The translations under genes were made by a program, and so were the position numbers. The notes under the pieces were generated by a model, which saw nothing but the letters and a program-made list of their open reading frames with translations, made no database searches and had not been told where the DNA came from. A stretch of DNA of 64,000 nucleotides, taken from Candidatus Saccharimonadota bacterium. Its GTDB lineage: Bacteria > Patescibacteriota > Saccharimonadia > Saccharimonadales > UBA10212. The stretch is taken from NCBI GenBank assembly GCA_016187125.1, contig JACPKF010000001.1, positions 38,931-102,930 of the forward strand, written 5' to 3'. Positions 1-64,000 of this stretch are shown in pieces; within the stretch, counting starts at the first letter, position 1, and the number at the start of each line of letters is the position of its first letter.

Positions 1-883
1 AATTTTTGAGCAGCTTTGTCATCCAGCTGCAGTCCAGGGAATCTGCTTTTAGGATTTCTTGCCGCAGATTTCTACTTAGCCGTGCGGCGATAGCTGCCGG
101 AGCAGCCCCTTGATCTCGCAGTTTGTCTAAGATCTCTAAGACCTTTTTAGGTTGAGCAGCTCGAATTGCGTCAATCAATCCTAGGATTAAGGAGTTGGGC
201 GGAGATCCAATTAACTCACTGACAACCTTCTCAGTGATTTTTTGGGCGGTTGAGCTTAACTGGTCGAGCAGATTAATGCTATCCCTAAAGCTGCCGGCGC
301 CATATTCAGCCAGTAACTGAAGAGCTTGAGGTTCCACGGTTAATTTTTCTTTTTTGGCCAGTACCTCTAAATGTTTGGCGACTTTGGTTGGCTCGATTGG
401 CTTAAAACTAAAATGCTGAGTTCGACTAATGATAGTTTCTGGTAGCTTGTGGACTTCGGTGGTCGCTAAAATAAAAATGCAGTGAGCCGGTGGCTCTTCT
501 AAGGTTTTGAGCAGAGCATTAAAGGCCTCGCGGGTTAACATATGAACTTCGTCAATTATATAAACCTTATATTGCGCCGAGGTGGGAGAGATATTAATTT
601 TATCCCTCAATTCTCTGACTTCGTCAATTCGGCGATTACTAGCTCCGTCAATCTCGATAATGTCCAGGTGTATCGACTCGTCTTTATATGGCAAATTGTT
701 GACACGGTGGGCTAAGATTCGGGCAACCGTGGTCTTACCTACACCCCTAGGGCCAGAAAATAAGTAGGCATGACTAACTCCCCCACTCTTAATGGCCTTT
801 TGTAGAGTCTGGGTTATTGGTTCCTGACCGACAACTTCCGAGAATGTTTTCGATCGGTATTTACGATATAATGCCTGCCCCAT
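1..883 (-). CDS. dnaX: DNA polymerase III subunit gamma/tau, N-terminal part (gene continues past window start)
   Basis: Absent from the ORF track because it is truncated. Minus-strand translation from ATG at 883-881 reads MGQALYRKYRSKTFSEVVGQEPITQTLQKAIKSGGVSHAYLFSGPRGVGKTT, a clamp-loader N-terminus with a Walker A motif. Confidence 0.85.
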   Translation of the reverse strand, partial: MGQALYRKYRSKTFSEVVGQEPITQTLQKAIKSGGVSHAYLFSGPRGVGKTTVARILAHRVNNLPYKDESIHLDIIEIDGASNRRIDEVRELRDKINISPTSAQYKVYIIDEVHMLTREAFNALLKTLEEPPAHCIFILATTEVHKLPETIISRTQHFSFKPIEPTKVAKHLEVLAKKEKLTVEPQALQLLAEYGAGSFRDSINLLDQLSSTAQKITEKVVSELIGSPPNSLILGLIDAIRAAQPKKVLEILDKLRDQGAAPAAIAARLSRNLRQEILKADSLDCSWMTKLLKN

Positions 884-941
884 AGTAAAATCAGTATACT
901 GATTTTACTAGCTATTGGCTATTAGCTGAGAGCTGTTAGCT

Positions 942-1454
942 TTACAAAGCCGCTTCAAGCGCGGCCCATTCAGCATCAACCGTTTCGTCTTCTGGAATGT
1001 TAACGCTGACTTGATCACCGGGTTTGGCCTTAAAATAAGTAACGCTGGCTAACAAGACTCTGTACTGCTTATCACCAATATCTACAAAATAATGACCGTC
1101 TTTTTGATTCAAGACACCAACCACTTGTCTACGGGGAATCGGACCGATTTGTTTATATAAAAATGCGCCATCATCAGCAATAGTCAACTTCAAAATGTCG
1201 CCCTGCACTAGTTTGGACTTGCTGGCGTAGTTGGCCGGTACCGGGTAAGTCTTGCCGTCACTGCCGATCATATTTTGTCCATCAAAAACACCTTCAATTA
1301 TTTTACCGAGCGATTCATCTTTGACTTTATCAGCCAGCACCGGATCATCACCGACTAAGCTCACTAAAAGCTCCTTAGCGGCTGCTAGGCTCGTTTCTGC
1401 CTCATTAATCAATGAACGCAGGCGTTTGATTTGTTTTTCAGGTATGTCTGACAT
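942..1454 (-). CDS. hypothetical protein (170 aa)
   Basis: Intact ORF on the operon strand with no competing gene. I recognise no family. GGAG lies about 12 nt upstream of the ATG. Confidence 0.5.
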   Translation of the reverse strand: MSDIPEKQIKRLRSLINEAETSLAAAKELLVSLVGDDPVLADKVKDESLGKIIEGVFDGQNMIGSDGKTYPVPANYASKSKLVQGDILKLTIADDGAFLYKQIGPIPRRQVVGVLNQKDGHYFVDIGDKQYRVLLASVTYFKAKPGDQVSVNIPEDETVDAEWAALEAAL

Positions 1455-1844
1455 TTGTATTAATACTCCAACCTTTGTCTTTGTTTAGACGCGGACTGTC
1501 AACCCAAAATTAACATAGTTAGCAGGTCAAGTCAAAGTGTCAAGTCAATGCTTGTGGATAAATCTGGTTTAGATTCTCAGGTGCCTGGATGTTTGAACAT
1601 ATCAGTGATTCATTTTCCTAATTTTACACCTACCGGACCAAGTTTCTAAATATAGCAGTGATGCCATCAATCATAGATGAATATGTCCAGAAACTTTACT
1701 ATGGGGTAAATTATGTACTCGGAATATTGTAATGGTGTTGATATGAAAATTTTTGTGTAAAAAAATATCCGCGCAAAATAAGTCTCGGGACTAGCTTGAT
1801 GAGCTAGGATAGCTCAACAGTTGCCCATATTCGTCTGTGCTCAG

Positions 1845-1883
1845 GGCGCTATAGTTGAATTATGATAATTCAACTATAGCGCC
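1845..1883 (-). terminator. 39-nt perfect palindrome (19-nt arms) overlapping the rplL stop codon; putative operon-end hairpin without a U-tract
   Basis: GGCGCTATAGTTGAATTAT-G-ATAATTCAACTATAGCGCC. The left arm in mRNA sense is the last 7 codons plus the TAA of rplL. Confidence 0.4.
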
Positions 1884-2438
1884 AGCGGCTTCTAAAGTTT
1901 TTTTAGCTTCTTCGGCTTCGTCTTTGGATACTTTTTCTTTGACGAGCTTGGGCGCACTGTCAACGATTGCCTTGGCCTCGCCCAAACCTAAACCGGTAAT
2001 TTCCTTGACAGCCTTAATAATGGCTACTTTCTGAGCGCCAGGGTCCTTAAGAAGTACATCGTATTCGCTCTTTTGCTCGGCTGCCGGGGCAGCTTCGCTA
2101 TCTCCACTTGGTACAGCCGCCGCCGCGACTGCCGGCACAGCTGCGCTAACTCCCCAGTGGTCTTGAAGAAACTGAACGAATTTACTAATTTCTAGGGCCG
2201 TAAGCTTATCTAATTTATCTGCTAGATCCTTAAATTCTTTAGGAACTTTTAAGTCCTTTTTTTTCTCAAGTTTTGCCTCAGCCTGAGGCTTTACTTTTTC
2301 TTCTTTATTTTCATCTTTGGACTCGGGCTTAGGTACTGCCTCAACTTTGGTTTCAGCCTCTGATTGTTTTTGTTCCTCCTGTGTTTCCAAAGGCTGCTCT
2401 TCGGTCTTTTTTTCTACTGTTTGATCGTTATCTGCCAT
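1860..2438 (-). CDS. rplL: 50S ribosomal protein L7/L12 with about 70-aa Lys/Glu-rich N-terminal extension
   Basis: C-terminal [68 protein letters not shown] is the canonical L12 C-terminal domain. AAGGAG lies 7 nt before the ATG at 2438. Confidence 0.9.
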
Positions 2439-2553
2439 AATATTCTCCTTACTTGCCCGCCGAAGTTTCTTCCGAAAGCTTAGCTGGGTAAAATTATTTT
2501 AATTACTCACTAACTGTTTCAGCTCGAGATCTAAGTACACTAAGTACTCCTCG

Positions 2554-2647
2554 TACCCACGCACCAAAATCTTGAAGCTTCGTAATCTGCATGCCATGGC
2601 GACATGCCGTGGATTACAGACTACTTTGCTCAGGATTTGGTGCGGGG
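2554..2647 (+). repeat. partial, diverged copy of the 130-nt structured repeat (see 9477 and 48552)
   Basis: Shares TACCCACGCACCAAAA at the 5' end and TTTGGTGCGGGG at the 3' end. CGCACCAAAT pairs with ATTTGGTGCG, and an internal CATGGC/GCCGTG hairpin is present. Confidence 0.4.
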
Positions 2648-2658
2648 CAAGCATTACC

Positions 2659-3192
2659 TTAGCCATTACTCTCTGCCTTCGCACTTAGAATATTAAAAAA
2701 ACCTCTTAGGTTTCCTGAGAGTACATTTACAAAACCGCTAGCTGGCGCACTAATCGTGGCTACAAGTTGCGCGCGTAATTGATCTTTAGTTGGTAAGCTG
2801 GCAAGCTGTTTAACTTCTTCGACGCTTAACAAATTACCTTCTGCGTTCAGGGCAGCTACGAATTCAATGTGGGGGTTGCTGCGGGCGAATTGCGCTAAAT
2901 TTTGAGCTGGCGCGACTTCATCGTGACTGTTAAATGCATAGATGAGTTGACCCCTCAGAAGCTGACCCATTTCTACATCTTTAAGAGTTTCATTAGCGCT
3001 AAGCGCCTGCTTAAACAAACGGTTTTTTATAACTTTTAGCTCAGTATCACTGTCTCGGGCTTGGGTTCTCAAGCTTTGCATAGCCTTAACCGGCGTCCCT
3101 TGGTATTTAGCGATAACTGTCATTTTTGAGTTCTTCAAAAGAGTCTCAACTTGAGCCACTACTTCACGTTTCTTATCCTTACTAATAGCCAC
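2659..3192 (-). CDS. rplJ: 50S ribosomal protein L10
   Basis: 177 aa reading MAISKDKKREVVAQVETLLKNSKMTVIAKYQGTPVKAMQSLR, typical of L10. GTG start preceded by CGACTGGAAGGAG. Lies upstream of rplL. Confidence 0.9.
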   Translation of the reverse strand: MAISKDKKREVVAQVETLLKNSKMTVIAKYQGTPVKAMQSLRTQARDSDTELKVIKNRLFKQALSANETLKDVEMGQLLRGQLIYAFNSHDEVAPAQNLAQFARSNPHIEFVAALNAEGNLLSVEEVKQLASLPTKDQLRAQLVATISAPASGFVNVLSGNLRGFFNILSAKAESNG

Positions 3193-3506
3193 GAAACGCT
3201 CCTTCCAGTCGTAATATCTAAGTCCTAATTTTTAAATTCTCAACGTCTAGGGTTTCGATATTCGACATTAGTGCTTGCCGCTCCGTATAGAGCGGATTAT
3301 CGACCTTTTTTGCCAAAAAAATAATCCTTGGCTTTTTAGGTACCAAAGATCTCTCAAACTCACCGAATCCTTCGACTTCGCTCAGGACTTCACTTCGTTC
3401 AACCTCGGCGACATTATTATTACTCCGCTACAACGGACCGTCGCTGTCTTTGGCAACTTATATAGTAGTTTAGCATATTAAAATATCTCTCGCAACTCCC
3501 TGAGCG

Positions 3507-5573
3507 CTAAGATTTCTCGTCTGCCTTCCTGATTGTATTATTACGGCTTTTGCTCGGCTTTAAGGACCTGTTTTGATTGGCTGCAGAAGCGGCTTTTGTA
3601 CTGAATAGGAACTTGGTTAATTGTGGATGGACTTCAGCTATTTTTTCTAACAGAAGCTTCATAAAAGCGTAATGGGGGCTGGAAATATTTTTGGGGTTAT
3701 TGGCATAAGCTCGCCACGAGTTGGCAGAAGTGCTAAATTGCCAGCGTACTCTATGGCCTAAAAGAGTCGCATAGCCGGCCTGGAGTTCTTGCTTGGCAGC
3801 CTGCAACTGACTATAAAGTTCCAAACTTAAGTCGAAGCAATCCATAAACTTATCCTCCAAACCATAAAACTCAATTACATCGGGGACTTCATAACCGTAA
3901 CGGGGGGTAATTGTCTGTTGCTTGAGATCTTTAATGAGCCGGTTGCGAAGCATGTGGTGCAGCTTAAGCCGGTCAGTGGTTATATCCCAACGGTAATTAA
4001 CCTGCGCAATAAGACTTTCAGGCTTCTGGAAAATTGCCTGGGACAGGGCCTCGGCTTTTTGTTGATATGACCACTTATCTAACTCTGCGGCAATTTGATT
4101 TCTAGGCAGATTACTGTAGGGGTAGATGCTATCAGCCAGCAGGTCAAATTCGTTCCGGGGCCAAAATTCTAAAAGTTTCAAGGAGTCTGAACTACCAGAT
4201 AATGTCTGGGGCAATAGTGACTGCGCTAAATTTTTAATAATTTCTTCGATAGCCTGAGGTTTGGTTAATACGTCATTGTCATGAGAAAGCTGGCTTGCAT
4301 TATTGTTTTGACTTGAGGCTTTGCTTGCTAGGCGTTCAACTAGATCATCAACTTCGCGCAGTTTCGGGGAAGTATTTGATAATTTATCGATTATCGACTT
4401 TAGGCGTCTGGTATCAGTACTTATAAAAACCGTGCCAAAGGCCGAAAGAGGAACTACGGCGGTAATAACTTCGAGTAGTTCTGATCGCCGATCATTTTTT
4501 TTGGGTTTATCGGAATCATTGGCCGCTTGCTTCATTTTGATATAAAGTTCGGCAATTTGCCTGATAGTTTTTTTATAAGATTTTTTTAACTCACTAGGCA
4601 ACTCAGACGGAACATAGTAGTGACAATCATCCCCGGACTTAGCTCTGATCCAATTGACTTCCAAGCTAGCAGCAAATTCACTGGAGCTGACTAAAGAATT
4701 GGCTGCAAGTAAGCTAAGCTCGTTGGTCCTAAATTCAAAATTTATTGGGTTCAAAGATAGCGACGAGGTAGCAGATTTATTACGGATATTTGATGAAATG
4801 TGCTTCGGCATTACCATAGCAGCTTGATGTAAATTCAAAACAATGCTTTTAGCGCGATTAGGTGGGTCAGGTGGCAGCAGTGGCTTGATGGTTTCCCAAA
4901 TGTTATCGTTAATCTCGGCGATGCCTAGAATCTGATTGTGGCTAGTGCAGTCAATTTCTTTAAAATCTTTGGGGAATAATTTAGTCAGCAGGTCGTATGT
5001 GTCAGACGAACGCTCAAGATACTCAAGATTTTTTTCATGCTCATCACGTTGTTTGTTGGTATAGCTCCGAGCGGTTTTGTTAGCGATTAATCCATAGGAG
5101 ATTTTAGGCGGTACTTTTAGATAAATATTAAGCGTTGGTCTGGGAATGCCGAGGAGCTGGAACTCGAGACTTTCGGCCCAGACAAAAAAACCGCGCTGCT
5201 GACTCTCGGCACTAAATTTCGAGCCCTGGTGAGCCATATTGGATCCGACATAACGGTTAGCCAGAACAATCTTTCCTGCCTTTAGAGCTTGTCTAATCTG
5301 TGGCGCGGCTTCATAGCGGTCCAAAGCGTAAAACAGTGAAGCCGTATATGGGCTAAGTCTTGAAGCTTCGCCATACTCACCGTTTAAATAGCGTTTTACA
5401 AAATAACTGGACGGTAGTTCGTAGCGTGGAAAGTCAAATATGGCTACTTCGTAGCCGACGGCTTTAAGTCTCTCGGCCAAGAGCCGAAACTGGGTAGTTT
5501 TTCCGGAGCCGTCAGCTCCTTCTAAAACTATAAATAAGCCGTGGTGGTCTGGCATATATTTTTTATCCTGCAC
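3507..5573 (-). CDS. tmk: thymidylate kinase fused to two tandem degenerate ThyX-like (flavin-dependent thymidylate synthase fold) repeats
   Basis: N-terminal FIVLEGADGSGKTTQFRLLAERL is the dTMP-kinase P-loop. The C-terminal NYRWDI..MLRNRL..QQTITPRYGYEVP..YATLLGHRVRWQFSTSANSWRAY mirrors the ThyX pattern (F.F..RHR..S..RY..P...LP...t.N.R.l). A second weaker repeat lies at residues about 290-410. Confidence 0.7.
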   Translation of the reverse strand: MQDKKYMPDHHGLFIVLEGADGSGKTTQFRLLAERLKAVGYEVAIFDFPRYELPSSYFVKRYLNGEYGEASRLSPYTASLFYALDRYEAAPQIRQALKAGKIVLANRYVGSNMAHQGSKFSAESQQRGFFVWAESLEFQLLGIPRPTLNIYLKVPPKISYGLIANKTARSYTNKQRDEHEKNLEYLERSSDTYDLLTKLFPKDFKEIDCTSHNQILGIAEINDNIWETIKPLLPPDPPNRAKSIVLNLHQAAMVMPKHISSNIRNKSATSSLSLNPINFEFRTNELSLLAANSLVSSSEFAASLEVNWIRAKSGDDCHYYVPSELPSELKKSYKKTIRQIAELYIKMKQAANDSDKPKKNDRRSELLEVITAVVPLSAFGTVFISTDTRRLKSIIDKLSNTSPKLREVDDLVERLASKASSQNNNASQLSHDNDVLTKPQAIEEIIKNLAQSLLPQTLSGSSDSLKLLEFWPRNEFDLLADSIYPYSNLPRNQIAAELDKWSYQQKAEALSQAIFQKPESLIAQVNYRWDITTDRLKLHHMLRNRLIKDLKQQTITPRYGYEVPDVIEFYGLEDKFMDCFDLSLELYSQLQAAKQELQAGYATLLGHRVRWQFSTSANSWRAYANNPKNISSPHYAFMKLLLEKIAEVHPQLTKFLFSTKAASAANQNRSLKPSKSRNNTIRKADEKS

Positions 5574-5589
5574 ATATTAAGACCCACCA

Positions 5590-6303
5590 CTAAAGCGCCT
5601 TTAAGCCCTCAATTTTTGGTGGCAAAGTCCGCTTATCTTTATAAGCCTTTGGCAACATTTGATCAGGTGTCCATTTTTTGATCAAGGAATCAAAATTGCT
5701 GCCCTGTTGATATTTGCCGCTAAAGCCTTTATCCTGTCCGGTGCCATAGCTGCCTTCAACTGCACCAGTTTCATAAAAAACTGCTTGAGCAATACGCTCA
5801 CCAACTGGCAGCAAAACTATATCTTTTTGATTAAGATTATAAATTTCTAGCGTTAGCCGATTAATATATCCCGGGTCTACCCAGCCGGCGTCAAAGCAAA
5901 CAGCAATGCCGTTACGCCCCCAGCTAGAACGTGATTTTAATTCGAAAGCGCCGGGCGGCTTGATGCCGAAAAATTCATGCGTATGGGCTAAAATTCGCTC
6001 GTCTGGCTTGAGTGGTATGATTGGATGCTTTGGCGGGATACCTTTAAGAAGTTTGATACCATGAGCATTGCACCACTTCTCGTGAGGTACCGCACTGTGT
6101 GGGCCGTCAAAATAACGGGCCACGTCAGTTTCGTCAAAAGGATTATAAACTGTATGATCGCCGGATTTTTCAGTCCGGTAATAATAAAAACCAAGCGTGA
6201 CGTCTAAGCTAGCATGGGCCACATGCCTGGGATTGTAAGGCCGGCAAAGAATATGGCCTTCCTTGACAGCTTGGCGTATCTGTAGATTACTATAAACACT
6301 CAT
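5590..6303 (-). CDS. dcd: dCTP deaminase / dUTPase-superfamily protein
   Basis: 237 aa containing SLDVTLG, SSWGRNGIAV, DAGWVDPGYINRLTLEIYNLN and GERIAQAVF, which are the dCTP deaminase family motifs. AGGAGG lies 8 nt before the ATG. Confidence 0.8.
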   Translation of the reverse strand: MSVYSNLQIRQAVKEGHILCRPYNPRHVAHASLDVTLGFYYYRTEKSGDHTVYNPFDETDVARYFDGPHSAVPHEKWCNAHGIKLLKGIPPKHPIIPLKPDERILAHTHEFFGIKPPGAFELKSRSSWGRNGIAVCFDAGWVDPGYINRLTLEIYNLNQKDIVLLPVGERIAQAVFYETGAVEGSYGTGQDKGFSGKYQQGSNFDSLIKKWTPDQMLPKAYKDKRTLPPKIEGLKAL

Positions 6304-6426
6304 TAAGAGCTCCTCCTAGTCGCGAAGTATGAAGTAGGGAGTATGAAGTATGGAGTTTCTCTATTCTCCATTCTTCATTCTCCATTCTACTATCGCTCTA
6401 ATTTCTATTTTACAATTTATTAATAA
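6304..6426 (-). repeat. rplA-dcd spacer with an imperfect long hairpin built from GTATGAAG / CTTCATTC-type tandem motifs
   Basis: GAGTATGAAGTATGGAG pairs with CTCCATTCTTCATTCTC (15 of 17). It is followed directly by the dcd SD and has no U-tract. Confidence 0.6.
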
Positions 6427-7452
6427 TTAGAGTGATATTTTTATGCTAGGTCCCATAGTGGTAGTGATATAAAAAGATTTAATATAAGTACCTTTTAGGC
6501 TAGCCGGTTTAGCGGCTTTAATAGCATCTAGGACAACTCCGGCATTTTGGCTAATTTTTTCCGGCCCGAAGCTAACTTTACCTATAGCCAAATGAATAAT
6601 GCCGGCTGGATCAAGTCGATATTCTACCCTGCCGGCTCTAGCTTCTGTTACGGCATTAGGAATGTTAGTTGTGATAGAACCGCTCTTGGGGTTCGGCATT
6701 AAACCTTTGGGTCCAAGTAAGCGAGCATATTTTCCGAGTCTTGGCATAAGACTAGGCGTAGTTATTAGAATGTCGAAATCAATCTGTTCTTTATCCAGCT
6801 TTGCCAGAAAATCATCACCGCCAACTAGATCTGCCCCGGCAGTTTTGGCCTTGGCTGCTTCATCGCCTTCGGCAAAAACCGCAACTCTAATTTTTTTGCC
6901 AGCCCCAGCCGGTAAATTGACCATACCACGGATATTATGATCAGCTTGCTTGGGGTCGACACCCAAGTTGATGTGAAGTTCAACGCTGCTATCAAATTTG
7001 GTGGTGGCAGTCTTGATGGCCAGCTCCAAAGCTTCAGTCACGCTATAAGTTTTAGTTTTATCTACTAGCTTATAGGCCTCACGATATTTTTTGCCAGCTC
7101 GCTCAGATTTGGGCCGGGCTGGTTTTTTAGGAGTTTTCGGCCTGTCTTCACTAGCAATGATGTCTTTTTTGCGAGCCTCCTTGGCTGCTAGTTCCTGGGC
7201 CTCACGGATGGCTTTAGCACTGTGTTTTCCGGCCTTCGCTAAAGCTACGGCGGACTCTGACCCTGCCTTGGTTGTCGCCTTCGATTCGGGGACGTCTAGT
7301 AATTCGGAATTAGAAATTGGCTTTTCAGCCTCAATAATTTTTGGCTCTTCTTTTGCTGCCTTTGTTTTACTTTTTACTATTTTCTTATTGCTAGTTTCTA
7401 ATTTCTGCGCCTTCGGCGTTTTGGGTTTTAAACCCGTCTTTCTATCTACCAT
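6427..7452 (-). CDS. rplA: 50S ribosomal protein L1 with about 119-aa Lys/Ala/Glu-rich N-terminal extension
   Basis: From residue about 120, GKKYREAYKLVDKTKTYSVTEALEL...GPKGLMPNPKSGSIT is canonical L1. GAAGGAG lies 6 nt before the ATG at 7452. Confidence 0.9.
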   Translation of the reverse strand: MVDRKTGLKPKTPKAQKLETSNKKIVKSKTKAAKEEPKIIEAEKPISNSELLDVPESKATTKAGSESAVALAKAGKHSAKAIREAQELAAKEARKKDIIASEDRPKTPKKPARPKSERAGKKYREAYKLVDKTKTYSVTEALELAIKTATTKFDSSVELHINLGVDPKQADHNIRGMVNLPAGAGKKIRVAVFAEGDEAAKAKTAGADLVGGDDFLAKLDKEQIDFDILITTPSLMPRLGKYARLLGPKGLMPNPKSGSITTNIPNAVTEARAGRVEYRLDPAGIIHLAIGKVSFGPEKISQNAGVVLDAIKAAKPASLKGTYIKSFYITTTMGPSIKISL

Positions 7453-7522
7453 TTTCTGCTCCTTCGTGGTTCAAACCCCTGCCATAGCTTTAGCGTAGGA
7501 GGGTCCCACTTTTTATTAATAA

Positions 7523-7732
7523 CTAGGGTTTACTATTAGCCTCTATAAATTCTTGTGCCAATCTACTAGCTTCTTGATCAAGGGCAGTGTGGTCGATAGG
7601 CATAATGGTTTGTCTCATTCCGCCAAGCAATTGTAGGTTTGCAGCTATTATCTCTTCGGCAAGCTCTCTTCGTCGTTCTTCTAGGCTCGTATCAGGCCTG
7701 ATCCCGCCCGCATTAGTTTCCATTTGACTCAT
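7523..7732 (-). CDS. hypothetical 69-aa protein between rplK and rplA
   Basis: The ATG lies 3 nt after the rplK TAA, with GAAGGG 6 nt upstream. No family recognised. Confidence 0.4.
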   Translation of the reverse strand: MSQMETNAGGIRPDTSLEERRRELAEEIIAANLQLLGGMRQTIMPIDHTALDQEASRLAQEFIEANSKP

Positions 7733-7735
7733 AAT

Positions 7736-8167
7736 TTACCCTTCAATTTCTACACCCATACTACGGGCGGTGCCGGCCACCATTTTCTTGGCTGCATTAA
7801 TGTCTTGGGTATTCATATCTTCAGCCTTGGCCTCAGCAATTTGGGTAAGCTGTGAATTGCTCAACTTTTTATCAAGCTTGGTTTTATTAGGCTCGCCAGA
7901 ACCTTTGTCTATTTTCAAAGCGGCTAAGATAAGCTCATCGGTTGGCGTACCCACCACTCGCCAGTTCATTGTTCTGTCGTCGTAAATAGTGATGTGTACG
8001 CTAAGGTTTTGGCCCATCCGGTCTTTAGTTTGCTCGTTAAATGGATTGATGAAATCCATCATGTTTACACCGTACTGGCCCAGCGTTGAACCAACCGGTG
8101 GCGCGGCGCTGGCTTGGCCGCCGCGGATTTTCATCTTCAAGTTTGCTTTAATTTCTTTCGCCATCAA
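7736..8167 (-). CDS. rplK: 50S ribosomal protein L11
   Basis: IKANLKMKIRGGQASAAPPVGSTLGQYGVNMMDFINPFNEQT is the L11 N-terminal domain signature. Confidence 0.92.
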   Translation of the reverse strand: MMAKEIKANLKMKIRGGQASAAPPVGSTLGQYGVNMMDFINPFNEQTKDRMGQNLSVHITIYDDRTMNWRVVGTPTDELILAALKIDKGSGEPNKTKLDKKLSNSQLTQIAEAKAEDMNTQDINAAKKMVAGTARSMGVEIEG

Positions 8168-8267
8168 ATGCTCCCTTCAGTGGGTGAAACTAGCAAATAG
8201 AAATTAGAAACTAGTATTTTCGCTGATTGCTGATTGCTGATTGCTGATTGCTCAATGCGTAGCATTT
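8168..8267 (-). repeat. nusG-rplK spacer, family C (AACTAG/AAATAG heptads followed by four CTGATTG heptads)
   Basis: Plus strand reads GAAACTAGCAAATAGAAATTAGAAACTAG...GCTGATTGCTGATTGCTGATTGCTGATTGC. Confidence 0.7.
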
Positions 8268-8810
8268 TTATACTCTCTTCACCTGAAGGCCGTCGAGCTC
8301 CACCGGGGTTTCGCGGCCAAACATGTTAACCAGTACCTTAAGTTTACCCTTTTGGGCGTCAATCTCGTTAATTGCACCATCAAAACCCTTAAACGGTCCA
8401 TCTATTATATTAACAATTTCCCCGACGCGGTAGTCAAACTTGTGCTTGGGCTCTTCGCGGCCCATACGTTTCATGATCTTGGAAATCTCATCGAGTTCTA
8501 ATGGTGTGGGTTCGATACCGGTGCCGACAAAGCCGGTAACGTTCGGCGTATTCCGCACGATGTACCAGGCGTCTTCAGACAGCTTCATTTCTACAAGTAC
8601 GTAGCCCTGGAAGATTCGTTTTTCGACAATCTTGCGCTTACCGTTTTTAATCTCAATCATTTTTTCTTTGGGAACGAGTACCTGAAAAATCTTGTCCCCC
8701 ATATCAAGTGATTCCGCCCGTTGGCGAATAGATTCGGCCACTTTTTCTTCATAACCGGAGTAGGTATGGATAGCATACCACTGTTTAGTTGAATCGTACC
8801 GCTTAGCCAC
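8268..8810 (-). CDS. nusG: transcription termination/antitermination factor NusG
   Basis: KQWYAIHTYSGYEEKV (NGN domain) and a C-terminal KOW motif (GEIVNIIDGPFKGFDGAINEID). Start re-called to the GTG at 8810, with GGAGG 6 nt upstream. The track start at 8864 adds an implausible leader. Confidence 0.9.
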   Translation of the reverse strand: MAKRYDSTKQWYAIHTYSGYEEKVAESIRQRAESLDMGDKIFQVLVPKEKMIEIKNGKRKIVEKRIFQGYVLVEMKLSEDAWYIVRNTPNVTGFVGTGIEPTPLELDEISKIMKRMGREEPKHKFDYRVGEIVNIIDGPFKGFDGAINEIDAQKGKLKVLVNMFGRETPVELDGLQVKRV

Positions 8811-8915
8811 AGCCAACCTCCGGTTGCAGTAAAAAGTAAAAAGTAAAAAATGAAAAGCCAGCAACTACATTGATGATTCTTATTTCTTTATTGCATATTA
8901 CATTTTGCATATTGC
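8811..8915 (-). repeat. secE-nusG spacer, family D-like (GTAAAAA tandem / TTGCATATT arm)
   Basis: GTAAAAAGTAAAAAGTAAAAAATGAAAAG ... TTATTGCATATTACATTTTGCATATTGCC. Confidence 0.5.
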
Positions 8916-9293
8916 CTACTTGAGGATTACCTTTTTAAATACCTCGTCCAGGATTTTATCAACTCCGGCTACTAAAGAACCAAATACTATTGCAAAAATC
9001 AAAACTGCTAGAGTCAGACGCCTCGTTTCTATACGAGTCGGCCAAGTAACTTGTCTAACCTCACGCCAGGAATTAATAAAATATCGGGGTACAAGCCAGC
9101 TTAAAATCTTTTTAAGTGGCCAAAAAATAAAAACCAGGATTCTAATTACTCGAGACAAAAAACCTGCTTTGAGCAATCTTGATCCAAACTTGCTAAGCTT
9201 TGAGGATTTTTTGCGAACCTCGATCTTAGTTCTGGCAGTCTCTGCTTTCTCCCCAACGCTCAATGCCTTCCGGATTCTAGGCTTATTGGCCAT
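8916..9293 (-). CDS. secE: preprotein translocase subunit SecE (extended N-terminus)
   Basis: C-terminal REVRQVTWPTRIETRRLTLAVLIFAIVFGSLVAGVDKILD is the SecE transmembrane signature. Sits in the canonical position upstream of nusG. Confidence 0.75.
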   Translation of the reverse strand: MANKPRIRKALSVGEKAETARTKIEVRKKSSKLSKFGSRLLKAGFLSRVIRILVFIFWPLKKILSWLVPRYFINSWREVRQVTWPTRIETRRLTLAVLIFAIVFGSLVAGVDKILDEVFKKVILK

Positions 9294-9476
9294 CTTACTC
9301 CCTTTGCCCGCCTAAACTTCTCCTTTTCCGGATGAAGTTTGTGCGACCAAGCCCGCAATCCGCCTCAGGCGGACAGCAGGTAATTAAAATAGCCTACTGT
9401 TTATAGTAGGCCTTCACCTGTCAATAGTAGCAAATGGCATGAGGTTTATCAAGGCCCCCAACTAAGCCATGCTAAA

Positions 9477-9606
9477 TTACCCACGCACCGAAAAAGCCTC
9501 GAACTTTAATTCGGGGATGAAGGTCAGTCTGGCTTTTTAGTGCGGGGTTCCGCGCTCCAAAAGCCGAAGGGTTGAAGCCTCGGACTTTAGTTCGTGGAGC
9601 GCTTCA
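9477..9606 (+). repeat. 130-nt structured repeat, copy 1 (element sense is the plus strand, antisense to flanking genes)
   Basis: About 85% identical to the reverse complement of 48552-48680. Contains CTCGAA-CTTTAA-TTCGGG and CCTCGGAC-TTTA-GTTCGTGG hairpins plus a GCGCTCCA...TGGAGCGC closing helix. Confidence 0.75.
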
Positions 9607-10341
9607 CCAAGAAGGTTCTAAACGGGGCTTGTGTTCACGGAGTTGACGACGTTTTAATTTTGCACTAGGGACTAGTTCTTCCAACCGAGCCCAATAATCA
9701 GGGCTATGGTTAAGGAATTTAGTATGAACAAGCTCGTGCAGCATGACATATTTGATAAATTCGTCTGGCAATTGCACCAAGAAATAGCTCAAAGTGATGA
9801 TTTGATTACTAGAACAACTACCCCAACGTGAAGTTAGTTTACGTATGCGTAGCTCTTTATAGTTAAAGCCATTTTTTTCAGCCAGAGCCAGCAGCTGTGG
9901 TGGAAGACTAACTTTAGCTTCCTTTAGAAGAGCCCGTTCACAGGCATGGATGGCCCGACGTTGTACAAGCTCATTCTGAATTGGGTAAGAAGTGCTAATA
10001 ATAATTCTTTGACCAGCGATTCTTGTTGCTAGAACTATTGGCTCCAGCGCCTTGATTATCTGGAGATTATAGGTCTTACCGATTCTTGCGCCGTCTCTCA
10101 GTAGGATTTTTTGATTCTTCTGTTTGTGAGCAATGATCCAATCTTTACGTTTTTTGGCGAACGCCAGCGCCGAGCGATAAGGGACCCAACGGGGCATACT
10201 AATGCGGACTTGGCCATTAATATTGACACTTAATCTTAGACCTTTGGCACTTCTACGTTTTGCCAGAGTTATTTCGCCGATTTCATCCACCCAAGCCTTT
10301 TTGGACATTCGACTGGCCTGAGCTCGCTGGTGGTAAACCAT
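9604..10341 (-). CDS. YgjP/DUF45-like zinc metallohydrolase (HExxH)
   Basis: C-terminal region reads FIKYVMLHELVHTKFLNHSPDYWARLEELVP, an HELVH motif in the DUF45 context. Confidence 0.7.
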   Translation of the reverse strand: MVYHQRAQASRMSKKAWVDEIGEITLAKRRSAKGLRLSVNINGQVRISMPRWVPYRSALAFAKKRKDWIIAHKQKNQKILLRDGARIGKTYNLQIIKALEPIVLATRIAGQRIIISTSYPIQNELVQRRAIHACERALLKEAKVSLPPQLLALAEKNGFNYKELRIRKLTSRWGSCSSNQIITLSYFLVQLPDEFIKYVMLHELVHTKFLNHSPDYWARLEELVPSAKLKRRQLREHKPRLEPSW

Positions 10342-10994
10342 TAACTTACAGAGATGTTGCGATGACTCTGGTCTGTTGAAAAGGGTTGAGGAATTAGATT
10401 GATCAGACCCGGTTTGGTGATATTGTCCTGGACGGTTTCACTGCTAATAAGACTCATCTGGTATAAGCGGTTTACGATAGTGCTTTTTTGGGTTACAAAG
10501 GCGTGTTTACCGCTAATGACTAGATAATCTTCACCTTCCGGGTTTTGCATGTTGACGAGTTGTTGATTAAAAGTTTCACGGGTTTGAGGTTCGGCATTTT
10601 TGTCGTCGCTAGTGCGGCGATCACGCCGCTGGGTTCTGGCGTAGGCGCTCTCTAAATCGATTTGCAGCCAGACAAGCAAGTAAGCCGCTTTATTTTTAAT
10701 AGCCAGTTCGCGTAATTTTCGACGTCCAGCCGAGCGCAGGGCATTCATATCATAAATAACGCTAACGCCTGAATTTAAAAACTCTTCCGCCATATATTTC
10801 ATAAGGCGTGAGATAATAGCGTTTTCTTGATTGTCGTAACGGGGACTTGCAAAAAGTTCACTTCGAATCCGATCAGCGCTAACATTCGCCGCTTGAACAT
10901 GTTCTGTGAGATTACGCGCTAAGTAGCTTTTACCGGATCCGGGAAAGCCGTACAGGCAAATCAACACCGGCTTATTTAGAATTATCTTATTCAT
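10341..10994 (-). CDS. P-loop kinase-like ATPase (AAA_33 / zeta-toxin-like fold)
   Basis: Walker A motif LYGFPGSGKSYLARNL at the N-terminus, 217 aa. Its stop overlaps the start of the downstream gene at 10341. Confidence 0.6.
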   Translation of the reverse strand: MNKIILNKPVLICLYGFPGSGKSYLARNLTEHVQAANVSADRIRSELFASPRYDNQENAIISRLMKYMAEEFLNSGVSVIYDMNALRSAGRRKLRELAIKNKAAYLLVWLQIDLESAYARTQRRDRRTSDDKNAEPQTRETFNQQLVNMQNPEGEDYLVISGKHAFVTQKSTIVNRLYQMSLISSETVQDNITKPGLINLIPQPFSTDQSHRNISVS

Positions 10995-11126
10995 GTAGTT
11001 TTGATACTACCACCTATATTGTGCTTCATAAAGTGATTACGCTTACTAGTTCTTCGACTACGCTCGGGATCATTCGCCTGGCATGTGGTTTATCATGATT
11101 AATCCGCTAGCTGGCGGAGAATCGAA

Positions 11127-11201
11127 TGGCAGGGGCACGTGGAATCGAACCACGATCTAAGGTTTTGGAGACCTTTATACTAGCCGTTGTACTATGCCCC
11201 T
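11127..11201 (-). tRNA. tRNA-Trp (anticodon CCA), CCA-encoded
   Basis: Reverse complement AGGGGCATAGTACAACGGCTAGTATAAAGGTCTCCAAAACCTTAGATCGTGGTTCGATTCCACGTGCCCCTGCCA folds as a cloverleaf. Anticodon loop is CTCCAAA. Confidence 0.9.
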
Positions 11202-11351
11202 TCGTCGAAACCGACGGTCGGCTTCTACGGAACCGAAGTATTTGGTTCTGTTACAACCTTCAGTCGATTCCTCCTCTCAATTTTGCAAAAACCTGCACTG
11301 CGTATTTTCGCAAAAAATTGTGATAGCTACAGTATATCTTAAACTGGCTGG

Positions 11352-11552
11352 TTATTTACGAACTGGCACAACGTTGCGGCCAAGGTTTTTGTTTGTTTCG
11401 GTTTGCTTGGCAATTAGGCGTTTGACTGGGCAGTATTTTTTAAATTCGGTCTTATCGGGAGTGTTCATAGTATTCTTAGTCGTGTAATAATGACGCTGCC
11501 CGCAGGCCTCGCATACTAACCCAACAATTTTGCGCCTATCACTCTTAGCCAT
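11352..11552 (-). CDS. rpmG: 50S ribosomal protein L33
   Basis: [45 protein letters not shown]. Start re-called to the ATG at 11552, with GGAG 8 nt upstream. Confidence 0.85.
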
Positions 11553-11575
11553 TCGACTCACTCCGTTCGCTCATG

Positions 11576-11604
11576 ATTATAACCATAAAAAATAACCTTT
11601 CGAA
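11576..11604 (-). promoter_or_regulatory. candidate promoter for rpmG (TTCGAA-17-TATAAT)
   Basis: Minus strand carries TATAAT at 11581-11576 and a weak -35 element. Confidence 0.35.
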
Positions 11605-11675
11605 TTACCCAAATGCTAACAGATAACAGATGAATTTTCAATACTGGCTTGCCACGCTAGGCTTTTAGTAAAGTA

Positions 11676-11751
11676 TGGAGCCGACACCGAGAGTTGAACT
11701 CGGGACCCTTCCCTTACCATGGGAATGCTCTAGCCACTGAGCTATGTCGGC
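11676..11751 (-). tRNA. tRNA-Thr (anticodon GGT), CCA-encoded
   Basis: Reverse complement is GCCGACATAGCTCAGTGGCTAGAGCATTCCCATGGTAAGGGAAGGGTCCCGAGTTCAACTCTCGGTGTCGGCTCCA. Anticodon loop is ATGGTAA. Confidence 0.9.
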
Positions 11752-11794
11752 ACTTGCTCCCACTATTTTACTAAACAACTATGTGCCTACAAAA

Positions 11795-12835
11795 TCAGAC
11801 GGCTATAACAGATTTTATTTTATTGATGGCTTCTTTGAGGCTATTTGCTTGAACTCGGGCGCCAGCGGCTGCTTTGTGGCCTCCCCCGTCAAATTTAGCG
11901 GCGATCTTTGATACATCCCTCACGCCGTTTAATGATCTTATGGACAGTGAATATATATTTTCGCCTTCCACTGCGTCTTTATAAACTATGAATCCCCACT
12001 TTCGGTCCTCAACATTACGGATGTATCGGTTGACGAAGAAGCTGCAGCCTTTGTGCAAAGCGGCCGACGACTTACCTTTCTGTACCCATTCTCTCTCGAA
12101 TGTGTCGCTTATATAACTATAGCTGTAGGCTTGCTCATGAGTAATATTGGTAGCCAGTTCGCCGATGACTTTTATATGGTCTTGGCTGTAGCGGTTCAAC
12201 TTATTGCTCAATTCTTCCAAGTTGACGCCACCATCAACCAATTTAGCTACTAACTGAAACATCTCTAGCTGCCGCTTGGATGGATAAATAAAACCTCCTG
12301 AGTCCGAATAAATCCCGAGCATTGTCGTATTGCCAGCTCCATTCGGTTGCTGAAGTTTCAACTGATCGAAAAACAATTCATACAAATCCATGGCTACCGC
12401 CGGGCTACCATTATTTATGTATAGATCAGCCGGCTCAATCTGCTCCTTTTCATGGTGGTCAATCATTGCCAGTTTTGCGCCGCTGTTTTTAACGTAAGCC
12501 TTGGCTTGGTCAACTGATTGACGCGTACAACGTTCCAAATTCATAGCGTCAACAATAATAATTAGGTCTGGCTTGCCGTCCTGAAGCATGTTTGCTAAAG
12601 AACCAACTTTAAGTTGATTGTAGCCTTCCAGGAAATCAAGCCCTTCAGGTTGATCTTCAGATGAGGCAATGACTTGTTTGTCTGGATAATTTAGAGTAAG
12701 TGTGGTGGCGCTGAGCAAAACAGACGCAACGGCGTCCGGATCCGGCGAAACATGGGTAGTAATTAAAATCCTACTCGAGTTACTGACCAGTTGTTTAAAT
12801 TCTTCGACTTCTTCCACGCTGCTTTTACTATACAC
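11795..12835 (-). CDS. DHH-family phosphoesterase (NrnA-like oligoribonuclease / pAp phosphatase)
   Basis: Motifs ITTHVSPDPDAVAS, MIDHHEKE and a C-terminal GGGHKAAAG (DHHA1). Confidence 0.8.
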   Translation of the reverse strand: MYSKSSVEEVEEFKQLVSNSSRILITTHVSPDPDAVASVLLSATTLTLNYPDKQVIASSEDQPEGLDFLEGYNQLKVGSLANMLQDGKPDLIIIVDAMNLERCTRQSVDQAKAYVKNSGAKLAMIDHHEKEQIEPADLYINNGSPAVAMDLYELFFDQLKLQQPNGAGNTTMLGIYSDSGGFIYPSKRQLEMFQLVAKLVDGGVNLEELSNKLNRYSQDHIKVIGELATNITHEQAYSYSYISDTFEREWVQKGKSSAALHKGCSFFVNRYIRNVEDRKWGFIVYKDAVEGENIYSLSIRSLNGVRDVSKIAAKFDGGGHKAAAGARVQANSLKEAINKIKSVIAV

Positions 12836-12881
12836 TAACTCCTTGAGAAGCTATTTTCGTTCTGTTAAACTTAGCCATATT

Positions 12882-12956
12882 GCCACCTTAGCTCAGCGGT
12901 AGAGCAACACTTTTGTAAAGTGAAGGTCGTCGGTTCAAATCCGACAGGTGGCTCCA
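12882..12956 (+). tRNA. tRNA-Thr (anticodon TGT), CCA-encoded
   Basis: GCCACCTTAGCTCAGCGGTAGAGCAACACTTTTGTAAAGTGAAGGTCGTCGGTTCAAATCCGACAGGTGGCTCCA. Confidence 0.9.
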
Positions 12957-13133
12957 GTGGAGTTTTGAGAGGTGTTACAATAAACTCTGAGTCCCAAAAG
13001 TAAACAAAAATTGGGGCCCCCGCAAAAACATCGTGTTTTTGTGGGGAGAGGAGGAGCAGCGAAAAGCTGCAGACACGGAATAAGTTGAACTCAAATTATT
13101 ACGTTGTCGTAAGTTGACAGCTTGCTCCGACGA

Positions 13134-13220
13134 GCTGGGGTAGCGAAGCGGCCAAACGCATTTGACTGTAAATCAAACGGCTTTACGCCTTCGGGGGTTC
13201 GAATCCCTCCCCCAGCACCA
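13134..13220 (+). tRNA. tRNA-Tyr (anticodon GTA), long variable arm, CCA-encoded
   Basis: GCTGGGGTAGCGAAGCGGCCAAACGCATTTGACTGTAAATCAAACGGCTTTACGCCTTCGGGGGTTCGAATCCCTCCCCCAGCACCA. Confidence 0.9.
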
Positions 13221-13249
13221 TTGACTGACTATGATTATAGTTATATAAT
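13221..13249 (+). promoter_or_regulatory. near-consensus sigma-70-type promoter TTGACT-17-TATAAT, starting the base after tRNA-Tyr
   Basis: TTGACT at 13221-13226, a 17-nt spacer, and TATAAT at 13244-13249. The ATG at 13260 lies 10 nt after the -10 element, with no SD. Confidence 0.55.
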
Positions 13250-13259
13250 ATATCTATCA

Positions 13260-14012
13260 ATGAATAGACGAACTGCTCGAACACTCCACCAATCAGCAAA
13301 CATTACTTTTTGGATGGAAAATCCTGAGTGGGAGTCAGGCAATCCATACTTCGATCTATTATGTAGGGCAGCTCGAGCCTTGCCATTTAGCGTGCACGAA
13401 GCCCAGAAGCGGGCATTTTTTGACAGAGATATACTTATATCCGTTAATGCAGAGTCGGTCGTGGCTGTCAATGGACTGGCTAAAGTTGATAAGTTTATGT
13501 TTCGCTACCCTGACAAAATGTCATTAGAAACCTTTCGAGACCATGTTCAGCATGAGGTGGGTGCTGTACTATCGTCGCTGGGCACGGTGGCTTTGTCCAC
13601 AAGTGTTAGTATTAAGTCAGCATATATTTTCAGAAATCCTCAAACCTCTGTTCGGGCGGTAACTCAGACTCAACCGAGACTCAATCTAGATGTTAATGAA
13701 GTATTCAATTTGGAGACTGTTAAGGACGAAGCACCTTCGCCAAGACTAACCAGAACTTTAAGCGACTTGGAGAATTTAATTAGTGGGTCAGATTTACTCT
13801 CAGAGGAGTACGACTTTTACCCAGACATCGCAATGAGCTCAGGTAACCTGAGGAGGAGTTCGAAAGACGGTTCGGTTAGACTAATAGATGTTATGCCAGC
13901 TTACGGAAATGGAAGTAGGTTAATTGGCGACAGGCCTCCAGCAAGCTGGGTGCCGCACATTAAAGAGAATTTACAAATATATCAAGAATTTGTTGGTCGT
14001 TTTGGGGGTTAA
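13260..14012 (+). CDS. hypothetical protein (250 aa), probably a leaderless mRNA
   Basis: The track ORF 13122-14012 overlaps tRNA-Tyr. The first plausible start is the ATG at 13260 (MNRRTARTLHQ). No family recognised. Confidence 0.5.
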   Translation: MNRRTARTLHQSANITFWMENPEWESGNPYFDLLCRAARALPFSVHEAQKRAFFDRDILISVNAESVVAVNGLAKVDKFMFRYPDKMSLETFRDHVQHEVGAVLSSLGTVALSTSVSIKSAYIFRNPQTSVRAVTQTQPRLNLDVNEVFNLETVKDEAPSPRLTRTLSDLENLISGSDLLSEEYDFYPDIAMSSGNLRRSSKDGSVRLIDVMPAYGNGSRLIGDRPPASWVPHIKENLQIYQEFVGRFGG

Positions 14013-14436
14013 TTTATATAACAAACCACGGGAGCTCAGAGTCTTTCGGGATTCTGATGATAAACTTTAAGGAGTAGCGTCCTAGCCTCGGTAACCACGC
14101 TGCAACATCCTCCGTCGCAAAGTCCTTTATGGACTTAGCTATAGGATTTTTGTTTTGGGAGGGATGAGAACGGGTATGCCGGGGGCATACCCCGCCCGAA
14201 GCCACGATTTGGGGCTGTGACAAATCGGGGTCGCCTTGCTAAACTTAGCTTTAGTTTAGCGGCGAGGTCAGAATCCCTCCCCTTTTCGAGCCTGAGCCAA
14301 GTCGAAGGCCAGCACCAAGTCTTGTATTTATCCTTAGATTTAAGATGTGATTTGCATTATATTGGGGTTAAGCGATACCGACCTGCCCGTATGCTATGAT
14401 AAATTCATAAGCATAATATCTCTAGAGGAGGGAGCG

Positions 14437-15003
14437 ATGTTAAAAGAAATAATCAATGAAACTACAGATGCCGTGGTGGCGGCTGTCAAAGGGACAGACG
14501 ACATTTTTGGTGCCGTTACGGACACGGTTAAAAAACAAGTTATCAACGTACTAAAAAGTGGTGGTGAAATAACAGGCACTAGTGTTGACGTAGTCGCCTC
14601 TGTAGCTAGCGGCGCCATTAAGGGCACTGGGCAGGTAGGCGCCTCCCTCACCGACGTAATCTCGAGCACCATGAGTGGTGTGGTAAACGGTGTGAGTGAA
14701 GTAGGCGGCGATGTAATCTCTGCTGTACGGGATAGTACTAGAGGCATTGTACAAGCTACTGCCGAAACTAGTGGCGACGTTGGCACGGCAGCCGTGACAG
14801 CCGTAGAAGGGGCCATGAAATCAGCCGGCAGTGTGGGAGTTGACAGCGCGGAGGCTGCTAAGGCGGCTGTGGGTGGCGCAATGGATGCTGCGACCAGTAT
14901 CGGCGGCGATGCTAGCCAAAAAATTCGTGAGGCATTACTTTCGGCAGCGGCACTGCCGCGGGACGTAATTGAGTCTGCTCTTAAAGGTAGTGATAACAAG
15001 TAA
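14437..15003 (+). CDS. Gly/Ala/Val/Ser/Thr-rich protein built from about 14 consecutive 11-residue repeats
   Basis: GGAGGGAG lies 3 nt before the ATG at 14437 (MLKEIINETTD). The 11-mer register runs TDAVVAAVKGT, DDIFGAVTDTV, KKQVINVLKSG, GEITGTSVDVV and so on. The antisense ORF is a composition artefact. Confidence 0.55.
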   Translation: MLKEIINETTDAVVAAVKGTDDIFGAVTDTVKKQVINVLKSGGEITGTSVDVVASVASGAIKGTGQVGASLTDVISSTMSGVVNGVSEVGGDVISAVRDSTRGIVQATAETSGDVGTAAVTAVEGAMKSAGSVGVDSAEAAKAAVGGAMDAATSIGGDASQKIREALLSAAALPRDVIESALKGSDNK

Positions 15004-15102
15004 CTCAGTTTTAAAAACCGGAGTTTAAAATTTATAGCCAATTATTCTAGAGGCGAAGTATCCTAACTCTGGTTTCTGATCGCACCATGAGGAAGTGATT
15101 AC

Positions 15103-15756
15103 TTAAATAACAACTCGTTTGGGGCGCAGCAGGCGTTTAGAGCTCTTGGAAGGCAAGCTCGCTCTATTTAACTTCTTTTGAATTTTAGCGGCCTGGCTCT
15201 TCATGCCTCGTGACTCGTATGAATGGGCCAACAACCCATAAGTTTCGGTGTTGGGTTCCAGCTCAACCGCCCTTTCTAGCTCCTGAATCATTAGCTTGTC
15301 GTTGCCAAGTTTTTCCTGAACTTTAGCATAGGCAATATGTCGAGCCGCTAGAGCGTCTTCTAGTTTAATGGATTGCTCAAAAGCCATGGCTGCTTTATGA
15401 TAATTTTCGGTTTCGTAATATATGAGTCCGAGGTTATGCAGACTTGAAGCGCTCGGTTCAATGCTGCTGGCAATTTCAAAACAATCGATAGCATCCCTAT
15501 ATTCATGCTGCTTGGCGTACAAAATGCCCAGGCGATTATAGGCCGCGGCATTTTTTTCGTCGATTTTGAGGATGGTTAGCAAGGCTTTTTCGGCGCGCAA
15601 CAGACGGTTTTCACGCATACCATAGTGGGCTATCTCCCAAAGTTTAGTTAAGCGGCTACCAATATTTCTAGCGACATAGGAAATTTCGAGTTCAAGCTTA
15701 TGGCCATGATAAAAAACGATGTAGGCAAATATACAAATCAGTATTAACGAGTACAT
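15103..15756 (-). CDS. membrane-anchored TPR-repeat protein
   Basis: N-terminal hydrophobic helix, then TPR-like AAAYNRLGILYAKQHEYRDAIDCFEIASSIEP and LHNLGLIYYETENYHKAAMAFEQSIKLE. Confidence 0.7.
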   Translation of the reverse strand: MYSLILICIFAYIVFYHGHKLELEISYVARNIGSRLTKLWEIAHYGMRENRLLRAEKALLTILKIDEKNAAAYNRLGILYAKQHEYRDAIDCFEIASSIEPSASSLHNLGLIYYETENYHKAAMAFEQSIKLEDALAARHIAYAKVQEKLGNDKLMIQELERAVELEPNTETYGLLAHSYESRGMKSQAAKIQKKLNRASLPSKSSKRLLRPKRVVI

Positions 15757-15776
15757 GCCCGTCTATTATATCAACT

Positions 15777-16658
15777 CTACCTAACTAAATTAACTGCTAG
15801 CTTAAGCAGTATCAGACGTGGTGCGACATTGGCTTCTAAGGTTTCTTGCAACTCTTGAACTAGCTTTCGTGAATTTAACAATTTCTGGGCTTGGGCAGCG
15901 TTGTTTTTAGAGATAGCAACGATATACAAAGCCACTAGCAATCTGCTTAGTCCATCTAAAAAAGCCGCCAAACGTTTTTTGTCCTTAGCCAACTGCTCAA
16001 TTCCTAGTAGGCGCTGATATGTGTTTTGACGAAGAAATGCCTTAGACTCATTAATTGCTTGTTTCAATAGGTGGCCGCTGTCTTCGGTCAAAAGAGCCGT
16101 GAGAAGACCAATTCTGCCTTGAGCCAGTTGCCAAGCCGTATCCACTGTTTCTTTAGCAAACTGGTCTTGATAGTAACTTTGAGCCTGGCTGGCACTAATA
16201 GCCTTTACGTTGAGTTGCTGAGTCCGCGAAACTATAGTCGGTAGTAAATTGTGTTCAGAGCTAGTAGTTAAAATAAAAATAGTCTCGGCACTCGGTTCCT
16301 CCAAGATTTTTAGCATGGCATTGCTGCCTTCATCGTTTAAATCTTCAGCATCTTCGATGATGATTACTCGTCTAATATCGCGCCTTCCCGGAGTTTTTAG
16401 CTTTAGTTGTTTTATCAGTGCCCTTATCTGTTCAATGGCAATATTTTGCTTGTCCTTGGGTCTTTTGACATGAATAAAATAAGGATAATTGGCTAACTTA
16501 TCGCCTGACACTATTCCTAGAAGATTGATAGCTACTTCTTTGGCAAGTGTAAATTTGCCACTTCCGACTGGTCCGACTATCAAAAGCGCGTGAGAAGGGT
16601 GCTTAATGAAATTTTTAAGCTGCTTTTCGGTGTGAGGGTGTAGTAAAACTGATTTCAT
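15777..16658 (-). CDS. holB: DNA polymerase III delta-prime-like clamp-loader subunit
   Basis: HALLIVGPVGSGKFTLAKEVA P-loop, IIIEDAEDLNDEGSNAMLKILEEP, and SRTQ (sensor motif). Confidence 0.75.
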   Translation of the reverse strand: MKSVLLHPHTEKQLKNFIKHPSHALLIVGPVGSGKFTLAKEVAINLLGIVSGDKLANYPYFIHVKRPKDKQNIAIEQIRALIKQLKLKTPGRRDIRRVIIIEDAEDLNDEGSNAMLKILEEPSAETIFILTTSSEHNLLPTIVSRTQQLNVKAISASQAQSYYQDQFAKETVDTAWQLAQGRIGLLTALLTEDSGHLLKQAINESKAFLRQNTYQRLLGIEQLAKDKKRLAAFLDGLSRLLVALYIVAISKNNAAQAQKLLNSRKLVQELQETLEANVAPRLILLKLAVNLVR

Positions 16659-17533
16659 GAACCTATAAATTCCATAAATTTTTTTGGCGGGTTAGCTTCA
16701 AAAGGCTTTTTTATTCCGTTAGGCAATGTTAATTCCAGTGACTTTGCGTGTAGCATTAGCGGTCCGTTGCCTTTGCCATAAACTGGGTCGCCGACAATTG
16801 GATGACCAACGTACTTTAAATGAACACGCAGCTGATGGGTTCTACCGGTTTGGGGATTTAACTCGAGCAGTGAATAGTTCTTTTTACCTTTGGTAAAATT
16901 TTTTATAACTTTATATTTTGTTTGTGCTGACTTTCCTTGTGAACCGACTCTAAAGGTTTGAGGTTTTTTGGGGTTACGTTCGATCGGCGCGTCAATGATT
17001 GCTTCATTCGGACTTACTGGGCCCGTAACAACGGCTAAATAAGTTTTCTTAGCCTTTCGAGTCGAAAACTGTTTTTGCAGCCACTTCAGCGCCCTTTCGC
17101 TCTTGGCAGTAATTATCACGCCGCTGGTAGCCCGGTCCAATCTATGTACTATCCCTGCCCTGGTGCCGCCTAGCAGTGGATCATTGAGTTTGTTCTTTAT
17201 AAAACTAGCCACGGTGGCCTCAGTGTTTAAAGCCCCCTTACTATGAGTTAAAACTCCAGCTGGCTTATTGAGCACAAGAACATCGTCATCTTCATAAAGT
17301 AAAGGCAGCTCAATAGTCTCCGGTTCGGCCGATAAGCTAATGTCATCAATTTTGACCACGTCACCTGAGCGCAGTTTATAACTAGCTTTTGCTATTTTAT
17401 TATTTATCGTCACATACTCAGGAAAAAGTTTTTTTAATGACGAGCGACTATAGTTTTGCAGTTTTTGACTTACCAAAATATCAGCTCTGGTGCCTACATC
17501 CTTTTCTTTAACGACGAAGCTTTCCACGCCCAT
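16655..17533 (-). CDS. RluA-family 23S rRNA pseudouridine synthase (RluD-like, N-terminal S4 domain)
   Basis: Catalytic HRLDRATSGVIITAKS and GRTHQLRVHLKYVGHPIVGDPVYG. Confidence 0.85.
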   Translation of the reverse strand: MGVESFVVKEKDVGTRADILVSQKLQNYSRSSLKKLFPEYVTINNKIAKASYKLRSGDVVKIDDISLSAEPETIELPLLYEDDDVLVLNKPAGVLTHSKGALNTEATVASFIKNKLNDPLLGGTRAGIVHRLDRATSGVIITAKSERALKWLQKQFSTRKAKKTYLAVVTGPVSPNEAIIDAPIERNPKKPQTFRVGSQGKSAQTKYKVIKNFTKGKKNYSLLELNPQTGRTHQLRVHLKYVGHPIVGDPVYGKGNGPLMLHAKSLELTLPNGIKKPFEANPPKKFMEFIGS

Positions 17534-18571
17534 CTAGGCGGGCCTTAATCCCACCGCTTTTTGGACTTTGAGTAATGTCTTGTTGGCAGCTTTATTTATA
17601 GCAAGTTCATCGGCCTCCAGTTTTTGCATTAGCTTTGTCTCGTCAACTGTGGCTAATTTTGCTTGGAAGTCCGTCAAGAAGCTTTTTATAGCCTCGGCTA
17701 CAACCGATTTTAGCTCGCCGTAGCTATCCTTGCCTTCCCATTGTGAATTAACCTCTGACTGTGGCTTGCCAGACAGAAGAGCCAAAATTTGCAGAAGGTT
17801 GGCTACACCTGGCTGTTTTTCAAAATCGAAATTAATACTTCCTATAGAATCCGTGGTTGCTCGCTGAATTTTAGCGGCTGCTGCCTCGGGAGTATCGGTT
17901 AAGAAAATAACACCGTTGCCGTTTTCGCCGCTTTTGCTCATTTTTTTAGTTGGGTCAAGCAGATCGCGAATACGTAATCCCTGATCCTTCTTAAAAAACT
18001 TGTGTTGCTCGGTCACCGGCTTGGGAACGACGAACAACCGCTGCTTGAACTTACGGTTCATGTGCTCAGCAATGTCACGCATAAACTCTAAATGTTGCGT
18101 CTGATCATCGCCGACTGGCACATAAAGTACGTCATAAAGTAGCACATCAGATGCCATTAGGACCGGGTAATTGAACAGGCCGACATTGACCTTGTTCTGC
18201 CCGACTTTTTTTGACTTGTCTTTAAATTCCGTCATACGGCTAATTTGTCCCATGCCTGTAAAACAGTCTAAAATCCAAGCTAGTTCAGAGTGAGCGGGAA
18301 TATAGCTCTGGCGGAAAACCCGAATATTTGGATGATCAAGCGGCAGACCGGCTGCCACGAAAACTTTTAAGTTTTCCATGATTTGTGATTGCAGTTTCGA
18401 ATGGTCAATCGGCGTTGTAAAGCTATGTAGGTCGGCCACCATCAGATCAATCTCAAAGTCACTGGCGTGGTGGTTGGATATGTCAACAATTGCCAGCAAA
18501 GCACCAAAGTAATTACCAATATGCAAATCATTGTTAGCTCGAAGACCTGTGAAAATTACCTCTTTTGCCAT
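17534..18571 (-). CDS. trpS: tryptophan--tRNA ligase
   Basis: TGLRANNDLHIGNYFGAL (HIGH-type motif) and KKMSKSG (KMSKS motif), 345 aa. Confidence 0.9.
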   Translation of the reverse strand: MAKEVIFTGLRANNDLHIGNYFGALLAIVDISNHHASDFEIDLMVADLHSFTTPIDHSKLQSQIMENLKVFVAAGLPLDHPNIRVFRQSYIPAHSELAWILDCFTGMGQISRMTEFKDKSKKVGQNKVNVGLFNYPVLMASDVLLYDVLYVPVGDDQTQHLEFMRDIAEHMNRKFKQRLFVVPKPVTEQHKFFKKDQGLRIRDLLDPTKKMSKSGENGNGVIFLTDTPEAAAAKIQRATTDSIGSINFDFEKQPGVANLLQILALLSGKPQSEVNSQWEGKDSYGELKSVVAEAIKSFLTDFQAKLATVDETKLMQKLEADELAINKAANKTLLKVQKAVGLRPA

Positions 18572-18590
18572 TAGTTAAAATTATACCTTA

Positions 18591-18803
18591 CTAACAAAAA
18601 TTGTTTTGTTCTGTGAGTTTTATACGAACTGCTTCGTCGCGGGCATCAATATCAAAAACTACGCCCGTAAACAGACTGCCCAAGATTTCTTTCGGTTGAA
18701 CGACTTCAATAACAGGATCTTCGCGTCTCTCTTCAAAAGTATTTATCTCAGGTCCACTATTCTTTATATATAATTCCTTTCTTAAATTTGAAAAAACCGC
18801 CAT
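18591..18803 (-). CDS. hypothetical 70-aa protein
   Basis: ORF on the operon strand with no family recognised. Confidence 0.3.
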   Translation of the reverse strand: MAVFSNLRKELYIKNSGPEINTFEERREDPVIEVVQPKEILGSLFTGVVFDIDARDEAVRIKLTEQNNFC

Positions 18804-18889
18804 TCTGGCTGGTCCTTGTCAGCAATACCGCCACGAAAGGGTGGATTGACAATAGTAGAATTTATTGAATTTGCTACTCATGATTTTTC

Positions 18890-19132
18890 CTATGCAGTGA
18901 TTGCGACAAAATCCGTAGCGCCTCCCATTTCTCGGTAGGCTACAAAACCCATTAATTCGGGCACCGACAACTCACCAAATGCTTTAGGAACATCACCTTT
19001 TTTCATTAGTCGTTCTCTTGCCAGTAGCTCAGGCTCAGGCAGTGCGCCCAGTATACGCAGAGCGCCCACCTGCAACCGCCTATCGCTTAAACCTTGGTTT
19101 GGATGTTCCTTTCTTCCGAAAAATTTTGACAC
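18890..19132 (-). CDS. hypothetical 80-aa protein
   Basis: GTG start with AAGGAG 7 nt upstream. No family recognised. Confidence 0.4.
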   Translation of the reverse strand: MSKFFGRKEHPNQGLSDRRLQVGALRILGALPEPELLARERLMKKGDVPKAFGELSVPELMGFVAYREMGGATDFVAITA

Positions 19133-19151
19133 CTTTTACTCCTTCTAAACG

Positions 19152-19174
19152 AAAAAAACCGCCTGGTGGCGGTT
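19152..19174 (-). terminator. Rho-independent terminator
   Basis: In minus sense, AACCGCC-ACCA-GGCGGTT is followed by TTTTTTT. Confidence 0.65.
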
Positions 19175-19198
19175 ATCGTTTATTGCTTCTTTAGTTAT

Positions 19199-19273
19199 TT
19201 ATGAGTGCCAAGAACAAACCGCCAAGCGAGTTGGTGTAAACCAATATGCAAGAACAGCTAGTACCTTACTCAT
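19199..19273 (-). CDS. candidate 24-aa hydrophobic peptide (MSKVLAVLAYWFTPTRLAVCSWHS), or the body of a roughly 120-nt sRNA
   Basis: Lies between its own TTGACA-17-TATATT promoter and the terminator at 19152-19174. No SD, and the ATG is 8 nt after the -10 element. Confidence 0.25.
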   Translation of the reverse strand: MSKVLAVLAYWFTPTRLAVCSWHS

Positions 19274-19281
19274 TGCCGTTG

Positions 19282-19310
19282 AATATATAGATTGAGCCGT
19301 TTCCTGTCAA
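19282..19310 (-). promoter_or_regulatory. promoter TTGACA-17-TATATT (minus strand)
   Basis: Plus-strand TGTCAA at 19305-19310 and AATATA at 19282-19287, with a 17-nt spacer. Confidence 0.5.
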
Positions 19311-19312
19311 GC

Positions 19313-19358
19313 CGAAAAATATCCCCTATTAGCTCACGATCGTGAGCTAATAGGGGAT
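19313..19358 (-). terminator. 38-nt perfect palindrome plus U-tract; rplM-rpsI operon terminator
   Basis: ATCCCCTATTAGCTCACGA/TCGTGAGCTAATAGGGGAT, followed in minus sense by ATTTTTCGG. Confidence 0.65.
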
Positions 19359-19433
19359 CTGCATATAATTTTTTGTCGAGATGTGCCTTGAGTTATGCTG
19401 GTTAACAAGATTAGAAAAGTCGTTCGTCTTTGG

Positions 19434-19832
19434 CTAGCGTTTGGTGAATTGGCGTTGCTTGCGTGCCCCACGCAGGCCGAACTTTTTGCGTTCTTTTTCT
19501 CTGGGGTCACGTCCGAGTAATTCTGCTCGTTTTAGGGTGGCTTTATAATCTTCGTTTAGCTCCACCAAGGCCTTAGAAATACCTAGTCGTATAGCATCTA
19601 CTTGACTGGCATGGCCACCGCCGTTAACCTTAACGCTAATCATATATTTATCAGGGTCAATTTCCAAAATTGTGAACGGTTTGACTAGTTCATTATATAA
19701 ATATTTACTACCGGCAAAGTACTCGGTGACGGGCCTATCATTAACAATCAAAGCGCCTTTGCCGGTCGCAAGCCTGACACGGGCTGTAGCACTTTTGCGC
19801 CTTCCAAGGGCATAAAAATAACTAGATGCCAT
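19434..19832 (-). CDS. rpsI: 30S ribosomal protein S9
   Basis: MASSYFYALGRRKSATARVRL...RKQRQFTKR. Start re-called to the ATG at 19832, with AAGGGAG upstream. Confidence 0.9.
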   Translation of the reverse strand: MASSYFYALGRRKSATARVRLATGKGALIVNDRPVTEYFAGSKYLYNELVKPFTILEIDPDKYMISVKVNGGGHASQVDAIRLGISKALVELNEDYKATLKRAELLGRDPREKERKKFGLRGARKQRQFTKR

Positions 19833-19915
19833 AGGAAGCTCCCTTCGGTCGCTTAAATAACAATAAGCAATCAACAGTAAACATGTTTGTTATTTTTTTG
19901 CTTATTGCTTTTTGC
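19833..19915 (-). repeat. rplM-rpsI spacer, family D hairpin (AACAATAAGCAA / TTGCTTATTGCT around AAACATGTTT)
   Basis: Arms are complementary at 11 of 12 positions. The right arm runs into the rplM stop. Confidence 0.6.
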
Positions 19916-20374
19916 TTATTGCTCATTGTCTTTAGCCCTGCCTTTCTTTGGCTCAAACTTTTGAGGATTTTGAGCGTTGTGATGATGCTCATTACCGGCA
20001 TAGATTTTTAAACGATCCAAACGGGCTTTACGTAGTTTATTTACTGGCAGCATCCCTCTTACAGAATGCCTAATAACTTCTACGGAGTCTTTTTTAATGC
20101 TTTCTTCTAAGGTCCTCTTATATAAACCTCCGGGAAATCCGCTGTGACGGTAATATGTTTTCCCTCTCAGTTTATTACCAGTAGTAATTAGTGAATCAGC
20201 ATTTATTATAATTACGTAATCCCCAACATCAATGTGAGACGTTATAGTCGGTTTATCCTTACCGAGTAACAGGCGGGCGGCAATTGTAGAAAGACGGCCT
20301 AAAGGGGTCAAAGAAGCGTCCAGAATGTGCCAGACACGCGATACATCAGTTGGCTTGGCGCTATAAGTCTTCAC
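19916..20374 (-). CDS. rplM: 50S ribosomal protein L13
   Basis: MKTYSAKPTDVSRVWHILDASLTPLGRLSTIAARLLLGKDKP is typical L13. It carries a short basic C-terminal tail. Confidence 0.9.
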   Translation of the reverse strand: MKTYSAKPTDVSRVWHILDASLTPLGRLSTIAARLLLGKDKPTITSHIDVGDYVIIINADSLITTGNKLRGKTYYRHSGFPGGLYKRTLEESIKKDSVEVIRHSVRGMLPVNKLRKARLDRLKIYAGNEHHHNAQNPQKFEPKKGRAKDNEQ

Positions 20375-20492
20375 ACTACTCCTTCGGAGCCATTAACCAT
20401 TAGCCATTTACTATTTACCGCGCATTGACCATTAGCCATGAGCCATGGACTAACGGTGAATGGATAACGTATGGTGAACGGTGACGTAGTCA
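20375..20492 (-). repeat. rplQ-rplM spacer, family A (CCATTA/CCATTT arm and GGTGAA/GGTGAACGG arm)
   Basis: CCATTAACCATTAGCCATTTACTATTTACC...AACGGTGAATGGATAACGTATGGTGAACGGTGA. Confidence 0.7.
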
Positions 20493-21038
20493 TTACCTGT
20501 TGCCCCTTCTGCCGGTTCGCCGGGCGGCTTGGGTGACAGCAGTCTTAGCGCTGATCTTTTGCTTATCACTAAGGATTGTTGCTTGGGGCTTAGCTGTAGC
20601 CGATTTCTCGGTTTTAGTATGACTTTTAGTGGTCACTTTTTCCGCAGTTTTGAGTGTTTTATCGTCGCTTTTTATCGACAAGTCATCAACAAAACTGACT
20701 TTGGCCATTTGGGCGTTGTCACCGCGCCTGGATTCGGTTGAGGTCACCCTAAAGTAGCCACTGTTGCGGCCGACTAACCTGGGTGAAAGTTCATCAACTA
20801 ATTTGTGAGCTGCTTCGAGTGTAGCTAAGGAACTAATAACCTGACGTCGATTATGCAAATCGCCTTTTTTAGCCTTGGATATAAGTTTTTCCATATGCGA
20901 AACAACAGCTTTAGCTTTTGGCAGGGTTGTTTGGATTGAGCCTTGCAAAATCAGACTATCGGCTAGTGACTTCATAAGGGCTCGTCTTTGGTCGCGCTGC
21001 CTACCAAATTTCGCGCCTTTGTATCCATGTCTATGCAT
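20493..21038 (-). CDS. rplQ: 50S ribosomal protein L17 with about 60-aa C-terminal extension
   Basis: MHRHGYKGAKFGRQRDQRRALMKSLADSLI. Start re-called to the ATG at 21038, with GGAG upstream. Confidence 0.88.
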   Translation of the reverse strand: MHRHGYKGAKFGRQRDQRRALMKSLADSLILQGSIQTTLPKAKAVVSHMEKLISKAKKGDLHNRRQVISSLATLEAAHKLVDELSPRLVGRNSGYFRVTSTESRRGDNAQMAKVSFVDDLSIKSDDKTLKTAEKVTTKSHTKTEKSATAKPQATILSDKQKISAKTAVTQAARRTGRRGNR

Positions 21039-21146
21039 TAGCGAACTCCGTTCGCAGTAGTAAGTAGTAAGTAGTAAGTAGTAAGCCAGCCACAAAGCTG
21101 CTTTTTATTTGCCTATTGCTTACTACTTCTTGCTTTTTACGCATTT
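21039..21146 (-). repeat. rpoA-rplQ spacer, family D (four AGTAAGT repeats and a GCTTACTAC arm)
   Basis: AGTAGTAAGTAGTAAGTAGTAAGTAGTAAGC...GCTTACTACTTCTTGC. Confidence 0.65.
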
Positions 21147-22091
21147 TTAGAGTTCCAGCTCGGACATTTTCTCTTTAACTTCATCTAAAGCCTTGTTACC
21201 AAAACCTTTAAGATCACGCAGTTCGGCTTCACTCAGAGATAGCAAGTCTTTAATAGTTTGTATTTCATTATTAACTAGAGCGTTTGTGGTGCGGGCGCTT
21301 AAATTGAGATCCTCAATTGACGTCATGAGTTCGGCTGGTTCATCTGTCTCGGTTTGCGTAGAATCTACTTCGCTACCATTAAACAAGCTACCAGCTTCTA
21401 CCTTGGTCTGGCCGGCCAGAGCCGTGTATTGATTAACTAATATGGCTGAGGCTTCTTCAAAAGCGTCCCTAGGCGTAATTGAGCCGTCTGTGTCAACGGT
21501 CAGAAGCAATTTATCAAGATCAGTCATTTGGCCTACACGGGTGTTCTCGACTTTGTAGCGTACTCTAAGAACGGGCGTAAACAAGGCATCAAGCATGATC
21601 ATATCAGTAACTTTTTTGCTGAAGCCTTGTTCGTCTAGAGCCCTATAGCCTCTACCTGTCTCGACTAATATTTCCATCTCGAGCGAAGCCTTAGGGTCAT
21701 CAATCCTGCAAATAATCTGATCTGGGTTAACTACTTCCACGTCAGCGTTGAGTTGCAAGTCTTTAGCTTTGACTATACCCTTACCTTTTTTAGATAGTCG
21801 TAATTCTTGCGGCTCATCACTAAAAACTCGGAAGCGTATAGATTTAAGATTCAACATAATAGCTACAACATCTTCTTTAATACCTGAGATAGTTGTAAAT
21901 TCGTGGCTAATGCCTTGGACTCTAAAGCCAGTCACTGCGGCTCCGGCAATTGATGATAGCAGGACCCGTCTTAGACTATTACCAAGCGTCATGCCGTAAC
22001 CAGGATGCAGTGGTTCGATGGTGAATGTGGCGCTAGTCGGGTGATGGTCTATTACTGCGCCCAGGCTTGGTGTGTGAATAAGTTTACTCAT
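21147..22091 (-). CDS. rpoA: DNA-directed RNA polymerase subunit alpha
   Basis: 314 aa with N-terminal FTIEPLHPGYGMTLGNSLRRVLLSSI and a C-terminal alpha-CTD (LNLSARTTNALVNNEIQTIKDLL). Confidence 0.92.
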   Translation of the reverse strand: MSKLIHTPSLGAVIDHHPTSATFTIEPLHPGYGMTLGNSLRRVLLSSIAGAAVTGFRVQGISHEFTTISGIKEDVVAIMLNLKSIRFRVFSDEPQELRLSKKGKGIVKAKDLQLNADVEVVNPDQIICRIDDPKASLEMEILVETGRGYRALDEQGFSKKVTDMIMLDALFTPVLRVRYKVENTRVGQMTDLDKLLLTVDTDGSITPRDAFEEASAILVNQYTALAGQTKVEAGSLFNGSEVDSTQTETDEPAELMTSIEDLNLSARTTNALVNNEIQTIKDLLSLSEAELRDLKGFGNKALDEVKEKMSELEL

Positions 22092-22111
22092 AATGTTATC
22101 TACTTGCCTCC

Positions 22112-22732
22112 TTAACGCGAGTAGTACTCAATAATTAATTGTTCTTTAATATCAGATTCAGCATCATCTCTTGAAGGTAATCCATTAACGGATAGTTGTA
22201 CTTGCTTGCGGTCGACTTTGATCCAGGTCGGAGTGGATGGTGCCGGTGGGCTTAGCTCGTCAAGATGTTTAAAATATTCGTTCTTTTTGGCATGAGCATG
22301 TAAGGTAATCTTGTCGCCAACCTTAACTCGGATGGATGGAATATCTACTCGGCGGCCATTAAGCATGAAATGGCCATGTGTTACCAGCTGTCTGGCTGCT
22401 CGCCGACTTACGGCAAGGCCACTGCGGTAAATAACATTATCGAGTCGTCGTTCCAAAAATTCTAGCAGCATGGTCCCGGACTGACCTTTTCTACGGACCG
22501 CTTCCTCTAAAAGATTGGCGAATTGTTTTTCAAGTAAACCGTAAAGGCGTTTAACCTTTTGCTTTTCACGAAGCTGTAAACCGTATTGGCTAGATTTAGT
22601 GCGTCTGTAAGTCTGAGTTCCTTGCTGGCCTGGAGGTCCTACGCGCTTGACAAGAACTTTATGAGCTTTGGGGTGAAGTGCATAACTTTCACGACGAGAT
22701 TGCTTGACTATTGAGCTTAAATCTCTGGCCAT
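22112..22732 (-). CDS. rpsD: 30S ribosomal protein S4
   Basis: MARDLSSIVKQSRRESYALHPKAHK. S4 domain reads LDNVIYRSGLAVSRRAARQLVTHGHFMLNGRRVDIPS. Start re-called to 22732, with GGAGG upstream. Confidence 0.9.
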   Translation of the reverse strand: MARDLSSIVKQSRRESYALHPKAHKVLVKRVGPPGQQGTQTYRRTKSSQYGLQLREKQKVKRLYGLLEKQFANLLEEAVRRKGQSGTMLLEFLERRLDNVIYRSGLAVSRRAARQLVTHGHFMLNGRRVDIPSIRVKVGDKITLHAHAKKNEYFKHLDELSPPAPSTPTWIKVDRKQVQLSVNGLPSRDDAESDIKEQLIIEYYSR

Positions 22733-22892
22733 CAGGCAACCTCCGGTTGCAGCAATAAGCCCGCCTTTGCCATGGCTACGGCGGATAGACAATAAGCAAT
22801 AAGCCATAAGCCAGTCCGTTTAAGCGGACTGCTAAGTTGCAATCCTTTTTGCATTTTGCATTTTGCATTTTGCTGAAAAATGTTGAGCATTT
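22733..22892 (-). repeat. rpsK-rpsD spacer containing the 60-nt repeat copy (22748-22812), a GTCCGTTTAAGCGGAC hairpin and three GCATTTT repeats
   Basis: 22748-22812 is near-identical to 23875-23938. Confidence 0.75.
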
Positions 22893-23360
22893 TTAGTTCC
22901 TCTTCGCCTTCCGTGGCCTAACACCTCCATGTGGTGTGCCGGTAACATCTCTGATGTTATCCACGCTAATCTGTCTGGCAACCAAAGTCCTTATAGCCGC
23001 CTCGCGGCCCATGCCAATTCCATTGACAAACACATCTACTTTGCTGACGCCATAAGTTTTGGCAGTTTCTACAGCCTTTTCGGCGGCTATTTGGGCTGCG
23101 TAAGCTGTACCTTTTTTAGAACCACGGAAGCCGCAGCTACCAGCACTGGCAGCTGCGAGGGTATTTCCCTGGATATCCGTAACAGTAATTATAGTGTTAT
23201 TAAAAGTAGCCAAGACATGGACTTGTCCTTGGGTAACAGTCCGGCGATGCTTCTTTTTCTTAACAGTCTTTGGTCTTGTGTCTATAGACGTTTCTTCGGG
23301 TTGGTTACTTTTGCCAACTACTTCTTTTACTTCATCTACGGTAGCTATCTTATCTGCCAT
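22893..23360 (-). CDS. rpsK: 30S ribosomal protein S11 with about 30-aa N-terminal extension
   Basis: GQVHVLATFNNTIITVTDIQGNTLAAASAGSCGFRGSKKGTAYAAQ is the S11 core. Preceded by CGACTGGAAGGAG. Confidence 0.9.
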   Translation of the reverse strand: MADKIATVDEVKEVVGKSNQPEETSIDTRPKTVKKKKHRRTVTQGQVHVLATFNNTIITVTDIQGNTLAAASAGSCGFRGSKKGTAYAAQIAAEKAVETAKTYGVSKVDVFVNGIGMGREAAIRTLVARQISVDNIRDVTGTPHGGVRPRKAKRN

Positions 23361-23472
23361 AAGACACTCCTTCCAGTCGCTTTAGCTACTCGCTGAAAGC
23401 TATGAGCTGAGAGCCGAAATGCAGCGGCTAGGGGCACTAAGCTAGGGACTCTAAGCTGATGATTGTAGGCAA
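23361..23472 (-). repeat. rpsM-rpsK spacer, family B
   Basis: In mRNA sense it reads ATGATTGCCTACAATCATCAGCTTAGAGTCCCTAGCTTAG...TAGCTAAAGCGACTGGAAGGAG, homologous to 28406-28525 and 28922-29044. Confidence 0.7.
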
Positions 23473-23859
23473 TCATGTTTTGGCTGCTACCTTCTTAGCA
23501 GTACCGCCAACGGTAATTTTTTTACCTCGTTTTGTACGAGCATTAGTGCGGGTTCTTTGGCCCCTTGTAGGTAGATTGGCTTGATGCCGCAGTCCCCTAT
23601 AAGCCTTAATGTCTTTCAAGCGCTTAATATTACCGGTTACGACCCTCTGAAGTTCACCCTCCACAGTATAGTTATTGGTTATGATCTCCTGGAGTTTTGA
23701 CAGCTCAGAGTCAGTTAGATCTTTGACTCTAACTGTTTGCTCAACTTTAGCGCTTGACAGTATTCTACTGCTTAGCTGCGGCCCAATACCATATATATAA
23801 GTTAGCGCAATTTGCACTTGCTTGTTATCCGGGATATTTACACCAGCCAGTCTAGCCAC
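23473..23859 (-). CDS. rpsM: 30S ribosomal protein S13
   Basis: (M)ARLAGVNIPDNKQVQIALTYIYGIGPQLS. GTG start with GGAG 7 nt upstream. Confidence 0.92.
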   Translation of the reverse strand: MARLAGVNIPDNKQVQIALTYIYGIGPQLSSRILSSAKVEQTVRVKDLTDSELSKLQEIITNNYTVEGELQRVVTGNIKRLKDIKAYRGLRHQANLPTRGQRTRTNARTKRGKKITVGGTAKKVAAKT

Positions 23860-23985
23860 GTGCGAACTCCGTTCGCGGTAATAAGCCCGCCTTTGCCATG
23901 GCTACGGCGGATAGACAATAAGCCATAAGCCATAAGCCTTCTTGCTTTATGCTTCTTGCTCTACGCTTAAAAATGCTACGCATTT
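23860..23985 (-). repeat. rpmJ-rpsM spacer containing the second 60-nt repeat copy (23875-23938)
   Basis: TAATAAGCCCGCCTTTGCCATGGCTACGGCGGATAGACAATAAGCCATAAGCC. Confidence 0.75.
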
Positions 23986-24102
23986 TCAGCCTTGCCTCTG
24001 TTTATGCTTAGGTTTTTTCTTATTAATAATATATACTCGTCCCTTACGGCGGACGACTTTGTCATCCGGACTAATTTTTTTGACGCTAGCACGCACTTTC
24101 AT
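23986..24102 (-). CDS. rpmJ: 50S ribosomal protein L36 (Cys-less, zinc-independent type)
   Basis: Below the ORF-track size cut-off. My translation is [43 protein letters not shown] lies upstream. Confidence 0.85.
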
Positions 24103-24227
24103 CCCGTTAGACCTCCGCTCCGCGGCATCCCGTTAGAGGCAAGAATTGGGAAAATTCTGCCGGTTCGCTAATGCGAACCGGGCCTCTAACGGGATTAGGT
24201 CTAACGGGATGAACCCCGTTAGAAGCC
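24101..24227 (-). promoter_or_regulatory. nested inverted-repeat RNA structure overlapping the rpmJ SD/AUG (five copies of CCCGTTAGA/TCTAACGGG)
   Basis: Perfect pairings are 24101-24113 with 24198-24210, 24127-24140 with 24182-24195, and an alternative TCTAACGGG at 24200-24208 with CCCGTTAGA at 24215-24223. Inner hairpins span 24142-24158 and 24160-24181. Confidence 0.6.
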
Positions 24228-24371
24228 CAATTTGTTTGCAAATCGGCAAATATTCCGCTTCTAATCGGGGTCACGCTAATAGTTAGGTTGTTAGTCGTTG
24301 CACGCATTCTAATCCCCTTCTATGGATTTACTGCGGATCCGCTAAATTTATTAGCGAACACACTGCTTAAA

Positions 24372-24593
24372 TCAATTTTCGCGGTAAGTTATCCGACCCT
24401 TCGTCAGATCGTAAGGTGTCAATTCTACCTTAACGCGGTCTCCTGGCACGAGGCGAATATAGTGCTTACGCATCCTGCCGGCTATGTGAGCCATAATTAT
24501 ATGGCCGTTTTCGAGTTCAACTCGGAACTGGGTACCGGGTAGAGCCTCTACGACTGTACCAGCCAGTTCAATTACCTCTTTTTCACGGGCCAT
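24372..24593 (-). CDS. infA: translation initiation factor IF-1
   Basis: [71 protein letters not shown]. Confidence 0.93.
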
Positions 24594-24650
24594 AAATACA
24601 ACCCGAACATTTTAACAAAAACTTCATCTGTTGTAAAGAGGCTTTCAGAA

Positions 24651-26177
24651 TTACTTTTTAGGCCGTTTTAATTTGGGTAAAAAACGCAGGCGCCTGGCGC
24701 CAGTCGCCGCCAACCCTCCCTCGGCCGGTTCGTAGAAGTAATCGGGCTGTTCATATTGATCATAAGTAATCATTAAGGCTCTTGACTCGACCTGGCGCAG
24801 TGTTTCTAGTGACACCGAGACTAAAATTAAGATGCTAGTGCCACCGATCCCGAGGGCAATGTTTGGATCAATCCATCTTGAAGCAATAATTGGCATTACG
24901 GCCAAAAAACCGAGGGCTGTAGCGCCAAACAGTGTTAGTCTGTTCACAGTTTTGCGAAGATAATGCTCGGTTTGCTTGCCAGATCTGATGCCGGATAAAA
25001 AGCCGCCTTGCTTTTGCAAGTTTTCGGCAATTTCTTTGGAGTTAAAGGTTACACTAGTGTAAAAATAAGTAAATATAAATACTAAGAAAAAATAGGTCAA
25101 TGGATAAATCCATGGTTGCCAGCCCCCAACCGCAAAAGTTGCTGCAGTTGGGTTTTGGAACAATTGACTTAAGAGTACCCCAAATCTTTCCCAGCTTGTA
25201 TCAGCAGCAAGTGCTGTCCCTTGGCCTTGGGTTAGAAGTTGACCGGCAAAACCTGGAACAGCCAAAAAAGCCACAGCAAAGATAATTGGAATTACGCCGG
25301 CTGTAATAAGCTTAACCGGTAAAGTCGTAGTTACTCCGCCATAAGTTCTGTTGCCCTGCACTCTTTTGGCATAATTAACGGTTAGCCTGCGCGATGCCTC
25401 GTTGAGTTTTACGACTGCCCATATCACAAACAGCGTAGCTGCACTAATAATACTAACGAGGATCAGGCCGTGGCGGCTAAAATTATGATTTAGGATGGTT
25501 AGTTTATCACCGCTGTTCGTCGCTATCCAAGTGGTGCTACGAGCCAGCTGGGTGATAATGCTAGGCAAACTACTAACAATCCCGACCGTAATCAGAAGCG
25601 ATATGCCATTGCCAAGGGATCGCTCGGTGATTAATTCTCCAAGCCACATCAGTATCATAGAGCCACCGGTGAGAGCAGCGATCATCAGGGTCCATTGACC
25701 AATTGAAGTATTGGCAGTTATATCGCCCAGGCCGCCAAGACTGGAAGCCGTTTGACGAATCAAGTAGATCAAACCTACGGATTGAACGATAGCTAAAGGA
25801 AAAGTTAGCATGCGGGTAAATTGGTTGATTTTCTTACGTCCAAACTCGCCTTCCTTATTCATAGCTTCTAATTTCGGGATGGCTTTGGTAAGCAACTGCA
25901 TGATGATGCTGGCATTAATATAAGGCCCCAGTCCTACAAGCATGACTGAAAAATTACCGAGGGCTCCTCCTGATAGGACGTTCAAAAAGCCTAACAACTG
26001 ATTATTACTGGTCTGGGTAAAAAGATTTTCAAGGACTTGCTTTAAGGTACTCGGATCACTTAAAGGCACCGGAACATGAGCCAAAATTCGGAACACCAGC
26101 AGCATTCCAAGAACAGCCAAAATACGCTTTCGCATCTCACTGTGGCCAAGAGATTTAAGAATTATTCCCCAATTCAC
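24651..26177 (-). CDS. secY: preprotein translocase subunit SecY (long form, 508 aa)
   Basis: Multi-pass membrane protein in the canonical position after rplO. GTG start with GGAGGG upstream. Contains YINASIIMQLL and GGTSILILVSVSLETLRQVE. Confidence 0.9.
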   Translation of the reverse strand: MNWGIILKSLGHSEMRKRILAVLGMLLVFRILAHVPVPLSDPSTLKQVLENLFTQTSNNQLLGFLNVLSGGALGNFSVMLVGLGPYINASIIMQLLTKAIPKLEAMNKEGEFGRKKINQFTRMLTFPLAIVQSVGLIYLIRQTASSLGGLGDITANTSIGQWTLMIAALTGGSMILMWLGELITERSLGNGISLLITVGIVSSLPSIITQLARSTTWIATNSGDKLTILNHNFSRHGLILVSIISAATLFVIWAVVKLNEASRRLTVNYAKRVQGNRTYGGVTTTLPVKLITAGVIPIIFAVAFLAVPGFAGQLLTQGQGTALAADTSWERFGVLLSQLFQNPTAATFAVGGWQPWIYPLTYFFLVFIFTYFYTSVTFNSKEIAENLQKQGGFLSGIRSGKQTEHYLRKTVNRLTLFGATALGFLAVMPIIASRWIDPNIALGIGGTSILILVSVSLETLRQVESRALMITYDQYEQPDYFYEPAEGGLAATGARRLRFLPKLKRPKK

Positions 26178-26249
26178 AGAACGCCCTCCGGTCGTTCTAG
26201 CATAAAGTAAAAAGTAAAATGTAAAAAGCGATCAACCCGAAGTACTTCC
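26178..26249 (-). repeat. rplO-secY spacer, family D-like (AAAGTAAAAAGTAAAATGTAAAAAG / CTTATTGCTTATTACTTTTTGC)
   Basis: The two arms are partly complementary. Confidence 0.55.
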
Positions 26250-26729
26250 TTATTGCTTATTACTTTTTGCATCTTGCTTCTTTTGGCGTCCGACTTGATC
26301 TACACTTGTAAAACTGCCACCGGCTTTGGTTACCAGTTCTACTGCTGATTTGCTAGCTAATTGTAGTTTCACATCTTTTTTTGAGCTTAGCTCACCATTA
26401 ACAATAAGTTTGACTTTTACAAAAGGCGTTGAAGTTAAGCCGGCTTCAAAAATAGCCTGATTATCAATTACAGCTTTCTTGATAGTTCCCAACTGCCCGG
26501 TATAAACAACTTCAACAGCGGGGGCATGGCTCTTGAAGCCTCTAAGTTTTGGCAACCGCATATATAGTGGCATTTGTCCGCCTTCAAAGCCCGGTCTGAC
26601 GCCGCCGCTTTTGCGTGCACCCTGGCCTTTGGTTCCCCGTCCGGCCGTCTTGCCGCGACCAGCGGCTATACCTCGGCCAGGGCGCCGAGGTATAGCCTGT
26701 CTTGGTACTTCCAGATTGTTATATTTCAT
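26250..26729 (-). CDS. rplO: 50S ribosomal protein L15
   Basis: GRGIAAGRGKTAGRGTKGQGARKSGGVRPGFEGGQMPLYMRLPKLRGF. Confidence 0.9.
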   Translation of the reverse strand: MKYNNLEVPRQAIPRRPGRGIAAGRGKTAGRGTKGQGARKSGGVRPGFEGGQMPLYMRLPKLRGFKSHAPAVEVVYTGQLGTIKKAVIDNQAIFEAGLTSTPFVKVKLIVNGELSSKKDVKLQLASKSAVELVTKAGGSFTSVDQVGRQKKQDAKSNKQ

Positions 26730-26821
26730 AGACTACCTCTCTTCGAGTCTGAGCCTGAGGCTCATCCCTCAGAGTCGAACGACGAGTAGTAGTCTCTAGT
26801 CCAAAGTCTCCAGTTGACAAG

Positions 26822-27409
26822 CTATTCATTATTTTTTCCCTTCGGGGTGTGGTCCTTAATTTTTCTCTTGACTGATAACTGATGACTGTCGACTGTCGAC
26901 TGCGAAGCACTTTGCTTGACCCTAGTTACCCACTTGTCAGCTGAAACCATAGACTGTAGAGCTGCTAGCGTGGCGTAAGCAGTATTGATGCGATTAGATG
27001 AGCCGAATGATTTTGACAGGGCATTTTCGAAGCCACTGACTTCAAGTATTGTCCTGACAATACCGCCAGCGATAAGACCTGTTCCCGGAGCTGCAGGTAA
27101 GATTAAGATGTGCGCCCCACCGACTTTTGCCTCCACTTCGTGAGCTAAGGTGCCTTTATAAATAGGTAGCTTTGTAAGATGTTTTTTAGCTACACCAGTA
27201 GCTTTTGTAACGGCGGCTGAAACGTCCGCGCCCTTACTAACTCCTACGCCTACTTGCCCTTTATGGTCGCCAACCAGAACAAGTGCCTGGAACCTGAACC
27301 GACGACCACCTTTAACCACTCTGGCAACGCGATTAACATAAATAACTCGCTCATCAAAGGTTCTTTCTTCGGTCAATCCTATAGCTTTGTTGGAGGTATA
27401 AGCTGACAT
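26822..27409 (-). CDS. rpsE: 30S ribosomal protein S5 with about 30-aa C-terminal extension
   Basis: [42 protein letters not shown]. Confidence 0.9.
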
Positions 27410-27509
27410 CAGACATTCCTCCCAGTTGCGAGAACTAGTGAATAGTAACTAGGAATTAGTTTTTTCACCGCTTTCTGATGGCCATTTACTAATTGCTTAA
27501 GGAATAGCA
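27410..27509 (-). repeat. rplR-rpsE spacer, family C
   Basis: GAGAACTAGTGAATAGTAACTAGGAATTAG...CCATTTACTAATTGCTTAAGG. Confidence 0.6.
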
Positions 27510-27863
27510 TTAGAACTCTAATCCTTCTGTCCGCGCCGACTCAGCCAAGGCTTTAACACGGCCGTGGTATTTTTTACCGCCTCGGTCAAAGACAACTTTG
27601 TTGATCTTGGCTTTGGCCGCTTTTTTGGCTATTTGAATACCTATCCACGTAGCTTTTTCAGTCATAGTTCCTTGAATTTTTGATCCGGCGGTAGTGGCGT
27701 AAGCAAGAGTAAATCCCTGGTTATCATCTATTATTTGGGCAGTAATATGTAAATTACTTACTCGGACCGCCAGACGAGGTCTATCGGCTGTACCCGACAC
27801 TTTAGCTTTAACTCTATAAGCTCGACGCGCCTGATTGTGGCGTTTACCGGTTAACCTTTCCAT
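27510..27863 (-). CDS. rplR: 50S ribosomal protein L18
   Basis: RPRLAVRVSNLHITAQIIDDNQGFTLAYATT...VVFDRGGKKYHGRVKALAESARTEGLEF. Confidence 0.9.
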   Translation of the reverse strand: MERLTGKRHNQARRAYRVKAKVSGTADRPRLAVRVSNLHITAQIIDDNQGFTLAYATTAGSKIQGTMTEKATWIGIQIAKKAAKAKINKVVFDRGGKKYHGRVKALAESARTEGLEF

Positions 27864-28405
27864 TAGGTTGTCTCCTTGCCGCTTTTACCGCTTTTACGGA
27901 TAATTCTCTCATCCACGTACTTAATGCCCTTGCCTTTATAAGGCTCTGGTTTTTTTAAGGCTCTGATCTCAGCCGCTACCTGCCCAACTTGCTGTTTAGA
28001 GGCGCCACTGACACTGATAATATTTTGTTCCACAGATACCTGAATACCTTCAGGCACTTTGTAGGTAACATCGTGGGAAAAACCAAGGTTAAATTTAAGA
28101 TCGCTGCCAGTCTGCTGGACTCTGTAGCCAACCCCATTAATTTCCAACTTCTTGGTAAAGCCCTTGCTGACTCCCTCTATCATATTACTGATGAGAGAAC
28201 GCATAAGACCGTGCTTAGACTTTACGGATTTTTCTTCACTATTTCGCTCAACTACAACCCGGCCGTCTTCAATTGACACCGTGATTTCCGGCATTTGAAA
28301 TTGCTGGAGGTTACCCTTAAGCCCTTGAACAGATATGAAGTCTTTATCAACAGTTAGATTGACTCCACTAGGTATGTTGATTGGTAATTTTCCAATACGA
28401 CTCAT
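27863..28405 (-). CDS. rplF: 50S ribosomal protein L6
   Basis: MSRIGKLPINIPSGVNLTVDKDFISVQGLKGNL. Preceded by CGACTGCAAGGAG. Confidence 0.9.
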   Translation of the reverse strand: MSRIGKLPINIPSGVNLTVDKDFISVQGLKGNLQQFQMPEITVSIEDGRVVVERNSEEKSVKSKHGLMRSLISNMIEGVSKGFTKKLEINGVGYRVQQTGSDLKFNLGFSHDVTYKVPEGIQVSVEQNIISVSGASKQQVGQVAAEIRALKKPEPYKGKGIKYVDERIIRKSGKSGKETT

Positions 28406-28525
28406 AAAAAGCTCCTTGCAGTCGCTTTAGCTAACAGCTGATAGTCCTTGGCTGATAGCCTGAATGAAGCGGCTAAGAGCTGAGAGCTAAGAGCTAATGG
28501 CTCATGATGAATGTAATGATTCATT
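28406..28525 (-). repeat. rpsH-rplF spacer, family B
   Basis: In mRNA sense it reads ATGAATCATTACATTCATCATGAGCCATTAGCTCTTAGCTCTCAGCTCTTAGCCGCTTCATTCAGGC...GTTAGCTAAAGCGACTGCAAGGAG. Confidence 0.75.
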
Positions 28526-28921
28526 TTAGTAGACCTCGCAAATTAGTTCACCGCCAAGGTTTTTGGACTTGGCTTCCTGTCCGGTCATTAAACCCTTAGA
28601 GGTGGATATTATTATAATTCCACGCCCCCGCTTTACATAAGGTATTTTCTTGCTGTTTATGTAGGTCCGTCTCCCAGGACGACTTAAACGGCCTATTTCG
28701 GCGATAGATGAGGGGTAGTTAGAATCATTGATCGATATCACCAAATATTTACGGTTTTTTTCGGTAGTAGTCGTTATTTGCTGCAAAAAGCCGTTACTCT
28801 TTAAAATCTCCGCTACTCTCTCTTTTAAAATTGAGTGTGGCAAACGAATCTCGTCTTTGTTAACCATCATGGCGTTACGGATACGGCTCAACATATCGGC
28901 TATCGGATCAGTAGAAACCAT
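28526..28921 (-). CDS. rpsH: 30S ribosomal protein S8
   Basis: TDPIADMLSRIRNAMMVNKDEIRLPHSILKERVAEILKSNGF. Preceded by CGACTGAAAGGAG. Confidence 0.9.
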   Translation of the reverse strand: MVSTDPIADMLSRIRNAMMVNKDEIRLPHSILKERVAEILKSNGFLQQITTTTEKNRKYLVISINDSNYPSSIAEIGRLSRPGRRTYINSKKIPYVKRGRGIIIISTSKGLMTGQEAKSKNLGGELICEVY

Positions 28922-29044
28922 CAGACGCTCCTTTCAGTCGCTCCAGCTGTGAGCTGATGGCTGTTAGTAAAGAGCCGGATTGAAGCGGCTAAGGACTCTA
29001 AGCTAAGGACTCTAAGCTGATGATGAATGTAATGAATCATATTC
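28922..29044 (-). repeat. rpsN-rpsH spacer, family B
   Basis: In mRNA sense it reads ATGATTCATTACATTCATCATCAGCTTAGAGTCCTTAGCTTAGAGTCCTTAGCCGCTTCAATCCGGC...GGAGCGACTGAAAGGAG. Confidence 0.75.
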
Positions 29045-29314
29045 TTACCAACTCGCCTTAGTTACACCGGGGATTTCACCCTTGGAGGCATGTTCGCGAA
29101 AAGAAATGCGCGATAGGCCGAATTGCCTCATATAACCGCGAGGACGACCGGTTTCCGCACAACGGTTCTTGCGCCGACTCGGGCTGCTGTTTCGCGGTAG
29201 AAGAGCCAGACCTTCGCCGTCGCCGGCAGCCTTAAGCTCGGCCCGTTTAACAGCGTATTTATCAATCATTTTATGACGTTTAAGATCACGAGCAATCATC
29301 GATTTTTTAGCCAT
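29045..29314 (-). CDS. rpsN: 30S ribosomal protein S14 (89-aa long form)
   Basis: [29 protein letters not shown]...[34 protein letters not shown]. Confidence 0.88.
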
Positions 29315-29499
29315 CTAAACGCCTCCTTTCGTCGGTTCAGTTAACAGTTTCCTATTACCGATTACCTGTGAGTTATCTATTACCGGTGGCCAACTGTTAA
29401 ATGACAGATGTGAATTTAATAGTAAACCCGAAAAGGCCCCGTTGGGACCCTCGGGTCCCTTTACGGGATGGTAAATGGTAAATGGTAAATTGAGCAATT

Positions 29500-30093
29500 T
29501 CATTGCGACTTCTCCTTTTCGAATGGCATTCCCATTTTTTCAAGTAGGGCTTTGGAATGCTCTGGACTGATTGATTTAATTACAAACACAACTTGCAGGC
29601 CGTGAGGCGTGGCAGTGTCTTCAAAACTTAGTTCTGGAAAAACAGATTGATCCGTCAGTCCAAGACTATAGTTACCTTGCTTGTCAAATGACTTAAGACT
29701 GACACCGTGAAAATCACGCAACCTGGCCAAAACTAAATTTATCAAACGGTCTGCAAACTCATACATTGGCTGCCCGTTCAAGGTTACTTTAAGTCCAATC
29801 TTACTGCCTTCGCGCAGTTTAAAACTAGCAATCGATTGCTTAGCAGTAGTAGCTATCGGTTTTTGACCGGTGATTTTACTCAGAGTGTTGGCAGCCACAT
29901 CCAGTAACTTTTTCTCATCTTTAGCTTTACCAAGTCCGACATTGACAATAATTTTCTCTAGACGGGGCGCTTGATGTATGTTCTTAAGCTTCAACTCGGC
30001 TGTAAGCTGAGGCGCGTAATCGTTAATATACAAAGTCTTAAGTCGAGCCTGATAGCCAGAAGATTTAGTCGACGCGGATTTAATACCAGTCAT
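29500..30093 (-). CDS. rplE: 50S ribosomal protein L5
   Basis: RLKTLYINDYAPQLTAELKLKNIHQAPRLEKIIVNVGLG. Start re-called to the ATG at 30093, with GGAGG upstream. Confidence 0.9.
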   Translation of the reverse strand: MTGIKSASTKSSGYQARLKTLYINDYAPQLTAELKLKNIHQAPRLEKIIVNVGLGKAKDEKKLLDVAANTLSKITGQKPIATTAKQSIASFKLREGSKIGLKVTLNGQPMYEFADRLINLVLARLRDFHGVSLKSFDKQGNYSLGLTDQSVFPELSFEDTATPHGLQVVFVIKSISPEHSKALLEKMGMPFEKEKSQ

Positions 30094-30217
30094 TAGGGCA
30101 GCCTCCGACTTATAAAACAAACTACATGGTTTTTCCTATCGGATTTTTTGGGGTAAGTCCAAACTCCGCAGACAGCGGGATCGGTCCATGGTTTTTTCCT
30201 TAATTCCAAATATATCA
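30094..30217 (-). repeat. rplX-rplE spacer, family F (homologous to 34845-34937)
   Basis: GGTTTTTCCTATCGGATTTTTTGGGGTAAGTCCAAACTCCGCAGACAGCGGGATCGGTCCATGGTTTTTTCCTTAATTCCAA. Confidence 0.7.
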
Positions 30218-30604
30218 TTATTTAAGTTCCTTACCACTAGACTTCAAGATACGTCGTTTCGAGCCGTCGTTAAAAGATTTAAAACCGATTCTTGAAGGTT
30301 TTTTTGAACCAGAATCAAGTAGACCAACTTTGCTTACCCAGATCGGCTTGGTGATTTCAATAATTCCGCCTTGAGGTGATAGGCGAGCCGGTTTTTTGTG
30401 GCGTTTGACGATGTTAATACCTTCCACGGTAACTTTATTCAGAGCCGGATGAATTTGAAGTATTTTTCCGGTATGGGCTTTATACTTTCCGCTTCTAATC
30501 ATTACTTCGTCGCCTTTTTTCAACCGAATCTTATACACCTTTTTGGTTATCGCTTTTTGCCTGTCCACCGTAGCCTTGGCGAAGGCGGACTTTTTGCTTG
30601 TCAT
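30218..30604 (-). CDS. rplX: 50S ribosomal protein L24 (N- and C-terminally extended as called)
   Basis: [30 protein letters not shown] core. The ATG overlaps the rplN stop (ATGA). The first 25 codons contain the 32-nt repeat element, so the true start is uncertain (alternative GTG near 30529). Confidence 0.85.
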
Positions 30605-30972
30605 AGTACCTCCGGAGCCAGGGAAATTATACGCCCGTAGCCTTTTTCACGTAACTCTCTTGGAACCGGTCCAAAAACACGTGTTCCTTGAGGCGTCTTG
30701 TTATCTTCGGCTAAGACGACTGCCGCGTTATCATCAAACCTGATAGACGAGCCGTCTTTACGAACTATCGGACTGCGAGTTCTGACTATAACTGCTTTGA
30801 TGATAGATTTACGTTTGACTACGCCAGCCGGATTAGCCGTTTTGACGCTGGCTACAATAATATCGCCAACCCGAGCATAACGACGGCGGCTGCCACCTAG
30901 GACACGGATACACAGCAGTTGACGGGCGCCGCTGTTGTCTGTCGCTAGTAACCTGGTCTCCTGCTGAATCAT
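30601..30972 (-). CDS. rplN: 50S ribosomal protein L14
   Basis: [44 protein letters not shown]. Confidence 0.93.
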
Positions 30973-31162
30973 AGGGAAGCTCCTTGTCCTCGCGGCCTTC
31001 GACTGCCGCTCAGGCCGCCCTGAACATGTTGTCCTTCGACTATCCTCTCCTCGAGTCTGAGCGACCTCGGAGTCGAAGACAGGACGACCCTGAGCATCTG
31101 TCGAAAGGGTCGAATGGGCGCAGAATGGAGAATGGAGACTGGAGAATGGAAGGCTATCAACT

Positions 31163-31540
31163 TCATTTCTTTTTGTCCTTATCTTTGCTCTGTGTAATTT
31201 TTGCAGTTTCGAGTTTCTGATTACTTCGTAGTTCTTTTATCGCACCTTCAGGTGCTTCTTGTGGAACGTCGGCAATTGCATCCTGTTCTTCGAAACCGCC
31301 ACGAGCAGACTCCAAAATTCTGTCCAAAGTAAATCGCTTGCGGGCCGAAATCGGACGACTTTCTTTGATAATCACTAAGTCGCCAATTTTGGCCAGGTTT
31401 TTCTCGTCATGGGCCATGAATTTAGTATTAATAGTGTACTGTTTCTTATACAAAGGGTGTGTTTTACGGGTAGCTACTGTAATAACTATAGTTTTATCAG
31501 GTTTATCACTAGAAACTCTGCCAGTTAATAGCCTACTCAT
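31163..31540 (-). CDS. rpsQ: 30S ribosomal protein S17 with about 40-aa C-terminal extension
   Basis: [35 protein letters not shown]. Start re-called to 31540. Confidence 0.88.
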
Positions 31541-31673
31541 TACTGATCTCTCTTGCCAATCATAGCAACTAGCAAATAGCAACTAGGAAATAATACTTTC
31601 CCTAATTGCTTATTACCTGCCCGCCATAGCCTCGGCGAAGGAGGGCTAATTGTTAATTGCCTGAACCGCAGCA
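31541..31673 (-). repeat. rpmC-rpsQ spacer, family C, plus a diverged copy of the 32-nt element (31616-31645)
   Basis: CATAGCAACTAGCAAATAGCAACTAGGAAATAA...CTAATTGCTTATTACCTGCCCGCCATAGCCTCGGCGAAGGAGGGC. Confidence 0.6.
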
Positions 31674-31874
31674 TCATAGGCCCTCCTTGGCTAACTGTTC
31701 GCCTAGAACCGTTAAGACACGGGCTAAATCTTTACGCTTAGTTCGGATAATTCTAACATTCTGAGTCTCGCCACTATATAATCGGCGACGCAGCTCAATG
31801 ATTTCCTCACGCAGCTGTGAACTTTGAGTTGCCAGTTGAGCAGTAGGTAATTTACGGATATCAGCAATTTTCAT
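31674..31874 (-). CDS. rpmC: 50S ribosomal protein L29
   Basis: 66 aa reading MKIADIRKLPTAQLATQSSQLREEIIELRRRL. Lies between rplP and rpsQ. Confidence 0.85.
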   Translation of the reverse strand: MKIADIRKLPTAQLATQSSQLREEIIELRRRLYSGETQNVRIIRTKRKDLARVLTVLGEQLAKEGL

Positions 31875-31885
31875 AATCAGCTTCT

Positions 31886-32302
31886 TTATTGCTCGTCCTT
31901 CATGATAAAACCGCTGTTAAGCGGCAATTTATGACCTGCCAAACGTATAGCTTCACGAGCTATATCTTCACTTACACCATCCATTTCAAATATAACTGTG
32001 CCTGGCTTAACTTTAGCGACAAAAAATTCTGGGTTACCTTTACCGCTGCCCATTTTGGTGCCGAGCGGCTTGAGGCTTACAGGAATATGCGGGAAAACTC
32101 GAATCCATATTTGGCCACCACGTTTGATATACCGAGTCATAGCTTGGCGAGCTGCTTCTATTTGGCGACTGCTGATACGTTGGCTGTCCTTGGAGATAAG
32201 ACCATAATGGCCATAAGCCAATTCGGTCATAGAAGTAGCACTGCCGCCGTGAATGCGGCCTTTACGAACTTTACGGTACTTTGTGCGTGATGGCATTAAC
32301 AT
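31886..32302 (-). CDS. rplP: 50S ribosomal protein L16
   Basis: MLMPSRTKYRKVRKGRIHGG... Confidence 0.93.
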   Translation of the reverse strand: MLMPSRTKYRKVRKGRIHGGSATSMTELAYGHYGLISKDSQRISSRQIEAARQAMTRYIKRGGQIWIRVFPHIPVSLKPLGTKMGSGKGNPEFFVAKVKPGTVIFEMDGVSEDIAREAIRLAGHKLPLNSGFIMKDEQ

Positions 32303-32393
32303 GCTCTACCTCCGGTAAAGCCATTAACCATTAGCCATTTACTATTTACCATTGTGAACGGTGAACGGTGAACGGTGAATGGGAATGACGGAG
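32303..32393 (-). repeat. rpsC-rplP spacer, family A (three CACCGTT repeats pairing with AATGGTA-type repeats)
   Basis: In mRNA sense, CATTCACCGTTCACCGTTCACCGTTCAC-A-ATGGTAAATAGTAAATGGCTAATGGTTAATGG. ACCGTT/AATGGT pairs include a G.U wobble only on the transcribed strand. Confidence 0.7.
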
Positions 32394-33026
32394 TCATGTC
32401 GTTTCGCCTCGGTAAATCCAAACTTTAACTCCTATAACTCCGGCTCCGGGGTATGTGGCTGTGGCACTGGCAAAATCAATATCGGCTCTTAAGGTATGGA
32501 GTGGCACACTACCCTGAACTTCTTTTTCGCGCCGACTCATTTCATTACCGCCCAAACGACCGGCAATCTCAATTCTAACTCCTTTGGCTCCAGCGCGAAT
32601 AGTCGAAGATGCTGCCATTTTTATGGCTCTACGGAAAGCAATCCGTTTTTGCAGCTGGTGAGCTATGTTTTCTGCTACCAATTTAGCTTGCAGCTCAGGC
32701 CGTTTGATTTCCTCGATATTGACACGGACAGGCACACCATAAAGCTTCTCAACTTCATTCTTAAGCTCACTAGCACCAGTACCACCACGACCGATAACAA
32801 CACCGGCCTTAGCGGTCTGAATAGTAACTGTCACCAGATTAGGTGAACGCTCAATATCAACTTTGCTGACAGCCGCACGGTTACCAAGCTTAGCGATAAT
32901 TAGGCGGCGAGCAGCTAAATCTTGCATCAAATAGGTAGCGTAATCTTTTTTGTTAACAAACCATTTACTGCGCCAATCCTTATTAACTTGAAGTCGCATA
33001 CTTATTGGGTTGACTTTTTGACCCAT
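32394..33026 (-). CDS. rpsC: 30S ribosomal protein S3
   Basis: MGQKVNPISMRLQVNKDWRSKWF. Preceded by GCGACTGGAAGGAGCGACTG-ATG. Confidence 0.93.
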   Translation of the reverse strand: MGQKVNPISMRLQVNKDWRSKWFVNKKDYATYLMQDLAARRLIIAKLGNRAAVSKVDIERSPNLVTVTIQTAKAGVVIGRGGTGASELKNEVEKLYGVPVRVNIEEIKRPELQAKLVAENIAHQLQKRIAFRRAIKMAASSTIRAGAKGVRIEIAGRLGGNEMSRREKEVQGSVPLHTLRADIDFASATATYPGAGVIGVKVWIYRGETT

Positions 33027-33135
33027 CAGTCGCTCCTTCCAGTCGCTTGAGGAACTAGAAAATAGTAAATAGAAACTAGCCGACCGAATCCTACAGCTGT
33101 TTTTACTAATTTCTGATTACTAATTGCTAATTTCA
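33027..33135 (-). repeat. rplV-rpsC spacer, family C
   Basis: GAGGAACTAGAAAATAGTAAATAGAAACTAG...TACTAATTTCTGATTACTAATTGCTAATTTC. Confidence 0.65.
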
Positions 33136-33516
33136 CTACTCTGACTCCTTTTTGGTCACGAGCTCTCTTTTTTTACTGACTCTTTTCTCGCCATCGACGA
33201 TGACACGGATGTGGCTAGTTTTGCGGGCAAACCGCAGTGCGCGTCCACGGGCTGCGGATCTATACCTTTTGAGCCGTGATCCTGGAGTGACAGTAATTTC
33301 AGTGATGTTTAAAGAATCAGGCTTAAAATTGTGGTTATGCTCAGCGTTAGCTCGTGCGCTAATTACGGCCTGCTTGACTGCTTCCGCGGCTCGTCTGGGT
33401 GTATGATCAAGAATCACAATAGCATCAGCGACACTACGTCCACGCACCAAAGCTGCCACTACGCTAACTTTACGCGGGCTCATTCTAACACCTTTATAAA
33501 TAGCCTGGACTGTCAT
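33136..33516 (-). CDS. rplV: 50S ribosomal protein L22
   Basis: [37 protein letters not shown]. The ATG overlaps the rpsS stop. Confidence 0.9.
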
Positions 33517-33836
33517 TGCCGTTCTTCTGCCTCGGGCTTAGTAGTTGTATTATCTGCTCCCGCCTCTTGACTTTTTGCTAGTTTGCCACCATGAACTCGA
33601 AATTTACGGGTCGGCGAGAATTCACCAAGTTTGTGGCCAACCATATTTTCGGTAATAAACACCGGCACATGCACTTTGCCGTTGTGTACGGCAATGGTGC
33701 GCCCTACAAACTCTGGCGCAACAGTACAAGCTCTAGCCCACGTTTTAACTACGCTGCGATCATCAGCGCCAAGCTTGGCTATTTTCCTAGCCAACTTGGG
33801 ATCAACGTAAGGCCCCTTTTTTAACGAACGTGACAT
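33513..33836 (-). CDS. rpsS: 30S ribosomal protein S19 (short C-terminal tail)
   Basis: [19 protein letters not shown]...[29 protein letters not shown]. Start re-called to 33836, with GGGAGGAG upstream. Confidence 0.9.
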
Positions 33837-33943
33837 CGTTAACACTCCTCCCGTTCAGGTATAGGGTATGCCGTATAGGGTATAAAGTATGCAGCTTCAT
33901 TTTTATACCTAATACTTAATACCGAATACGAAATACTCACTAC
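33837..33943 (-). repeat. rplB-rpsS spacer with a TATAGGGTA / TACCTAATAC-type dyad
   Basis: GGTATAGGGTATGCCGTATAGGGTATAAAGTATG...TATACCTAATACTTAATACCGAATACGAAATAC. Confidence 0.55.
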
Positions 33944-34780
33944 TTATTTCCTCTTTCCTAAGTGGCGGCTTCTGATAATAAACTTGTTAGTTGCCTTACG
34001 CCGCCTGGTTTTATAACCCAGGGTTTTTTGGCCCCACGGAGTCGTTGGCGGACGGGCCATGCGGTGACGGCCACCATCGCCACCGCCGTGTGGGTGATCA
34101 GCCGCCGCCATAACGACACCTCGAACGGTTGGTCTGATACCCATACGACGTTTACGGCCGGCGCTGCCGATTTTAATATTCTGGTGTTGCTCATTGCCCA
34201 CCGGTCCGATTGAAGCCATGGAATTGATACCGACCAGTCTAATTTCTCCGCTTGGCAATCGGACTTGGGCAGAGATTTCATCTTTAGCAACTAATTGGGC
34301 GCTGGAACCGGCGGTCCGAGCCAGTTGCCCGCCGCGACCAGATTGAAGTTCAACCGCGTGGATAACGGTACCAACTGGAATGTTTTTTAGAGGCAAACGA
34401 TTACCAATTTTTATGGAGGCTTCTTCTTCAACACTGACTTTTCTGCCCGGTTTCATACCCTTAGCTGCCAGTACATAGTGACGGTGTCCATCTTGATCTT
34501 TAATAAGAGCTATACGAGCGCTGCGGTTAGGATCGTATTCTATTTGTTCGACAGTAGCCGTCGTCCCCGGCGCCAGAGCGAAGTTAAGCAAGCGGTAAAA
34601 ACGACGTACGCCACCGCCTCGGTGGCGGGTTGTGATTCGGCCTTGATTGTTGCGTCCCTCGGAGCCTTTTTTAATCATTGTTAAGCCGCGCAGCGGCTTT
34701 TTGGTGGTAACACTGTCAAAGTCCTGAGTGCTCATGCCTCTTCTGGCTGGAGATGTCGGCTTGTAATCACGAACAGCCAT
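33944..34780 (-). CDS. rplB: 50S ribosomal protein L2
   Basis: 278 aa containing GRNNQGRITTRHRGGG and MAAADHPHGGGDGG. Confidence 0.94.
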   Translation of the reverse strand: MAVRDYKPTSPARRGMSTQDFDSVTTKKPLRGLTMIKKGSEGRNNQGRITTRHRGGGVRRFYRLLNFALAPGTTATVEQIEYDPNRSARIALIKDQDGHRHYVLAAKGMKPGRKVSVEEEASIKIGNRLPLKNIPVGTVIHAVELQSGRGGQLARTAGSSAQLVAKDEISAQVRLPSGEIRLVGINSMASIGPVGNEQHQNIKIGSAGRKRRMGIRPTVRGVVMAAADHPHGGGDGGRHRMARPPTTPWGQKTLGYKTRRRKATNKFIIRSRHLGKRK

Positions 34781-34937
34781 TACTGCGCCTCCGGCTTATA
34801 GGACAAACCTACAGTACTATCACCCCGCAAAACTTGTTTTGCGGGGACCCCGGTTTTTCCTATCGGACCTTTTGGAATAAATCCAAATCCGCCTGGGCGG
34901 ACCGGTCCTTTCTTTTCCCTTAACTTCAAGAGGGACA
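34781..34937 (-). repeat. rplW-rplB spacer, family F (homologous to 30094-30217), plus a CCCCGCAAAAC..GTTTTGCGGGG hairpin
   Basis: GGTTTTTCCTATCGGACCTTTTGGAATAAATCCAAATCCGCCTGGGCGGACCGGTCCTTTCTTTTCCCTTAACTTCAA. Confidence 0.7.
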
Positions 34938-35264
34938 TTACTTCTTCTCCTTCTTGGAGGAATTATCAGAATCGGCAAAAAATGGCAGTTTATCTCCGTC
35001 TTTCAACGTGACATAGGCTTTATGGCTGGCTGGCCGGGCAGTTTTAACAAACTTGCCTCGCCTTTTATAGGATCTAAGCGGCTTGGGCGCGACTTGGTTC
35101 AAACGCACGGCTTGAACGCCTACTTTATATTGGGAAGTAACTGCCCTGGCAACTTCGAACTTATTGATACCAGCCGGCACGTCAAAAACATAGGTGTTTA
35201 GCGTTTCGCTGGCAGCATAGGCCTTTTCACTCAGCCTTGGCTTTAGCGCTATTAGCTTAAACAT
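34938..35264 (-). CDS. rplW: 50S ribosomal protein L23
   Basis: LKPRLSEKAYAASETLNTYVFDVPAGINKFEVARAV. Lies between rplD and rplB. Confidence 0.85.
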   Translation of the reverse strand: MFKLIALKPRLSEKAYAASETLNTYVFDVPAGINKFEVARAVTSQYKVGVQAVRLNQVAPKPLRSYKRRGKFVKTARPASHKAYVTLKDGDKLPFFADSDNSSKKEKK

Positions 35265-35405
35265 CTACAGCTCCTCCAGAGCCATTTAACGTTAGCCATT
35301 TACCGTTTTCCGTACATTTACCATTAGTCATTAACCATTTGTTAACGGTAAACGGATAACGCATGGTGAAGGCTGAACGGTGAAGGGTGAACGAGAAATG
35401 ACCTG
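35265..35405 (-). repeat. rplD-rplW spacer, family A
   Basis: About 90% identical to 36062-36160 over roughly 95 nt (CCATTTA.C.TTAGCCATTTACCGTTTT.CGTACATTTACCATTAGTCATTAACCATTTGTTAACGGT.AACG). Confidence 0.8.
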
Positions 35406-36044
35406 TCATTTCTTTTCCCCTAGCCATTCATGAATAATATCTAAAGCTTTTTTACTGATTACGATTTGATCGGCATTCAAAATATCTAAAACACTTAAAT
35501 AGTTAGTTTGTATGGCTTTGACCAGTGGTAAGTTGCGAGTTGCTCGTTCAACTAGATCATCTTTGAGACTTACAACTAGTAGCACGGAGCCTTGTGAGCC
35601 AATTTTGTTGAGTAGGTTGAGCGTTGGTTTTACTTTGCCGTCCTGGCATTCAAATGTTTCAATAATTTTGATTTTATCGGCTTGAGCCGCCAGACTAAGA
35701 GCCTGACGAAGAGCCAAACGTTTAGCAGAAGTTGTAATCTTGCGAGTGTAATTCTCATTTCCGGTTGGGCCAAAAGCCACACCACCGCCAGTCCAAATAG
35801 GATTTCTGGATGATCCAAAGCGGGCTCTGCCCGTACCTTTCTGACGCCAGGGTTTTTGGCCACCGCCACGAACCTGGCTTCGTTTTTTTGTCTGAGCTAA
35901 ATTTGGCCGGCTGTTGGCCAAATGAGCTAGGTAGACGTCCTTTAACAGTTGATGATTCTTTACATCAACATCGAAAATTGCCTTATCTAGCTTAGCAGGA
36001 GACGAGGCTTTGTTACCGGATTTCGTGAATGTAGTAACAGCCAT
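35406..36044 (-). CDS. rplD: 50S ribosomal protein L4
   Basis: MAVTTFTKSG...RGGGQKPWRQKGTGRARFGSSRNPIWTGGGVAFGP. Start re-called to 36044, with GAAGGAG upstream. Confidence 0.9.
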   Translation of the reverse strand: MAVTTFTKSGNKASSPAKLDKAIFDVDVKNHQLLKDVYLAHLANSRPNLAQTKKRSQVRGGGQKPWRQKGTGRARFGSSRNPIWTGGGVAFGPTGNENYTRKITTSAKRLALRQALSLAAQADKIKIIETFECQDGKVKPTLNLLNKIGSQGSVLLVVSLKDDLVERATRNLPLVKAIQTNYLSVLDILNADQIVISKKALDIIHEWLGEKK

Positions 36045-36186
36045 CACATTGCTCCTTCGGATCCATTTACCATTAGCCATTTACCGTTTTTCGTACATTT
36101 ACCATTAGTCATTAACCATTTGTTAACGGTGAACGAGTAACTCACGGTGAACTGTGAAGGGTAAAAGGTAAAAGATAACGATGTCA
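36045..36186 (-). repeat. rplC-rplD spacer, family A
   Basis: See 35265-35405. In mRNA sense, the arms TTCACCGTTAAC and GTTAATGAC... flank AAATG. Confidence 0.8.
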
Positions 36187-36804
36187 TTACTTTGCCCCTT
36201 TTAATAAAACCAGACCCTTTTTGGGGCCTGGTATTGCGCCTTCTACGCCTATGACACCGAGATCTGGGTTAATAATAGCGATGCGAAGGTTCTTGGTTGT
36301 GACGCGCACATGACCCATCTGACCGGCCATTTTTTTGCCTGGAAAAATGCGTTGGGGGAACATCGAGCCAATCGAACCTGGCCGACGATAACTGCGCCCG
36401 CCGTGCGTTTTACGTCCTCTATGGAAATTATGGCGGGCAATTGTGCCAGCAAATCCCTTGCCCTTTGTAATACCAGTGGCACTGACTTTATCGCCGACTT
36501 CAAAAATATCGGCGCTAAGTTGGTCGCCGATATTTAGCTGGTTTGGTTCGCTAGCTGTGCGGAATTCACGGGTGATCTTTGAGGTGGCTTTAGCCTTCTT
36601 GAGGTGTCCGGCCTGCGGCTTAGCCAGTTTTTTAGCTGTTTCAAAGCCGATCTGCAGGGCATCATAGCCATCAATTTCAGTCGTTTTAACCTGAGTAATA
36701 ACGTTCGGACTGGTTGCCAGCAAAGTCACAGCGGTAGCCACTCCATTGTCTTGGATAATGCTGGTCATACCTAATTTGCGTGTGATCAGTGCTTTCACTG
36801 ACAT
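36187..36804 (-). CDS. rplC: 50S ribosomal protein L3
   Basis: ITRKLGMTSIIQDNGVATAVTLL...TKGKGFAGTIARHNFHRGRKTHG. Confidence 0.93.
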   Translation of the reverse strand: MSVKALITRKLGMTSIIQDNGVATAVTLLATSPNVITQVKTTEIDGYDALQIGFETAKKLAKPQAGHLKKAKATSKITREFRTASEPNQLNIGDQLSADIFEVGDKVSATGITKGKGFAGTIARHNFHRGRKTHGGRSYRRPGSIGSMFPQRIFPGKKMAGQMGHVRVTTKNLRIAIINPDLGVIGVEGAIPGPKKGLVLLKGAK

Positions 36805-37021
36805 TTATTCCTTCTTCTTTAATGATTTTAAATATCAATTCCATTGATACCTTTTTTGATAAATTTAGATAGTCTAAAGTGCATGAGTTGTACAGTATCT
36901 ACTTCTGATAATTGATGTAGACTTGCACTAAAACAAAGCCACTCGGAGTCGCTATCCCTAACAGATTACCATAAACTGCTTGAAAGAGTCAATCCGCTGT
37001 AAATATCACATTAAATAGCAC

Positions 37022-37030
37022 TGCTATACT
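37022..37030 (+). promoter_or_regulatory. extended -10 element (TGC-TATACT), 11 nt upstream of the acyltransferase ATG
   Basis: TG at 37022-37023 and TATACT at 37025-37030. There is no SD before the ATG at 37042. Confidence 0.35.
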
Positions 37031-37041
37031 ACATCCTAAAC

Positions 37042-37830
37042 ATGATTACTCCGCAAGAAATGTTCTGGAAAATCGGTGATAACCCCAACAAACTTCCTTA
37101 TAACTCCCAGATTGAACACCCATTCAGCTACATATTAAATACCATAGTAGCTAATACAATTTGGGGTCTTCGCGGGAACGTTATGACGAGCGGCGTTGAA
37201 AATTTACCCAAAGATGGACCGTACGCTTTGATGCCTAAGCATAGTGATTTGCTGGATATACCGGTAGTCGGGAAAAGTCTTCTAGACTTTACGGGTAACA
37301 CCGCCGCCTTTTTATTCAAAAAAGAATTAAGCGAAGTGGAGTTTAAAAGTATCAGACTAGGACCAATTATCAAATGGTGGTTTGAGCGATGCGGCGCTAT
37401 CATGTATGATCGGCATGCAACCGTAGAACAACAGCCCGAAGTTGCTCAGAAAATAGGCAAGGTCATGCTTCGAGGCGGTATATTTATAAGCTTCATTGAA
37501 GGTACAAGAGTACGTGGTGGTGTATTGGGAAAAACAGATAAAGGAATCGCTATGCTGGCTGTGCAGCACGGCGTTATTCTAATTCCAACAGGAGTGAGTG
37601 GAACCGAAGAGCGCGAAGGTATTTATACCGTGCATTTTGGTGAAGGCTTAAACCAAGAGAGAGTTCAAATAGATCGCAGCTCAGATAACAGAGCCTTCGT
37701 AAAGGCAGCCCGTCGGATCGCCAACGGTATAGACCCCGGTATGCAGGACGCTTTAGAAAAAGCAAGGGCTCGCCGCGGCGAGGAACTAAAAAAACGCAAC
37801 CAACAACTGGTAGTAGTAGGTCGCCATTAA
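37042..37830 (+). CDS. plsC: lysophospholipid (1-acyl-sn-glycerol-3-phosphate) acyltransferase family protein
   Basis: HX4D motif PKHSDLLD and FIEGTR motif. It is a lone plus-strand gene between rpsJ and rplC. Confidence 0.72.
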   Translation: MITPQEMFWKIGDNPNKLPYNSQIEHPFSYILNTIVANTIWGLRGNVMTSGVENLPKDGPYALMPKHSDLLDIPVVGKSLLDFTGNTAAFLFKKELSEVEFKSIRLGPIIKWWFERCGAIMYDRHATVEQQPEVAQKIGKVMLRGGIFISFIEGTRVRGGVLGKTDKGIAMLAVQHGVILIPTGVSGTEEREGIYTVHFGEGLNQERVQIDRSSDNRAFVKAARRIANGIDPGMQDALEKARARRGEELKKRNQQLVVVGRH

Positions 37831-37918
37831 AAAATAGATTATTGTGGTTTCGGCGCTTGCCCCGCAGGTTTACATTTTTATCTCAGTCCATTCGACAAGC
37901 TCAGGACTTCGATCAGGA

Positions 37919-38323
37919 TTACATCTTGATCTCAGCGTCGCAGCCAGCGGGCAAAGATAGATTCATGAGTGAATCAACGGTTTTAGGTGTGGGATCAGTA
38001 ATGTCTATAAGACGCTTATGAACCCGCATTTCAAACTGTTCGCGACCTTTTTTATAAACGTGGGGGCTTTTGACAACTGTGTAGGTGCTGCGCCGCGTAG
38101 GCAAAGGTATCGGACCGGAAATATTAGCACCAGTTCGCAGAGCCGTTTCGACAATTTGCTTAGCCGATTGGTCAATGACTTTATGATCATAGGCTTTTAA
38201 GCGAATTCGTATCCTTTGTTTGGGCTCATCAGATGATTGCCGTTCTTTAGAAGTAGAAACCTTTGGCTTCACTACCGAGCTTTGTTTGACTTCCGTTCCG
38301 GTTTTTTTATTCTCAGCTTTCAA
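37919..38323 (-). CDS. rpsJ: 30S ribosomal protein S10 with about 30-aa N-terminal extension
   Basis: [41 protein letters not shown]. The TTG start overlaps the upstream stop (TTGA), with AGGAG 8 nt upstream. Confidence 0.88.
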
Positions 38324-38682
38324 TGATTGCGCTCCTGAATGAACCGTCCTAGAACGCCAACTACATATGACTTCGAATCAGACTCACTCGCAATTTCTTC
38401 AATAGCGTCCACTCGAGATTTAACAGGATTGTTAAATCCGGTATTATATTCTAAATCATCATTAGGCAGCACATCCACGAATGTGTATGGTCTACCATTG
38501 GGATAAATCCTTAATCCCATGCGACCTCTATACAATGCTGATGCGGGCTCAGTTGGCATTAACCACTCTCCGCCACTGCCAAAGCCGGGGCCAGAAAACT
38601 TAAATTCTATAGCTTCGAAGTTGCGCCCCCATACATCAGTCTCGCCGAATGTCGGTTCAGATAGTCTTACATCGAGTGGCAT
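38320..38682 (-). CDS. hypothetical 120-aa protein between tuf and rpsJ
   Basis: The ATG lies 4 nt after the tuf TAA, and the stop overlaps the rpsJ start. No family recognised. Confidence 0.45.
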
Positions 38683-38686
38683 TGTC

Positions 38687-39868
38687 TTACTTTACGATCT
38701 TGGTGACGACGCCGGCGCCAACGGTACGGCCGCCTTCGCGGATGGCGAAGCGCAGGCCTTGTTCCATGGCGATTGGCGATTGCAGTTTGACTTTGAAAGT
38801 CACGGTATCGCCGGGCATGACCATTTCTTTATCGGCTGGCAGTTCAACCTCGCCAGTTACATCTGTTGTACGGAAATAAAACTGCGGTTTGTAGCCCTTA
38901 AAGAATGGCGTGTGACGGCCGCCTTCTTCTTTAGTCAAAATGTAAACTTCGCTGTCAAATTCGGTGTGCGGTGTGATAGTTCCGGGCTTGGCCAAAACCT
39001 GGCCGCGTTCGATGTCATCGCGCTCAATACCGCGCAGAAGAATTCCGACATTATCGCCGGCTTGGCCTTGGTCCAGGTTTTTTTTGAACATTTCAACACC
39101 GGTGACTACCACTTTTTTGGTAGGTCGGATACCAACGATTTCTACTTCTTCGTTGACTTTAACTACGCCAGTCTCGACACGACCGGTGGCCACAGTGCCA
39201 CGGCCTTTGATGGAGAACACGTCTTCGATAGCCATCATGAACGGCTTATCAAGATCGCGCTTAGGCTCGGGAATGTATTCGTCCATAGCTTTGACCAGTT
39301 CCATAATGGCCTCTTCGCTGGGCCCGTCGCCGGCCAGGGCTTTAGTAGCCGAGCCCTTGATGATGGGCGCTTCACGGTCGAATTCGTACTTAGCAAGAAG
39401 ATCTCGCACGTCTTCCTCCACAAGTTCAACTAGCTCGGGATCAGCTAGGTCCATTTTATTTAGAAATACCATAATTGAAGGCACTCCCACCTGCTTAGCC
39501 AGCAACACATGCTCACGGGTTTGCGGCATAGGGCCATCGGCCGCCGAGACTACTAAAATGGCACCGTCAATTTGAGCGGCACCAGTAATCATATTTTTTA
39601 TGTAGTCAGCGTGACCGGGCATGTCGACGTGGGCGTAGTGGCGCTTTTCGGTCTCGTATTCCTGGTGAGAAGTAGCAATGGTAATACCGCGAGCTTTTTC
39701 TTCCGGGGCATTGTCAATCTGGTCGTAAGAAACTGGTTTATTAATGTCGCTCGGTAGTTTTTTTGCCAAAACGTGGGTAATAGCCGCCGTCAGTGTAGTT
39801 TTTCCATGGTCAACGTGCCCCATAGTGCCGACATTAAGATGTGGTTTGCTGCGATCAAAATCTGCCAT
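38687..39868 (-). CDS. tuf: elongation factor Tu
   Basis: 393 aa containing [23 protein letters not shown] and NKMD. Confidence 0.96.
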
Positions 39869-40062
39869 TCTTAAATTTCTCCTTTGTAGAAATTATTTAT
39901 CATTTTTCAATTCACAATTTTCATTGATTTGTCAATTTACATTTTTCATTGTTCGGAAATGATCAATGGTCAATGTGAAATTAATGTTAAATGCCTAATG
40001 TGAAATGTTAAATATTGCTATGCGGGCATAGCAATAGATATGCCCCATGCGATTACCCGTGT
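39869..40062 (-). repeat. tuf 5' leader with a TTCAATT/TTTCATTG-type arm, a CAATGTGAAAT-type arm, and overlapping ATTGCTATGC/GCATAGCAAT and GGGCATA/TATGCCC hairpins
   Basis: CAATTCACAATTTTCATTGATTTGTCAATTTACATTTTTCATTG...CAATGGTCAATGTGAAATTAATGTTAAATGCCTAATGTGAAATG. Confidence 0.55.
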
Positions 40063-40092
40063 ATTATAAGTTAAACTTTGCCTTTTTGTAAA
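40063..40092 (-). promoter_or_regulatory. candidate tuf promoter TTTACA-18-TATAAT
   Basis: Minus strand carries TTTACA at 40092-40087 and TATAAT at 40068-40063, directly after the fabD stop. Confidence 0.4.
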
Positions 40093-40099
40093 GAAGTTA

Positions 40100-41053
40100 T
40101 TAAGTCTCTGAGGACAGATATTGTTCCACTGGTATTATATGGACTAAGTTTCTAAAGTCCCTACGTAATAATTTAGTCAAGGTAGTACCATAACCCACCT
40201 CAACAACATTTTTTGCGCCCTCCTGGATCATTAGACTGACGCCCTTATACCACAGGACGCTTTTAGTGAGTTGAGCGGCTAGGTGTTGACGTATTAACTC
40301 TGGGTCTGTAAGCCTCTGGGCTTGGTTAGAGTAGAATGCGATGTCGACATTAGGTTTCTTGAAATCAAAGTATGGCAGAACGTCTTTATTCATTCTTTGA
40401 CGTGCTTTTTTCATTAGTCTTGAGTGCGCCGCAAGTGGAATATTCAATACAGAAGCATCGATACCGCGAATCTCCAGTCCTTTAACATAACTAACGGCAG
40501 CATCAATATTATCCTTAATACCAGATATTACAACTTGTTTTGGGCTATTTATGTTCGCGACTTGGGTTTCAAAAATTCTTGCGACATCTCTAGCCTTACG
40601 CTGGCTCATTCCTAAAAGGGCGGCCATCCCTCCGCTTGCCTCATGTCCCACCTCATCCATGGCAAGACCTCTTTCTATTACAACTTCAAGATTGTTTTCG
40701 AAGTCGAGTACCCCGGCAGCGTTCAGTGCAGCGAATTCTCCAACACTGTGGCCAGCTACTTTTTTAGGCTTTATTCCTCGTCTTTTCAAAACCTCATGTG
40801 CGGCTGAGGAGGCTACGAAAACAGATGGTTGTATCCAAATAGTCTGATCTAAAGTATCCTGTGGACCATAAAAACTAACTTCTGATACTTTCCTACCAAG
40901 TCTCCTTAAAGTGACCTCATCGGCCCGGTCGTACATTTCACGCACTACTGGGTTAATCTCATACTGCCCACGAAACATTCCAATTTTTTGGCCGCCCTGA
41001 CCCGGAAATACAAAGGTGTCAGGGATAACAAGTTCATAATCCGTAGAAGCCAT
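40100..41053 (-). CDS. fabD: malonyl-CoA:ACP transacylase family protein
   Basis: FVFPGQGGQ, AGHSVGEFAAL (active-site GHSxG), NSPKQVVISG, LAAHSRLMK and VEVGYGTTLTKL align along the whole length with the FabD pattern. Confidence 0.8.
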   Translation of the reverse strand: MASTDYELVIPDTFVFPGQGGQKIGMFRGQYEINPVVREMYDRADEVTLRRLGRKVSEVSFYGPQDTLDQTIWIQPSVFVASSAAHEVLKRRGIKPKKVAGHSVGEFAALNAAGVLDFENNLEVVIERGLAMDEVGHEASGGMAALLGMSQRKARDVARIFETQVANINSPKQVVISGIKDNIDAAVSYVKGLEIRGIDASVLNIPLAAHSRLMKKARQRMNKDVLPYFDFKKPNVDIAFYSNQAQRLTDPELIRQHLAAQLTKSVLWYKGVSLMIQEGAKNVVEVGYGTTLTKLLRRDFRNLVHIIPVEQYLSSET

Positions 41054-41071
41054 AGTTATAATATTTACTCC

Positions 41072-43159
41072 TTATTTTCCGGATTTGGCAATAATGCCTT
41101 CCGCAACATTGTTCGGGACGTCGGCGTAATGATCAAGTTCCATGCTACTGCTGGCCCTACCCTGCGTAGAGCTGCGCAAAGATGTGGTGTAGCCAAACAT
41201 TTCGCCAAGTGGGACAAAGGCGGTAATTTCTTTAATGCCCGAAGATAGATCTTCCATTGATTCCACCCGGCCACGCTTGGAATTAAGATCGCCGATTACG
41301 TCTCCCATAAAGGCTTCGGGCACCACCACGACGATTTTCATGATTGGCTCAAGAAGCACCGGAGCAGACTTTTTAAAAGCATCTTGAAAGGCCATAGACC
41401 CGGCAATTTTAAAGGCTATTTCGCTACTGTCCACGTCGTGGTAGCTGCCGTCATACAGTTCAACTTTGACGTCTACGACTGGGTAGCCAGCAATAACACC
41501 GTTAGCCATAGCTTCTTCGATGCCGGCTTTGACAGCCGGAATGAATTCGCTAGGAATTGCCCCTCCCTTAATAGCGTTTATAAATTCAAAGCCCTTGCCA
41601 GCTTCATTCTGGGACAGTCGGACGACCGTATGGCCGTACTGTCCGCGACCGCCAGTCTGGCGAATGTATTTGCCTTCGGCTTCAACGCCGTCTTTACGGA
41701 TAGTTTCGCGGTAGGCAACCTGCGGTTGGCCGACGCTGCCCTCGACGGCGAACTCACGCTTCATGCGATCGACAATAATTTCTAGATGCAACTCGCCCAT
41801 GCCGGAGATAATAGTCTGGCCAGTTTCATGATCCACCTTGATGCGGAACGTCGGATCTTCTTCAGCCAGCCGCTGCAAGGCCATACTCATTTTTTCTTGG
41901 TCGGCTTTGGTTTTAGGCTCAATGGCAATACTGACTGGCGGCTCCGGAAAGGTAATGCTTTCTAAAACTATCGGGTGGGCCAGGTCGCACAGAGTGTGCC
42001 CGGTAGTGGTGCCTTTCAGGCCAACGATTGCGGCGATATCGCCGGCTTCTACCTCGGTTACGTCTTCACGTTTGTCGGCGTGCATCCGAACAATTCGTCC
42101 GACTCGTTCTTTTTCACCCGTCGAGCTATTCAAAATGTAACTTCCGGCTACGGCTTTGCCCGAATAAACTCTAAAAAAAGCCAGTTTACCAACAAATACG
42201 TCGGTGGCAATCTTAAACGCCAAAGCGGCCAGCGGTTGGTTAGAATCAGGTGTTCTCTCAATTTCATCGCCGGTTTTTGGGCTAATGCCCCAAGTTGATC
42301 CTCTGTCCAGAGGCGAAGGTAAATAGTCTGTTATAGCGTCTAGCAGTTTCTCGACAATCACGCCCCGACCATCGCCGCCCGAAACCACGAAAAATTTGCC
42401 TGTCAAAACAGCTGAACGGATGGCTTGCTTAACTTCTTGTTCAGTCAAACCGTCTTCGCCAACTTCAAAATACTTCTCAAGGGTTTTTTCGTCCTCGGCG
42501 ACAGCGTTTTCGACAAGCAGTGAGCGATATTTTTTGACTTTCTCCATCATATCGCCCGGAATTTCGGTTTCGGTAAGGTTCTTGTCGGCATAGTCTTTAT
42601 AGGTATAGGCCTTCATTGATATCAGATCCACGATGCCGCTATTCGATTGCTCAAAACCGATCGGCAAATGGATTGGGAAAGTCCGCTTGGAAAGACGGTG
42701 GTGAATAGAGTCCAAACTTTTGTAAAAATCGCCGCCGGTTTGGTTGATTTTATTGATAAAACAGATACGAGGCACATTGTATTTATCGGCCTGGCGCCAG
42801 ACAGTTTCGGATTGTGATTCGACGCCCATCTTGCCGTCAAAAACTACCACCGCGCCGTCAAGCACCCGCAAGCTGCGCTCCACCTCAACCGTGAAGTCAA
42901 TGTGGCCAGGCGTGTCGATAATATTAATCTTGTGATCTTTCCAAAAACAGGTAACGGCGGCGGCCGTTATAGTAATACCGCGTTCTTTTTCCTGGGCCAT
43001 CCAGTCGGTGGTGGTATCGCCTTCGTGGACTTCGCCGATTTTGTGCTTCAAACCGGTCCGGTAAAGAATCGCCTCGGTAGTTGTGGTTTTACCGGCGTCA
43101 ATGTGAGCAATAATGCCGATGTTTCTTACCTGTTTTAGATCGTATTTTTTGTCTGCCAT
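41072..43159 (-). CDS. fusA: elongation factor G
   Basis: 695 aa containing [17 protein letters not shown] and DTPGHIDF. Confidence 0.96.
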
Positions 43160-43232
43160 AATTTAGCTCTTAGCTTTGAGCTGATAGCTATTAGCTCAAA
43201 GGGGTTGTCAGTTCTATTAATTTTTACTGTCA

Positions 43233-43514
43233 TCAAAACGTTGCGATCCCTTCCTTGAGTTGCATAATATTAGTTTCGATTTGCTCGCGAGTTAGCGTAC
43301 AGCCGAGAGACCTGAGATCGTATTCAGCAACGTTTCGAGTTTGTTCAATCCTTAATTTTGCCACATCCAGACCTGTTAATGGATCTTCTTCTGGGAACTT
43401 CATAGCTTCCAAAGCAGAGACCACTGTTACTTCTGTTCTGCAAGCTACGCGAAATATACTATTGCATTCTTCAGAACATAGAAGACATCTCTGAATTTCT
43501 TCTTGCGCTGACAT
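43233..43514 (-). CDS. hypothetical 93-aa protein between rpsG and fusA
   Basis: The ATG lies 1 nt after the rpsG TAG, with GAGGA 6 nt upstream (MSAQEEIQRCLLCSEECNS...). No family recognised. Confidence 0.4.
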   Translation of the reverse strand: MSAQEEIQRCLLCSEECNSIFRVACRTEVTVVSALEAMKFPEEDPLTGLDVAKLRIEQTRNVAEYDLRSLGCTLTREQIETNIMQLKEGIATF

Positions 43515-43515
43515 A

Positions 43516-43995
43516 CTAGGTCCTCGCAAAGTGGGCGAAAGCCCGGTTGGCTTCGGCCATTTTATGGACGTCTTCTTTTTTCTTGACGGCTCCGCCGGCA
43601 GTGTTATAAGCGTCTATCAGCTCCTGAGCTATTCGGTCTTCCATGCTCATACCCTTACGGCCTCGCGCGGCCTCGACAAACCACATTACGGACAAGTGCT
43701 GTTGGCGCTGGCCTTTAACTTCGAACGGTATCTGGTAATTGGCTCCGCCAACCCGGCGCGAGCGAGTTTCCAGATGCGGCTGGATGTTTTTCATGGCTTG
43801 TTCAAAAACTTCCAGCGGGTTTTTAACTTTAAGCTTATCGGCAGCCTTTTGCATACCGTTGTAAACCAGCCGTTCGGCTAGCTGTTTTTTACCATCCAGC
43901 ATCACCCGATTGATAAGCTTAGCAACTTGGGTGCTGTTATATAATCGGTCGGGCTCAACTGGGCGTACCAGAGATTTTGTTGTCTTACGCGGCAC
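43516..43995 (-). CDS. rpsG: 30S ribosomal protein S7
   Basis: MPRKTTKSLVRPVEPDRLYNSTQVAKLINRVMLDGKKQLAERLVY. Confidence 0.93.
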   Translation of the reverse strand: MPRKTTKSLVRPVEPDRLYNSTQVAKLINRVMLDGKKQLAERLVYNGMQKAADKLKVKNPLEVFEQAMKNIQPHLETRSRRVGGANYQIPFEVKGQRQQHLSVMWFVEAARGRKGMSMEDRIAQELIDAYNTAGGAVKKKEDVHKMAEANRAFAHFART

Positions 43996-44100
43996 GACGA
44001 GCTCCGGTCGTAGAAATTAGAAAGTAGAAACTAGGAACTAGCTTTGCTGCGCTTAATTGCTTATTGCTAATTGCTAATTGCTTAAAAATGCTTTGCATTT
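43996..44100 (-). repeat. rpsL-rpsG spacer, family C
   Basis: GTAGAAATTAGAAAGTAGAAACTAGGAACTAG...CTTAATTGCTTATTGCTAATTGCTAATTGC. Confidence 0.65.
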
Positions 44101-44511
44101 TTATTTTCCTTTTTTAGCTCCATACTTTGAGCGGCCTTTCTTACGGTCTTGGACTCCTTGCAAATCCAGGTTACCACGCACAATGTGGTAGCGCACACCA
44201 GGCAAGTCTTTTACTCGTCCACCCCTGACTAGTACTACTGCGTGTTCTTGTAAATTGTGTCCCTCGCCGCCAATGTAGGCCCAGACTTCGTGACCATTAG
44301 TTAGGCGGACACGGGCAACCTTACGCAAGGCCGAGTTAGGTTTCTTGGGAGTCTTGGTGGTTACACGAATGCATACCCCGCGCTTAAACGGCGCCGGCTT
44401 GTCATAGCTTTTAGTTTGCAGGTTATTAACAATGCGCTGAAGGGCTGGAGACTTAGTTTTAGTGCCCGCTAACTTACGTGGCTTACGAATTAGTTGATTT
44501 ACTGTCGGCAT
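44101..44511 (-). CDS. rpsL: 30S ribosomal protein S12
   Basis: [13 protein letters not shown]...[19 protein letters not shown]. Start re-called to 44511, with CGACGAAAGGAG upstream. Confidence 0.94.
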
Positions 44512-44665
44512 TAGGTAGCTCCTTTCGTCGCTACAACTACCATTTGCCATTTATCACTAGCCAAATTATTTTCCATTTGCCATTTATCCAGAGTTTTTGT
44601 AAATGCTAAATGGTACCTAATTGGTAAATGCGAATTGGTAATTGGTAAATTTCTTGTTGAGTCTA
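44512..44665 (-). repeat. rpoC-rpsL spacer, family A variant (CCATTTGCCATTTATC twice / AATTGGTAAATG arm)
   Basis: CCATTTGCCATTTATCAC...CCATTTGCCATTTATCC...AAATGGTACCTAATTGGTAAATGCGAATTGGTAATTGGTAAAT. Confidence 0.6.
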
Positions 44666-47600
44666 TCACTGTTTTACCTCTGTTGCAAGATCCGCTGCTG
44701 CAGTTTCTTTGTCGTCATCTTTTTGAGCACCGGTACCTACAGGGATGAGCCGGCCGAGGATTACATTTTCTTTAAGACCGTAAAGCCGGTCGACTTTACC
44801 ACTAGTAGCCGCCGCAATCAAAACTCTAGTGGTATCCTGGAATGAGGCAGCAGAAAGGAAGGAGTCCGTACTGAGTGAGGCTTTAGTTATTCCCAAAAGC
44901 AGTTGATTATATTTTACAACGCGTTTCTTAGCTTTTACGAGCTTTTCATTAGCTTCTACGACTGCTAACTTACTGACGATATCGCCAGTGATAAATTGAC
45001 TGTCGCCGGAGTCTTCTATCTGCACGCGGCTAAACATCTGACGGATGATAACCTCCAGGTGTTTGTCGGCAATTGTTTGACCTTGGCTAGCAAAAATGTA
45101 TAGAATTTCATTCATTATGTAGCACTGAGTCGCTTCGATGCCCTGCAGCCGCATTAACTCATGCAAATTGATTGAACCATTTGTTAAGCGTTGGCCAGCC
45201 ACAACCGAGTCGCCATCGGCTACCAGCAATTGTTTAAAGCCAGGGATTTCATAATTGATAGTACTTTTAGCGGTAGGGGTAATGGTTACTCCGTTCTTAT
45301 CCACACTAACCTTCCCGACCATGGTGGCATGAATGGGTTCGCTACCGTCCTCGTTGGCGGCTATAACATCACCAAGATTAACTTCGTCGCCGGTTTTGAT
45401 ACTGGGATGACGATCGCCAATCGAAATCTCCACTGGTTTTTGCTTTTTGGCCGTCACTTGTACTATGTAGTGGTCGCCTTCCTCCCAGGTGTTAACAACA
45501 CCCGTGATATCTGTCAAAAAAGCTTGACCCTTAGGCGTGCGGACTTCTAAAAGTTCTTCCACTCGGGTTAGACCTTGGGTGACGTCATCGCGGGCAGTAA
45601 CTGCGCCGGCTCGGTGTTTGGAATCAAGTGAAAGCTGAGTGCCAGGTTCACCGATTGACTGAGCAGCAATGACACCAATCGGGTAATCATTGGCAACCAG
45701 TCGTCCGGTAGCAAGGTCAAGACCATATGATTCCTGGCTAACACCACGGACACTAGCACAAGATAAAACACTCATAATGCGGACTGTCTTAACCGTCTCA
45801 TCTTCCTCAATAGCCTTAGCAATCTCCGGAGTAATCATAGCGCCAGCTTTGACATATCTTTTAACATTTTCGGCCGCAAAACGGCCAATCAGCCTGCCGC
45901 CAAAAGCAATATTGATGGCTTCCGATTCAGATCTGTGAACCGGGAAACCGGGGTCTTCACAATCTTGCTTGACCGTAAAGACGTCTTGGGCAACATCTAC
46001 CAGCCGCCGAGTTAAGTAACCAGAGTCGGCTGTACGAAGAGCAATATCGATTAGTGACTTTCGAGTGCCTCGGGTAGCTGTAAAATATTCAAGCGGCGAC
46101 AGCCCGTATTTGTAGTTGCTTCTTACGGGTAGCTCGATGGCCCGACCAGTAGCATCGGCAAACATACCAAGCATACCGACACTCTTTTTCATCTGACTGA
46201 TGTTGCCACGGGCGCCGGAGGCTATGGCAATCGACATGGTATTGTCCTCAGTGGCAAACTGTTCGGCCAAGGCTTGTTCCACTTTAGTGTCGACATCAGT
46301 CCAGGTCTCAACAGTCAGACGATAACGTTCATCGTCAGTAATAAAACCAGCACCGTATTGTTTGGATATTTCAGTCGCTCTGGCTTCGCCTTCTTCAACG
46401 ATTTTGGGAAGCTCCGTAAGATCCGAAAAATCGTTCATACTAATAGATAAGCCCGAGTAAGTGGCGTAGCTAAAGCCCAGATCTTTAAGATCATCAGCAA
46501 TTAAAGCTGTTGCGTCTTGGCCATATTTTTGGTATGTCATTGTCATAACCAAGTCCAGCTTTTTATTAGTCATGGCCACGTTTTGGAAAGGAAAATCCTC
46601 GGGAAATATTTCGTTGAACAAAAGTCTGCCAACTGTAGTATCCCGGACTTCACCGCGAAACGGAATATTGACTCGATTCTGTAAATTAATTAAACCATCA
46701 TCTAGGGCCAGTAGTGCTTCTTCCAAACTAGCGAAGTCGACTGGCTTTTCATTTTCGGTGCCTGGGCGTTGATATGTTAGATAGTAGCAACCTAGCACAA
46801 TATCTTGTTCGACATGCAAAATAGGTGAACCGTCGGCCGGCTTTAGCAAGTTTTTATTGGAAGCCATGATGTTGCTGGCTTCGGCCTGGGCTTTTTCACC
46901 AAGTGGTAAGTGGACAGCCATCTGGTCACCGTCGAAGTCAGCGTTAAAACCTTTACAAACCAGCGGGTGAAGCTGGATAGCTTTACCTTCGATCAGCACT
47001 GGCTGAAAAGCCTGAATACTCAGACGATGTAGGCTAGGCGCACGGTTAAGCAGCACATATTTGTTTTTAATAACCTCATCAAGGGCGTCCCAGACAACAC
47101 TGTCACCGGTTTCCAACATCCGCGTAGCGCTGCGGATATTATGTGCCAGCTCTTGGTCAATTAAACGACCGATAACAAAGGGCTTAAAGAGCTCCAGAGC
47201 CATTGTCTTTGGCAAACCACACTGATACATTTTCAGCTCTGGTCCAGCAACAATTACACTGCGACCTGAGTAATCTACGCGCTTACCAAGAAGGTTCTGG
47301 CGAAAGCGGCCTTGTTTGCCTTTGAGCATGTCTGACAAGCTCTTGAGACGGCGACGCTGGCCGGTAGCAGCTACAGCCCGACCAGACCGGGCATTGTTGT
47401 TATCAATCAGAGCATCCACAGCTTCCTGTAACATTCGTTGCTCATTACGACGAATAACTTCCGGAGCATTAAGTTCCATTAATTTTTTAAGCCGGTTATT
47501 ACGATTAATCACCCGACGGTATAAATCATTTAAGTCGCTGGTTGCAAAACGCCCACCGGTTAATTGCACCATTGGGCGAAGATCCGGTGGGATTACCGGC

Positions 47601-48505
47601 AGTACCGTTACGCACATGCTTGACGGTTTAATGCCAGCACGCTCCATACTCTCGAGCAGGCGCAGTCGCTTCATAATTTTCTTCTTGCGCTGGCCTTTGG
47701 CTTCATCAGCTTCTTTATTTAAATCTTTAATTAGCTTACTAAGGTCAACTTCATCCAACAGCTCTTTAATGGCTGCGCCGCCCATACCGACCTTAATCAA
47801 TGATTGTAGATTATCTGGCAAGCTTCGGTAGTCTGTCTCACTCAGCAGATTAAACTTGGCAAGCACCGAAATCACATTTTTAAATTGCTCTGCTTTAGCC
47901 GCCAGCTCTTCAAGTTCACGAGCTTGGGTTTGAGCTAACTCCTTAACATTCGCTCCACCGGTTGGTAGCTTCTTTTCGGCCTCGGCTTTATACTTGGCTT
48001 TAATAGCAGACTCGGTGGCAGTGAAGCTGGCTTGCTTATCGGCTATGATTTTATCTAGGGCAGCGGTGTTAACATTTTTAATAATGTAACTAGCAAAGTA
48101 AGCAATACGTTCTAGATTTTTGACAGTCATGCCCAGAAGCAAGCCAATCGCACTGGGTGTGCCACGCAAAAACCAAATATGTGCTGCAGGACAAGCCAGA
48201 GTGACGTGACCCATTCGTTCGCGCCGGACAATACTGCGAGTAACCAATTCACCGTTTTTATCAACCGCTGCTTCACGGCTGCGAACCCCTTTGTATTTAG
48301 CATCGTGTGGGTTGATATCCTTAACAGGGCCAAAAATACGTTCACAGAACAAACCATCACGTTCCGGTTTCTGGGTTCGATAATTTATAGTTTCAGGTTT
48401 GGTGACTTCCCCATAACTCCAATCCAATATGTCGTCTGGGCTGGCGATGGCTAGTCGAACAGCGTCAAAATCGGCAATATTGGTTCCAGGGTTATAATTT
48501 CTCAC
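44666..48505 (-). CDS. rpoC: DNA-directed RNA polymerase subunit beta-prime
   Basis: 1279 aa containing NADFDGDQMAVH (catalytic Mg site). Preceded by CGACTGAAAGGAG. Confidence 0.96.
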   Translation of the reverse strand: MRNYNPGTNIADFDAVRLAIASPDDILDWSYGEVTKPETINYRTQKPERDGLFCERIFGPVKDINPHDAKYKGVRSREAAVDKNGELVTRSIVRRERMGHVTLACPAAHIWFLRGTPSAIGLLLGMTVKNLERIAYFASYIIKNVNTAALDKIIADKQASFTATESAIKAKYKAEAEKKLPTGGANVKELAQTQARELEELAAKAEQFKNVISVLAKFNLLSETDYRSLPDNLQSLIKVGMGGAAIKELLDEVDLSKLIKDLNKEADEAKGQRKKKIMKRLRLLESMERAGIKPSSMCVTVLPVIPPDLRPMVQLTGGRFATSDLNDLYRRVINRNNRLKKLMELNAPEVIRRNEQRMLQEAVDALIDNNNARSGRAVAATGQRRRLKSLSDMLKGKQGRFRQNLLGKRVDYSGRSVIVAGPELKMYQCGLPKTMALELFKPFVIGRLIDQELAHNIRSATRMLETGDSVVWDALDEVIKNKYVLLNRAPSLHRLSIQAFQPVLIEGKAIQLHPLVCKGFNADFDGDQMAVHLPLGEKAQAEASNIMASNKNLLKPADGSPILHVEQDIVLGCYYLTYQRPGTENEKPVDFASLEEALLALDDGLINLQNRVNIPFRGEVRDTTVGRLLFNEIFPEDFPFQNVAMTNKKLDLVMTMTYQKYGQDATALIADDLKDLGFSYATYSGLSISMNDFSDLTELPKIVEEGEARATEISKQYGAGFITDDERYRLTVETWTDVDTKVEQALAEQFATEDNTMSIAIASGARGNISQMKKSVGMLGMFADATGRAIELPVRSNYKYGLSPLEYFTATRGTRKSLIDIALRTADSGYLTRRLVDVAQDVFTVKQDCEDPGFPVHRSESEAINIAFGGRLIGRFAAENVKRYVKAGAMITPEIAKAIEEDETVKTVRIMSVLSCASVRGVSQESYGLDLATGRLVANDYPIGVIAAQSIGEPGTQLSLDSKHRAGAVTARDDVTQGLTRVEELLEVRTPKGQAFLTDITGVVNTWEEGDHYIVQVTAKKQKPVEISIGDRHPSIKTGDEVNLGDVIAANEDGSEPIHATMVGKVSVDKNGVTITPTAKSTINYEIPGFKQLLVADGDSVVAGQRLTNGSINLHELMRLQGIEATQCYIMNEILYIFASQGQTIADKHLEVIIRQMFSRVQIEDSGDSQFITGDIVSKLAVVEANEKLVKAKKRVVKYNQLLLGITKASLSTDSFLSAASFQDTTRVLIAAATSGKVDRLYGLKENVILGRLIPVGTGAQKDDDKETAAADLATEVKQ

Positions 48506-48551
48506 ATGCAGCTCCTTTCAGTCGCTTAGGTAAAATATGAAATGCTAGATG

Positions 48552-48680
48552 TGAAGCGCTCCACGGACTAAAGTCCATGGCTTCAGGCTTGCGGCTTTCG
48601 GAGCGTGGAACCCCGCACCGAAAGCCAGAACTGGCATTCAGCCCCGAACTAAAGTTCGAGGCTTTCTGGTGCGTGGGTAA
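48552..48680 (-). repeat. 130-nt structured repeat, copy 2 (element sense is the minus strand, i.e. mRNA sense, in the rpoB-rpoC spacer)
   Basis: Its reverse complement aligns with 9477-9606 at about 85% identity, with indels. Hairpins are CCTCGAAC-TTTA-GTTCGGGG and CCATGGAC-TTTA-GTCCGTGG. Confidence 0.75.
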
Positions 48681-48769
48681 GAAGCTAGCTGCGATGAATG
48701 TTCGTATCTGATTATTGCTTATTACTATTTGCCTGTCCACCGTAGCCTTGGCGAAGGCGGGCTTATTGC

Positions 48770-51700
48770 TCATGAGGCGGCCTCTTCGCTAGTTTCATCG
48801 TCACTACTACCATTGACCGTTATGCCAGCAGCTAGACCATTATCGTCGATATCAACAGTTGTGGTGTCGTCAAGATGCGCGCTGCTAAATTGATCTGCCA
48901 CGTTGTTATCGGTTACACCGACGTCACCGATTATGCCTACAGGAGGGGTAATCTTAGGCGCATGAGCGGCTTCGTCTTTAATATTGCGGGCCAGAACTTC
49001 TTCGGCGTCAATAATCTTATTGTCACTGGTAAGCAAATCAACTTTAAGCCCAAGGCCCTGAAGTTCTTTGACAAGTACATTGAAGCTTTCCGGTACTTTC
49101 GGTCCTTGGATCGGTGTACTTTTAATAATGCTTTCATAAGCTTTAGCCCGACCATAAACGTCATCAGATTTAATGGTTAGCATTTCCTGAAGGGTATGAG
49201 CCGCCCCATAAGCTTCCAAGGCCCAGACTTCCATTTCGCCAAAGCGTTGGCCGCCGTTTTGGGCTTTACCGCCAAGAGGCTGCTGGGTGACCATAGTATA
49301 TGGTCCCGTAGAGCGAGCATGAATTTTGTCGCTAACCATATGATTAAGTTTAATAATGTACATACTGCCGACTGTTGTACGTTCGGAGAATGCCTGACCA
49401 GTGCGTCCATCATAAAGTTGCTGCTTACCATCGGTAGGCAGTCCTGCCTCCTTTAAGAGGCTTTGGATCTTATCATTTGGTACGCCGTTAAAGGACGGGC
49501 TGGCTACTTTTATGCCGAGTGCTTGGGCGGCCATCCCTAGATGAGTTTCAAATAATTGGCCAATATTCATGCGTGATGGGACACCCAGTGGGTTAAGAAT
49601 GATATCAATCGGCGTGCCACCTTCGTTAAATGGCATATCTTCTATAGGTAGGATTCTAGCAATAACACCTTTGTTACCGTGCCGTCCGCCGAGTTTATCG
49701 CCAACGCTGATTTTGCGCATTTGGGCTACAAAAACCTGAATCTGCATGATAACGCCGGCTTTCAGCTCATGCCCGGAAGCCCGTGAGAAAACTTTAACGC
49801 CAACGACTTTGCCATGCCGGCCGGTGCTCATGCGCTGAGAAGTATCACGAACTTCTTTGGCTTTTTCGCCAAAAATTGCTCGCAGCAAGCGTTCTTCACT
49901 GGAAAGTTCTTGCTCGCCTTTTGGCGTAATTTTGCCCACCAAAATGTCGCTGGGATGAACTTCGGCGCCGATGCGCACAATGCCATCTTCGTCAAGGTGT
50001 CTGAGTGACTCTTCGGAGACGTTAGGAATATCGCGGGTAACAATTTCTGGACCTAACTTGGTTTCGCGAACTTCGGTCATGTAGTCCACGATATGGATCG
50101 AGGTTAGAGTGTCATCTTCAACTAGTCGCCGCGAAATAATAATTGCATCTTCGAAGTTATAACCGGACCAGGGCATAAAAGCTACTAGCAGATCTTTACC
50201 TAGAGCTAGTTCACCATTTTGGGTACTCATACCTTCAATTATCGGCTGCCCGGCTTTGACTCTGTCGCCACTATCTACAACTACGATTTGATTAATGCAA
50301 CTGCCTTCGTTACTGCGCATAAAGTGCACGGGATTGTAGGTAACTTTTTTGCCGGTTTTGTATTTGACGACTACTTCATCAGCCGTAGCTTTTAAGACTT
50401 CACCATCAGCCTCAGCGGTAATTAATTGGCCAGTATTGGCAGCTACTACTTCCTCAAAGCCAGTGCCTACAACCGGACTCTTCGGCTGAATGAGCGGTAC
50501 AGCTTGTCGCTGCTGGTTAGAGCCCATTAAGGACCGAAGCACGTAGTTTTTTTCTATGAATGGCACTAACCCAGCACTACTACCAATGGTTTGGGCGCGG
50601 CTGGCGTCCATATGAGTAATTTCATTAGCGTCAACCTCACCTGGCTCCAAACGATTGCGGACACTTATGCGAGCATCAATAAAGTAGCCGTCTTTGTCGA
50701 TTTCGTTACCGGCGCCGGCAATTACAGCTTGCAATTCCTCCGACGCATCTAGATAAATTATTTGATTGGTAACCTTGGCTTTAACAGGCCAAGTCTTTCT
50801 AGATTTAACCGCTGCTAGCCTCTTGGCAGCAGCGACTGTTATGAGCGCGCCGGCTTTAACAATAGTGGTACCTTTTTCGTTTTCAAGATTAACCGCCGCA
50901 ATATGACCAGGAGCTTCTTTAGGCGTAACAGAATTAATAACTTTTCTATAAGGGGTTTCGATAAAGCCATATTCATTAATACGAGCATAGCTGGCCAAGT
51001 TGAGTACCAGACCGATATTAGCCCCTTCCGGAGTTTCCACCGGACAGATGCGGCCATAATGGGTGGCATGGGCGTCGCGAACTTCAAAGCCGGCCCGTTC
51101 ACGTGATAAGCCGCCTGGCCCCATAGACGAAAGACGGCGTTTGTGTGCTAGTTCGGATAGCGGATTAATCTGGTCCATAAACTGTGACAGCTGAGAACTG
51201 GCAAAGAATTCGCGAACGGCGGCCACAACCGGACGGGCATTTATAAGCTGCGCCGGCGTGACTGTTTCTATATCGGACATCGACATGCGATCTTTAGCGT
51301 TACGCTCCATTCTAAGCAGGCCGATTCGGAACTGACGCTGAACCAGCTCGCCAACTAGTTTGACTCGGCGGTTGGCTAAGCTGTCAATTTCATCACCCGG
51401 TTCCTGAGTGTTATTGAGGCGAATAATTTCGGCAATGATAGCGACGAGATCTTCGATCCGCATTACTCGGTTTGCGGAATTATTAGGCACCTCCAAGTTC
51501 AAGCGTTTATTGAGTTTGTAACGACCGACTTTACCAAAATCGAAGCGCTTAAAGTTGTAAAGCATGTTTTCTATGAGACTCCGGGCATTTTCAACAGTCG
51601 CCAAATCGCCCGGCCGCAGCCGTCTATAGACTTCAATCAAAGCTTCGTTAGTACTGTGCGCCGGGTCCTTTTCTAGCGTTGCATCTACATAACTGTGCTC

Positions 51701-52342
51701 TCCGCCCTCGACGTGTTGAAAAGCGTTTTTGATTTGCTGCTCGCTTAGCCCGAGCGCCTTTAGCAGGGTGGTAACTGGAATTTTACGCTTGCGATCAATT
51801 TTAACGTGCAAGGAACCATTGGCAGCGGTTTCGAATTCCAGCCAGGCACCGCGAACTGGTATAACTTTAGCTCCGTAAAGATTCGTGGTGCCGTGCGGAT
51901 CAGCCGTAAAGAAAACACCGCTACTGCGGATGAGTTGGCTGACAACCACCCTCTCTGCCCCATTAATAACAAAAGTACCCCTGGTGGTCATCCAGGGGTA
52001 ATCGCCTAAGTATATTTCTTGATCTTTGATCTCACCGGTTACCTTGTTGGTAAGCTCAATAACGGCCTTGAGAGGCGCCTCGTAACTGACATTGTTTTCC
52101 CGGGCTTCGGCTTCAGTTAGTTTTGGTACCTCAAAGTGGTATTTTTTAAAACGGACACTCAGTTTAGTGCCGGTATAATCATCAATCGGGCTGACTTCCT
52201 CAAGTAACTCACCAAGGCCTTCTTTGACAAACCAATCAAAGGAGGTATTCTGGTGATCTACCAGATTTGGTGGACTCAAAATGTCGTCAGATTTTGTAAA
52301 GTACTGGCGAGTCAATGTCGCCTGAGATTTTTTGGCCGTCAA
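48770..52342 (-). CDS. rpoB: DNA-directed RNA polymerase subunit beta
   Basis: 1190 aa containing [24 protein letters not shown]. TTG start as called by the track. Confidence 0.96.
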   Translation of the reverse strand: [1190 protein letters not shown]

Positions 52343-52386
52343 AAAAATTCGCTCCCCTACCAGGTTCTTAGTTTGCCGCGCACGGA

Positions 52387-52459
52387 CCCGGTAGTGAGCC
52401 TTCGAGACCAGTTGCTTGTGGCAACTGCTAACAAAGTTGCTCGAAGGTCTACTACCGGG
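52387..52459 (-). promoter_or_regulatory. structured element in the rpoB 5' leader (long closing helix with mutually exclusive inner hairpins)
   Basis: CCCGGTAGT...CCTTCGAG pairs with CTCGAAGG...ACTACCGGG (9 + 8 bp). Inner GCAACTG pairs either with CAGTTGC upstream or with AGTTGC downstream. Confidence 0.5.
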
Positions 52460-52668
52460 CGAAGCCCACTACATTTAGACGTGCTAATTGATTTTAGATA
52501 TCAGCAGCCGCCAAAGTACACTACTTCTTGAATACTAGAATACGCAATTAACAATAAACAATCAAGCCCGACTTTAACGGGGAGCTCAGTCCTTGTAAAA
52601 AGCAAACCATTTTTTAGTAAAAATCATAAGATTTTACATCCCTTTTTACAGGGACTGACCTCTAGCAG

Positions 52669-53268
52669 CTAGCGGTGAGCAATAACTTTATCAACCAGTC
52701 CGTATTTCTTGGCCGCCTCGGCACTCATCCAGAGGTCTCGCTCTATGTCGTTTTCTATTTTTTTTAAAGTCTGGCCGGTATTTTTAGCCATGATTTCGTT
52801 TAAAAGCTGCTTCATTCTTAGGCCTTCTTTAAGATCGATTTCCACATCAGAAACTCTACCTTTGGTACCAGCGGTTGGTTGGTGGATCATAACCGTGGCG
52901 TGTGGCAGTAGCAGGCGTTTACCCTTTGTGCCGGAGCTTAGCAAAAAGGCCGCGGCGCTGGCTTGGACGCCTACTCCAACCGTCTGGATATCGGACTTGA
53001 CGTATTGCATAGTGTCGTAAATGGCAAAAGCGTCATAAACACTGCCACCAGGACTGTTTATGTAAAAGATAATATCTTTGTTGGCATCTTGGTTTTCCAA
53101 AAACAGCATTTGAGCCACAATTAAGTTGGCGCTATGTTGATTCACTTCGTCGCCTAAAAATATAACTCTGTCTCGCAGTAGTCGGCTATAAATATCGTAA
53201 GCCCGCTCAAAACGGCCTTCTTGTTCAATGACAGTCGGAATTAAAATCTGTGAAGACATTTTACTCAT
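52669..53268 (-). CDS. clpP: ATP-dependent Clp protease proteolytic subunit
   Basis: [23 protein letters not shown] and [20 protein letters not shown]. The Ser/His/Asp context is present. Confidence 0.92.
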
Positions 53269-53351
53269 TTACATAAATTATATCGAAATTAATTAGCACT
53301 CGTCAAGTGAGAGTGCCAAATTGGCCTTAAGCTACTAGCTGGTAGCCTAGG

Positions 53352-53597
53352 CTATTGCATCCTTTGTCGTAAACCTTCAGCCGTATTATAAATAGCTAAA
53401 ATGGCAGTTCTACCAACACAGCCCCCAAACGCCTTACAAAACTCCCATTGACTACCTAGAACCCCTTTGTCCGCAATTCGTCTATTTTCAGTCTTCCATC
53501 TTGCAACTTCTGCAGTATATCGGGAATATGACTCGTCCATGCGCGCAAAACCATCCCCGGCCCGTCGTCGTCTTTCTTCTAAACCTTCAAGCCCCAT
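53352..53597 (-). CDS. hypothetical 81-aa protein
   Basis: The ATG overlaps the stop of the upstream 35-codon ORF (TAATG), with GGGAGGG 6 nt upstream. Confidence 0.35.
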   Translation of the reverse strand: MGLEGLEERRRRAGDGFARMDESYSRYTAEVARWKTENRRIADKGVLGSQWEFCKAFGGCVGRTAILAIYNTAEGLRQRMQ

Positions 53598-53704
53598 TAT
53601 GACCCTCCCGAGTGTTCGCCTTTAGTCATACTTTCTTGTGAGTCAAATAATGTTTGGCCTACAACTTCTAGATAATTTGGTGCCTGCTCTTTAGGTTCTG
53701 CCAT
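53597..53704 (-). CDS. hypothetical 35-aa peptide (MAEPKEQAPNYLEVVGQTLFDSQESMTKGEHSGGS)
   Basis: Below the track cut-off; my own translation. AGGAG lies 4 nt before the ATG. Confidence 0.3.
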   Translation of the reverse strand: MAEPKEQAPNYLEVVGQTLFDSQESMTKGEHSGGS

Positions 53705-53837
53705 AAAACTCCTATGAAAGTCATTAAACTCTTAATTTGCAAAATTTGCAAGTAGGGGCTGTTTGGTAAAAATGCCTAACAAGTCAAGTATCCCTGTTTT
53801 GGGATTGGGTATTTCGCTAGTTACTAATTGCTAATTA

Positions 53838-55151
53838 CTATTTACTGCTAGTTGCATATACAACTAGCTTAGCGACGGTTTTCTCGGTCATTAGCTGGGA
53901 TGCTACTTGGCGCTGATTTTCTGACTTATCCAGTTCAGCTTGCATCTGCGGATCTTGGTACCTGCCTCTTAATTCGTGCAGGCGAATGTCCAGTTCTTCT
54001 TGGGTGATCGATATATTTTCTTGCTCGGCGATCTCACTAAGCACCAGTCCGGCTTGAACCCGTCGCTCTGCCTCAGGGCGTTTTCTTTCACGATGCTCTT
54101 GCTCAGTTACGCCTTCTTCGTTTAGATGATCTTGCCAGGACTGGCCGCGATAAGCCAGATTCCGTTTTTCGTCTTCTTCGCCTCTGTCCAGTTGTTCTTC
54201 TACCAGCGATTTTGGTACATCAACTTCAGATTGATCGCTAATCTTATTAATAAGTTCGTTCTCATATTGCTGCTTGGCCTGCTGCTGTTTTTCTATTTGG
54301 AGCTGCTTTTTAATATCGGCCTTTAACTCAGCAAGAGTTTTAAATGGGCCAACTTTGGCTGCAAACTCGCTATCTACTTTTGGTTCGAATACCTCGCTGA
54401 CTTTTTTAACCTCAACGCTAAAAGTCACCGGCTTATTTTGAAGAGTGGCGACCCCGTAATCTTGAGGAAAAGTGATGGTAAATTCTTTTTTGTCGCCGGG
54501 CTTCACACCAATTAAGTTTTCTTCGAAACCTGGGATAAAATTGCCATTGCCGGGTACCGTCTGGTACTCGGCGCTGCCAAGCTGTAGCGGGTAATCCTTG
54601 CCTTCGACTCCGGCGATTGTTTTACCATCCTTGTCACTACCCAAAAAATCAATTACAACTTCGTCGCTATCTTTGGCCGGACGCTCGACTGGCTGGCGCT
54701 CAGCCAACCGCCGCTGCAGTGATTTAATAACGCCGTTAACATCCGCCGTTGTAACTTCAACTGGTTTTTTGGCCAGCTTTATTTTTTTATAATCTGGCAA
54801 TTTTATCGGGCCGATGACATCTAGCTGTGCCTCAAACTCCAGATCGGTAAAAGGCACAAACTTTTTTAGTTGAACTTCCGGTTTAGCAGCCGGGCGCAGT
54901 TTTTCCTGGTCTATAGCTTTGCCGTAAAGCTGGTTAAGAGCGTGCTCTATAAACTCATCCGACAGTGCCCGCTGATCAACATGTTTTTCAACTAAGGCGG
55001 CTGGCGCGGTGCCTTCTCTAAAGCCCGGGACTTTAACCTTATCGGCAAAATGTCCGAGCACATGATTTTTAATAGGTGTTAAATCATACTGATCAGCCGA
55101 GATTATAAGGTTGACATGAGTAGACGATTTGTCAGTTCTAGTTACCTGCAT
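53838..55151 (-). CDS. tig: trigger factor
   Basis: 437 aa with an FKBP-like middle region (VVIDFLGSDKDGKTIAGVEGKDYPLQLGS). Lies in the tig-clpP neighbourhood. Confidence 0.88.
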   Translation of the reverse strand: MQVTRTDKSSTHVNLIISADQYDLTPIKNHVLGHFADKVKVPGFREGTAPAALVEKHVDQRALSDEFIEHALNQLYGKAIDQEKLRPAAKPEVQLKKFVPFTDLEFEAQLDVIGPIKLPDYKKIKLAKKPVEVTTADVNGVIKSLQRRLAERQPVERPAKDSDEVVIDFLGSDKDGKTIAGVEGKDYPLQLGSAEYQTVPGNGNFIPGFEENLIGVKPGDKKEFTITFPQDYGVATLQNKPVTFSVEVKKVSEVFEPKVDSEFAAKVGPFKTLAELKADIKKQLQIEKQQQAKQQYENELINKISDQSEVDVPKSLVEEQLDRGEEDEKRNLAYRGQSWQDHLNEEGVTEQEHRERKRPEAERRVQAGLVLSEIAEQENISITQEELDIRLHELRGRYQDPQMQAELDKSENQRQVASQLMTEKTVAKLVVYATSSK

Positions 55152-55262
55152 GGACTAAATTATACCCTACGAATAATTCCCGAACTCCCATATATCAGCC
55201 TAGTAGTAAGCTGATATGAAGCTCTGAGTTTGGGATGGCTGCTAGGACAATCTGGTTTGATC

Positions 55263-56510
55263 TTACTTCTCGGGCTTAAGATTTTTTACGATTTCATCGC
55301 CAGCTATCTCAAGTTCTTGGCCAGTTTCCAAATTTTTAAGTTTGTATTTGCCCGTCGCAAGTTCTTGCTCACCAATAAATAAGGCGTATTTAATGCCACC
55401 TTTAGCGGCACTTTTAATTTTAGCGTCCAAATTCCGGTTTGTACTATCAACAGCTACATTGAGGCCTTGGCTGCGAAGCTCTGACATAACTTTCTGAGCC
55501 GGTTCGTAGACATCGCCAATTAGAATTGCTACAACGTTGGTTTCGGGCTCAAGTTTAGGAATGAGCTTGTTCGCCTCCAGAAAGTTCTGCAGCGTAACGT
55601 CTCCCATACCGAAGCCTACGGTCGGTACTGGCTCAACACCAAAAGCACCGACTAAACCGTCATAGCGACCGCCGCCAAACATCGAACGGTTGTTCTCGGC
55701 ACTGTTGTCATAGACTTCAAAAACAATGTCCGTGTAATAGTCAAAGCCGCGCACAATTTCCGGATCAAAAACAGCGTTTGTAATTTGTTCTTTTTCTAAG
55801 AGTTTCAACAATTTAGCAATGTTTTCAGGTGGTTTTTCTTCAGTCCAATATTTTCGCAAACTTGCAGCGACTTTTTCACCAACTGCATTATCAAGTGCTT
55901 CATTAAACTCATCTTCGCTGATTTTTGAACGTTTATCGAGTAGCTTACTAACAATCACATGCTGCTCATTATTTAATTTCAAATCTTTATAGACCGATGC
56001 GGCTGCTTTTAGACTGTTGACCCGGATTTTATAGTTATCTGGCTTGGCTCCAAAAACTTTTAGAATCGAATCGGCAACTTGGATTATTTCAAAGTCGGCT
56101 TCTATGTCTTCTACCCCGAATATGTCAACGTTTAACTGCCAATGTTCGCGCAGCCGGCCGCGTTGTGGACGTTCGTAGCGCCACAAATTTGGAATACTAT
56201 ACCAGCGCAGCGGATAAGCCAGTTCCTGGCGCCTGGCAGCTACCATGCGACTGACACTTGGTGTCATTTCCGGACGGATAGCTACTTTGCGGCCGCCTCG
56301 GTCTTCAAAGCTGTATAGTTGCTGATTTACGATTTCATCGCCAGTTTTTGCGGCGTATATCTCAAATGGCTCGATTAGCGGCGCGTCATACTCATGATAA
56401 CCAAAACTCTCAACTACATCACGAAGAACGCCAAACATATACTTTTGTTTGCGCTTATCTTCCGGATAAAAATCCCGAGTCCCTTTATATGGTTGTGTAT
56501 TCAAACTCAT
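55263..56510 (-). CDS. hisS: histidine--tRNA ligase
   Basis: KGTRDFYPED, RYERPQRGRLREHWQ (motif 2), GGGRYDGL (motif 3), and a C-terminal anticodon-binding domain. Confidence 0.9.
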   Translation of the reverse strand: MSLNTQPYKGTRDFYPEDKRKQKYMFGVLRDVVESFGYHEYDAPLIEPFEIYAAKTGDEIVNQQLYSFEDRGGRKVAIRPEMTPSVSRMVAARRQELAYPLRWYSIPNLWRYERPQRGRLREHWQLNVDIFGVEDIEADFEIIQVADSILKVFGAKPDNYKIRVNSLKAAASVYKDLKLNNEQHVIVSKLLDKRSKISEDEFNEALDNAVGEKVAASLRKYWTEEKPPENIAKLLKLLEKEQITNAVFDPEIVRGFDYYTDIVFEVYDNSAENNRSMFGGGRYDGLVGAFGVEPVPTVGFGMGDVTLQNFLEANKLIPKLEPETNVVAILIGDVYEPAQKVMSELRSQGLNVAVDSTNRNLDAKIKSAAKGGIKYALFIGEQELATGKYKLKNLETGQELEIAGDEIVKNLKPEK

Positions 56511-57167
56511 GATTTGCCTCCATTATAGCCTAAGGTATCTGGAACGTCTCGCCATACATCTATAGCCTTATAGACCATCCCTAAATATATAGATTCGCAA
56601 TCCATAACTACGCCGTAACCCCAATCTTTCAAGGTATTGCCACTGACGGTAATGTCATACATGGTGTCAGCTCTACCACTGTCAACCATAAATTCAACAG
56701 CACTAGACACTTGAATAGCTACATTTAAGGCTAGACTCCTTGACACTTTGGCAAGACTTACTGGATATTTGGTTGCTACGCTAATAGCATTAAGACAGAA
56801 TTTATCATATAGTTTATCTTTAAATTGACAGATTTCCTCCTGGGGTGCTGCTATCACAAATCGCCCGATTGGGTCATTTAATATTTGCTCAAAATTGACC
56901 GATAAACCCAAAGGGGTGTATTCAACTTCATCGTAAAAATCTGATCCTAAAAAACCTATGTCAGCCGCTTCAGTGTTTATGTTTTCTAAAACAATATCAT
57001 CTCTTACAAGATAGAATTTTCGGCCTTCGGCTTTGATGAACCGACCTCTTATAAAACTCAGGCGCGTTAACTCCTTGTTGCCGGAGCCAATTGATAGAAT
57101 TATCTCTATTTTTGCCTTTTGGTATTAGAATTATGCCAGCATTTCTGGCAATCTCTGGTGCTTTCAC
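56507..57167 (-). pseudogene. hisG: short-form ATP phosphoribosyltransferase (HisG-like) interrupted by a +1 frame change in a T4 run
   Basis: From the GTG at 57167 (AAGGAG upstream) the sequence reads (M)KAPEIARNAGIILIPKGKNRDNSINWLRQQGVNAPEF, then stops at 56997. The +1 frame continues IRGRFIKAEGRKFYLVRDDIVLENINTEAADIGFLGSDFYDE...ATKYP...GRADTMYDITVSGNTLK. The shift is near 57048-57059. The stop overlaps the hisS ATG. Confidence 0.55.
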
Positions 57168-57201
57168 AGTCGTTCTCCTTTAACTTAGATTGGTTTGAAT
57201 T

Positions 57202-57229
57202 AAAAAAAACGCCGGGCAAACCCGGCGTT
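57202..57229 (-). terminator. Rho-independent terminator downstream of tRNA-Leu
   Basis: In minus sense, AACGCCGGG-TTTG-CCCGGCGTT is followed by TTTTTTTT. Confidence 0.7.
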
Positions 57230-57350
57230 AGGTAACTTTAGACAAAGAAATAACTAACCGAGTCGCTCCGGCGGAATATGTAGATGGAGTTGGTTAATTA
57301 TTTCGCACATACTTAATATCATATTAATTTTCTCTAATTTGTCAACGAGG

Positions 57351-57408
57351 GGATGAAAGGACAGCGCTCTGGTCCGCCGACTGGCGGACGCTGGGTTAAC
57401 CTTCATCC
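57351..57408 (-). other. composite hairpin 11 nt downstream of tRNA-Leu containing the GTCCGCC-GACT-GGCGGAC motif
   Basis: GGATGAA(A)GG...CCTTCATCC is the outer stem, CAGC/GCTG the middle, and GTCCGCC/GGCGGAC the inner. Confidence 0.5.
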
Positions 57409-57418
57409 ATTTGTGATC

Positions 57419-57503
57419 TGGTGCCGGGAAGAGGACTCGAACCTCCACAGATTGCTCCGCTAGGTCCTAAACCTAGTGCGTCTACCAATTTCGCCATCCC
57501 GGC
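57419..57503 (-). tRNA. tRNA-Leu (anticodon TAG), long variable arm, CCA-encoded
   Basis: Reverse complement is GCCGGGATGGCGAAATTGGTAGACGCACTAGGTTTAGGACCTAGCGGAGCAATCTGTGGAGGTTCGAGTCCTCTTCCCGGCACCA. Confidence 0.9.
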
Positions 57504-57650
57504 ACATTAAAAGTATACCAACCTGCCCCGTACCAATTCCTGAACGCAGAAGAGGTTGAATATCCGCCAGCTGGCGGACTATTTCGAATTATCAAGAATT
57601 GGTGTGGGGTTTCACCACATCCCCGAAATGAATCTTGCAACAGGGGTATT

Positions 57651-58187
57651 TTACTTGATTTTACGATAAAAGACTAGTTGGCTGTCGCCATAATTTTTAT
57701 TCGTCACGACTTTCATTCTCTCAAAGTCTGGTGTATTAGTATGGCCGGGATAGGACAACACAGCTAAACCGCCTTTTTCGATATGACGGTTCATTAATTT
57801 TTGCAGTATCTCAGTTTTGATCTGATCGTATGGCGGATCCAGTAGTACAACATCAAATTTTACTTCCATGTTATGGATGCTCCAGCCGCCGACATTGGCT
57901 TTGACCGCCTGCATCTGTTTTTGCAATCTCAGTATTCTAATATTCTTAAGAATATTAGAATGGGCTTTTTTGTCGATTTCTACTGCCACCACGCTCTTGG
58001 CGCCGCGGCTAATGGCTTCAAAGGCCAGTGCGCCGCTGCCGGTAAAAGCATCTAAGAAAGTCAGTCCCTCGATATCACCAAGTGTATTAAACAGCGCACC
58101 TCGAACTTTCTCACTCATGGGATGAGTTTTATGCCCATGCGGCTCGTGGAATATTCTGCCCTTGAGACTGCCTGCGATGATCCTCAT
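57651..58187 (-). CDS. rsmD: 16S rRNA (guanine966-N2)-methyltransferase RsmD
   Basis: MRIIAGSLKGRIF, HPMSEKVRGALFNTL, LDAFTGSGALAFEAISRGA and LLDPPY. Confidence 0.85.
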   Translation of the reverse strand: MRIIAGSLKGRIFHEPHGHKTHPMSEKVRGALFNTLGDIEGLTFLDAFTGSGALAFEAISRGAKSVVAVEIDKKAHSNILKNIRILRLQKQMQAVKANVGGWSIHNMEVKFDVVLLDPPYDQIKTEILQKLMNRHIEKGGLAVLSYPGHTNTPDFERMKVVTNKNYGDSQLVFYRKIK

Positions 58188-58250
58188 TATCTCTATATAT
58201 AGAATAGCAGGCTAGATACTACACAACTTTTACCGTATAAAATATCTAAA

Positions 58251-58811
58251 ATGGAGATGACACCGGAAAAGAAGCTCAGATTTACTGACATAACTGATTT
58301 CATGTTCCTGCATTCAATGTGGCTGAGTCTTGCTAAACCAGAAAACTGTGCAGGCATAATGCAGATTCAAGAGTTTTTAAATGAAAAATTAGGTGAAGAA
58401 ACTTATTCAGGGCCGATCTCTCAAGTTGAGTTAGCAAAAATACTAAGCGAGCAGTCAAAATCTTACTTAGAGTCTTTAGGCATGTATGTTCCCTCTGAGC
58501 CAATGTTGAGATGGTTAAACGCCAGCCAAGCAGAAGTAACTTATGTCCTAGAGCCAAAATGGCTGCCTGCAGTATTCGTAGAAGCATCTCATCATTTCCT
58601 TTCCGAAGAAGAACGGCGGGATAACTTATTCCGGCTTATGATTGATGGCCAATCTCAAGATGAGATAGAAGGGGCAATAAGTGAAGGCTGGATTGATCCT
58701 TCCGGTGCATATGACGTAGATGTGATGATGGCTCAAGATAGCTATGACCTATCAAGACGAGCAGGAGAAATCCTGTTGACTTTAGCGAAAGGTGTTAATT
58801 TAAGTTCGTAA
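58251..58811 (+). CDS. hypothetical 186-aa protein
   Basis: Plus-strand ORF whose 3' end overlaps the recG 3' end by 17 nt. No family recognised. Confidence 0.4.
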   Translation: MEMTPEKKLRFTDITDFMFLHSMWLSLAKPENCAGIMQIQEFLNEKLGEETYSGPISQVELAKILSEQSKSYLESLGMYVPSEPMLRWLNASQAEVTYVLEPKWLPAVFVEASHHFLSEEERRDNLFRLMIDGQSQDEIEGAISEGWIDPSGAYDVDVMMAQDSYDLSRRAGEILLTLAKGVNLSS

Positions 58812-60834
58812 TTGCTTGCAGAGCGGAAACTTTTTCAGCGAGGTGGGGGTATTTCTTGAGGTTTTCATTTTTGTCGATGAACTCCTGGGCAGCGTTGCGG
58901 GCGGTAGCAATCAGTTTTGTATCTGTTAATTTGGCAACTCGCAGATCCAGGGCGCCGTGTTGCATAGTGCCGTAAATAGCGCCCGGGCCACGCAGTTGCA
59001 GATCTAGTTCGGCTAGCTTGAAGCCGTCAGTTGTATTTTCTAGTGCCCGTAATCGCTGGCTGGGCGATTTACTGTCGCTGAGCATCAAAAAACAGTAGCT
59101 TTGATGAGCGCTACGGCCTACCCGTCCGCGCAGCTGATGGATTTGGGCCAAGCCAAAACGTTCGGCGCCTTCAACAAACATAATAGTAGCGTTGGGCACG
59201 TCCACGCCAACCTCTATGACAGTCGTGCTGACCAAAATATCGTATCCGCGGTTTAAGAACGCCTGCATGACTTTATCTTTGTCGACCGATTTCATCTTGC
59301 CGTGCAGTAGTGCGACTCTGCGGTTTTTGAAATCTTTTTTGCTAACTCGCTCAAAAACTTCTTCGACCGACAACCCTTGGCTTAAGCCGGTATCGCTAAT
59401 TAGCGGGCAGACGATAAACATTTGCCGGCCAGCCTCCAGCTGTTTGTCAATTTCCTTGTTCAGCTGAGTCCTTGAGTTGGGCGAACAGATTTTGGTTTGG
59501 ATCTCCTTGCGCCCCGGCGGCATTGTGTCCAGTATCGAAATGTCTAGCTCGCCATATAGAGTCAGGGCAATGCTGCGCGGAATTGGCGTGGCGCTCATGT
59601 GCAAGACGTGCGGCATATGGCCGGCTTTGGCTTGGAGCTTTTTGCGCTGGTCAACGCCGAAGCGATGCTGTTCGTCGACGATGATGAGACCTAGTTTATG
59701 CATATCTACTTTTTCGCTAATCAACGCATGCGTACCAATGATTAACCGTACCTCGCCACTTTTTATTTTTTGGTGCATCAAGCTTTTAGCTTTTGGTTTT
59801 AAGCTACCGACCAGCAGTCCAACCTGGCCGCCAAAGCCTACGAAGTCAAGCAATTTGTAGACCGTGTCGGCATGTTGACGGGCTAAAATTTCGGTCGGCG
59901 CCATCAGAGCCGTTTGATAATCTTGCTCCATGGCCATAAGTGCCGCCATGGTTGCCACAACCGTTTTGCCGGAACCGACATCGCCCTCTAATAAGCGGTT
60001 CATGGGTTGGGTTTTTTCCAGATCTTGATAGATACGCCAGATGGCTTTTCTCTGGGCGTCGGTGAGTTGAAATGGCAGTTTAGCTACAAAATTTTTGGCC
60101 AGTTTTTGGTTGAACGGAATGGCCAATCCTTTTTCGCGCGTCAGTTCCTGTTTGTTGAGCAGGGCGGCCAAGGTCAGCTGAAAAACTTCCTCAAAACCGA
60201 GACGGCGTTGAGCTTTTTCCAGTTCTTCAGCCGAGGAAGGAAAGTGCATCTCCAGCGCCGCAGTTTGGAAGTCCATTAGTCTTTGCTCTTTAAGCAGCCA
60301 CTGCGGCAAGTGTTCGGGCATTTTTTGGACAATTGCCGAAGTCTCACGCACCAGTTTTCTAATTTGGAAGGACTTTAGGCCTTTTGTTTCGCGGTAAATA
60401 GGGATAATACGGGCCGTATTAACTGGGAAATTACTGACCAGTTCGACAGATGGGTTGCTAAGGCTAAAGCGACCGCGGCGCAGTGCGTATTCGCCGGAAA
60501 TATAGTAGGGCTGATCGGCCTTAATGCCCCCGGCACGGTAGGGTTGATTGAACCAAACTAATCTAGCGCTGCCAGTGCTATCACTGGCAAGCGCCTCAGT
60601 AATATGGAGGCCTCTGCGTGCATATCGGCCATTTACTCCACTGATCTTAGCTTCAAGGGTTACAATACCCGGACGAATCTTGTCTATAGAAGTAATGTTG
60701 GAGTAATCTTGATAGCGCCGTGGATAATTTTCTATCAGATCGCCAATGGTTTTAACACCAAGCACCGCTAGCTTTTTAGCCAGCTCATCGCCAACTCCCT
60801 TCAAATCATTTATTTTGTCAGATAAAGTCATCAA
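58795..60834 (-). CDS. recG: ATP-dependent DNA helicase RecG
   Basis: LEGDVGSGKTVVA, IVDEQHRFG and QLRGRVGRS, with an N-terminal wedge domain. 679 aa. Confidence 0.92.
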   Translation of the reverse strand: MMTLSDKINDLKGVGDELAKKLAVLGVKTIGDLIENYPRRYQDYSNITSIDKIRPGIVTLEAKISGVNGRYARRGLHITEALASDSTGSARLVWFNQPYRAGGIKADQPYYISGEYALRRGRFSLSNPSVELVSNFPVNTARIIPIYRETKGLKSFQIRKLVRETSAIVQKMPEHLPQWLLKEQRLMDFQTAALEMHFPSSAEELEKAQRRLGFEEVFQLTLAALLNKQELTREKGLAIPFNQKLAKNFVAKLPFQLTDAQRKAIWRIYQDLEKTQPMNRLLEGDVGSGKTVVATMAALMAMEQDYQTALMAPTEILARQHADTVYKLLDFVGFGGQVGLLVGSLKPKAKSLMHQKIKSGEVRLIIGTHALISEKVDMHKLGLIIVDEQHRFGVDQRKKLQAKAGHMPHVLHMSATPIPRSIALTLYGELDISILDTMPPGRKEIQTKICSPNSRTQLNKEIDKQLEAGRQMFIVCPLISDTGLSQGLSVEEVFERVSKKDFKNRRVALLHGKMKSVDKDKVMQAFLNRGYDILVSTTVIEVGVDVPNATIMFVEGAERFGLAQIHQLRGRVGRSAHQSYCFLMLSDSKSPSQRLRALENTTDGFKLAELDLQLRGPGAIYGTMQHGALDLRVAKLTDTKLIATARNAAQEFIDKNENLKKYPHLAEKVSALQAITNLN

Positions 60835-60894
60835 TCACAGTATACCTTCAGAAATAAACTGAGAAATATTCAAACATTGTTGCACTAAATACAT

Positions 60895-60924
60895 TATTCT
60901 AATGTTCTGCAGAACATTAGAATA
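60895..60924. promoter_or_regulatory. 30-bp perfect palindrome, about 60-90 nt upstream of recG and downstream of the methyltransferase gene
   Basis: TATTCTAATGTTCTG/CAGAACATTAGAATA. Confidence 0.4.
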
Positions 60925-60972
60925 AAAGTTTTAGCTTATCTTTTTTTATTTTAACTGTTCTCATGTCTAAAG

Positions 60973-61719
60973 TTACTTTTTGCGGAGGCGGAGCCAGACG
61001 CTGGGGCCAAAATAAAGTGGTGCCAGCATCGGCTGAAGAACTCTTTCCAGTCCCAGCATAATATTCTTTCCTAGAACTTTTTTTAGTCTGGGGGAACGTA
61101 AATTAGAGCCGGATAAGATCGTTTCTACGTCAAAACCAGCATCATGCAAAAGTCTGATTATTGTCTTGGGGTGGTGGCTATAGGGAGCTTGTTGAGCGTT
61201 GGTTGTACGGGGGACTTTTTTACCCCTGACTCCATAGCGTAGGCGATTAAGAAAATGAGCGTCATTGGCAAATTCTAAAATAAAGGTTCCGCCTGGCGTA
61301 AGGACGCGGGCAATTTCACCAAATTCCGGTTTGGGGTCCGAAAGACGGTGCAAAACCCGCACTATTAACACTAGGTCAACCGAGCTGTTAGGCATTTTTA
61401 GATCGGCAGCTTGGAGCATTTTACGCTCCACCTGAGGCACATCTTTCAGATAAATTTTAGCGATGTCCAATTGTTGCTGACTAGGCTCGACCAAGGTGAC
61501 TTTGTCTGCAAATTTGGTTAAAAATTTACTGAGTCGGCCATAGCCGCCGCCGACATCAATAGCATGCTTGAACGTTTGACCTTTTAAAAGGCGCTTAATG
61601 GCCATTTCTTCGGCTGCATGTTCATACTCCCGTCCTACCCAAAAGTCTTGATAGTTAAATTCAGAATTCTCAGTTTGGATAGTCTTGCGAACTAATTGCC
61701 TAGTTTTGACCTTAGCCAT
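60973..61719 (-). CDS. class I SAM-dependent methyltransferase
   Basis: AIDVGGGYGRLSKFL (motif I) and LTPGGTFILEF. The start overlaps the tyrS stop. Confidence 0.75.
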   Translation of the reverse strand: MAKVKTRQLVRKTIQTENSEFNYQDFWVGREYEHAAEEMAIKRLLKGQTFKHAIDVGGGYGRLSKFLTKFADKVTLVEPSQQQLDIAKIYLKDVPQVERKMLQAADLKMPNSSVDLVLIVRVLHRLSDPKPEFGEIARVLTPGGTFILEFANDAHFLNRLRYGVRGKKVPRTTNAQQAPYSHHPKTIIRLLHDAGFDVETILSGSNLRSPRLKKVLGKNIMLGLERVLQPMLAPLYFGPSVWLRLRKK

Positions 61720-62978
61720 TATTCAAGCTCTATAAGTGCTGAATCTTTATAGGCTTTACCGCGGCGCAGCAGCAAGCGACCGTTTTCAAAATCTCTGGGC
61801 TCAAAACTATCACGCGTTACGGTTTTACCATTTATATATACGCCTTTGTTGGAAAGTATTGTCCTAGCTATAGAATTCGAAACGACCAAGCCGGTTTTCA
61901 CTAAAGCATCGATGATACTGCTGACGTCTCGGACTCGAATTGACGGAATCTCTTTTCTTATCTCGGTAATATCTTCTTGGCTAGCCTCTCCGATAGATGC
62001 TTTACTTGTTAGGTATTTTGTGACGCTTGTGGCTAAGCCGCTTTGATCGTCACCATGCACAATTTTAGTTACTTCTTCGGCAAGTACTTTTTGGGCTCTG
62101 CGAGCAGCAGCATCGGATTGATTCTCGCTCATCACTTCCTCTATTTTCTCTCTCGACAGAAATGTAAAGACTTTTAAGTAATTCTCGACATCTCCGTCGT
62201 CGACATTGATCCAGAACTGATAAAATTGCGTAGGACTGGTTTTTGCCGGATCTAGCCACACTGCCCCACCTTCGCTTTTACCAAACTTGGTGCCCGTTAT
62301 CTTATTGACCACTAAAGGCATACTAAGAGCCTGGACATCTGCGCCTTCCTTTTTACGGATCAAGGAGACGCCGGAGAGCATATTGCCCCACTGATCCGAG
62401 CCGCCAATTTGCAGGACTGCCTTGTGATTTTTAAATAACTGCCAGTAATCATAACCCTGAACCAGCGAGTAGCTAAATTCGGCGTAACTGATACCGCTGC
62501 CTCCCTCTCCCATGCGTTCACGTACAAAGTCGCGCTGCATTAGTTCGGTCATGGAATAGTTTTTGCCAACTTCGCGTAGAAAATCTAAATAACCAACGTC
62601 TTTGAACCAGTCATAGTTGTCGACTGGTGTAAACTGTTTGCCGGCCAATAACTTGTTGATCTGCTGCTTGATAGCGGCAACATTTTTTTCGATTTCGACA
62701 CGAGGTTTTAACTCGCGTTCCTCGATTTTGCCTCCAGGATCGCCAATTAGACTGGTCGCTCCCCCCGCTAAAATTACTGCTTTCCAGCCTCCGTCAATCA
62801 ATCGGCGAGCCATAATCATCGCCGCTAAGTTACCAATCGTCAGGCTGTCACTAGACGCATCAACACCGTGGTAAAAAACCTTGGGCCTATCTAGCCATGC
62901 AAGCTTGGAAAATGTCTTATCTTTTATTAGCCCCCGCCAAGCTAAATCTTCACTAAGCTTCATCCCATTAGACTCCAC
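61719..62978 (-). CDS. tyrS: tyrosine--tRNA ligase (C-terminal S4 domain)
   Basis: YHGVDASSDSLTIGNLAAM (HIGH-type), KFGKSEGGAVWL (KMSKS-type), and an S4-like tail. The start is either the GTG at 62978 or the ATG at 62963. Confidence 0.9.
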   Translation of the reverse strand: MESNGMKLSEDLAWRGLIKDKTFSKLAWLDRPKVFYHGVDASSDSLTIGNLAAMIMARRLIDGGWKAVILAGGATSLIGDPGGKIEERELKPRVEIEKNVAAIKQQINKLLAGKQFTPVDNYDWFKDVGYLDFLREVGKNYSMTELMQRDFVRERMGEGGSGISYAEFSYSLVQGYDYWQLFKNHKAVLQIGGSDQWGNMLSGVSLIRKKEGADVQALSMPLVVNKITGTKFGKSEGGAVWLDPAKTSPTQFYQFWINVDDGDVENYLKVFTFLSREKIEEVMSENQSDAAARRAQKVLAEEVTKIVHGDDQSGLATSVTKYLTSKASIGEASQEDITEIRKEIPSIRVRDVSSIIDALVKTGLVVSNSIARTILSNKGVYINGKTVTRDSFEPRDFENGRLLLRRGKAYKDSALIELE

Positions 62979-63361
62979 TTAACTGTCTCTTGTTATTTAA
63001 TGTTTGAAAAACTGAAACAAGATTCAATCGCTGTAATACTTCTGATTGTCTTTTGGAGTCAAATGGGACAAGTAAACAGCTTCTCCGATTATTTCTCATA
63101 CTTAAATATAGTATATCGTATGAGCTTATGAAGCCATTTCACATCTCCACTCCAGCTTCGGAATCTTTATGCGGCCTACAACAAGCATACTGTTCGTCAC
63201 CATACCTTACAGGTATGCTTCCTCACCTGATGCTTGTTTTGACTGCGCCTAAAGCTGCCTCACTTAACAGACTGGAGATGTGAAATTGGCTCCATCTGAA
63301 ACTTCACGAATTTAATCGGTTTTTCGATACTTGATTTGCTCAGCAGTTAGCCCAGTGGGTT

Positions 63362-63370
63362 TGTTATAAT
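63362..63370 (+). promoter_or_regulatory. extended -10 promoter element TGT-TATAAT upstream of the PBP gene
   Basis: TG at 63362-63363 and TATAAT at 63365-63370. AGGAAG SD at 63387-63392. Confidence 0.4.
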
Positions 63371-63397
63371 AGTTACTAACGATGGGTAGGAAGTAAC

Positions 63398-64000
63398 GTG
63401 GTTAAATTCGGCCCAATCCGTCCTCGCCGGAGTTCTAGTCGCTATATAAAAACACGTAGCGGCAGAGTTTTGAAAATTAATCGTAGTTTAGGTGAGCGGT
63501 GGACGGCTCTTAAGGAATCCAAAGCCCGGCGGAAAGTTGATCGCCTGCGGGGTCTACCCAAGTCCAGGCTTAAAAGATTAATTTGGCGTCTAAATCCTCG
63601 ACGTTTGGCCGAGTTCTGGTTCAGCCGCGATGGCGCTATAATGGCGCTCAAAATAACCGGTATAGTTATTTTATTCTTTTTTATCTTTACGCTCGGGGTC
63701 TTCGCCTATTTCCGAAAAGATTTGCCTGACATCAGTGTCTCCGGCACTAAGCTGGGCGGTAGCATTAGTTATTACGACCGAACTGGCCAAACCTTGCTCT
63801 GGCAAGACTACGATGCGATCAAACGAGTACCGGTAGCTAGCAGTGATATTTCACAATTTATAAAAGACGCAACTATAGTTGTTGAAGACAAAGACTTTTA
63901 CAAGCACCGCGGTTTTGATATTAGAGGTATCACAAGGGCCGCCTTTAACGACATTTTCCGCAAGGGTGGTAAGCAAGGCGGTTCAACGATTACCCAGCAG
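63398..64000 (+). CDS. class A penicillin-binding protein (GT51 transglycosylase domain), N-terminal part; runs off the window end
   Basis: Absent from the track because it is truncated. Translation from the GTG at 63398 gives a basic N-terminus, a transmembrane helix (ALKITGIVILFFFIFTLGVFAYF), then VVEDKDFYKHRGFDIRGITRAAFNDIFRKGGKQGGSTITQQ. Confidence 0.85.
   Translation, partial: MVKFGPIRPRRSSSRYIKTRSGRVLKINRSLGERWTALKESKARRKVDRLRGLPKSRLKRLIWRLNPRRLAEFWFSRDGAIMALKITGIVILFFFIFTLGVFAYFRKDLPDISVSGTKLGGSISYYDRTGQTLLWQDYDAIKRVPVASSDISQFIKDATIVVEDKDFYKHRGFDIRGITRAAFNDIFRKGGKQGGSTITQQ

Follow-up and report, generated by a model that had tools for sequence, protein, structure and literature searches.

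A previously undescribed family of small, gene-less, hairpin-rich mobile repeats in intergenic spacers of Saccharibacteria and other bacteria

A stretch of 64,000 nucleotides from a Candidatus Saccharimonadota bacterium, referred to here as the window, carries a repeat of about 130 nucleotides in the spacers of two sets of housekeeping genes. The question raised by this locus is what kind of element it is and how it came to lie there. A sequence-only reading of the window had proposed a small mobile or structured RNA element, either MITE-like or a small-RNA gene, or else a DNA-level element, and had assigned it to no known family. When 9477-9606 (+) was aligned globally with 48552-48680 in reverse complement, 112 of 131 columns were identical (85.5%) with three 1-base indels, and a blastn search of the whole window with copy 1 as query recovered copy 2 at E 1.4e-36; the identity of about 85% and the single-base indels described earlier are thus confirmed. 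A scan of the window with three core patterns of 24-27 nt matched copies 1 and 2 only, where shuffles expect 0. The ends of both copies lie slightly beyond those first proposed, at ACCC and TTCAC, with TT before each. A third, degenerate copy, absent from the earlier reading, was also detected. The copies are listed below.

Copy 1, 9479..9607, + strand: full element ACCC...TTCAC, with TT at 9477-9478; P1 domain 9479-9548, linker TCC 9549-9551, P2 domain 9552-9602, tail TTCAC 9603-9607; antisense to its neighbours
Copy 2, 48551..48678, - strand: full element, reading 48678-48551, with TT at 48680-48679; P1 domain 48678-48610, linker 48609-48607, P2 domain 48606-48556, tail 48555-48551; sense, in the rpoB-rpoC spacer
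Copy 3, 2553..2650, + strand: degenerate, P1 only; antisense, in the rplJ-rplL spacer, with the rplJ stop codon 11 nt off

With the R1 covariance model, copy 1 scored 120.2 bits (E 1.9e-27) and copy 2 137.1 bits (E 1.4e-31). Copy 3 (ACCCACGCACC ... GGTGCGGGG) scored 20.1 bits; its E value was 0.002 for the window as a whole, filters being off, and 1.6e-5 in a local search; its inner helix AAATC/GATTT is compensated and its P2 is not recognisable. Just past it, GCCTTCGCAC at 2672-2681 bears a faint likeness to the element end and lies within the C-terminal codons of rplJ.

The genes next to copies 1 and 2 are as follows; those next to copy 3 are L10 and L7/L12 by Pfam.

secE, 8916..9293, - strand: Pfam SecE; downstream neighbour of copy 1 on the - strand
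DUF45/YgjP-like (M48/SprT-type) gene, 9604..10341, - strand: from the open reading frame list, the Pfam family and a C-terminal alignment with relatives
rpoC, 44666..48505, - strand: from the open reading frame list, named as in the earlier reading; start 45 nt downstream of copy 2, with AAAGGAG before the start
rpoB, 48770..52342, - strand: from the open reading frame list, named as in the earlier reading; its stop precedes copy 2 by 88 nt in the sense direction

Copy 1 is therefore antisense to the DUF45 gene and secE and copy 2 is sense between rpoB and rpoC, as had been described. Just past the 5' end of copy 1 lie a promoter-like site of secE (9452-9424, -) and a leader hairpin with a T-run (9412-9391). 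The site reads TTGATA-17-TACTAT with an upstream TG, followed by the hairpin GGCCTACTATAAACAGTAGGCT and ATTTT (window 9391-9452, -). Both the promoter-like site and the hairpin with T-run are kept in two relatives (L043/L044), the neighbouring proteins of which are only 58-59% identical, and the stretch may thus act as leader or attenuator for the secE-nusG operon. The L7/L12 open reading frame at 1860-2438 (-) encodes 192 aa, and its Pfam domains start at residue 71; it has either an unusual N-terminal extension or a later true start, which would make the rplJ-rplL spacer at copy 3 longer. Another structured element, at 24095-24225 (-) in the infA-rpmJ spacer, consists of very stable nested hairpins with five copies of TCTAACGGGAT in alternating orientation (MFE -83.6 kcal/mol, z -8.2), and its outer helix spans the Shine-Dalgarno sequence and start codon of rpmJ. 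A weak model match at 24080-24199 (15.8 bits) falls on this element, which is distinct and was rejected as a family member.

Folding of the repeat is better than that of shuffles on both strands (z -3.4 to -4.7). The two 8-bp hairpins with TTTA loops quoted in the earlier reading occur as such in copy 2, CCTCGAAC-TTTA-GTTCGGGG and CCATGGAC-TTTA-GTCCGTGG; copy 1 has mismatches in both, a C.A mismatch in ATTCGGGG and a U.U mismatch plus a G.U pair in CCTCGGAC...GTTCGTGG. A change between the copies that preserves pairing was found at columns 18/130 of alignment A3, where A-U in copy 1 is replaced by G-C in copy 2, in agreement with the earlier description. The occurrence of U.G pairs only on the element-sense strand was not upheld. 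By the consensus structure, copy 2 contains a single U.G together with a single A.C, and copy 1 contains a single G.U, two C.A and a U.U; A.C and C.A read as G.U on the other strand. The strand argument built on these pairs fails for the two window copies, and the family as a whole leans only mildly to the annotated strand (27 G.U against 14 A.C cells). Coding potential was considered and rejected: a 93-aa open reading frame across copy 2 has no Pfam match, and the length differences between inserts are not multiples of three.

Analysis of genome and metagenome collections revealed that the repeat belongs to a real and hitherto undescribed family of mobile repeats, small and structured, devoid of genes and rich in hairpins, with about 23 copies in several phyla. 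The further copies that the earlier reading had suggested looking for thus exist, in addition to the degenerate copy 3 in the window. A scan of 185,579 species genomes with an exact pattern, in which 18 bases were specified at the junction of the two halves, returned 25 loci; 12 have the whole layout and the remainder are chance matches in high-GC genomes. A metagenome scan with the first half left free added 12 loci, three of these being duplicates. A covariance model built on 11 copies gave the 23 full members 64-140 bits and also detected copy 3. The common plan is T-N-ACCC-N-CGCACC [variable insert] GGTGCGGGGTTCCGCGCTCC [variable insert] GGAGCGCTTCAC, that is, ACCC-N-CGCACC, insert 1, GGTGCG-GGGT-TCC-GCGCTCC, insert 2 and GGAGCGC-TTCAC. 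The elements are 70-165 nt in size and contain no open reading frame. The 43-nt core is nearly invariant, a statement that is circular for the bases forced by the exact core patterns with which members were gathered; the parts of the core left unforced in each scan are still unchanged in most copies. Insert length varies from 3 to about 100 nt, and base changes within the inserts are compensatory. Insert 1 is a plain hairpin or a branched domain of 18-88 nt, and insert 2 ranges from GGT (L024, element of 69 nt) up to about 80 nt (L014).

The host labels of the members are Saccharibacteria, Kerfeldbacteria, Liptonbacteria, an unclassified Patescibacteria MAG, an Elusimicrobiota MAG (two copies on one contig), two contigs of 'Gammaproteobacteria' MAGs and, through an L16 protein, Sungbacteria. 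The last concerns the MAG of copy L013 (CAYIBD010000008.1), which is labelled Saccharibacteria and has an L16 protein nearest (87%) to Candidatus Sungbacteria proteins; its label or binning may be wrong. Similarly, one of the 'Gammaproteobacteria' copies (L020) has CPR-like neighbours, a sigma-r4 plus HARE-HTH protein. Subfamilies track host lineage and the loci are non-orthologous; copies from other loci in other Saccharibacteria resemble copy 2 more (87% and 86%) than copy 1 does (84%). Through this long divergence the core has therefore stayed constant. Within a single MAG, copies L013 and L023 lie on separate contigs and agree at 99% identity; the identity of either to L001 is 93%. Two copies from one metagenome (L034 2105-2230 and L040 2134-2259) share the same 126 nt of element and differ only past the 3' end; both contigs terminate inside the element, within P1, which is consistent with assembly breaks at a multi-copy repeat.

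Searches outside cellular genomes and in known families were negative. Distant blastn found no match in plasmid and phage collections. The joined core had 0 matches in viral contigs, and patterns for isolated P1 or P2 gave 35 loci there, none with the family layout; all are chance matches in phage contigs of high GC, either to GC-rich hairpins or to coding sequence. Rfam 15 at the gathering threshold found only five tRNAs in the whole window. With copy 1, L031 and L011 as queries and E up to 10, it gave sub-threshold noise only, the models covered including IS605-orfB, HEARO and omega-RNAs as well as the hammerhead, twister, pistol, hatchet and HDV-like ribozymes. The earlier failure to assign the repeat to a known family therefore stands. 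The element is not mentioned in any paper found, and keyword searches on CPR repeats gave nothing relevant; the lone match of a literature sequence search was a chance 12-mer in the R2Bm 5' RNA.

The fold is conserved across the family. In the 22-member alignment 92.9% of the cells pair; sliding the 3' partners by 1-3 columns lowers this to 31-48%. Changes on both sides occur at 14 of 37 pairs (67 cells) in the P1 extension, P1b and P2b, all these counts being tilted towards the model because the alignment was fitted to it. None of 500 shuffles reached the covariation score or the paired fraction. RNAalifold on an independent MAFFT alignment gave the same helices with eight covarying pairs. 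The basal feet (10 and 7 bp) show no covariation. They are alike, CGCACC/GGTGCG in P1 and GCGCTCC/GGAGCGC in P2 (CGC-A/T-CC), and the P1 foot has one bulged base. P2 is a three-way junction whose joiners, RAAW and YUGA, are purine-rich and conserved. Most terminal loops are of the type C-NUNA-G (UUUA, GUAA, GUCA), and GAAA or GCAA often closes the small hairpin; such GNRA-type and C-NUNA-G loops are found on the sense strand only.

Alignment of the flanks of 20 copies at both junctions revealed that conservation stops sharply at ACCC and TTCAC. Upstream, T occurs at -2 in all 20 copies and at -1 in 16; T is also enriched past the other end, at +1, +2 and +4. At the left the junction is thus T-N-A-C|CC (TTAC in 16/20), and all copies listed have T-C-A-C| as right end. 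Apart from their T-richness the upstream flanks are unrelated. Neither terminal inverted repeats nor a target-site duplication was found in the 20 copies, and the check for duplications proposed in the earlier reading thus came out negative. A comparison of TTACCCACGCACC with the reverse complement of GGAGCGCTTCAC found only the subterminal CGCWCC in common. CTAGC or CTAAA near both window copies was considered as a target-site duplication and rejected, its offsets being mismatched and the motifs missing in the other copies. A consensus scan of the two window sites found one promoter-like site, at 48739-48711 (-), about 30 nt ahead of copy 2; ahead of copy 1 it found no sigma-70-like site on the + strand. 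No intrinsic terminator was found inside or after copy 1 or copy 2, where P2 is followed by TTCAC with no T-run.

All copies are strictly intergenic and occur in both orientations, and their neighbours are housekeeping genes with no recurrent partner. To the window sites rpoB/rpoC, rplJ/rplL and DUF45/secE are added, outside the window, rpsC/rplP, T2SS-E/F, ptsI/lepA, ftsH/rpsA, a sigma-like gene/secF and, twice, hpf. Two sites could be compared with relatives, and at both the relatives have no insert, which constitutes an insertion polymorphism. The rpsC-rplP spacer measures 216 nt with the element and 15 and 8 nt in relatives. Between DUF45 and secE the window has 310 bp, two other Saccharibacteria have 130 and 100 bp, and the alignment with these picks up again at the conserved secE promoter and leader; in the collections searched, the nearest DUF45 homologue with secE as neighbour is 58-59% identical, too distant for an exact empty site. 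At this locus the insertion reaches into the gene. Relatives of the DUF45 protein terminate in RLEPS/R/L-stop and the window protein, one residue longer, in RLEPSW-stop; its TGG TGA (window 9604-9609, -) spans the junction at the element 3' end (TG|GTGAAGCGC). Deletion of ACCC...TTCAC gives back a normal DUF45 end, EPS-TGA; deletion of CC...TTCAC, with TTAC kept, gives back EPSW-TAA. The proposal of a small mobile or structured element is thus supported by the roughly 23 copies, by covariation in the peripheral helices and by the insert-free relatives.

Two observations concern what lies around single copies. On one Saccharibacteria-type contig (L037, 5162-5364 and 3368-3480) a 13-nt motif forms two inverted-repeat pairs, ATCCCGTTAGAA-S / S-TTCTAACGGGAT; one pair encloses a family copy, with TTCAC abutting the right arm, and the other encloses unrelated sequence. 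Either a second repeat family or the use of a hairpin loop as insertion site may account for these inverted repeats. In a single case (L032, 1530-1910, -) a gene for a '23S rRNA-intervening sequence protein' (PF05635) ends about 10 nt before the family copy.

Comparison with known systems narrows the range of explanations. With classical MITEs such as Correia/NEMIS and RUP the family has in common that it is gene-less, about 100-150 bp long, placed between genes and possibly co-transcribed; it differs from them in having neither terminal inverted repeats nor a target-site duplication, by which MITEs are defined, in the 20 copies, and MITE-like in the classical sense is therefore not an apt description. 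Like integron attC sites it has a conserved stem foot with an extrahelical base and a variable terminal structure (3 to >100 nt), and like them it would be read as a folded single strand. Unlike them it lacks the RYYYAAC/GTTRRRY core, the sole GTT of its core preceding CCG (GTTCCGC) and not RRR; it has two hairpins instead of one, forms no cassette arrays and has no integrase nearby. The IS110 bridge RNA is a two-loop RNA in the non-coding end of the IS110 recombinase gene. TIGR arrays consist of tandem 36-nt dual-spacer units next to a Tas gene (PMC12045711). The family resembles bridge RNA and tigRNA in its two-domain RNA-like fold, its variable internal parts and some occurrence in CPR, and differs from both in that copies are single, without 36-nt arrays, and have no recombinase or Tas gene among the annotated neighbours. 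Copies L001, L013 and L023 share an identical P1 interior at unrelated flanks, and the interior therefore does not encode the target.

Several RNA folds were also considered and rejected. For a hammerhead at the P2 junction GAAA ... CUGA is present, but the joiners are in the wrong order and Rfam is negative. The minimal copy L024 is too small for the P2/P1.1 pseudoknot of an HDV-like fold. P1 followed by U-CC is suggestive of a tRNA-like minihelix, but there is no T-loop and ARAGORN and Rfam are negative. A pseudoknot between the UUCAC tail and UGAA is contradicted by the simple-type copies, in which UGAA is not kept.

The reading that we prefer, with a probability of about 0.35, is a non-autonomous element mobilised in trans and read as a folded single strand, closest to the PATEs derived from IS200/IS605. 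PATEs, or palindrome-associated transposable elements, are moved in trans by a Y1 HUH transposase. They are protein-less derivatives of IS200/IS605 elements; the concept, with its transposon-adjacent and transposon-encoded motifs (TAM/TEM), and the omega-RNA that some PATEs bear are described in PMC10055086. A PATE-like model is the best available because the family has no terminal inverted repeats, no target-site duplication and no open reading frame, because its ends are asymmetric with similar feet and because the left motif is echoed at the right end. According to this model an enzyme encoded elsewhere, possibly of the HUH type, would recognise the element as a folded single strand. The working part would be the core, comprising the foot ACCC-N-CGCACC/GGTGCG-GGGT with its one bulge, the TCC linker, the foot GCGCTCC/GGAGCGC, the TTCAC tail and the T at -2. 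Insertion would take place into T-rich intergenic DNA with no target duplication, and T-N-A-C|CC on the left and T-C-A-C| on the right would correspond to the layout of a transposon-adjacent and a transposon-encoded motif in HUH/Y1 'peel-and-paste' transposition. The variable inserts within the feet would keep their own helices and could have an RNA role once transcribed, as omega-RNA parts do in PATEs.

The likeness to PATEs extends to several features. The elements are small, intergenic and multi-copy, with no open reading frame, terminal inverted repeat or target duplication; their ends are strand-asymmetric and carry GC-rich, imperfect hairpin feet that resemble each other, although the loops between them are filled by inserts; the left end is flanked by the 4-nt motif T-N-A-C (usually TTAC, the IS608 motif), and a similar motif, TCAC, closes the element; and the interior is structured, as in omega-RNA-bearing PATEs. 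There are also differences. No cognate TnpA/TnpB was found: Pfam analysis of the neighbours revealed no transposase (Y1, TnpB or any other) beside any copy, and a tblastn search with an IS608 TnpA query, a weak test, found no Y1 transposase in the 356 kb examined. In IS608 the cleavage motifs lie 19 nt (left) and 10 nt (right) from the hairpins and 4-nt guides pair with the motifs (PMC3201880). In the present family the left motif abuts or overlaps the P1 foot (0-3 nt) and the right motif lies 5 nt from the P2 foot, and the candidate 4-nt guides, TTCC 5' of P2 and CCC-N 5' of P1, are complementary to neither TCAC nor TNAC; position 2 of the adjacent motif and the bulged N showed no covariation. 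The hairpin loops carry large structured inserts (3-100 nt), the Rfam IS605-orfB and HEARO models are unmatched and the replication orientation in the window is mixed: the window resembles a single replichore, and one of its three copies (copy 2) is in the lagging-strand orientation. Against the PATE-like model it must also be said that a DNA transposon would not need a conserved three-way junction and GNRA-type loops, and that the likeness of TCAC to TNAC would arise by chance at about 1/64. Judged from sequence, the family appears most like a PATE in its working, though not demonstrably one.

The features that a DNA transposon would not need are those that favour a structured RNA module acting in the sense transcript and spreading by an RNA-linked or another route, the main rival of the PATE-like model and a somewhat unlikely reading in our estimation. 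Variants of it are a protein-binding or a processing/stability element in operon mRNAs, a guide-RNA-like scaffold and a small self-processing RNA, the invariant core being a protein or tertiary-contact site and the variable arms structural decoration. The extent of pairing (92.9% of cells) and of double changes (14 pairs, 67 cells) speaks for it, together with the P2 three-way junction and its joiners RAAW and YUGA, the GAAA, GCAA, GUAA and more broadly C-NUNA-G loops confined to the sense strand, and the excess of G.U over A.C cells (27 to 14); the same covariation is, however, expected from single-stranded DNA hairpins, and the pair counts come from the model-fitted alignment. Many copies lie in translation or transcription operons (rpoBC, rplJL, secE-nusG, rpsC-rplP, rpsA, lepA and hpf twice). 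Of 22 copies, about 16 run in the same sense as their neighbours and about six are antisense, open reading frame calls being rough in high-GC contigs; as a proxy only, sense is also the lagging-strand-template orientation in these co-oriented genomes. At least two core mismatches were found in three of six antisense copies (copy 3, L008 and L020) and in none of 15 sense copies, which points to faster decay of antisense copies. Sense bias and antisense decay are also expected from strand-biased DNA insertion where genes are co-oriented with replication, and they therefore do not separate the two models. Six copies are antisense nevertheless, some of them structurally sound (L011, L014 and copy 1); the minimal 69-nt copy L024 is without any peripheral RNA-like feature; the flanks are unrelated, with no sigma-70-like site ahead of copy 1 and a promoter-like site ahead of copy 2 at the two sites scanned; and Rfam is negative at E up to 10, ribozymes and omega-RNAs included. 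That the invariant two-hairpin core with its covarying arms constitutes, in CPR and Elusimicrobiota bacteria, a new class of functional small RNAs is a more doubtful proposition still; such a class could be a guide-RNA-like or self-processing module, gene-less and mobile, that acts in the transcripts of housekeeping operons and is more than a transposon relic.

A domesticated repeat of the REP/BIME type and a free-standing small RNA both fit less well than the PATE-like or the RNA-centred reading. The former, which we consider quite improbable, would be an intergenic hairpin maintained by the host for a role on DNA or mRNA, such as mRNA 3'-end protection, transcription pausing or nucleoid-protein binding, and would change slowly in copy number through a housekeeping enzyme or recombination and not by active transposition. 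REP/REPIN units have a GTAG-type 5' motif, often form inverted doublets and occur in genomes with a RAYT gene. The family is like REP/BIME/REPIN and ERIC/IRU in being short, structured, intergenic and multi-copy, in lying in transcribed spacers in and between housekeeping operons in either orientation and, as with REP and ERIC, in depending on a trans factor if it is mobile at all. The subfamilies track host lineage with no identity across phyla, the window copies are old (84-85% identical, one decayed) and no transposase was seen, all of which agrees with domestication. Unlike REP/REPIN, it lacks the GTAG-plus-hairpin unit and has two different hairpin domains in a fixed direct order in place of the inverted doublet. 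One invariant 43-nt core across phyla is hard to square with host-specific domestication, REP families being species-specific; P2 has no T-run and neither window copy contains a terminator; and the identical and 99% identical copies in one MAG and the L034/L040 pair indicate recent spread. A family of independent small-RNA genes, each with a promoter and a terminator of its own, is very unlikely; a small-RNA gene was the other possibility raised by the sequence-only reading. The fold is stable, the core is conserved and a promoter-like site precedes copy 2 by about 30 nt on the same strand; against this, copy 1 has no such site upstream on the + strand, no terminator follows either copy, the upstream flanks have only T-richness in common, conservation stops exactly at ACCC and TTCAC, and copies in either orientation are wedged into operon spacers that measure 8-15 nt in relatives.

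CPR/Patescibacteria are ultrasmall bacteria whose genomes are tiny and streamlined, and repeats in them have hardly been described. The present family is a gene-less element with a 43-nt core unchanged across phyla and arms that change by compensation, and it lies inside the most conserved operons, among them rpoBC, rplJL and S10. If, as in the PATE-like model, it is moved by an enzyme acting on single-strand DNA, these organisms would possess an unrecognised transposition system, and the element would also be a useful marker for assembly breaks and strain variation. Should function reside in the RNA, the family would be a candidate for a new RNA class with an alignment ready for experiments.

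Follow-up and report, generated by a model that had tools for sequence, protein, structure and literature searches.

Several families of short repeats are known to lie in or against bacterial genes, and three of them appear, by analogy, to be the closest to the elements described here: the MIRUs of mycobacteria, REP2 of Neisseria and the RPEs of Rickettsia. MIRUs (Supply et al. 1997, as reviewed in PMC12548453 and PMC3184786) are gene-oriented repeats of 40-100 bp placed at start codons inside polycistronic operons. REP2 supplies a ribosome-binding site and start context to the downstream gene (PMC3184786), and RPEs (Ogata et al. 2000, cited in PMC3184786) are palindromic repeats translated in frame within a host gene that stays intact. 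REP, ERIC and Correia elements are known from other bacteria to influence how stable an mRNA is (PMC3184786, and in part general background). We found no description of such elements for Saccharibacteria in the literature.

Here we analyse the stretch from rplC to rpsI (29 genes, 28 junctions, 17,371 nt) of a Candidatus Saccharimonadota bacterium, within 64 kb of DNA that we call the window. Ribosomal-protein operons rely on translational coupling. All features given below lie on the minus strand.

Results

NCBIfam equivalog matches were obtained for all 29 genes, and since they mostly begin at profile position 1-2, the start calls hold. With these curated starts, 23 of the 28 junctions carry a spacer of 57-269 nt, which agrees with the count of an earlier reading made from the sequence only; the spacers sum to 2,919 nt, or 16.8% of the stretch. 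Three pairs overlap (rpsS/rplV, rplN/rplX and rplF/rplR), and short gaps separate rplP from rpmC (11 nt) and rpsD from rpoA (20 nt).

In about 70 related Saccharibacteria loci (most of about 78) the same junctions measure -4 to +3 nt (TAATG/ATGA overlaps), and 20 of the spacers in the window are therefore lineage-specific insertions. The other three, rplO|secY, secY|infA and infA|rpmJ, are ancestral. Aligned junction by junction with the window, four compact relatives have their Shine-Dalgarno within the final codons of the preceding gene, and their proteins begin and end as those in the window do. Partial versions with the same architecture and other heptamers occur in further loci (L032, L018, L019, L004, L105, L100 and others), and among 27 spacers of relatives the sense frame is open in 21 and the antisense frame in 5. 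At rpsC|rplP, locus L003 has a 42-nt "minimal" version, consisting of a 5' mini-hairpin and a GCGACCGAAGGGAGCG module without arms. The same 5' and 3' modules, and the core of family F, are found at different junctions in different genera; the arm sequences are not conserved between genomes. We sought a close relative and found none, the top L5 identity being 74%. The sequence-only reading did not know that relatives have overlapping genes where the window has these inserted spacers.

Each insertion carries an open frame on the mRNA strand. We define a strict relay ORF by two intervals: it must start between -25 and +10 nt relative to the upstream stop, and stop between -6 and +21 nt relative to the downstream start. 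Such an ORF is present in 21 of the 23 spacers, against 2.2±1.3 (maximum 7) in shuffles and 1 when the spacers are inverted in place; all 20 lineage-specific insertions have it on the mRNA strand, and both spacers that lack it are ancestral. Its start codon occupies the ancestral start position, adjacent to the stop of the upstream gene, and its stop codon lies on the real start or right beside it. Similarly, a stop-free frame exists in the sense strand of 20/23 spacers and the antisense strand of 3/23 (dinucleotide shuffles 6.4±1.9, maximum 13 in 1,000). This ORF from upstream stop to downstream start, found in nearly every spacer, is the strongest strand-specific signal, and had been overlooked in the first reading. 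Both starts are preceded by a Shine-Dalgarno: the mean anti-Shine-Dalgarno duplex energy is -6.1 kcal/mol at relay starts and -8.8 at gene starts, for a background of -2.1. Base-pairing is higher than at control gene starts both at the relay start codons (p = 0.017) and at the downstream Shine-Dalgarno windows (p = 0.002). The relay peptides are low-complexity translations of the heptamer repeats, with dN/dS between paralogous copies of 0.51, 0.82 and 0.84; they are not conserved, and the peptide is not the selected feature.

Family A (D1) supplies the first two inserts. At rplC|rplD (36045..36186, 142 nt) the relay ORF of 47 aa (36187..36044) has TAATG at its 5' end and TGATG at its 3' end; the rplD|rplW copy (35265..35405, 141 nt) is 84% identical, and its relay ORF opens at the ATGA overlap and closes 8 nt beyond the rplW start. 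The rplW|rplB insert (34781..34937, 157 nt) contains the structured family F motif with a nested hairpin; its 52-aa relay ORF is bounded on each side by GTAATG. The rplB|rpsS insert (33837..33943, 107 nt) has heptamer arms, and its relay ORF opens with a GTG lying 3 nt beyond the stop and closes 2 nt short of the rpsS start; at rplV|rpsC (33027..33135, 109 nt, family C, D3; 3' module GCGACTGGAAGGAGCG) the relay ORF extends from a GTG at -1 to a TGATG. Family A returns at rpsC|rplP (32303..32393, 91 nt), where the relay ORF opens at an ATGA overlap and reaches 7 nt beyond the rplP start. The rpmC|rpsQ insert (31541..31673, 133 nt, family C, D5 and D6) has a nested GC-rich mini-hairpin and a relay ORF of 45 aa; that of rpsQ|rplN (30973..31162, 190 nt, GC 0.57) encodes 65 aa between two ATGA overlaps. 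A GC-rich mini-hairpin element (30538..30604) forms an in-frame N-terminal addition to L24 (rplX), whose profile match starts at residue 26.

The motif of family F recurs at rplX|rplE (30094..30217, 124 nt; relay ORF 41 aa, TAATGA at both ends). At rplE|rpsN (29315..29499, 185 nt) a 62-aa relay ORF extends from an ATGA overlap to a TAG directly adjoining the rpsN ATG. Family B (D2) occupies rpsN|rpsH (28922..29044, 123 nt; 39 aa, TGATG end) and rpsH|rplF (28406..28525, 120 nt; 40 aa, ATGA end), and family C (D5) rplR|rpsE (27410..27509, 100 nt; 33 aa, from TAATG to TGATG). The rpsE|rplO entry (26730..26910) comprises an insert of 92 nt and heptamer arrays (26822-26910) that now lengthen the C-terminus of S5 by about 33 aa. 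At rpmJ|rpsM (23860..23985, 126 nt, family D, D7 and D8) the start of the 43-aa relay ORF sits in the 5' mini-hairpin AAATGCGTAGCATTT. The 43-aa relay ORF of rpsM|rpsK (23361..23472, 112 nt, family B, D2 and D3) begins at an ATGA overlap and extends 16 nt beyond the rpsK start. Family D provides rpsK|rpsD (22733..22892, 160 nt, D8; 52 aa, TGATG end), which is 91% identical to the rpmJ|rpsM copy over a 77-nt stretch, and rpoA|rplQ (21039..21146, 108 nt, D13; 37 aa), with its Shine-Dalgarno within the hairpin GCGAACGGAGTTCGC. The stretch ends with rplQ|rplM (20375..20492, 118 nt, family A, D1 and D4; 40 aa, from TAATG to GTGA) and rplM|rpsI (19833..19915, 83 nt, family D), whose relay ORF begins within the last part of rplM and stops 11 nt past the rpsI start.

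As for the ancestral spacers, rplO|secY (26178..26249, 72 nt; 50-250 nt in relatives) holds a heptamer array and a Shine-Dalgarno hairpin. The infA|rpmJ spacer (24103..24371, 269 nt), which TCTAACGGG/CCCGTTAGA inverted repeats have enlarged, folds most strongly of all (z -9.7) and lacks a relay ORF. That of secY|infA (24594..24650, 57 nt) is also ancestral and without a relay ORF; it contains a promoter-like TTTACA-17-TAAAAT and does not count among the elements.

Five further relay inserts lie elsewhere in the window: rpoB|rpoC (48506..48769, 264 nt; 93 aa, opening at an ATGA overlap and closing 14 nt beyond the rpoC start), rpoC|rpsL (44512..44665, 154 nt; GTG at -4, TAATG end), rpsL|rpsG (43996..44100, 105 nt, families C/D), secE|nusG (8811..8925; heptamer arms, Shine-Dalgarno hairpin GCAACCGGAGGTTGG, relay ORF read by eye) and nusG|rplK (8165..8267, 103 nt; TGATG end). 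Family copies outside the cluster had been reported by the sequence-only reading at nusG-rplK, rpsL-rpsG, rpoC-rpsL and rplA-dcd, and are present at all four. Hairpins at two uncoupled sites are not open. The heptamer-arm hairpin of the tuf 5' leader (39869..40099) is not at a coupled junction and none of its frames is open (5, 6 and 10 stops), and thus serves as an internal contrast; the heptamer hairpin of rplA|dcd (6304..6426; 3' module GCGACTAGGAGGAGC) has no relay ORF. In all, inserts are concentrated in translation and transcription operons (28/33 junctions vs 0/7, p = 4e-5); the first reading had suggested testing for enrichment at highly expressed operons.

Tandem Repeats Finder detected in the window arrays almost only of period 7 or 14, nearly all within these spacers, which are built of tandem 7-nt units in two partly complementary arms and grouped into repeat families. 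This tandem, two-armed organization, borne out by the folding as well, is that described in the first reading, whose families were recovered as D1, D2, D5, D7/D8/D10 and D12. Whole-element copies from separate junctions share 65-91% identity over 77-128 nt, and the arms vary in sequence between junctions. In family F, 12 of 20 pairs changed on both sides, a real covariation that places at least one family under structural constraint; by eye, its core is in different frames in different copies. An Rfam search of the spacers gave no family match.

Against dinucleotide shuffles, the 23 spacers have a mean folding z-score of -1.8, so that the earlier view of structured repeat elements rather than filler stands for the set. 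Since individual values range from +1.6 to -9.7, with 9/23 at or below -2, the set is clearly non-random and many single spacers are not. The same reading took the non-Watson-Crick positions to be G.U on the transcribed strand, and argued from this for an RNA-level role. We did not find such a bias: Watson-Crick-only folds give symmetric mismatches (G/T 15, A/C 14), minimum-energy folds contain 100 G.U pairs in sense and 109 in antisense, and the sense strand has no folding advantage (summed energy -839 vs -836 kcal/mol in antisense; mean z -1.8 vs -2.2). Its own two examples (32303-32393 and 36045-36186) fold at least as well in antisense as in sense, at -29.6 vs -27.0 kcal/mol and -31.6 vs -30.9. 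Nor did conservation in relatives bear it out: because most of them have no spacer at these junctions, position and structure are not conserved as those of a processing or stability hairpin would be.

Discussion

The inserts have strand-specific open frames, start/stop overlaps at both ends and a Shine-Dalgarno at both starts. We think it rather probable, with some reserve, that palindromic repeat elements have colonised coupled gene junctions, where they would be tolerated because they relay translational coupling. Such modular elements would have inserted at the start codons of genes ancestrally joined by an overlapping stop and start. Each copy comprises a start codon at or beside the upstream stop, often in a 5-6 bp mini-hairpin (ATGAC...GTCAT, AAATGC...GCATTT); two partly complementary arms of tandem heptamers; a 3' module with a new strong Shine-Dalgarno (GCGACTGnAAGGAGC, or a GGA-loop hairpin such as AACCGGAGGTT); and a stop codon overlapping or adjoining the real start. 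From sequence we infer that the relay ORFs are translated and followed by reinitiation. A ribosome ending the upstream gene would restart on the old ribosome-binding site in that gene's last codons, translate 30-65 codons straight through the hairpin, terminate on the downstream start and reinitiate there, so that the insert would leave coupling unbroken. The small ORF kept in each insert probably serves to let translation continue from one gene into the next. The "translational insulation" proposed by the earlier reading was close in spirit, but the data point to coupling maintained through the relay ORF.

It is possible, though unlikely, that the hairpins have a function in the mRNA, as the earlier reading proposed, and were selected in highly expressed operons as intercistronic stabilisers, sites of RNase processing, insulators or binding sites for proteins, the relay ORF being secondary. 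The folding of the set, the conserved structure of family F, the operon enrichment, the more strongly paired mini-hairpins at the relay start and Shine-Dalgarno, and the mRNA effects of REP, ERIC and Correia elements all speak for it. However, the sense strand is favoured neither in energy nor in G.U pairing, the inserts are missing at the same junctions in most Saccharibacteria, arms vary between genomes, Rfam matches are lacking, and a hairpin constantly unwound by translating ribosomes would be a poor stable barrier. Even less probable, in our judgement, is growth in place by heptamer slippage and quasipalindrome (template-switch) correction, with selection keeping open in-frame bridges and no mobile element. 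The period of the arrays, the variation of the arms by junction and by genome, and the armless version in L003 would suit it, but the whole-element copies shared by different junctions, and the modules and family F core common to different junctions in different genera, require copying between sites.

We give very little credit to the idea that the small ORFs encode functional small proteins: they do have start codons, Shine-Dalgarno-like sequences and open frames, but their dN/dS is 0.5-0.8, their products are low-complexity, the frame of the family F core differs among copies, and they are absent in most relatives. It is equally improbable that we are dealing with terminators or attenuators, known ribosomal-protein autoregulatory leaders or assembly artefacts. 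Hairpins between ribosomal-protein genes superficially resemble attenuators, but no spacer has a hairpin followed by a T run, the sole convincing terminator being located after rpsI (19358-19321), and no Rfam leader matches even at E ≤ 1. Precise in-frame bridges cannot come from misassembly, and the architecture recurs in independent assemblies.

If colonisation by repeat elements is correct, they might have spread by transposition, by recombination between similar ribosome-binding sites or by local growth through slippage, with which the arm differences between junctions also fit. We found no transposase or other mobilising gene in the 64-kb window. The direct repeats at the ends (ATG, ATGA, TAATG) could be target-site duplications or, equally, functional start/stop overlaps, and transposition is therefore only a candidate. 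The elements may be merely tolerated parasites, or beneficial through a stronger Shine-Dalgarno or a more stable mRNA; the operon enrichment, not predicted by a purely parasitic model, may indicate a benefit.

Among known systems, MIRUs share with these elements their site and orientation, an ORF overlapping the flanking stop and start that keeps coupling, empty sites in related species and internal inverted repeats. The likeness is one of architecture. MIRUs are GC-rich, often in tandem arrays (VNTRs) and found in mycobacteria only, whereas the Saccharibacteria elements are single hairpins of 80-190 nt, with heptamer-repeat arms and a distinct 3' Shine-Dalgarno module, here concentrated in ribosomal-protein and RNA-polymerase operons. 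REP2 resembles them in its initiation signals and internal stem-loops, but it carries a promoter, sits upstream of genes and does not bridge coupled cistrons (PMC3184786); leaving aside secY|infA, which is not an element, we found no promoter-like sites in the element spacers. REP/BIME, ERIC, Correia and MITE sequences are likewise imperfect palindromes, multi-copy, co-transcribed within operons and grouped into families within a genome. They are generally untranslated, whereas the defining constraint here is an open sense frame with start/stop overlaps, and many have defined terminal inverted repeats with target-site duplications, or an associated RAYT or IS transposase; in the 64-kb window no transposase was seen. 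RPEs, finally, also consist of palindromic repeats, about 100-150 bp long and translated in frame; they lie within coding sequences, whereas most copies here are intergenic, separate mini-ORFs, and three have turned into extensions of L24, S5 and, probably, L1.

Results

Repeat-filled spacers in the ribosomal-protein cluster

From rplC (36804) to rpsI (19434), on the minus strand, all 29 genes match NCBIfam equivalogs, and since the profile matches begin mostly at position 1-2, the start calls of these genes are supported. With these starts we found spacers of 57-269 nt at 23 of the 28 junctions, summing to 2,919 nt (16.8% of 17,371 nt), the same figures as in an earlier reading made without database searches (hereafter the sequence-only reading). 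The sequence families listed there were recovered as well, as the recomputed repeat families D1-D13. Arrays detected by Tandem Repeats Finder are almost all of period 7 or 14, and nearly all of them lie inside the spacers. Long inverted arms are present, and each junction concerned carries one hairpin element (80-190 nt, GC 0.34-0.57) with heptamer arms, i.e. two partly complementary halves made of tandem 7-nt units. The spacers fold as imperfect hairpins, with a mean z of -1.8 against dinucleotide shuffles (n=23); that they are not random filler holds clearly for the 23 spacers taken jointly, many of them being weak singly. The spacers are a real observation, beyond chance.

The infA-rpmJ spacer (24103-24371) has the strongest fold by far (-120 kcal/mol, z -9.7). 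It is made of TCTAACGGG/CCCGTTAGA inverted repeats, and this motif is also found beside junction inserts of L018 and L019, two loci of relatives holding the same gene cluster (such loci are designated L below). In the neighbouring secY-infA spacer, 24609-24637 on the minus strand has the promoter-like form TTTACA-17-TAAAAT, with TG upstream, and by eye similar sequences occur in this spacer of L018, L019 and L032.

The sequence-only reading had proposed an RNA-level role on the grounds that G.U pairs fall on the transcribed strand, and this specific argument is not supported, as none of three tests shows any asymmetry. Folding energies sum to -839 kcal/mol on the sense strand and -836 kcal/mol on the antisense strand (mean z -1.8 and -2.2, respectively), opposed mismatches in Watson-Crick-only folds are G/T in 15 cases and A/C in 14, and the minimum-energy folds of the two strands contain 100 and 109 G.U pairs. 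Furthermore, in 5 of the 6 spacers folded with a standard tool, including both examples put forward in that reading, the antisense strand is as stable as the sense strand or more so. In the absence of asymmetry in energy, mismatches or G.U pairs, nothing suggests that these palindromes are optimised for the mRNA strand.

Comparison with relatives

An L5 scan of species-representative genomes places the window within Saccharibacteria (Saccharimonadales), the nearest representative having 74% L5 identity. Scans of genomes and metagenome contigs gave none above this value, and an exact-protein look-up with L14 gave no record. All junctions were then measured in 160 loci in which we had located these 29 genes. 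In most of the ~78 Saccharibacteria loci the same junctions measure -4 to +3 nt (TAATG or ATGA overlaps), and only rplO-secY, secY-infA and infA-rpmJ are always longer. When four compact relatives were aligned junction by junction, the upstream proteins were seen to end in, for example, ...KKEKK*, the AAGGAG Shine-Dalgarno sequence being encoded in those codons, and the window proteins share their C- and N-termini with those of the four. Given the compact junctions and unchanged termini in relatives, 20 of the window spacers are insertions specific to this lineage, and they sit exactly at start codons.

Partial versions of this arrangement exist, with junctions of at least 50 nt numbering 12 in L032, 11 in L018, 9 in L019 and 5 in L004, and single inserts in L083, L100, L102, L105, L109 and L113. 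The inserts of relatives have the architecture seen in the window, and their heptamers are different. In other phyla the spacers are ordinary, with strong period 7 in only 1 of 71 loci.

Anatomy of the element

An element runs from a 5′ mini-hairpin through two heptamer arms to a 3′ module. The 5′ mini-hairpin includes the start of a relay ORF, by which we mean a small ORF on the mRNA strand filling the spacer from the upstream stop to the downstream start, and reads ATGAC-N3-GTCAT or AAATGC-N3-GCATTT; the latter form corresponds to AAATGT...ACATTT in L032, a compensatory change. The 3′ module has two forms, GCGACTGnAAGGAGC and a short hairpin whose loop contains GGA (AACCGGAGGTT, CGAACGGAGTTCG). 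There are six copies of GCGACTGnAAGGAGC in the window and others in L003, L004, L032 and L105, and within Saccharibacteria loci every copy is on the sense strand. A possible core or precursor form, a 42-nt "minimal" insert at rpsC-rplP of L003 (8207-8248), lacks heptamer arms and has only the 5′ mini-hairpin, ATGACGAAGTCAT, together with the GCGACCGAAGGGAGCG module.

Base-pairing is higher at relay start codons than at control gene starts (0.65 vs 0.46, p = 0.017), and likewise higher in the downstream Shine-Dalgarno windows than in their controls (0.57 vs 0.41, p = 0.002). The effect is modest and is in line with initiation being dependent on the arrival of a ribosome. A MITE would have terminal inverted repeats between target-site duplications; the inserts have the long inverted arms, and the direct repeats at their ends (ATG, ATGA, TAATG(A), GTAATG) may be such duplications or, equally, the functional start/stop overlaps.

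Two further motifs are found among the inserts. Family F is a structured motif made of GGGAAAAGA, a variable hairpin and GGCGCGATAGGAAAAACCGTAGGTTTGTCCTAT, in which 92% of cells are paired and both sides have changed in 12 of 20 pairs. It lies at 34793-34921 and 30107-30201 (both on the minus strand) in the window and, in relatives, at L012 8753-8831, L083 9902-9980, L102 1368-1446, L084 4100-4177 and L004 6603-6680. Its junction varies between genera, and in L004 and L084 it immediately precedes secY and carries the Shine-Dalgarno sequence in its loop. Rfam has no match to family F, which may constitute a separate, hitherto undescribed RNA motif. The other, a GC-rich mini-hairpin (CCGCC-TTCGCCAAGGCTAC-GGTGG), is nested in larger inserts, with six copies in the window in both orientations (48737-48760, 31621-31644, 30565-30588, 23887-23910, 22761-22784 and 7230-7253).

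Relay ORFs

One sense frame is free of stops in 20 of the 23 spacers, the other two frames containing 1-7 stops. The antisense strand has an open frame in only 3 of 23, and dinucleotide shuffles in 6.4±1.9 (maximum 13 in 1,000). Under a strict definition, where the ORF starts -25 to +10 nt from the upstream stop and ends -6 to +21 nt from the downstream start, 21 of the 23 spacers contain a relay ORF, compared with 2.2±1.3 (maximum 7) when the interiors are shuffled and 1 when the spacers are inverted in place. The two without one, secY-infA and infA-rpmJ, are both ancestral, and all 20 insertions qualify. In relatives, spacers of 70-260 nt are open in sense in 21 of 27 cases and in antisense in 5 of 27.

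The usual relay ends are TAATG or ATGA on the 5′ side and TGATG or ATGA on the 3′ side. The relay start occupies the position which the start of the downstream gene has in relatives, and the old ribosome-binding site of that gene is retained; the real downstream start has a new Shine-Dalgarno site, stronger than the one at the relay start. Indeed, the mean anti-Shine-Dalgarno duplex energy is -6.1 kcal/mol at relay starts, -8.8 at real gene starts and -2.1 in the background. Beyond rplC-rpsI, the same type of relay insert is present at rpoB-rpoC, rpoC-rpsL, rpsL-rpsG, nusG-rplK and secE-nusG, and the heptamer hairpins at the tuf leader and at rplA-dcd, both of them uncoupled sites, have no open frame. 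Consensus heptamers are stop-free in 20 of 35 cases in sense and 8 of 35 in antisense, for a random expectation of 61%, a result that speaks weakly for stop-free sense units; the openness of the relay frame is owed mainly to irregularities of the arrays and not to the consensus heptamers.

Non-repetitive small ORFs are also wedged in some junctions, starting at or beside the upstream stop: tuf-rpsJ (38320-38682), rpsG-fusA (43233-43529) and rplK-rplA (~7520-7735) in the window, and L032 6377-6743, L018 238-540 and L019 6075-6389 in relatives. Pfam gave no match for the ORFs at tuf-rpsJ (120 aa) and rpsG-fusA (98 aa). At rplB-rpsS, an ORF of ~100-120 aa (300-367 nt) is found in L005, L013, L018, L019, L032 and L086, those of L018 and L019 looking alike by eye.

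Repeat-derived protein extensions and neighbouring genes

Repeat-derived extensions occur in some ribosomal proteins, namely S5 (26822-26910), L24 (30538-30604) and L1 (6427-7452). In L24 the extension is N-terminal and 25 aa long; an in-frame hairpin precedes the profile match, which begins at residue 26. That of S5 is a heptamer-containing C-terminal tail of ~33 aa, and L1 is 341 aa long. The GC-rich mini-hairpin is translated in frame in the N-terminal extensions of L24 and L1. An acyltransferase gene (PF01553; 37042-37830, plus strand) between rpsJ and rplC splits the usual S10 operon. In the region of 24651-26250, rpmD (L30) is missing from between rpsE and rplO, as are adk and map from between secY and infA. 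To our knowledge, the lack of rpmD, adk and map at these places agrees with reports on this group of bacteria.

Discussion

Taken together, the spacers are most likely palindromic insertion elements which, to judge from their sequences, preserve translational coupling by means of relay ORFs. The elements would insert, or be copied, at coupled junctions, and survive only where the coupling is reconstituted. A ribosome terminating at the upstream stop would restart at the old ribosome-binding site, translate through the hairpin, terminate on the new start and reinitiate there. Copies at different junctions are 65-91% identical and modules are common to several genera, which supports copying between sites.

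Several other readings were considered and rejected. As terminators or attenuators the spacers would be poor candidates: among 29 terminator-like sites only one, weak (34903..34886), lies in a spacer, and the only convincing terminator, a 17-bp hairpin with a T-run after rpsI (19321-19358, minus strand), marks the operon end. A ribosomal-protein leader or other curated RNA finds no relevant Rfam match in the window, where covariance models gave only tRNAs at gathering threshold and, with the cutoff relaxed to E ≤ 1, nothing relevant beyond these but a microRNA match that is spurious. Spacers acting as promoters and an assembly artefact were likewise discarded, and an alternative genetic code is countered by the alignment of TGA-ended genes with the C-termini of relatives. 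Against functional small proteins, the relay peptides are not conserved: paralogous copies compared with one another give dN/dS values of 0.51, 0.82 and 0.84, and the family F core is in different frames in different copies (sequences read by eye).

Among mobile repeats, REP/BIME sequences are 20-40 nt GC-rich palindromes with a 5′ tetranucleotide and an associated RAYT, which does not agree with elements of 80-190 nt, GC 0.34-0.57 and heptamer arms. The 64-kb window contains no RAYT, and no transposase was found among its ten unassigned ORFs scanned against Pfam. Viral contigs scanned for the 3′ module AGCGACTGRAAGGAGC gave matches at about chance level and, in one giant-virus MAG, a repeat that is unrelated.

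Inserts are present at 28 of 33 translation/transcription junctions of the window and at 0 of 7 other co-directional ones (Fisher p = 4e-5, for a small sample and our own classification). A benefit, a preference for consensus ribosome-binding sites as targets, or a dependence on high expression could each explain this concentration. It seems unlikely to us, but worth stating, that the inserts are a selected, lineage-specific "relay coupler", and/or that the arms are the substrate of an undescribed machinery targeting the start codons of highly expressed genes. In a relay coupler, each highly expressed cistron would gain its own strong Shine-Dalgarno sequence, and two small hairpins would gate initiation, being opened only by the arriving ribosome; if true, translation along the 17-kb ribosomal-protein mRNA would be strictly sequential and stoichiometric.

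Few parts of bacterial genomes are as compact and conserved as the ribosomal-protein operons, and Saccharibacteria genomes are very small. Some 25 insertions in the translation/transcription operons of one such genome are unexpected, and the open relay frame at every coupled-junction insertion shows how strongly coupling limits the sequence that can be inserted. There is also a consequence for annotation, as gene callers will mis-extend the ribosomal-protein genes here or else predict dozens of small "hypothetical proteins" that are spurious.

Compared by description, the closest analogue of these elements is the mycobacterial MIRU. MIRUs insert at start codons, and the ORF inside the element becomes coupled to the gene (2025 review, PMC12548453); their ORF ends overlap the adjacent genes, and related species have empty sites (earlier review, PMC3184786). 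Our literature searches brought up MIRU, REP2 and RPE analogues only, and no account of such elements for Saccharibacteria or Patescibacteria. Like MIRUs, the 20 inserts separate co-oriented genes within an operon, lie at the downstream start codon, and contain an ORF that reads in the gene direction and overlaps the upstream stop at one end and the downstream start at the other (21 of 23 spacers, 20 of 20 insertions). Unlike MIRUs, which are tandem 40-100 bp units of variable copy number, there is one hairpin per junction, with an internal period of 7 or 14. No homology to the mycobacterial MIRU consensus would be expected, as phylum and GC content both differ. A minority of copies resemble the Rickettsia RPEs, palindromes translated in frame (PMC3184786), in that the palindromic repeat is translated within a host protein (L24 N-terminus, S5 C-terminus). 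The heptamer-arm hairpins, the element's own Shine-Dalgarno module, the other phylum and the high density in ribosomal-protein operons set these elements apart, and their junctions form a natural set of "bicistronic design", a second, independent case of the strategy proposed for mycobacterial MIRUs.

Follow-up and report, generated by a model that had tools for sequence, protein, structure and literature searches.

Palindromic elements of the REP/BIME-RAYT type and those derived from IS200/IS605 are extragenic hairpin repeats, which carry a conserved tetranucleotide at the hairpin foot, occur in tandem or nested form and are found within operons. REPs are located after stop codons, in 3' regions, and to our knowledge they do not supply start, stop or Shine-Dalgarno (SD) signals that bridge two cistrons. 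Rickettsia palindromic elements (RPEs) insert in frame, Correia and ERIC sequences are co-transcribed palindromic repeats, and the RNA hairpins of such repeats affect mRNA processing and translation. The nested inverted repeat described in this study, residing between infA and rpmJ in a 64-kb window (the whole stretch of DNA that was analysed), shares with the REP/BIME and IS200/IS605 elements its hairpin repeat, the tetranucleotide at the foot, the nested arrangement and the location in an operon, whereas an unsystematic look at the loci examined revealed no Y1/HUH transposase. Like the RPE, Correia and ERIC sequences, it would be a selfish palindromic repeat tolerated in transcribed or translated regions by preserving expression. 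Unlike RPEs, it forms an ORF of its own, apparently coupled to both neighbours, instead of lying inside a host ORF, and in contrast to all three groups its full-length form carries a nuclease.

The short window copy also resembles MITEs: it has terminal inverted repeats and no enzyme gene, its family has one tetranucleotide at either boundary (GTGA replacing the left ATGA in this copy), and there are longer enzyme-coding relatives with the same ends as well as dispersed copies in related genomes. However, what is encoded by the putative autonomous form is a GIY-YIG nuclease and not a DDE transposase, the sites are limited to stop/start junctions, and an open frame and translational signals are kept.

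In structure-mediated translational coupling, known from rpmI-rplT of the Escherichia coli infC operon and from the coat and replicase genes of phage MS2, the downstream ribosome-binding site (RBS) is closed by a segment that ribosomes translating the upstream ORF must cross, and a stop codon lies beside the start codon. The same arrangement is present at our locus, but here the putative coupling device would have been imported by a mobile element and could be carried from one gene pair to another, unrelated one. A structured region 5' of a ribosomal-protein gene, with an occluded RBS, is likewise found in the ribosomal-protein leaders and riboswitches of Rfam. The repeat differs from them in having no Rfam match, in not being conserved at the orthologous locus or specific to one gene and in having no near-isoenergetic alternative fold.

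Characterised GIY-YIG homing enzymes (I-TevI, Seg proteins) consist of a nuclease joined to a DNA-binding domain. Free-standing GIY-YIG homing genes, such as the seg genes of phage T4 ("intronless homing"), have in common with the full-length element a small GIY-YIG gene that lies between host genes, in neither an intron nor an intein, and presence/absence polymorphism at a given site. In contrast to the seg genes, the gene is here bracketed by an invariant 11-bp inverted-repeat hairpin, occupies precise ATGA-overlap sites at many unrelated junctions of cellular CPR genomes, encodes a nuclease of just ~80-86 aa with no recognisable DNA-binding domain, and has abundant nuclease-less derivatives. 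In free-standing homing endonuclease genes, RNA hairpins burying the RBS and gene overlaps suggestive of translational coupling have also been reported (PMC2988022).

Results

The repeat in the infA-rpmJ spacer

Both genes are encoded on the minus strand (infA stop codon 24374-24372, rpmJ ATG 24102-24100). The 269-nt spacer separating them is the longest of the cluster, the others having 57, 126, 112 and 85 nt. The motif CCCGTTAGA or its complement TCTAACGGG is present in exactly five copies in the 64-kb window (starts 24103, 24129, 24185, 24200 and 24215), all of them inside this spacer; 0.26 copies are expected by chance, and five or more appeared in 0 of 100 shuffles. A search of the window allowing one mismatch gave no excess outside the five copies, and the window contains only one element locus. 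The first-pass annotation, made from the window alone, was thus correct as to the five-copy repeat and the length of the spacer, and also in describing L36 as Cys-less (0 Cys among 38 residues). It had named an rpmJ promoter downstream of the upstream arms as an observation that would speak against it; we found neither an intrinsic terminator nor an internal promoter between infA and rpmJ, and the spacer has no promoter-like site. The features of the locus are collected in Table 1.

Table 1. Features of the infA-rpmJ region (coordinates of the window)
Feature	Position	Strand	Remarks
infA	24372..24593	-	Upstream junction gene; not followed by a terminator
Vestige of ancestral Saccharibacteria rpmJ leader	24327..24368	-	From comparison with 51 short leaders
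Leader vestige, box AAGCAGTGTGT	24368-24358	-	
Leader vestige, P1 hairpin TTCGCTAA/TTAGCGGA	24358-24351 / 24345-24338	-	
Leader vestige, old start context TCCGCAGTAAA	24337-24327	-	SD and ATG both lost
SD-like GAAGGGGA	24313..24320	-	5-6 nt upstream of the relay-ORF AUG; largely single-stranded
Candidate relay ORF	24107..24307	-	66 codons + stop; crosses units A, B and C
Hairpin unit A (left-end hairpin)	24213..24274	-	-28.9 kcal/mol
Unit A, 5' arm GTGACCCCGATTAGAAGCGG / 3' arm GGGCTTCTAACGGGGT	24274-24255 / 24228-24213	-	3' arm is the "fifth copy" of the first-pass annotation
Unit A, inner stem CCGATTTGCAAACAAATTGG	24246-24227	-	
Hairpin unit B	24098..24213	-	-76.9 kcal/mol; encloses unit C
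Hairpin unit C	24127..24195	-	Nested within the B loop; 69 nt (divisible by 3); -42.7 kcal/mol
Small hairpin CCGC-GGA-GCGG	24115..24125	-	Separates the 3' arm of C from that of B
rpmJ SD GGAGG	24112..24116	-	Brought by the element
rpmJ (L36, 38 aa)	23986..24102	-	AUG + 2 nt inside the outer helix

Hairpin units and burial of the rpmJ start

Upstream of the five copies there is a sixth, degenerate arm, GTGACCCCGATTAGAAGCGG, which escaped the mismatch search because of a 1-nt insertion. Its partner is the copy that the first-pass annotation had regarded as a free competitor, and the region therefore folds as three hairpin units, A plus B enclosing C, and not as two helices with an unpaired rival. 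Unit A is homologous, including its loop, to the corresponding part of five other sequences (L001, L134, L135, L144 and L146). The nested unit C recurs in L134 (10049-10198) and in L151.

Both helices proposed by the annotation are perfect: the inner one, ATCCCGTTAGAGGC/GCCTCTAACGGGAT (24127-24140 with 24182-24195), has the 14 bp assigned to it, and the outer one is longer than described, with 17 bp formed by TTCATCCCGTTAGACCT (24213-24197) and AGGTCTAACGGGATGAA (24114-24098). The two small hairpins placed inside unit C also exist (24181-24160 and 24158-24142), together with a third, CCGC-GGA-GCGG, which is kept in C-type variants. The fold is far more stable than expected, both for the 151-nt segment (-81.2 kcal/mol, z = -8.7) and for the whole spacer (-132.8 kcal/mol, z = -9.6).

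The pairing of the RBS extends further than had been noted, since the outer helix buries 3 nt of the SD, the full 9-nt spacer between SD and AUG, the full AUG and 2 nt beyond. The SD itself originates from the element, as GAGG stands before TCTAA in other copies. In the folding computation the unpaired probability of the rpmJ SD and AUG is ~0, and forcing 24118-24098 open costs 28.8 kcal/mol; since the RBS is buried in this way, the predicted structure very probably governs how L36 is translated.

The three units have in common a core of 11 bp, AUCCCGUUAGA/UCUAACGGGAU, which is invariant in 34 of 34 units and forms the terminal inverted repeats of the element. The 3 bp beyond the core covary (AU/GC/CG/UA), with 0-3 of the 34 units unpaired, and the covariation score of 0.204 (0.094 for shuffles) was equalled in 0 of 500.

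A dispersed family at gene junctions

In about 55 of 70 Saccharibacteria relatives the infA-rpmJ spacer is only 33-77 nt long and holds another small conserved leader, without the element arms; the arms are thus not conserved at the rpmJ locus. A vestige of this ancestral leader, as defined against the 51 short leaders of relatives, has been retained in the window (Table 1). MAFFT/RNAalifold applied to the short leaders recovered a start-codon hairpin only and missed P1, which is visible by eye. Strain-level variants of the locus, sought by exact-protein look-ups (SecY, S13, L36 and the 66-aa ORF), were not found: either there is no record, or the contigs end within infA or where the rpmJ-rpsM repeat lies.

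When the window is compared with L134, another Saccharibacteria contig, the strongest nucleotide match joins the window composite to positions 10049-10198 of L134, at the mnmA/alaS junction, with ~86% identity over 150 nt and unrelated flanks. L134 has a second copy at obg/exonuclease (2 copies in 20 kb), and L001 has near-identical copies at rpsE/rplO and rplQ/rplM plus one at rpmJ (3 in 9.5 kb). In the genome GW2011_GWA2_46 three loci are occupied (rplP/rpmC, pilN/next gene, gatA/next gene), and further copies reside at orf/dnaN, yidC/jag and rplO/secY. The family is therefore known at no fewer than 11 distinct gene junctions, i.e. 10 besides infA/rpmJ. The motif has 93 matches in 1.0 Mb of loci (7.6 expected), and there are 103 strand-instances of paired units, compared with 1 in reversed-sequence controls. 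A search of the literature, of limited coverage, yielded no description of such an element.

An rpmJ-specific leader conserved across CPR bacteria had been considered after a metagenome scan and was dropped when copies at other junctions were found. The scan pattern took in the rpmJ start, and the apparent abundance of the element at rpmJ is for this reason biased.

The element is inserted precisely where the stop codon of one gene meets the start codon of its co-directional neighbour, and the bounds are almost always ATGA/element...GGGATGA/. The right-boundary ATGA is present in every copy (24102-24099 in the window, at the rpmJ start) and the left one in 9 of 10 composite and ~30 of 40 single-unit copies, the window copy having GTGA in its place. 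Empty sites in relatives are single-ATGA stop/start overlaps (...AAATGAAA... or TAATGAAA), and the rpmJ, rpsE/rplO and rplQ/rplM sites are occupied in some relatives and empty in others. That ATGA recurs at the two boundaries might reflect a target-site duplication, a target plus the element end, or a survivorship filter; the flanks and the single ATGA of empty sites fit a 4-bp duplication and a target plus element end equally well.

The GIY-YIG nuclease of longer members

Longer members of the family contain a GIY-YIG nuclease gene (80-86 aa, counted from an internal AUG) inside hairpin B, the position occupied in the window by unit C. Full-length members score 35-49 bits with Pfam PF01541 (GIY-YIG; cut-off 22.6), the catalytic domain alone being matched (residues 31-97 of 110-116), and 18-21 bits with the NCBIfam group I intron endonuclease model, far under its cut-off of 56. 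With the 66-aa ORF as a lone query, a protein search returned one homolog only, and a profile of five copies was needed to find more. This profile matches 52 database ORFs, ~12 of which are proteins of 110-116 aa composed of the element N-terminal peptide, the GIY-YIG domain and a C-terminus encoded by the 3' arm; nuclease-less copies are common among the matches. The 80-aa GIY-YIG domain of these proteins is without a DNA-binding domain, which counts against a role in homing.

In the DNA, the nuclease gene is flanked by the B arms, which show compensatory changes between L135 and L138. Copies with the gene have unit A, the B arms and the boundaries in common with nuclease-less copies. Upstream of alaS, L137-L142 carry a nuclease-bearing copy and L134 a nuclease-less one. 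A single-hairpin version with the gene is located at rpmJ of a divergent lineage (L108, L121 and L122). No GIY-YIG homolog was found in the window. Since longer members carry the gene in hairpin B, the window copy is, judging by its sequence, a nuclease-less, non-autonomous, MITE-like derivative. A test for L30, with E. coli and Bacillus subtilis sequences as queries, was negative but carries little weight.

An ORF crossing the element

A decayed duplicate of the rpmJ 5' end (MRATTNNL...) provides the ATG of the 66-codon ORF, 64 nt after the infA stop codon and without overlapping it; the ORF ends at the UAA 24109-24107, 4 nt ahead of the rpmJ AUG. Predicted folding leaves its start open (GAAGG is unpaired with a probability of 0.95-1.0, and the first base of the AUG with 0.97), whereas the rpmJ RBS is essentially never open. 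The ORF covers both arms of B and its stop adjoins the rpmJ start, as in structure-mediated translational coupling.

Homologous ORFs cross other copies of the element. The frame is open in all five composite copies tested (chance 0.03-0.10 in four and 0.41 in the fifth), and four additional composite copies are likewise called as ORFs; openness among homologous copies is partly inherited and not independently selected. In the non-redundant single-unit copies the ORF reaches the 3' arm in 12 of 25 cases (5.0 expected) and meets an early stop in the loop in the other 13, so a full-length ORF is not obligatory. Within the ORF, the window copy and that of L134 differ by indels of 9 and 3 nt. The conserved residues (PIRS, TSNG, YPVR and AEV-stop) coincide exactly with the arm-encoded ones. 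We considered a conserved leader peptide (MNPVR...) and rejected it, as the nucleotides are kept where the AUG is missing and peptide conservation coincides with the arms.

Discussion

The nested repeat exists as described, yet its role is not that of a switch dedicated to L36. Membership in a family, the dispersal of that family, the boundary rule, the link with the nuclease, the covarying helix and the buried rpmJ RBS are established by the data above; the way in which rpmJ is expressed is a proposal. With a probability of about 0.75, we interpret it as one ~180-nt non-autonomous copy (~24274-24099) of a dispersed palindromic mobile element with a putative translational relay; the range of the element, as far as the compared sequences indicate, comprises Saccharibacteria and other CPR bacteria. 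According to the mechanism that we propose, ribosomes would start at an accessible AUG: in the window the former rpmJ start (24307), and in other copies the AUG within the left ATGA, which overlaps the stop codon of the preceding gene. While translating they would pass through the hairpins and melt them, and would terminate at the UAA 4 nt before the rpmJ AUG, just downstream of the element-supplied SD; in nuclease-bearing copies the relay UGA would overlap the downstream AUG. The same ribosomes or fresh subunits could then initiate on rpmJ. The element would in this manner act as a built-in translational relay into rpmJ, and such a relay from infA would make the insertion non-polar for the host and allow the element to be expressed from host operons. 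With less confidence, we suggest that the GIY-YIG protein may be the mobilising nuclease (by homing or ectopic homing), the conserved arms being its ends.

A broader proposal, somewhat short of even odds and advanced here tentatively, is that these copies represent an undescribed "operon-junction" mobile element of CPR bacteria, with a ~80-aa GIY-YIG protein encoded within an invariant 11-bp hairpin, an ATGA overlap as the target, and nuclease-less derivatives. It would carry a portable relay (a start that overlaps the upstream stop, a frame that must stay open, an SD of its own and a stop directly adjoining the downstream AUG), and by virtue of these signals it would parasitise host operons, especially those for ribosomal proteins, without polarity. 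On this proposal, the non-intron GIY-YIG insertions reported from CPR rRNA genes (PMC11270868) could belong to it as well.

The element is unusual in the codon-level precision of its insertion between overlapping genes, and it appears to bring all signals required for keeping both neighbours translated. If the relay is real, it would constitute a naturally portable translational-coupling cassette. Small stand-alone GIY-YIG genes, whose role was otherwise unassigned, can now be linked to a hairpin-bounded mobile unit. Ribosomal-protein operons are in wide use as phylogenetic markers, and the element would explain expanded spacers and assembly breaks in these operons of reduced CPR genomes. A tempting false positive is also removed: a nested inverted repeat over a ribosomal-protein start is here selfish DNA and not a new riboswitch.

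The first-pass annotation had read the repeat as a switch, i.e. a cis-regulatory leader (riboswitch-like or autoregulated by a ribosomal protein) of rpmJ or the alpha operon, in which a ligand or protein toggles between a sequestrator (copies 2 and 5, counted along the mRNA) and an anti-sequestrator (copies 1 and 2). Its idea of translational control holds insofar as the RBS of L36 is enclosed by a perfect helix; a 9-bp alternative pairing exists on paper, and many divergent genomes have a hairpin with the same core where rpmJ begins. It is, however, hard to reconcile a regulator dedicated to L36 or to the alpha operon with the identical composite at mnmA/alaS and the 9 further junctions, where the downstream genes are unrelated, or with the absence of the element from the rpmJ locus in most relatives. 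The comparison of the two conformers proposed in the annotation shows the alternative helix to be energetically irrelevant (-111.4 kcal/mol against the minimum of -132.8, a penalty of 21.4 kcal/mol), and in the minimum-energy fold copy 1, the supposed competitor, is already bound to its own upstream partner. Rfam 15 gave no relevant match either in the window, at the gathering threshold and at E<=10 (tRNAs and noise only), or in 8 canonical loci at E<=1, and perfect helices of 14-17 bp together with nuclease-bearing relatives suit a mobile element, not a sensor. We therefore consider such a leader very improbable. Marginally less credible still is that the 66-codon ORF is a real small-protein gene with a functional product and incidental hairpins: it is open in all composite copies and its profile matches 52 database ORFs, yet its conserved residues correspond exactly to the RNA arms, the variants have unrelated loop-encoded parts, no Pfam family is matched, and length and content vary (41 to 85 aa).

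Two other alternatives accept the mobile element and differ in how it works. Its hairpins might above all be sites of RNase III-type processing, as in intervening sequences, with cleavage separating the infA and rpmJ transcripts and freeing or destroying the rpmJ RBS, and with no relay. As double-stranded RNA, the coaxial perfect helices of 17 and 14 bp would be good substrates for RNase III. We regard this explanation as unlikely, since it does not account for the excess of open frames, the frame-preserving indels, the way in which ATGA overlaps the upstream stop codon, the position of the relay stop 4 nt ahead of the AUG or the SD supplied by the element; processing and the relay could nevertheless coexist. 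A precedent for it is provided by CPR rRNA genes, in which GIY-YIG proteins are encoded in non-intron insertions, and whose insertions, often intron-like and protein-coding, are removed from transcripts (PMC11270868). Less probable again is that the family is mobilised by a HUH/Y1 transposase that recognises hairpins (of the IS200/IS605 or REP-RAYT type) or by a different enzyme supplied in trans, in which case the GIY-YIG gene would be cargo or would have invaded the loop secondarily. By analogy, the REP-like architecture (a hairpin with a fixed ATGA 5' of its foot and an element end repeating ATGA) would agree with this, as would the frequency of nuclease-less copies. Against it, no Y1 transposase was noticed during our unsystematic inspection, and the GIY-YIG gene lies inside the hairpin in three independent contexts (yidC/jag, x/alaS and the single-unit form at rpmJ) and two architectures, which argues for a stable association.

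Next to the window copy, the decayed duplicate of the rpmJ 5' end may, by analogy with free-standing homing genes, resemble the footprints of co-conversion or duplication.

Structure of the infA-rpmJ repeat

The window carries, between infA and rpmJ, a nuclease-less member of a family of hairpin-bounded, GIY-YIG-associated mobile elements that occupy stop/start junctions. The genes on the minus strand are ordered secY, infA, rpmJ, rpsM, rpsK, rpsD and, as reported in the first-pass annotation, the infA-rpmJ spacer (269 nt) is the longest of the cluster. All five copies of CCCGTTAGA or its complement found in the 64-kb window (0.26 expected) lie within this spacer. The outer helix is perfect over 17 bp (24098-24114 with 24197-24213), extending the 13-nt segments recognized previously, and masks 3 nt of the rpmJ Shine-Dalgarno sequence (SD), the SD-to-start spacer and the entire AUG; the inner helix (14 bp) is likewise perfect. 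The predicted fold of the 151-nt core reaches -81.2 kcal/mol (z = -8.7) and that of the entire spacer -132.8 kcal/mol (z = -9.6). Whole-spacer folding also revealed a sixth, degenerate arm, whose partner is the motif copy originally counted as the fifth, and the region therefore comprises three hairpin units: A, plus B enclosing C. The repeat observation is thus confirmed and extended (coordinates are listed in the table).

Features of the infA-rpmJ region of the window
Feature	Position	Strand	Remark
rpmJ SD, GGAGG	24116-24112	-	
Sixth, degenerate arm, CCCCGATTAGAAGCGG	24274-24255	-	1-nt insertion; found by whole-spacer folding
Relay ORF	24307-24107	-	start accessible in the fold; rpmJ start closed
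Vestige of the short rpmJ leader	24368-24327	-	all that the window retains of this leader
Decayed duplicate of the rpmJ 5' end	24296-24310, ATG 24307	-	between the leader vestige and the repeat

The repeat had been interpreted as a switch between mutually exclusive sequestrator and anti-sequestrator helices, controlling translation of L36 or of the alpha operon. Burial of the rpmJ ribosome-binding site was borne out by the computed fold (unpaired probability of approximately 0; opening cost 28.8 kcal/mol), and it is the only part of this riboswitch-like reading that stands. When forced, the anti-sequestrator helix gave -111.4 kcal/mol, 21.4 kcal/mol worse than the minimum free energy structure. 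Rfam searches of the window and of canonical loci of the wider family gave no match, no promoter-like site was found within the infA-rpmJ spacer, and no terminator was found downstream of infA. The L36 of the window (23986-24102) is indeed Cys-free, with ISPDD...VYIINKKK where Cys ligands usually sit; its identity to the Saccharibacteria relatives checked is 69-95%, mostly 84-95%.

A dispersed family of hairpin elements

A metagenome scan for the motif joined to an rpmJ start, rpmJ-biased by design, identified 48 loci, whose infA shows 31-96% identity to that of the window. The canonical unit reads (A)UGA/AUCCCGUUAGA plus extension, a loop of 37-262 nt, then extension plus UCUAACGGGAU/G (slashes mark the boundaries). 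The 11-bp core is identical across 34 distinct units, while the three pairs beyond it vary yet remain paired (covariation score 0.204 versus 0.094 for shuffles, none of 500 of which scored as high). Across the 1.0 Mb of loci analysed the motif is enriched 12-fold, and some matches lie elsewhere than at rpmJ.

The element is not specific to rpmJ. Locus L001 carries two near-identical copies of approximately 180 nt, at rpsE/rplO and rplQ/rplM, with which unit A of the window aligns, loop included; single further copies are present at rplQ/rplM in L087 and at rplO/secY in L086. Using as query the 66-codon ORF that crosses the element of the window (the relay ORF), we found in L134 a composite copy, A+B(C), between mnmA and alaS, approximately 86% identical to the window over 150 nt, with unrelated flanks. 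A second copy was found in L134, with obg on one side and an exonuclease gene on the other. A profile built from five element ORFs retrieved 52 database ORFs, including three in one genome (rplP/rpmC, pilN/next gene and gatA/next gene) and one at orf/dnaN, so that the family occupies eleven distinct gene junctions in total.

In filled junctions the pattern is ATGA/element...GGGATGA/. The left side conforms to it in 9 of 10 composites and in approximately 30 of 40 single units, and the right side does so in every copy. Empty rpsE/rplO and rplQ/rplM junctions of relatives read either ...AAATGAAA..., where stop and start overlap by 4 nt, or TAATGAAA. The element is therefore placed directly after ATGA, and either terminates with a further ATGA or duplicates the first.

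GIY-YIG-bearing copies and related systems

Approximately 12 of the profile matches are proteins of 110-116 aa with a GIY-YIG domain exceeding the Pfam cut-off, whose N-terminal peptide is encoded by unit A and the 5' arm of B, and whose C-terminus (...LMG*) is encoded by the 3' arm. In the DNA, the nuclease gene is bracketed by the 15-bp B arms, which differ between L135 and L138 in a compensatory manner; such copies align with nuclease-less ones over their left part and at their right end. In L135 the ORF overlaps both yidC and jag by 4 nt, and in L137-L142 it adjoins alaS. A single-hairpin form, surrounding an 86-aa GIY-YIG ORF, is found at the rpmJ start of L108, L121 and L122. The 64-kb window contains no GIY-YIG homolog, and its copy is therefore non-autonomous. 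A free-standing 116-aa GIY-YIG gene without CCCGTTAGA arms was also observed at rplO/secY (L008:3614-3964); it seems to be a wider pattern that small GIY-YIG genes are lodged at the junctions of r-protein operons.

The nearest analogues are found in T4-like phages, whose free-standing GIY-YIG homing endonuclease genes have been described with hairpins burying the ribosome-binding site and with overlaps with neighbouring genes (PMC2988022). MITE/REP-like palindromic repeats are likewise close. The element differs from both in its invariant hairpin bracket, codon-precise junction targeting and portable coupling signals. GIY-YIG proteins are also reported from non-intron insertions of CPR rRNA genes, at poorly conserved sites (PMC11270868), and these insertions may be related to the element. 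No description of the element was found in the searchable literature.

A probable portable translational relay

Across copies, the element brings an AUG that overlaps the stop codon of the upstream gene, a continuously open frame, a GAGG/GGAGG SD and a stop codon placed 4-5 nt ahead of the downstream AUG or overlapping it, this AUG itself being supplied by the element. Each of the five composites tested keeps the frame open (chance 0.03-0.10 for four). In a set of 25 non-redundant single units, 12 have a frame that extends to the 3' arm (5.0 expected); the indels separating the window and L134 within the ORF are of 9 and 3 nt. Ribosomes translating the relay ORF would melt A, B and C, stop at UAA 24109-24107 and then pass to rpmJ. 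Alternatively, the long helices might be cut by an RNase III-type enzyme, or a poorly translated rpmJ might simply be tolerated, but both explanations leave the conservation of the frame unaccounted for.

Insertion at the rpmJ leader

A SecY search provided 80 loci (63-83% identity), nearly all from Candidatus Saccharibacteria or Saccharimonadales. Of the 70 loci that include infA as well as rpmJ, approximately 55 have an intervening spacer of 33-77 nt, which holds another small conserved leader, composed of a UAAGCAGUGUGU box, an SD-in-loop hairpin and an AUG-holding hairpin, CGNAUGAAAGUNCG, whose -2 base and Val-3 wobble position covary (CG 41, UA 8, GC 2, broken 0). This leader, seen upstream of rpmJ in L002-L080, is absent from Rfam. 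In the window its vestige is followed by the rpmJ 5'-end duplicate and then by the repeat; the decayed duplicate therefore indicates that insertion came with duplication or co-conversion of approximately 45 nt of the target gene. A duplicated rpmJ 5' coding end (MRATTNNL / MEIRATSRKLS) upstream of the element was observed in the window, L143, L091, L101 and L031.

The nearest relative at this locus, L143, shares the pseudo-rpmJ start and carries A+B, its B loop differing from that of the window and lacking the nested C, which implies exchange between copies. Pairing of a CCCGTTAGA arm with the rpmJ start is limited to a minority of relatives (L001, L026, L031); L044 and L063 have the 3'-arm motif alone (TCTAACGGG or TCTAAAGGG) ahead of the rpmJ AUG, the 5' arm being missing, and in L023 the version present has diverged further.

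Other repeats and side observations

The infA-rpmJ spacer of other Saccharibacteria also harbours long structured inserts of two further families (L007, L037 and L058; L075, L076 and L079), a hairpin of approximately 110 nt being common to L007:5806-5956, L037:5838-6011 and L058:6169-6355. Palindromic insertions seem to have a hot spot here.

Another dispersed repeat of intergenic regions (77 nt, 91% identity) is located in the rpsK/rpsD and rpmJ/rpsM spacers of the window (22736-22812 and 23862-23938), with other copies at 30540-30598, 31596-31654 and 48712-48770 (inverted); a GC-rich hairpin (CCGCCTTTGCCATGGCTACGGCGG) and short repeats of the AATAAGCC type are part of it. Heptamer-like runs (TTGCTTA / TTGCTAA / TTGCATT) occur at at least 10 intergenic sites of the window (e.g. 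7367, 8227, 19898, 22849, 26253, 44057). An L30 gene between S5 and L15 was undetected in all loci (1.14 Mb), a weak negative with the E. coli and B. subtilis queries used, and one consistent with CPR genomes. The repeats around rpmJ break r-protein operon assemblies: the short-read Logan contigs L081-L085, from the same strain (identical SecY or S13), all end within infA or at the rpmJ-rpsM spacer.
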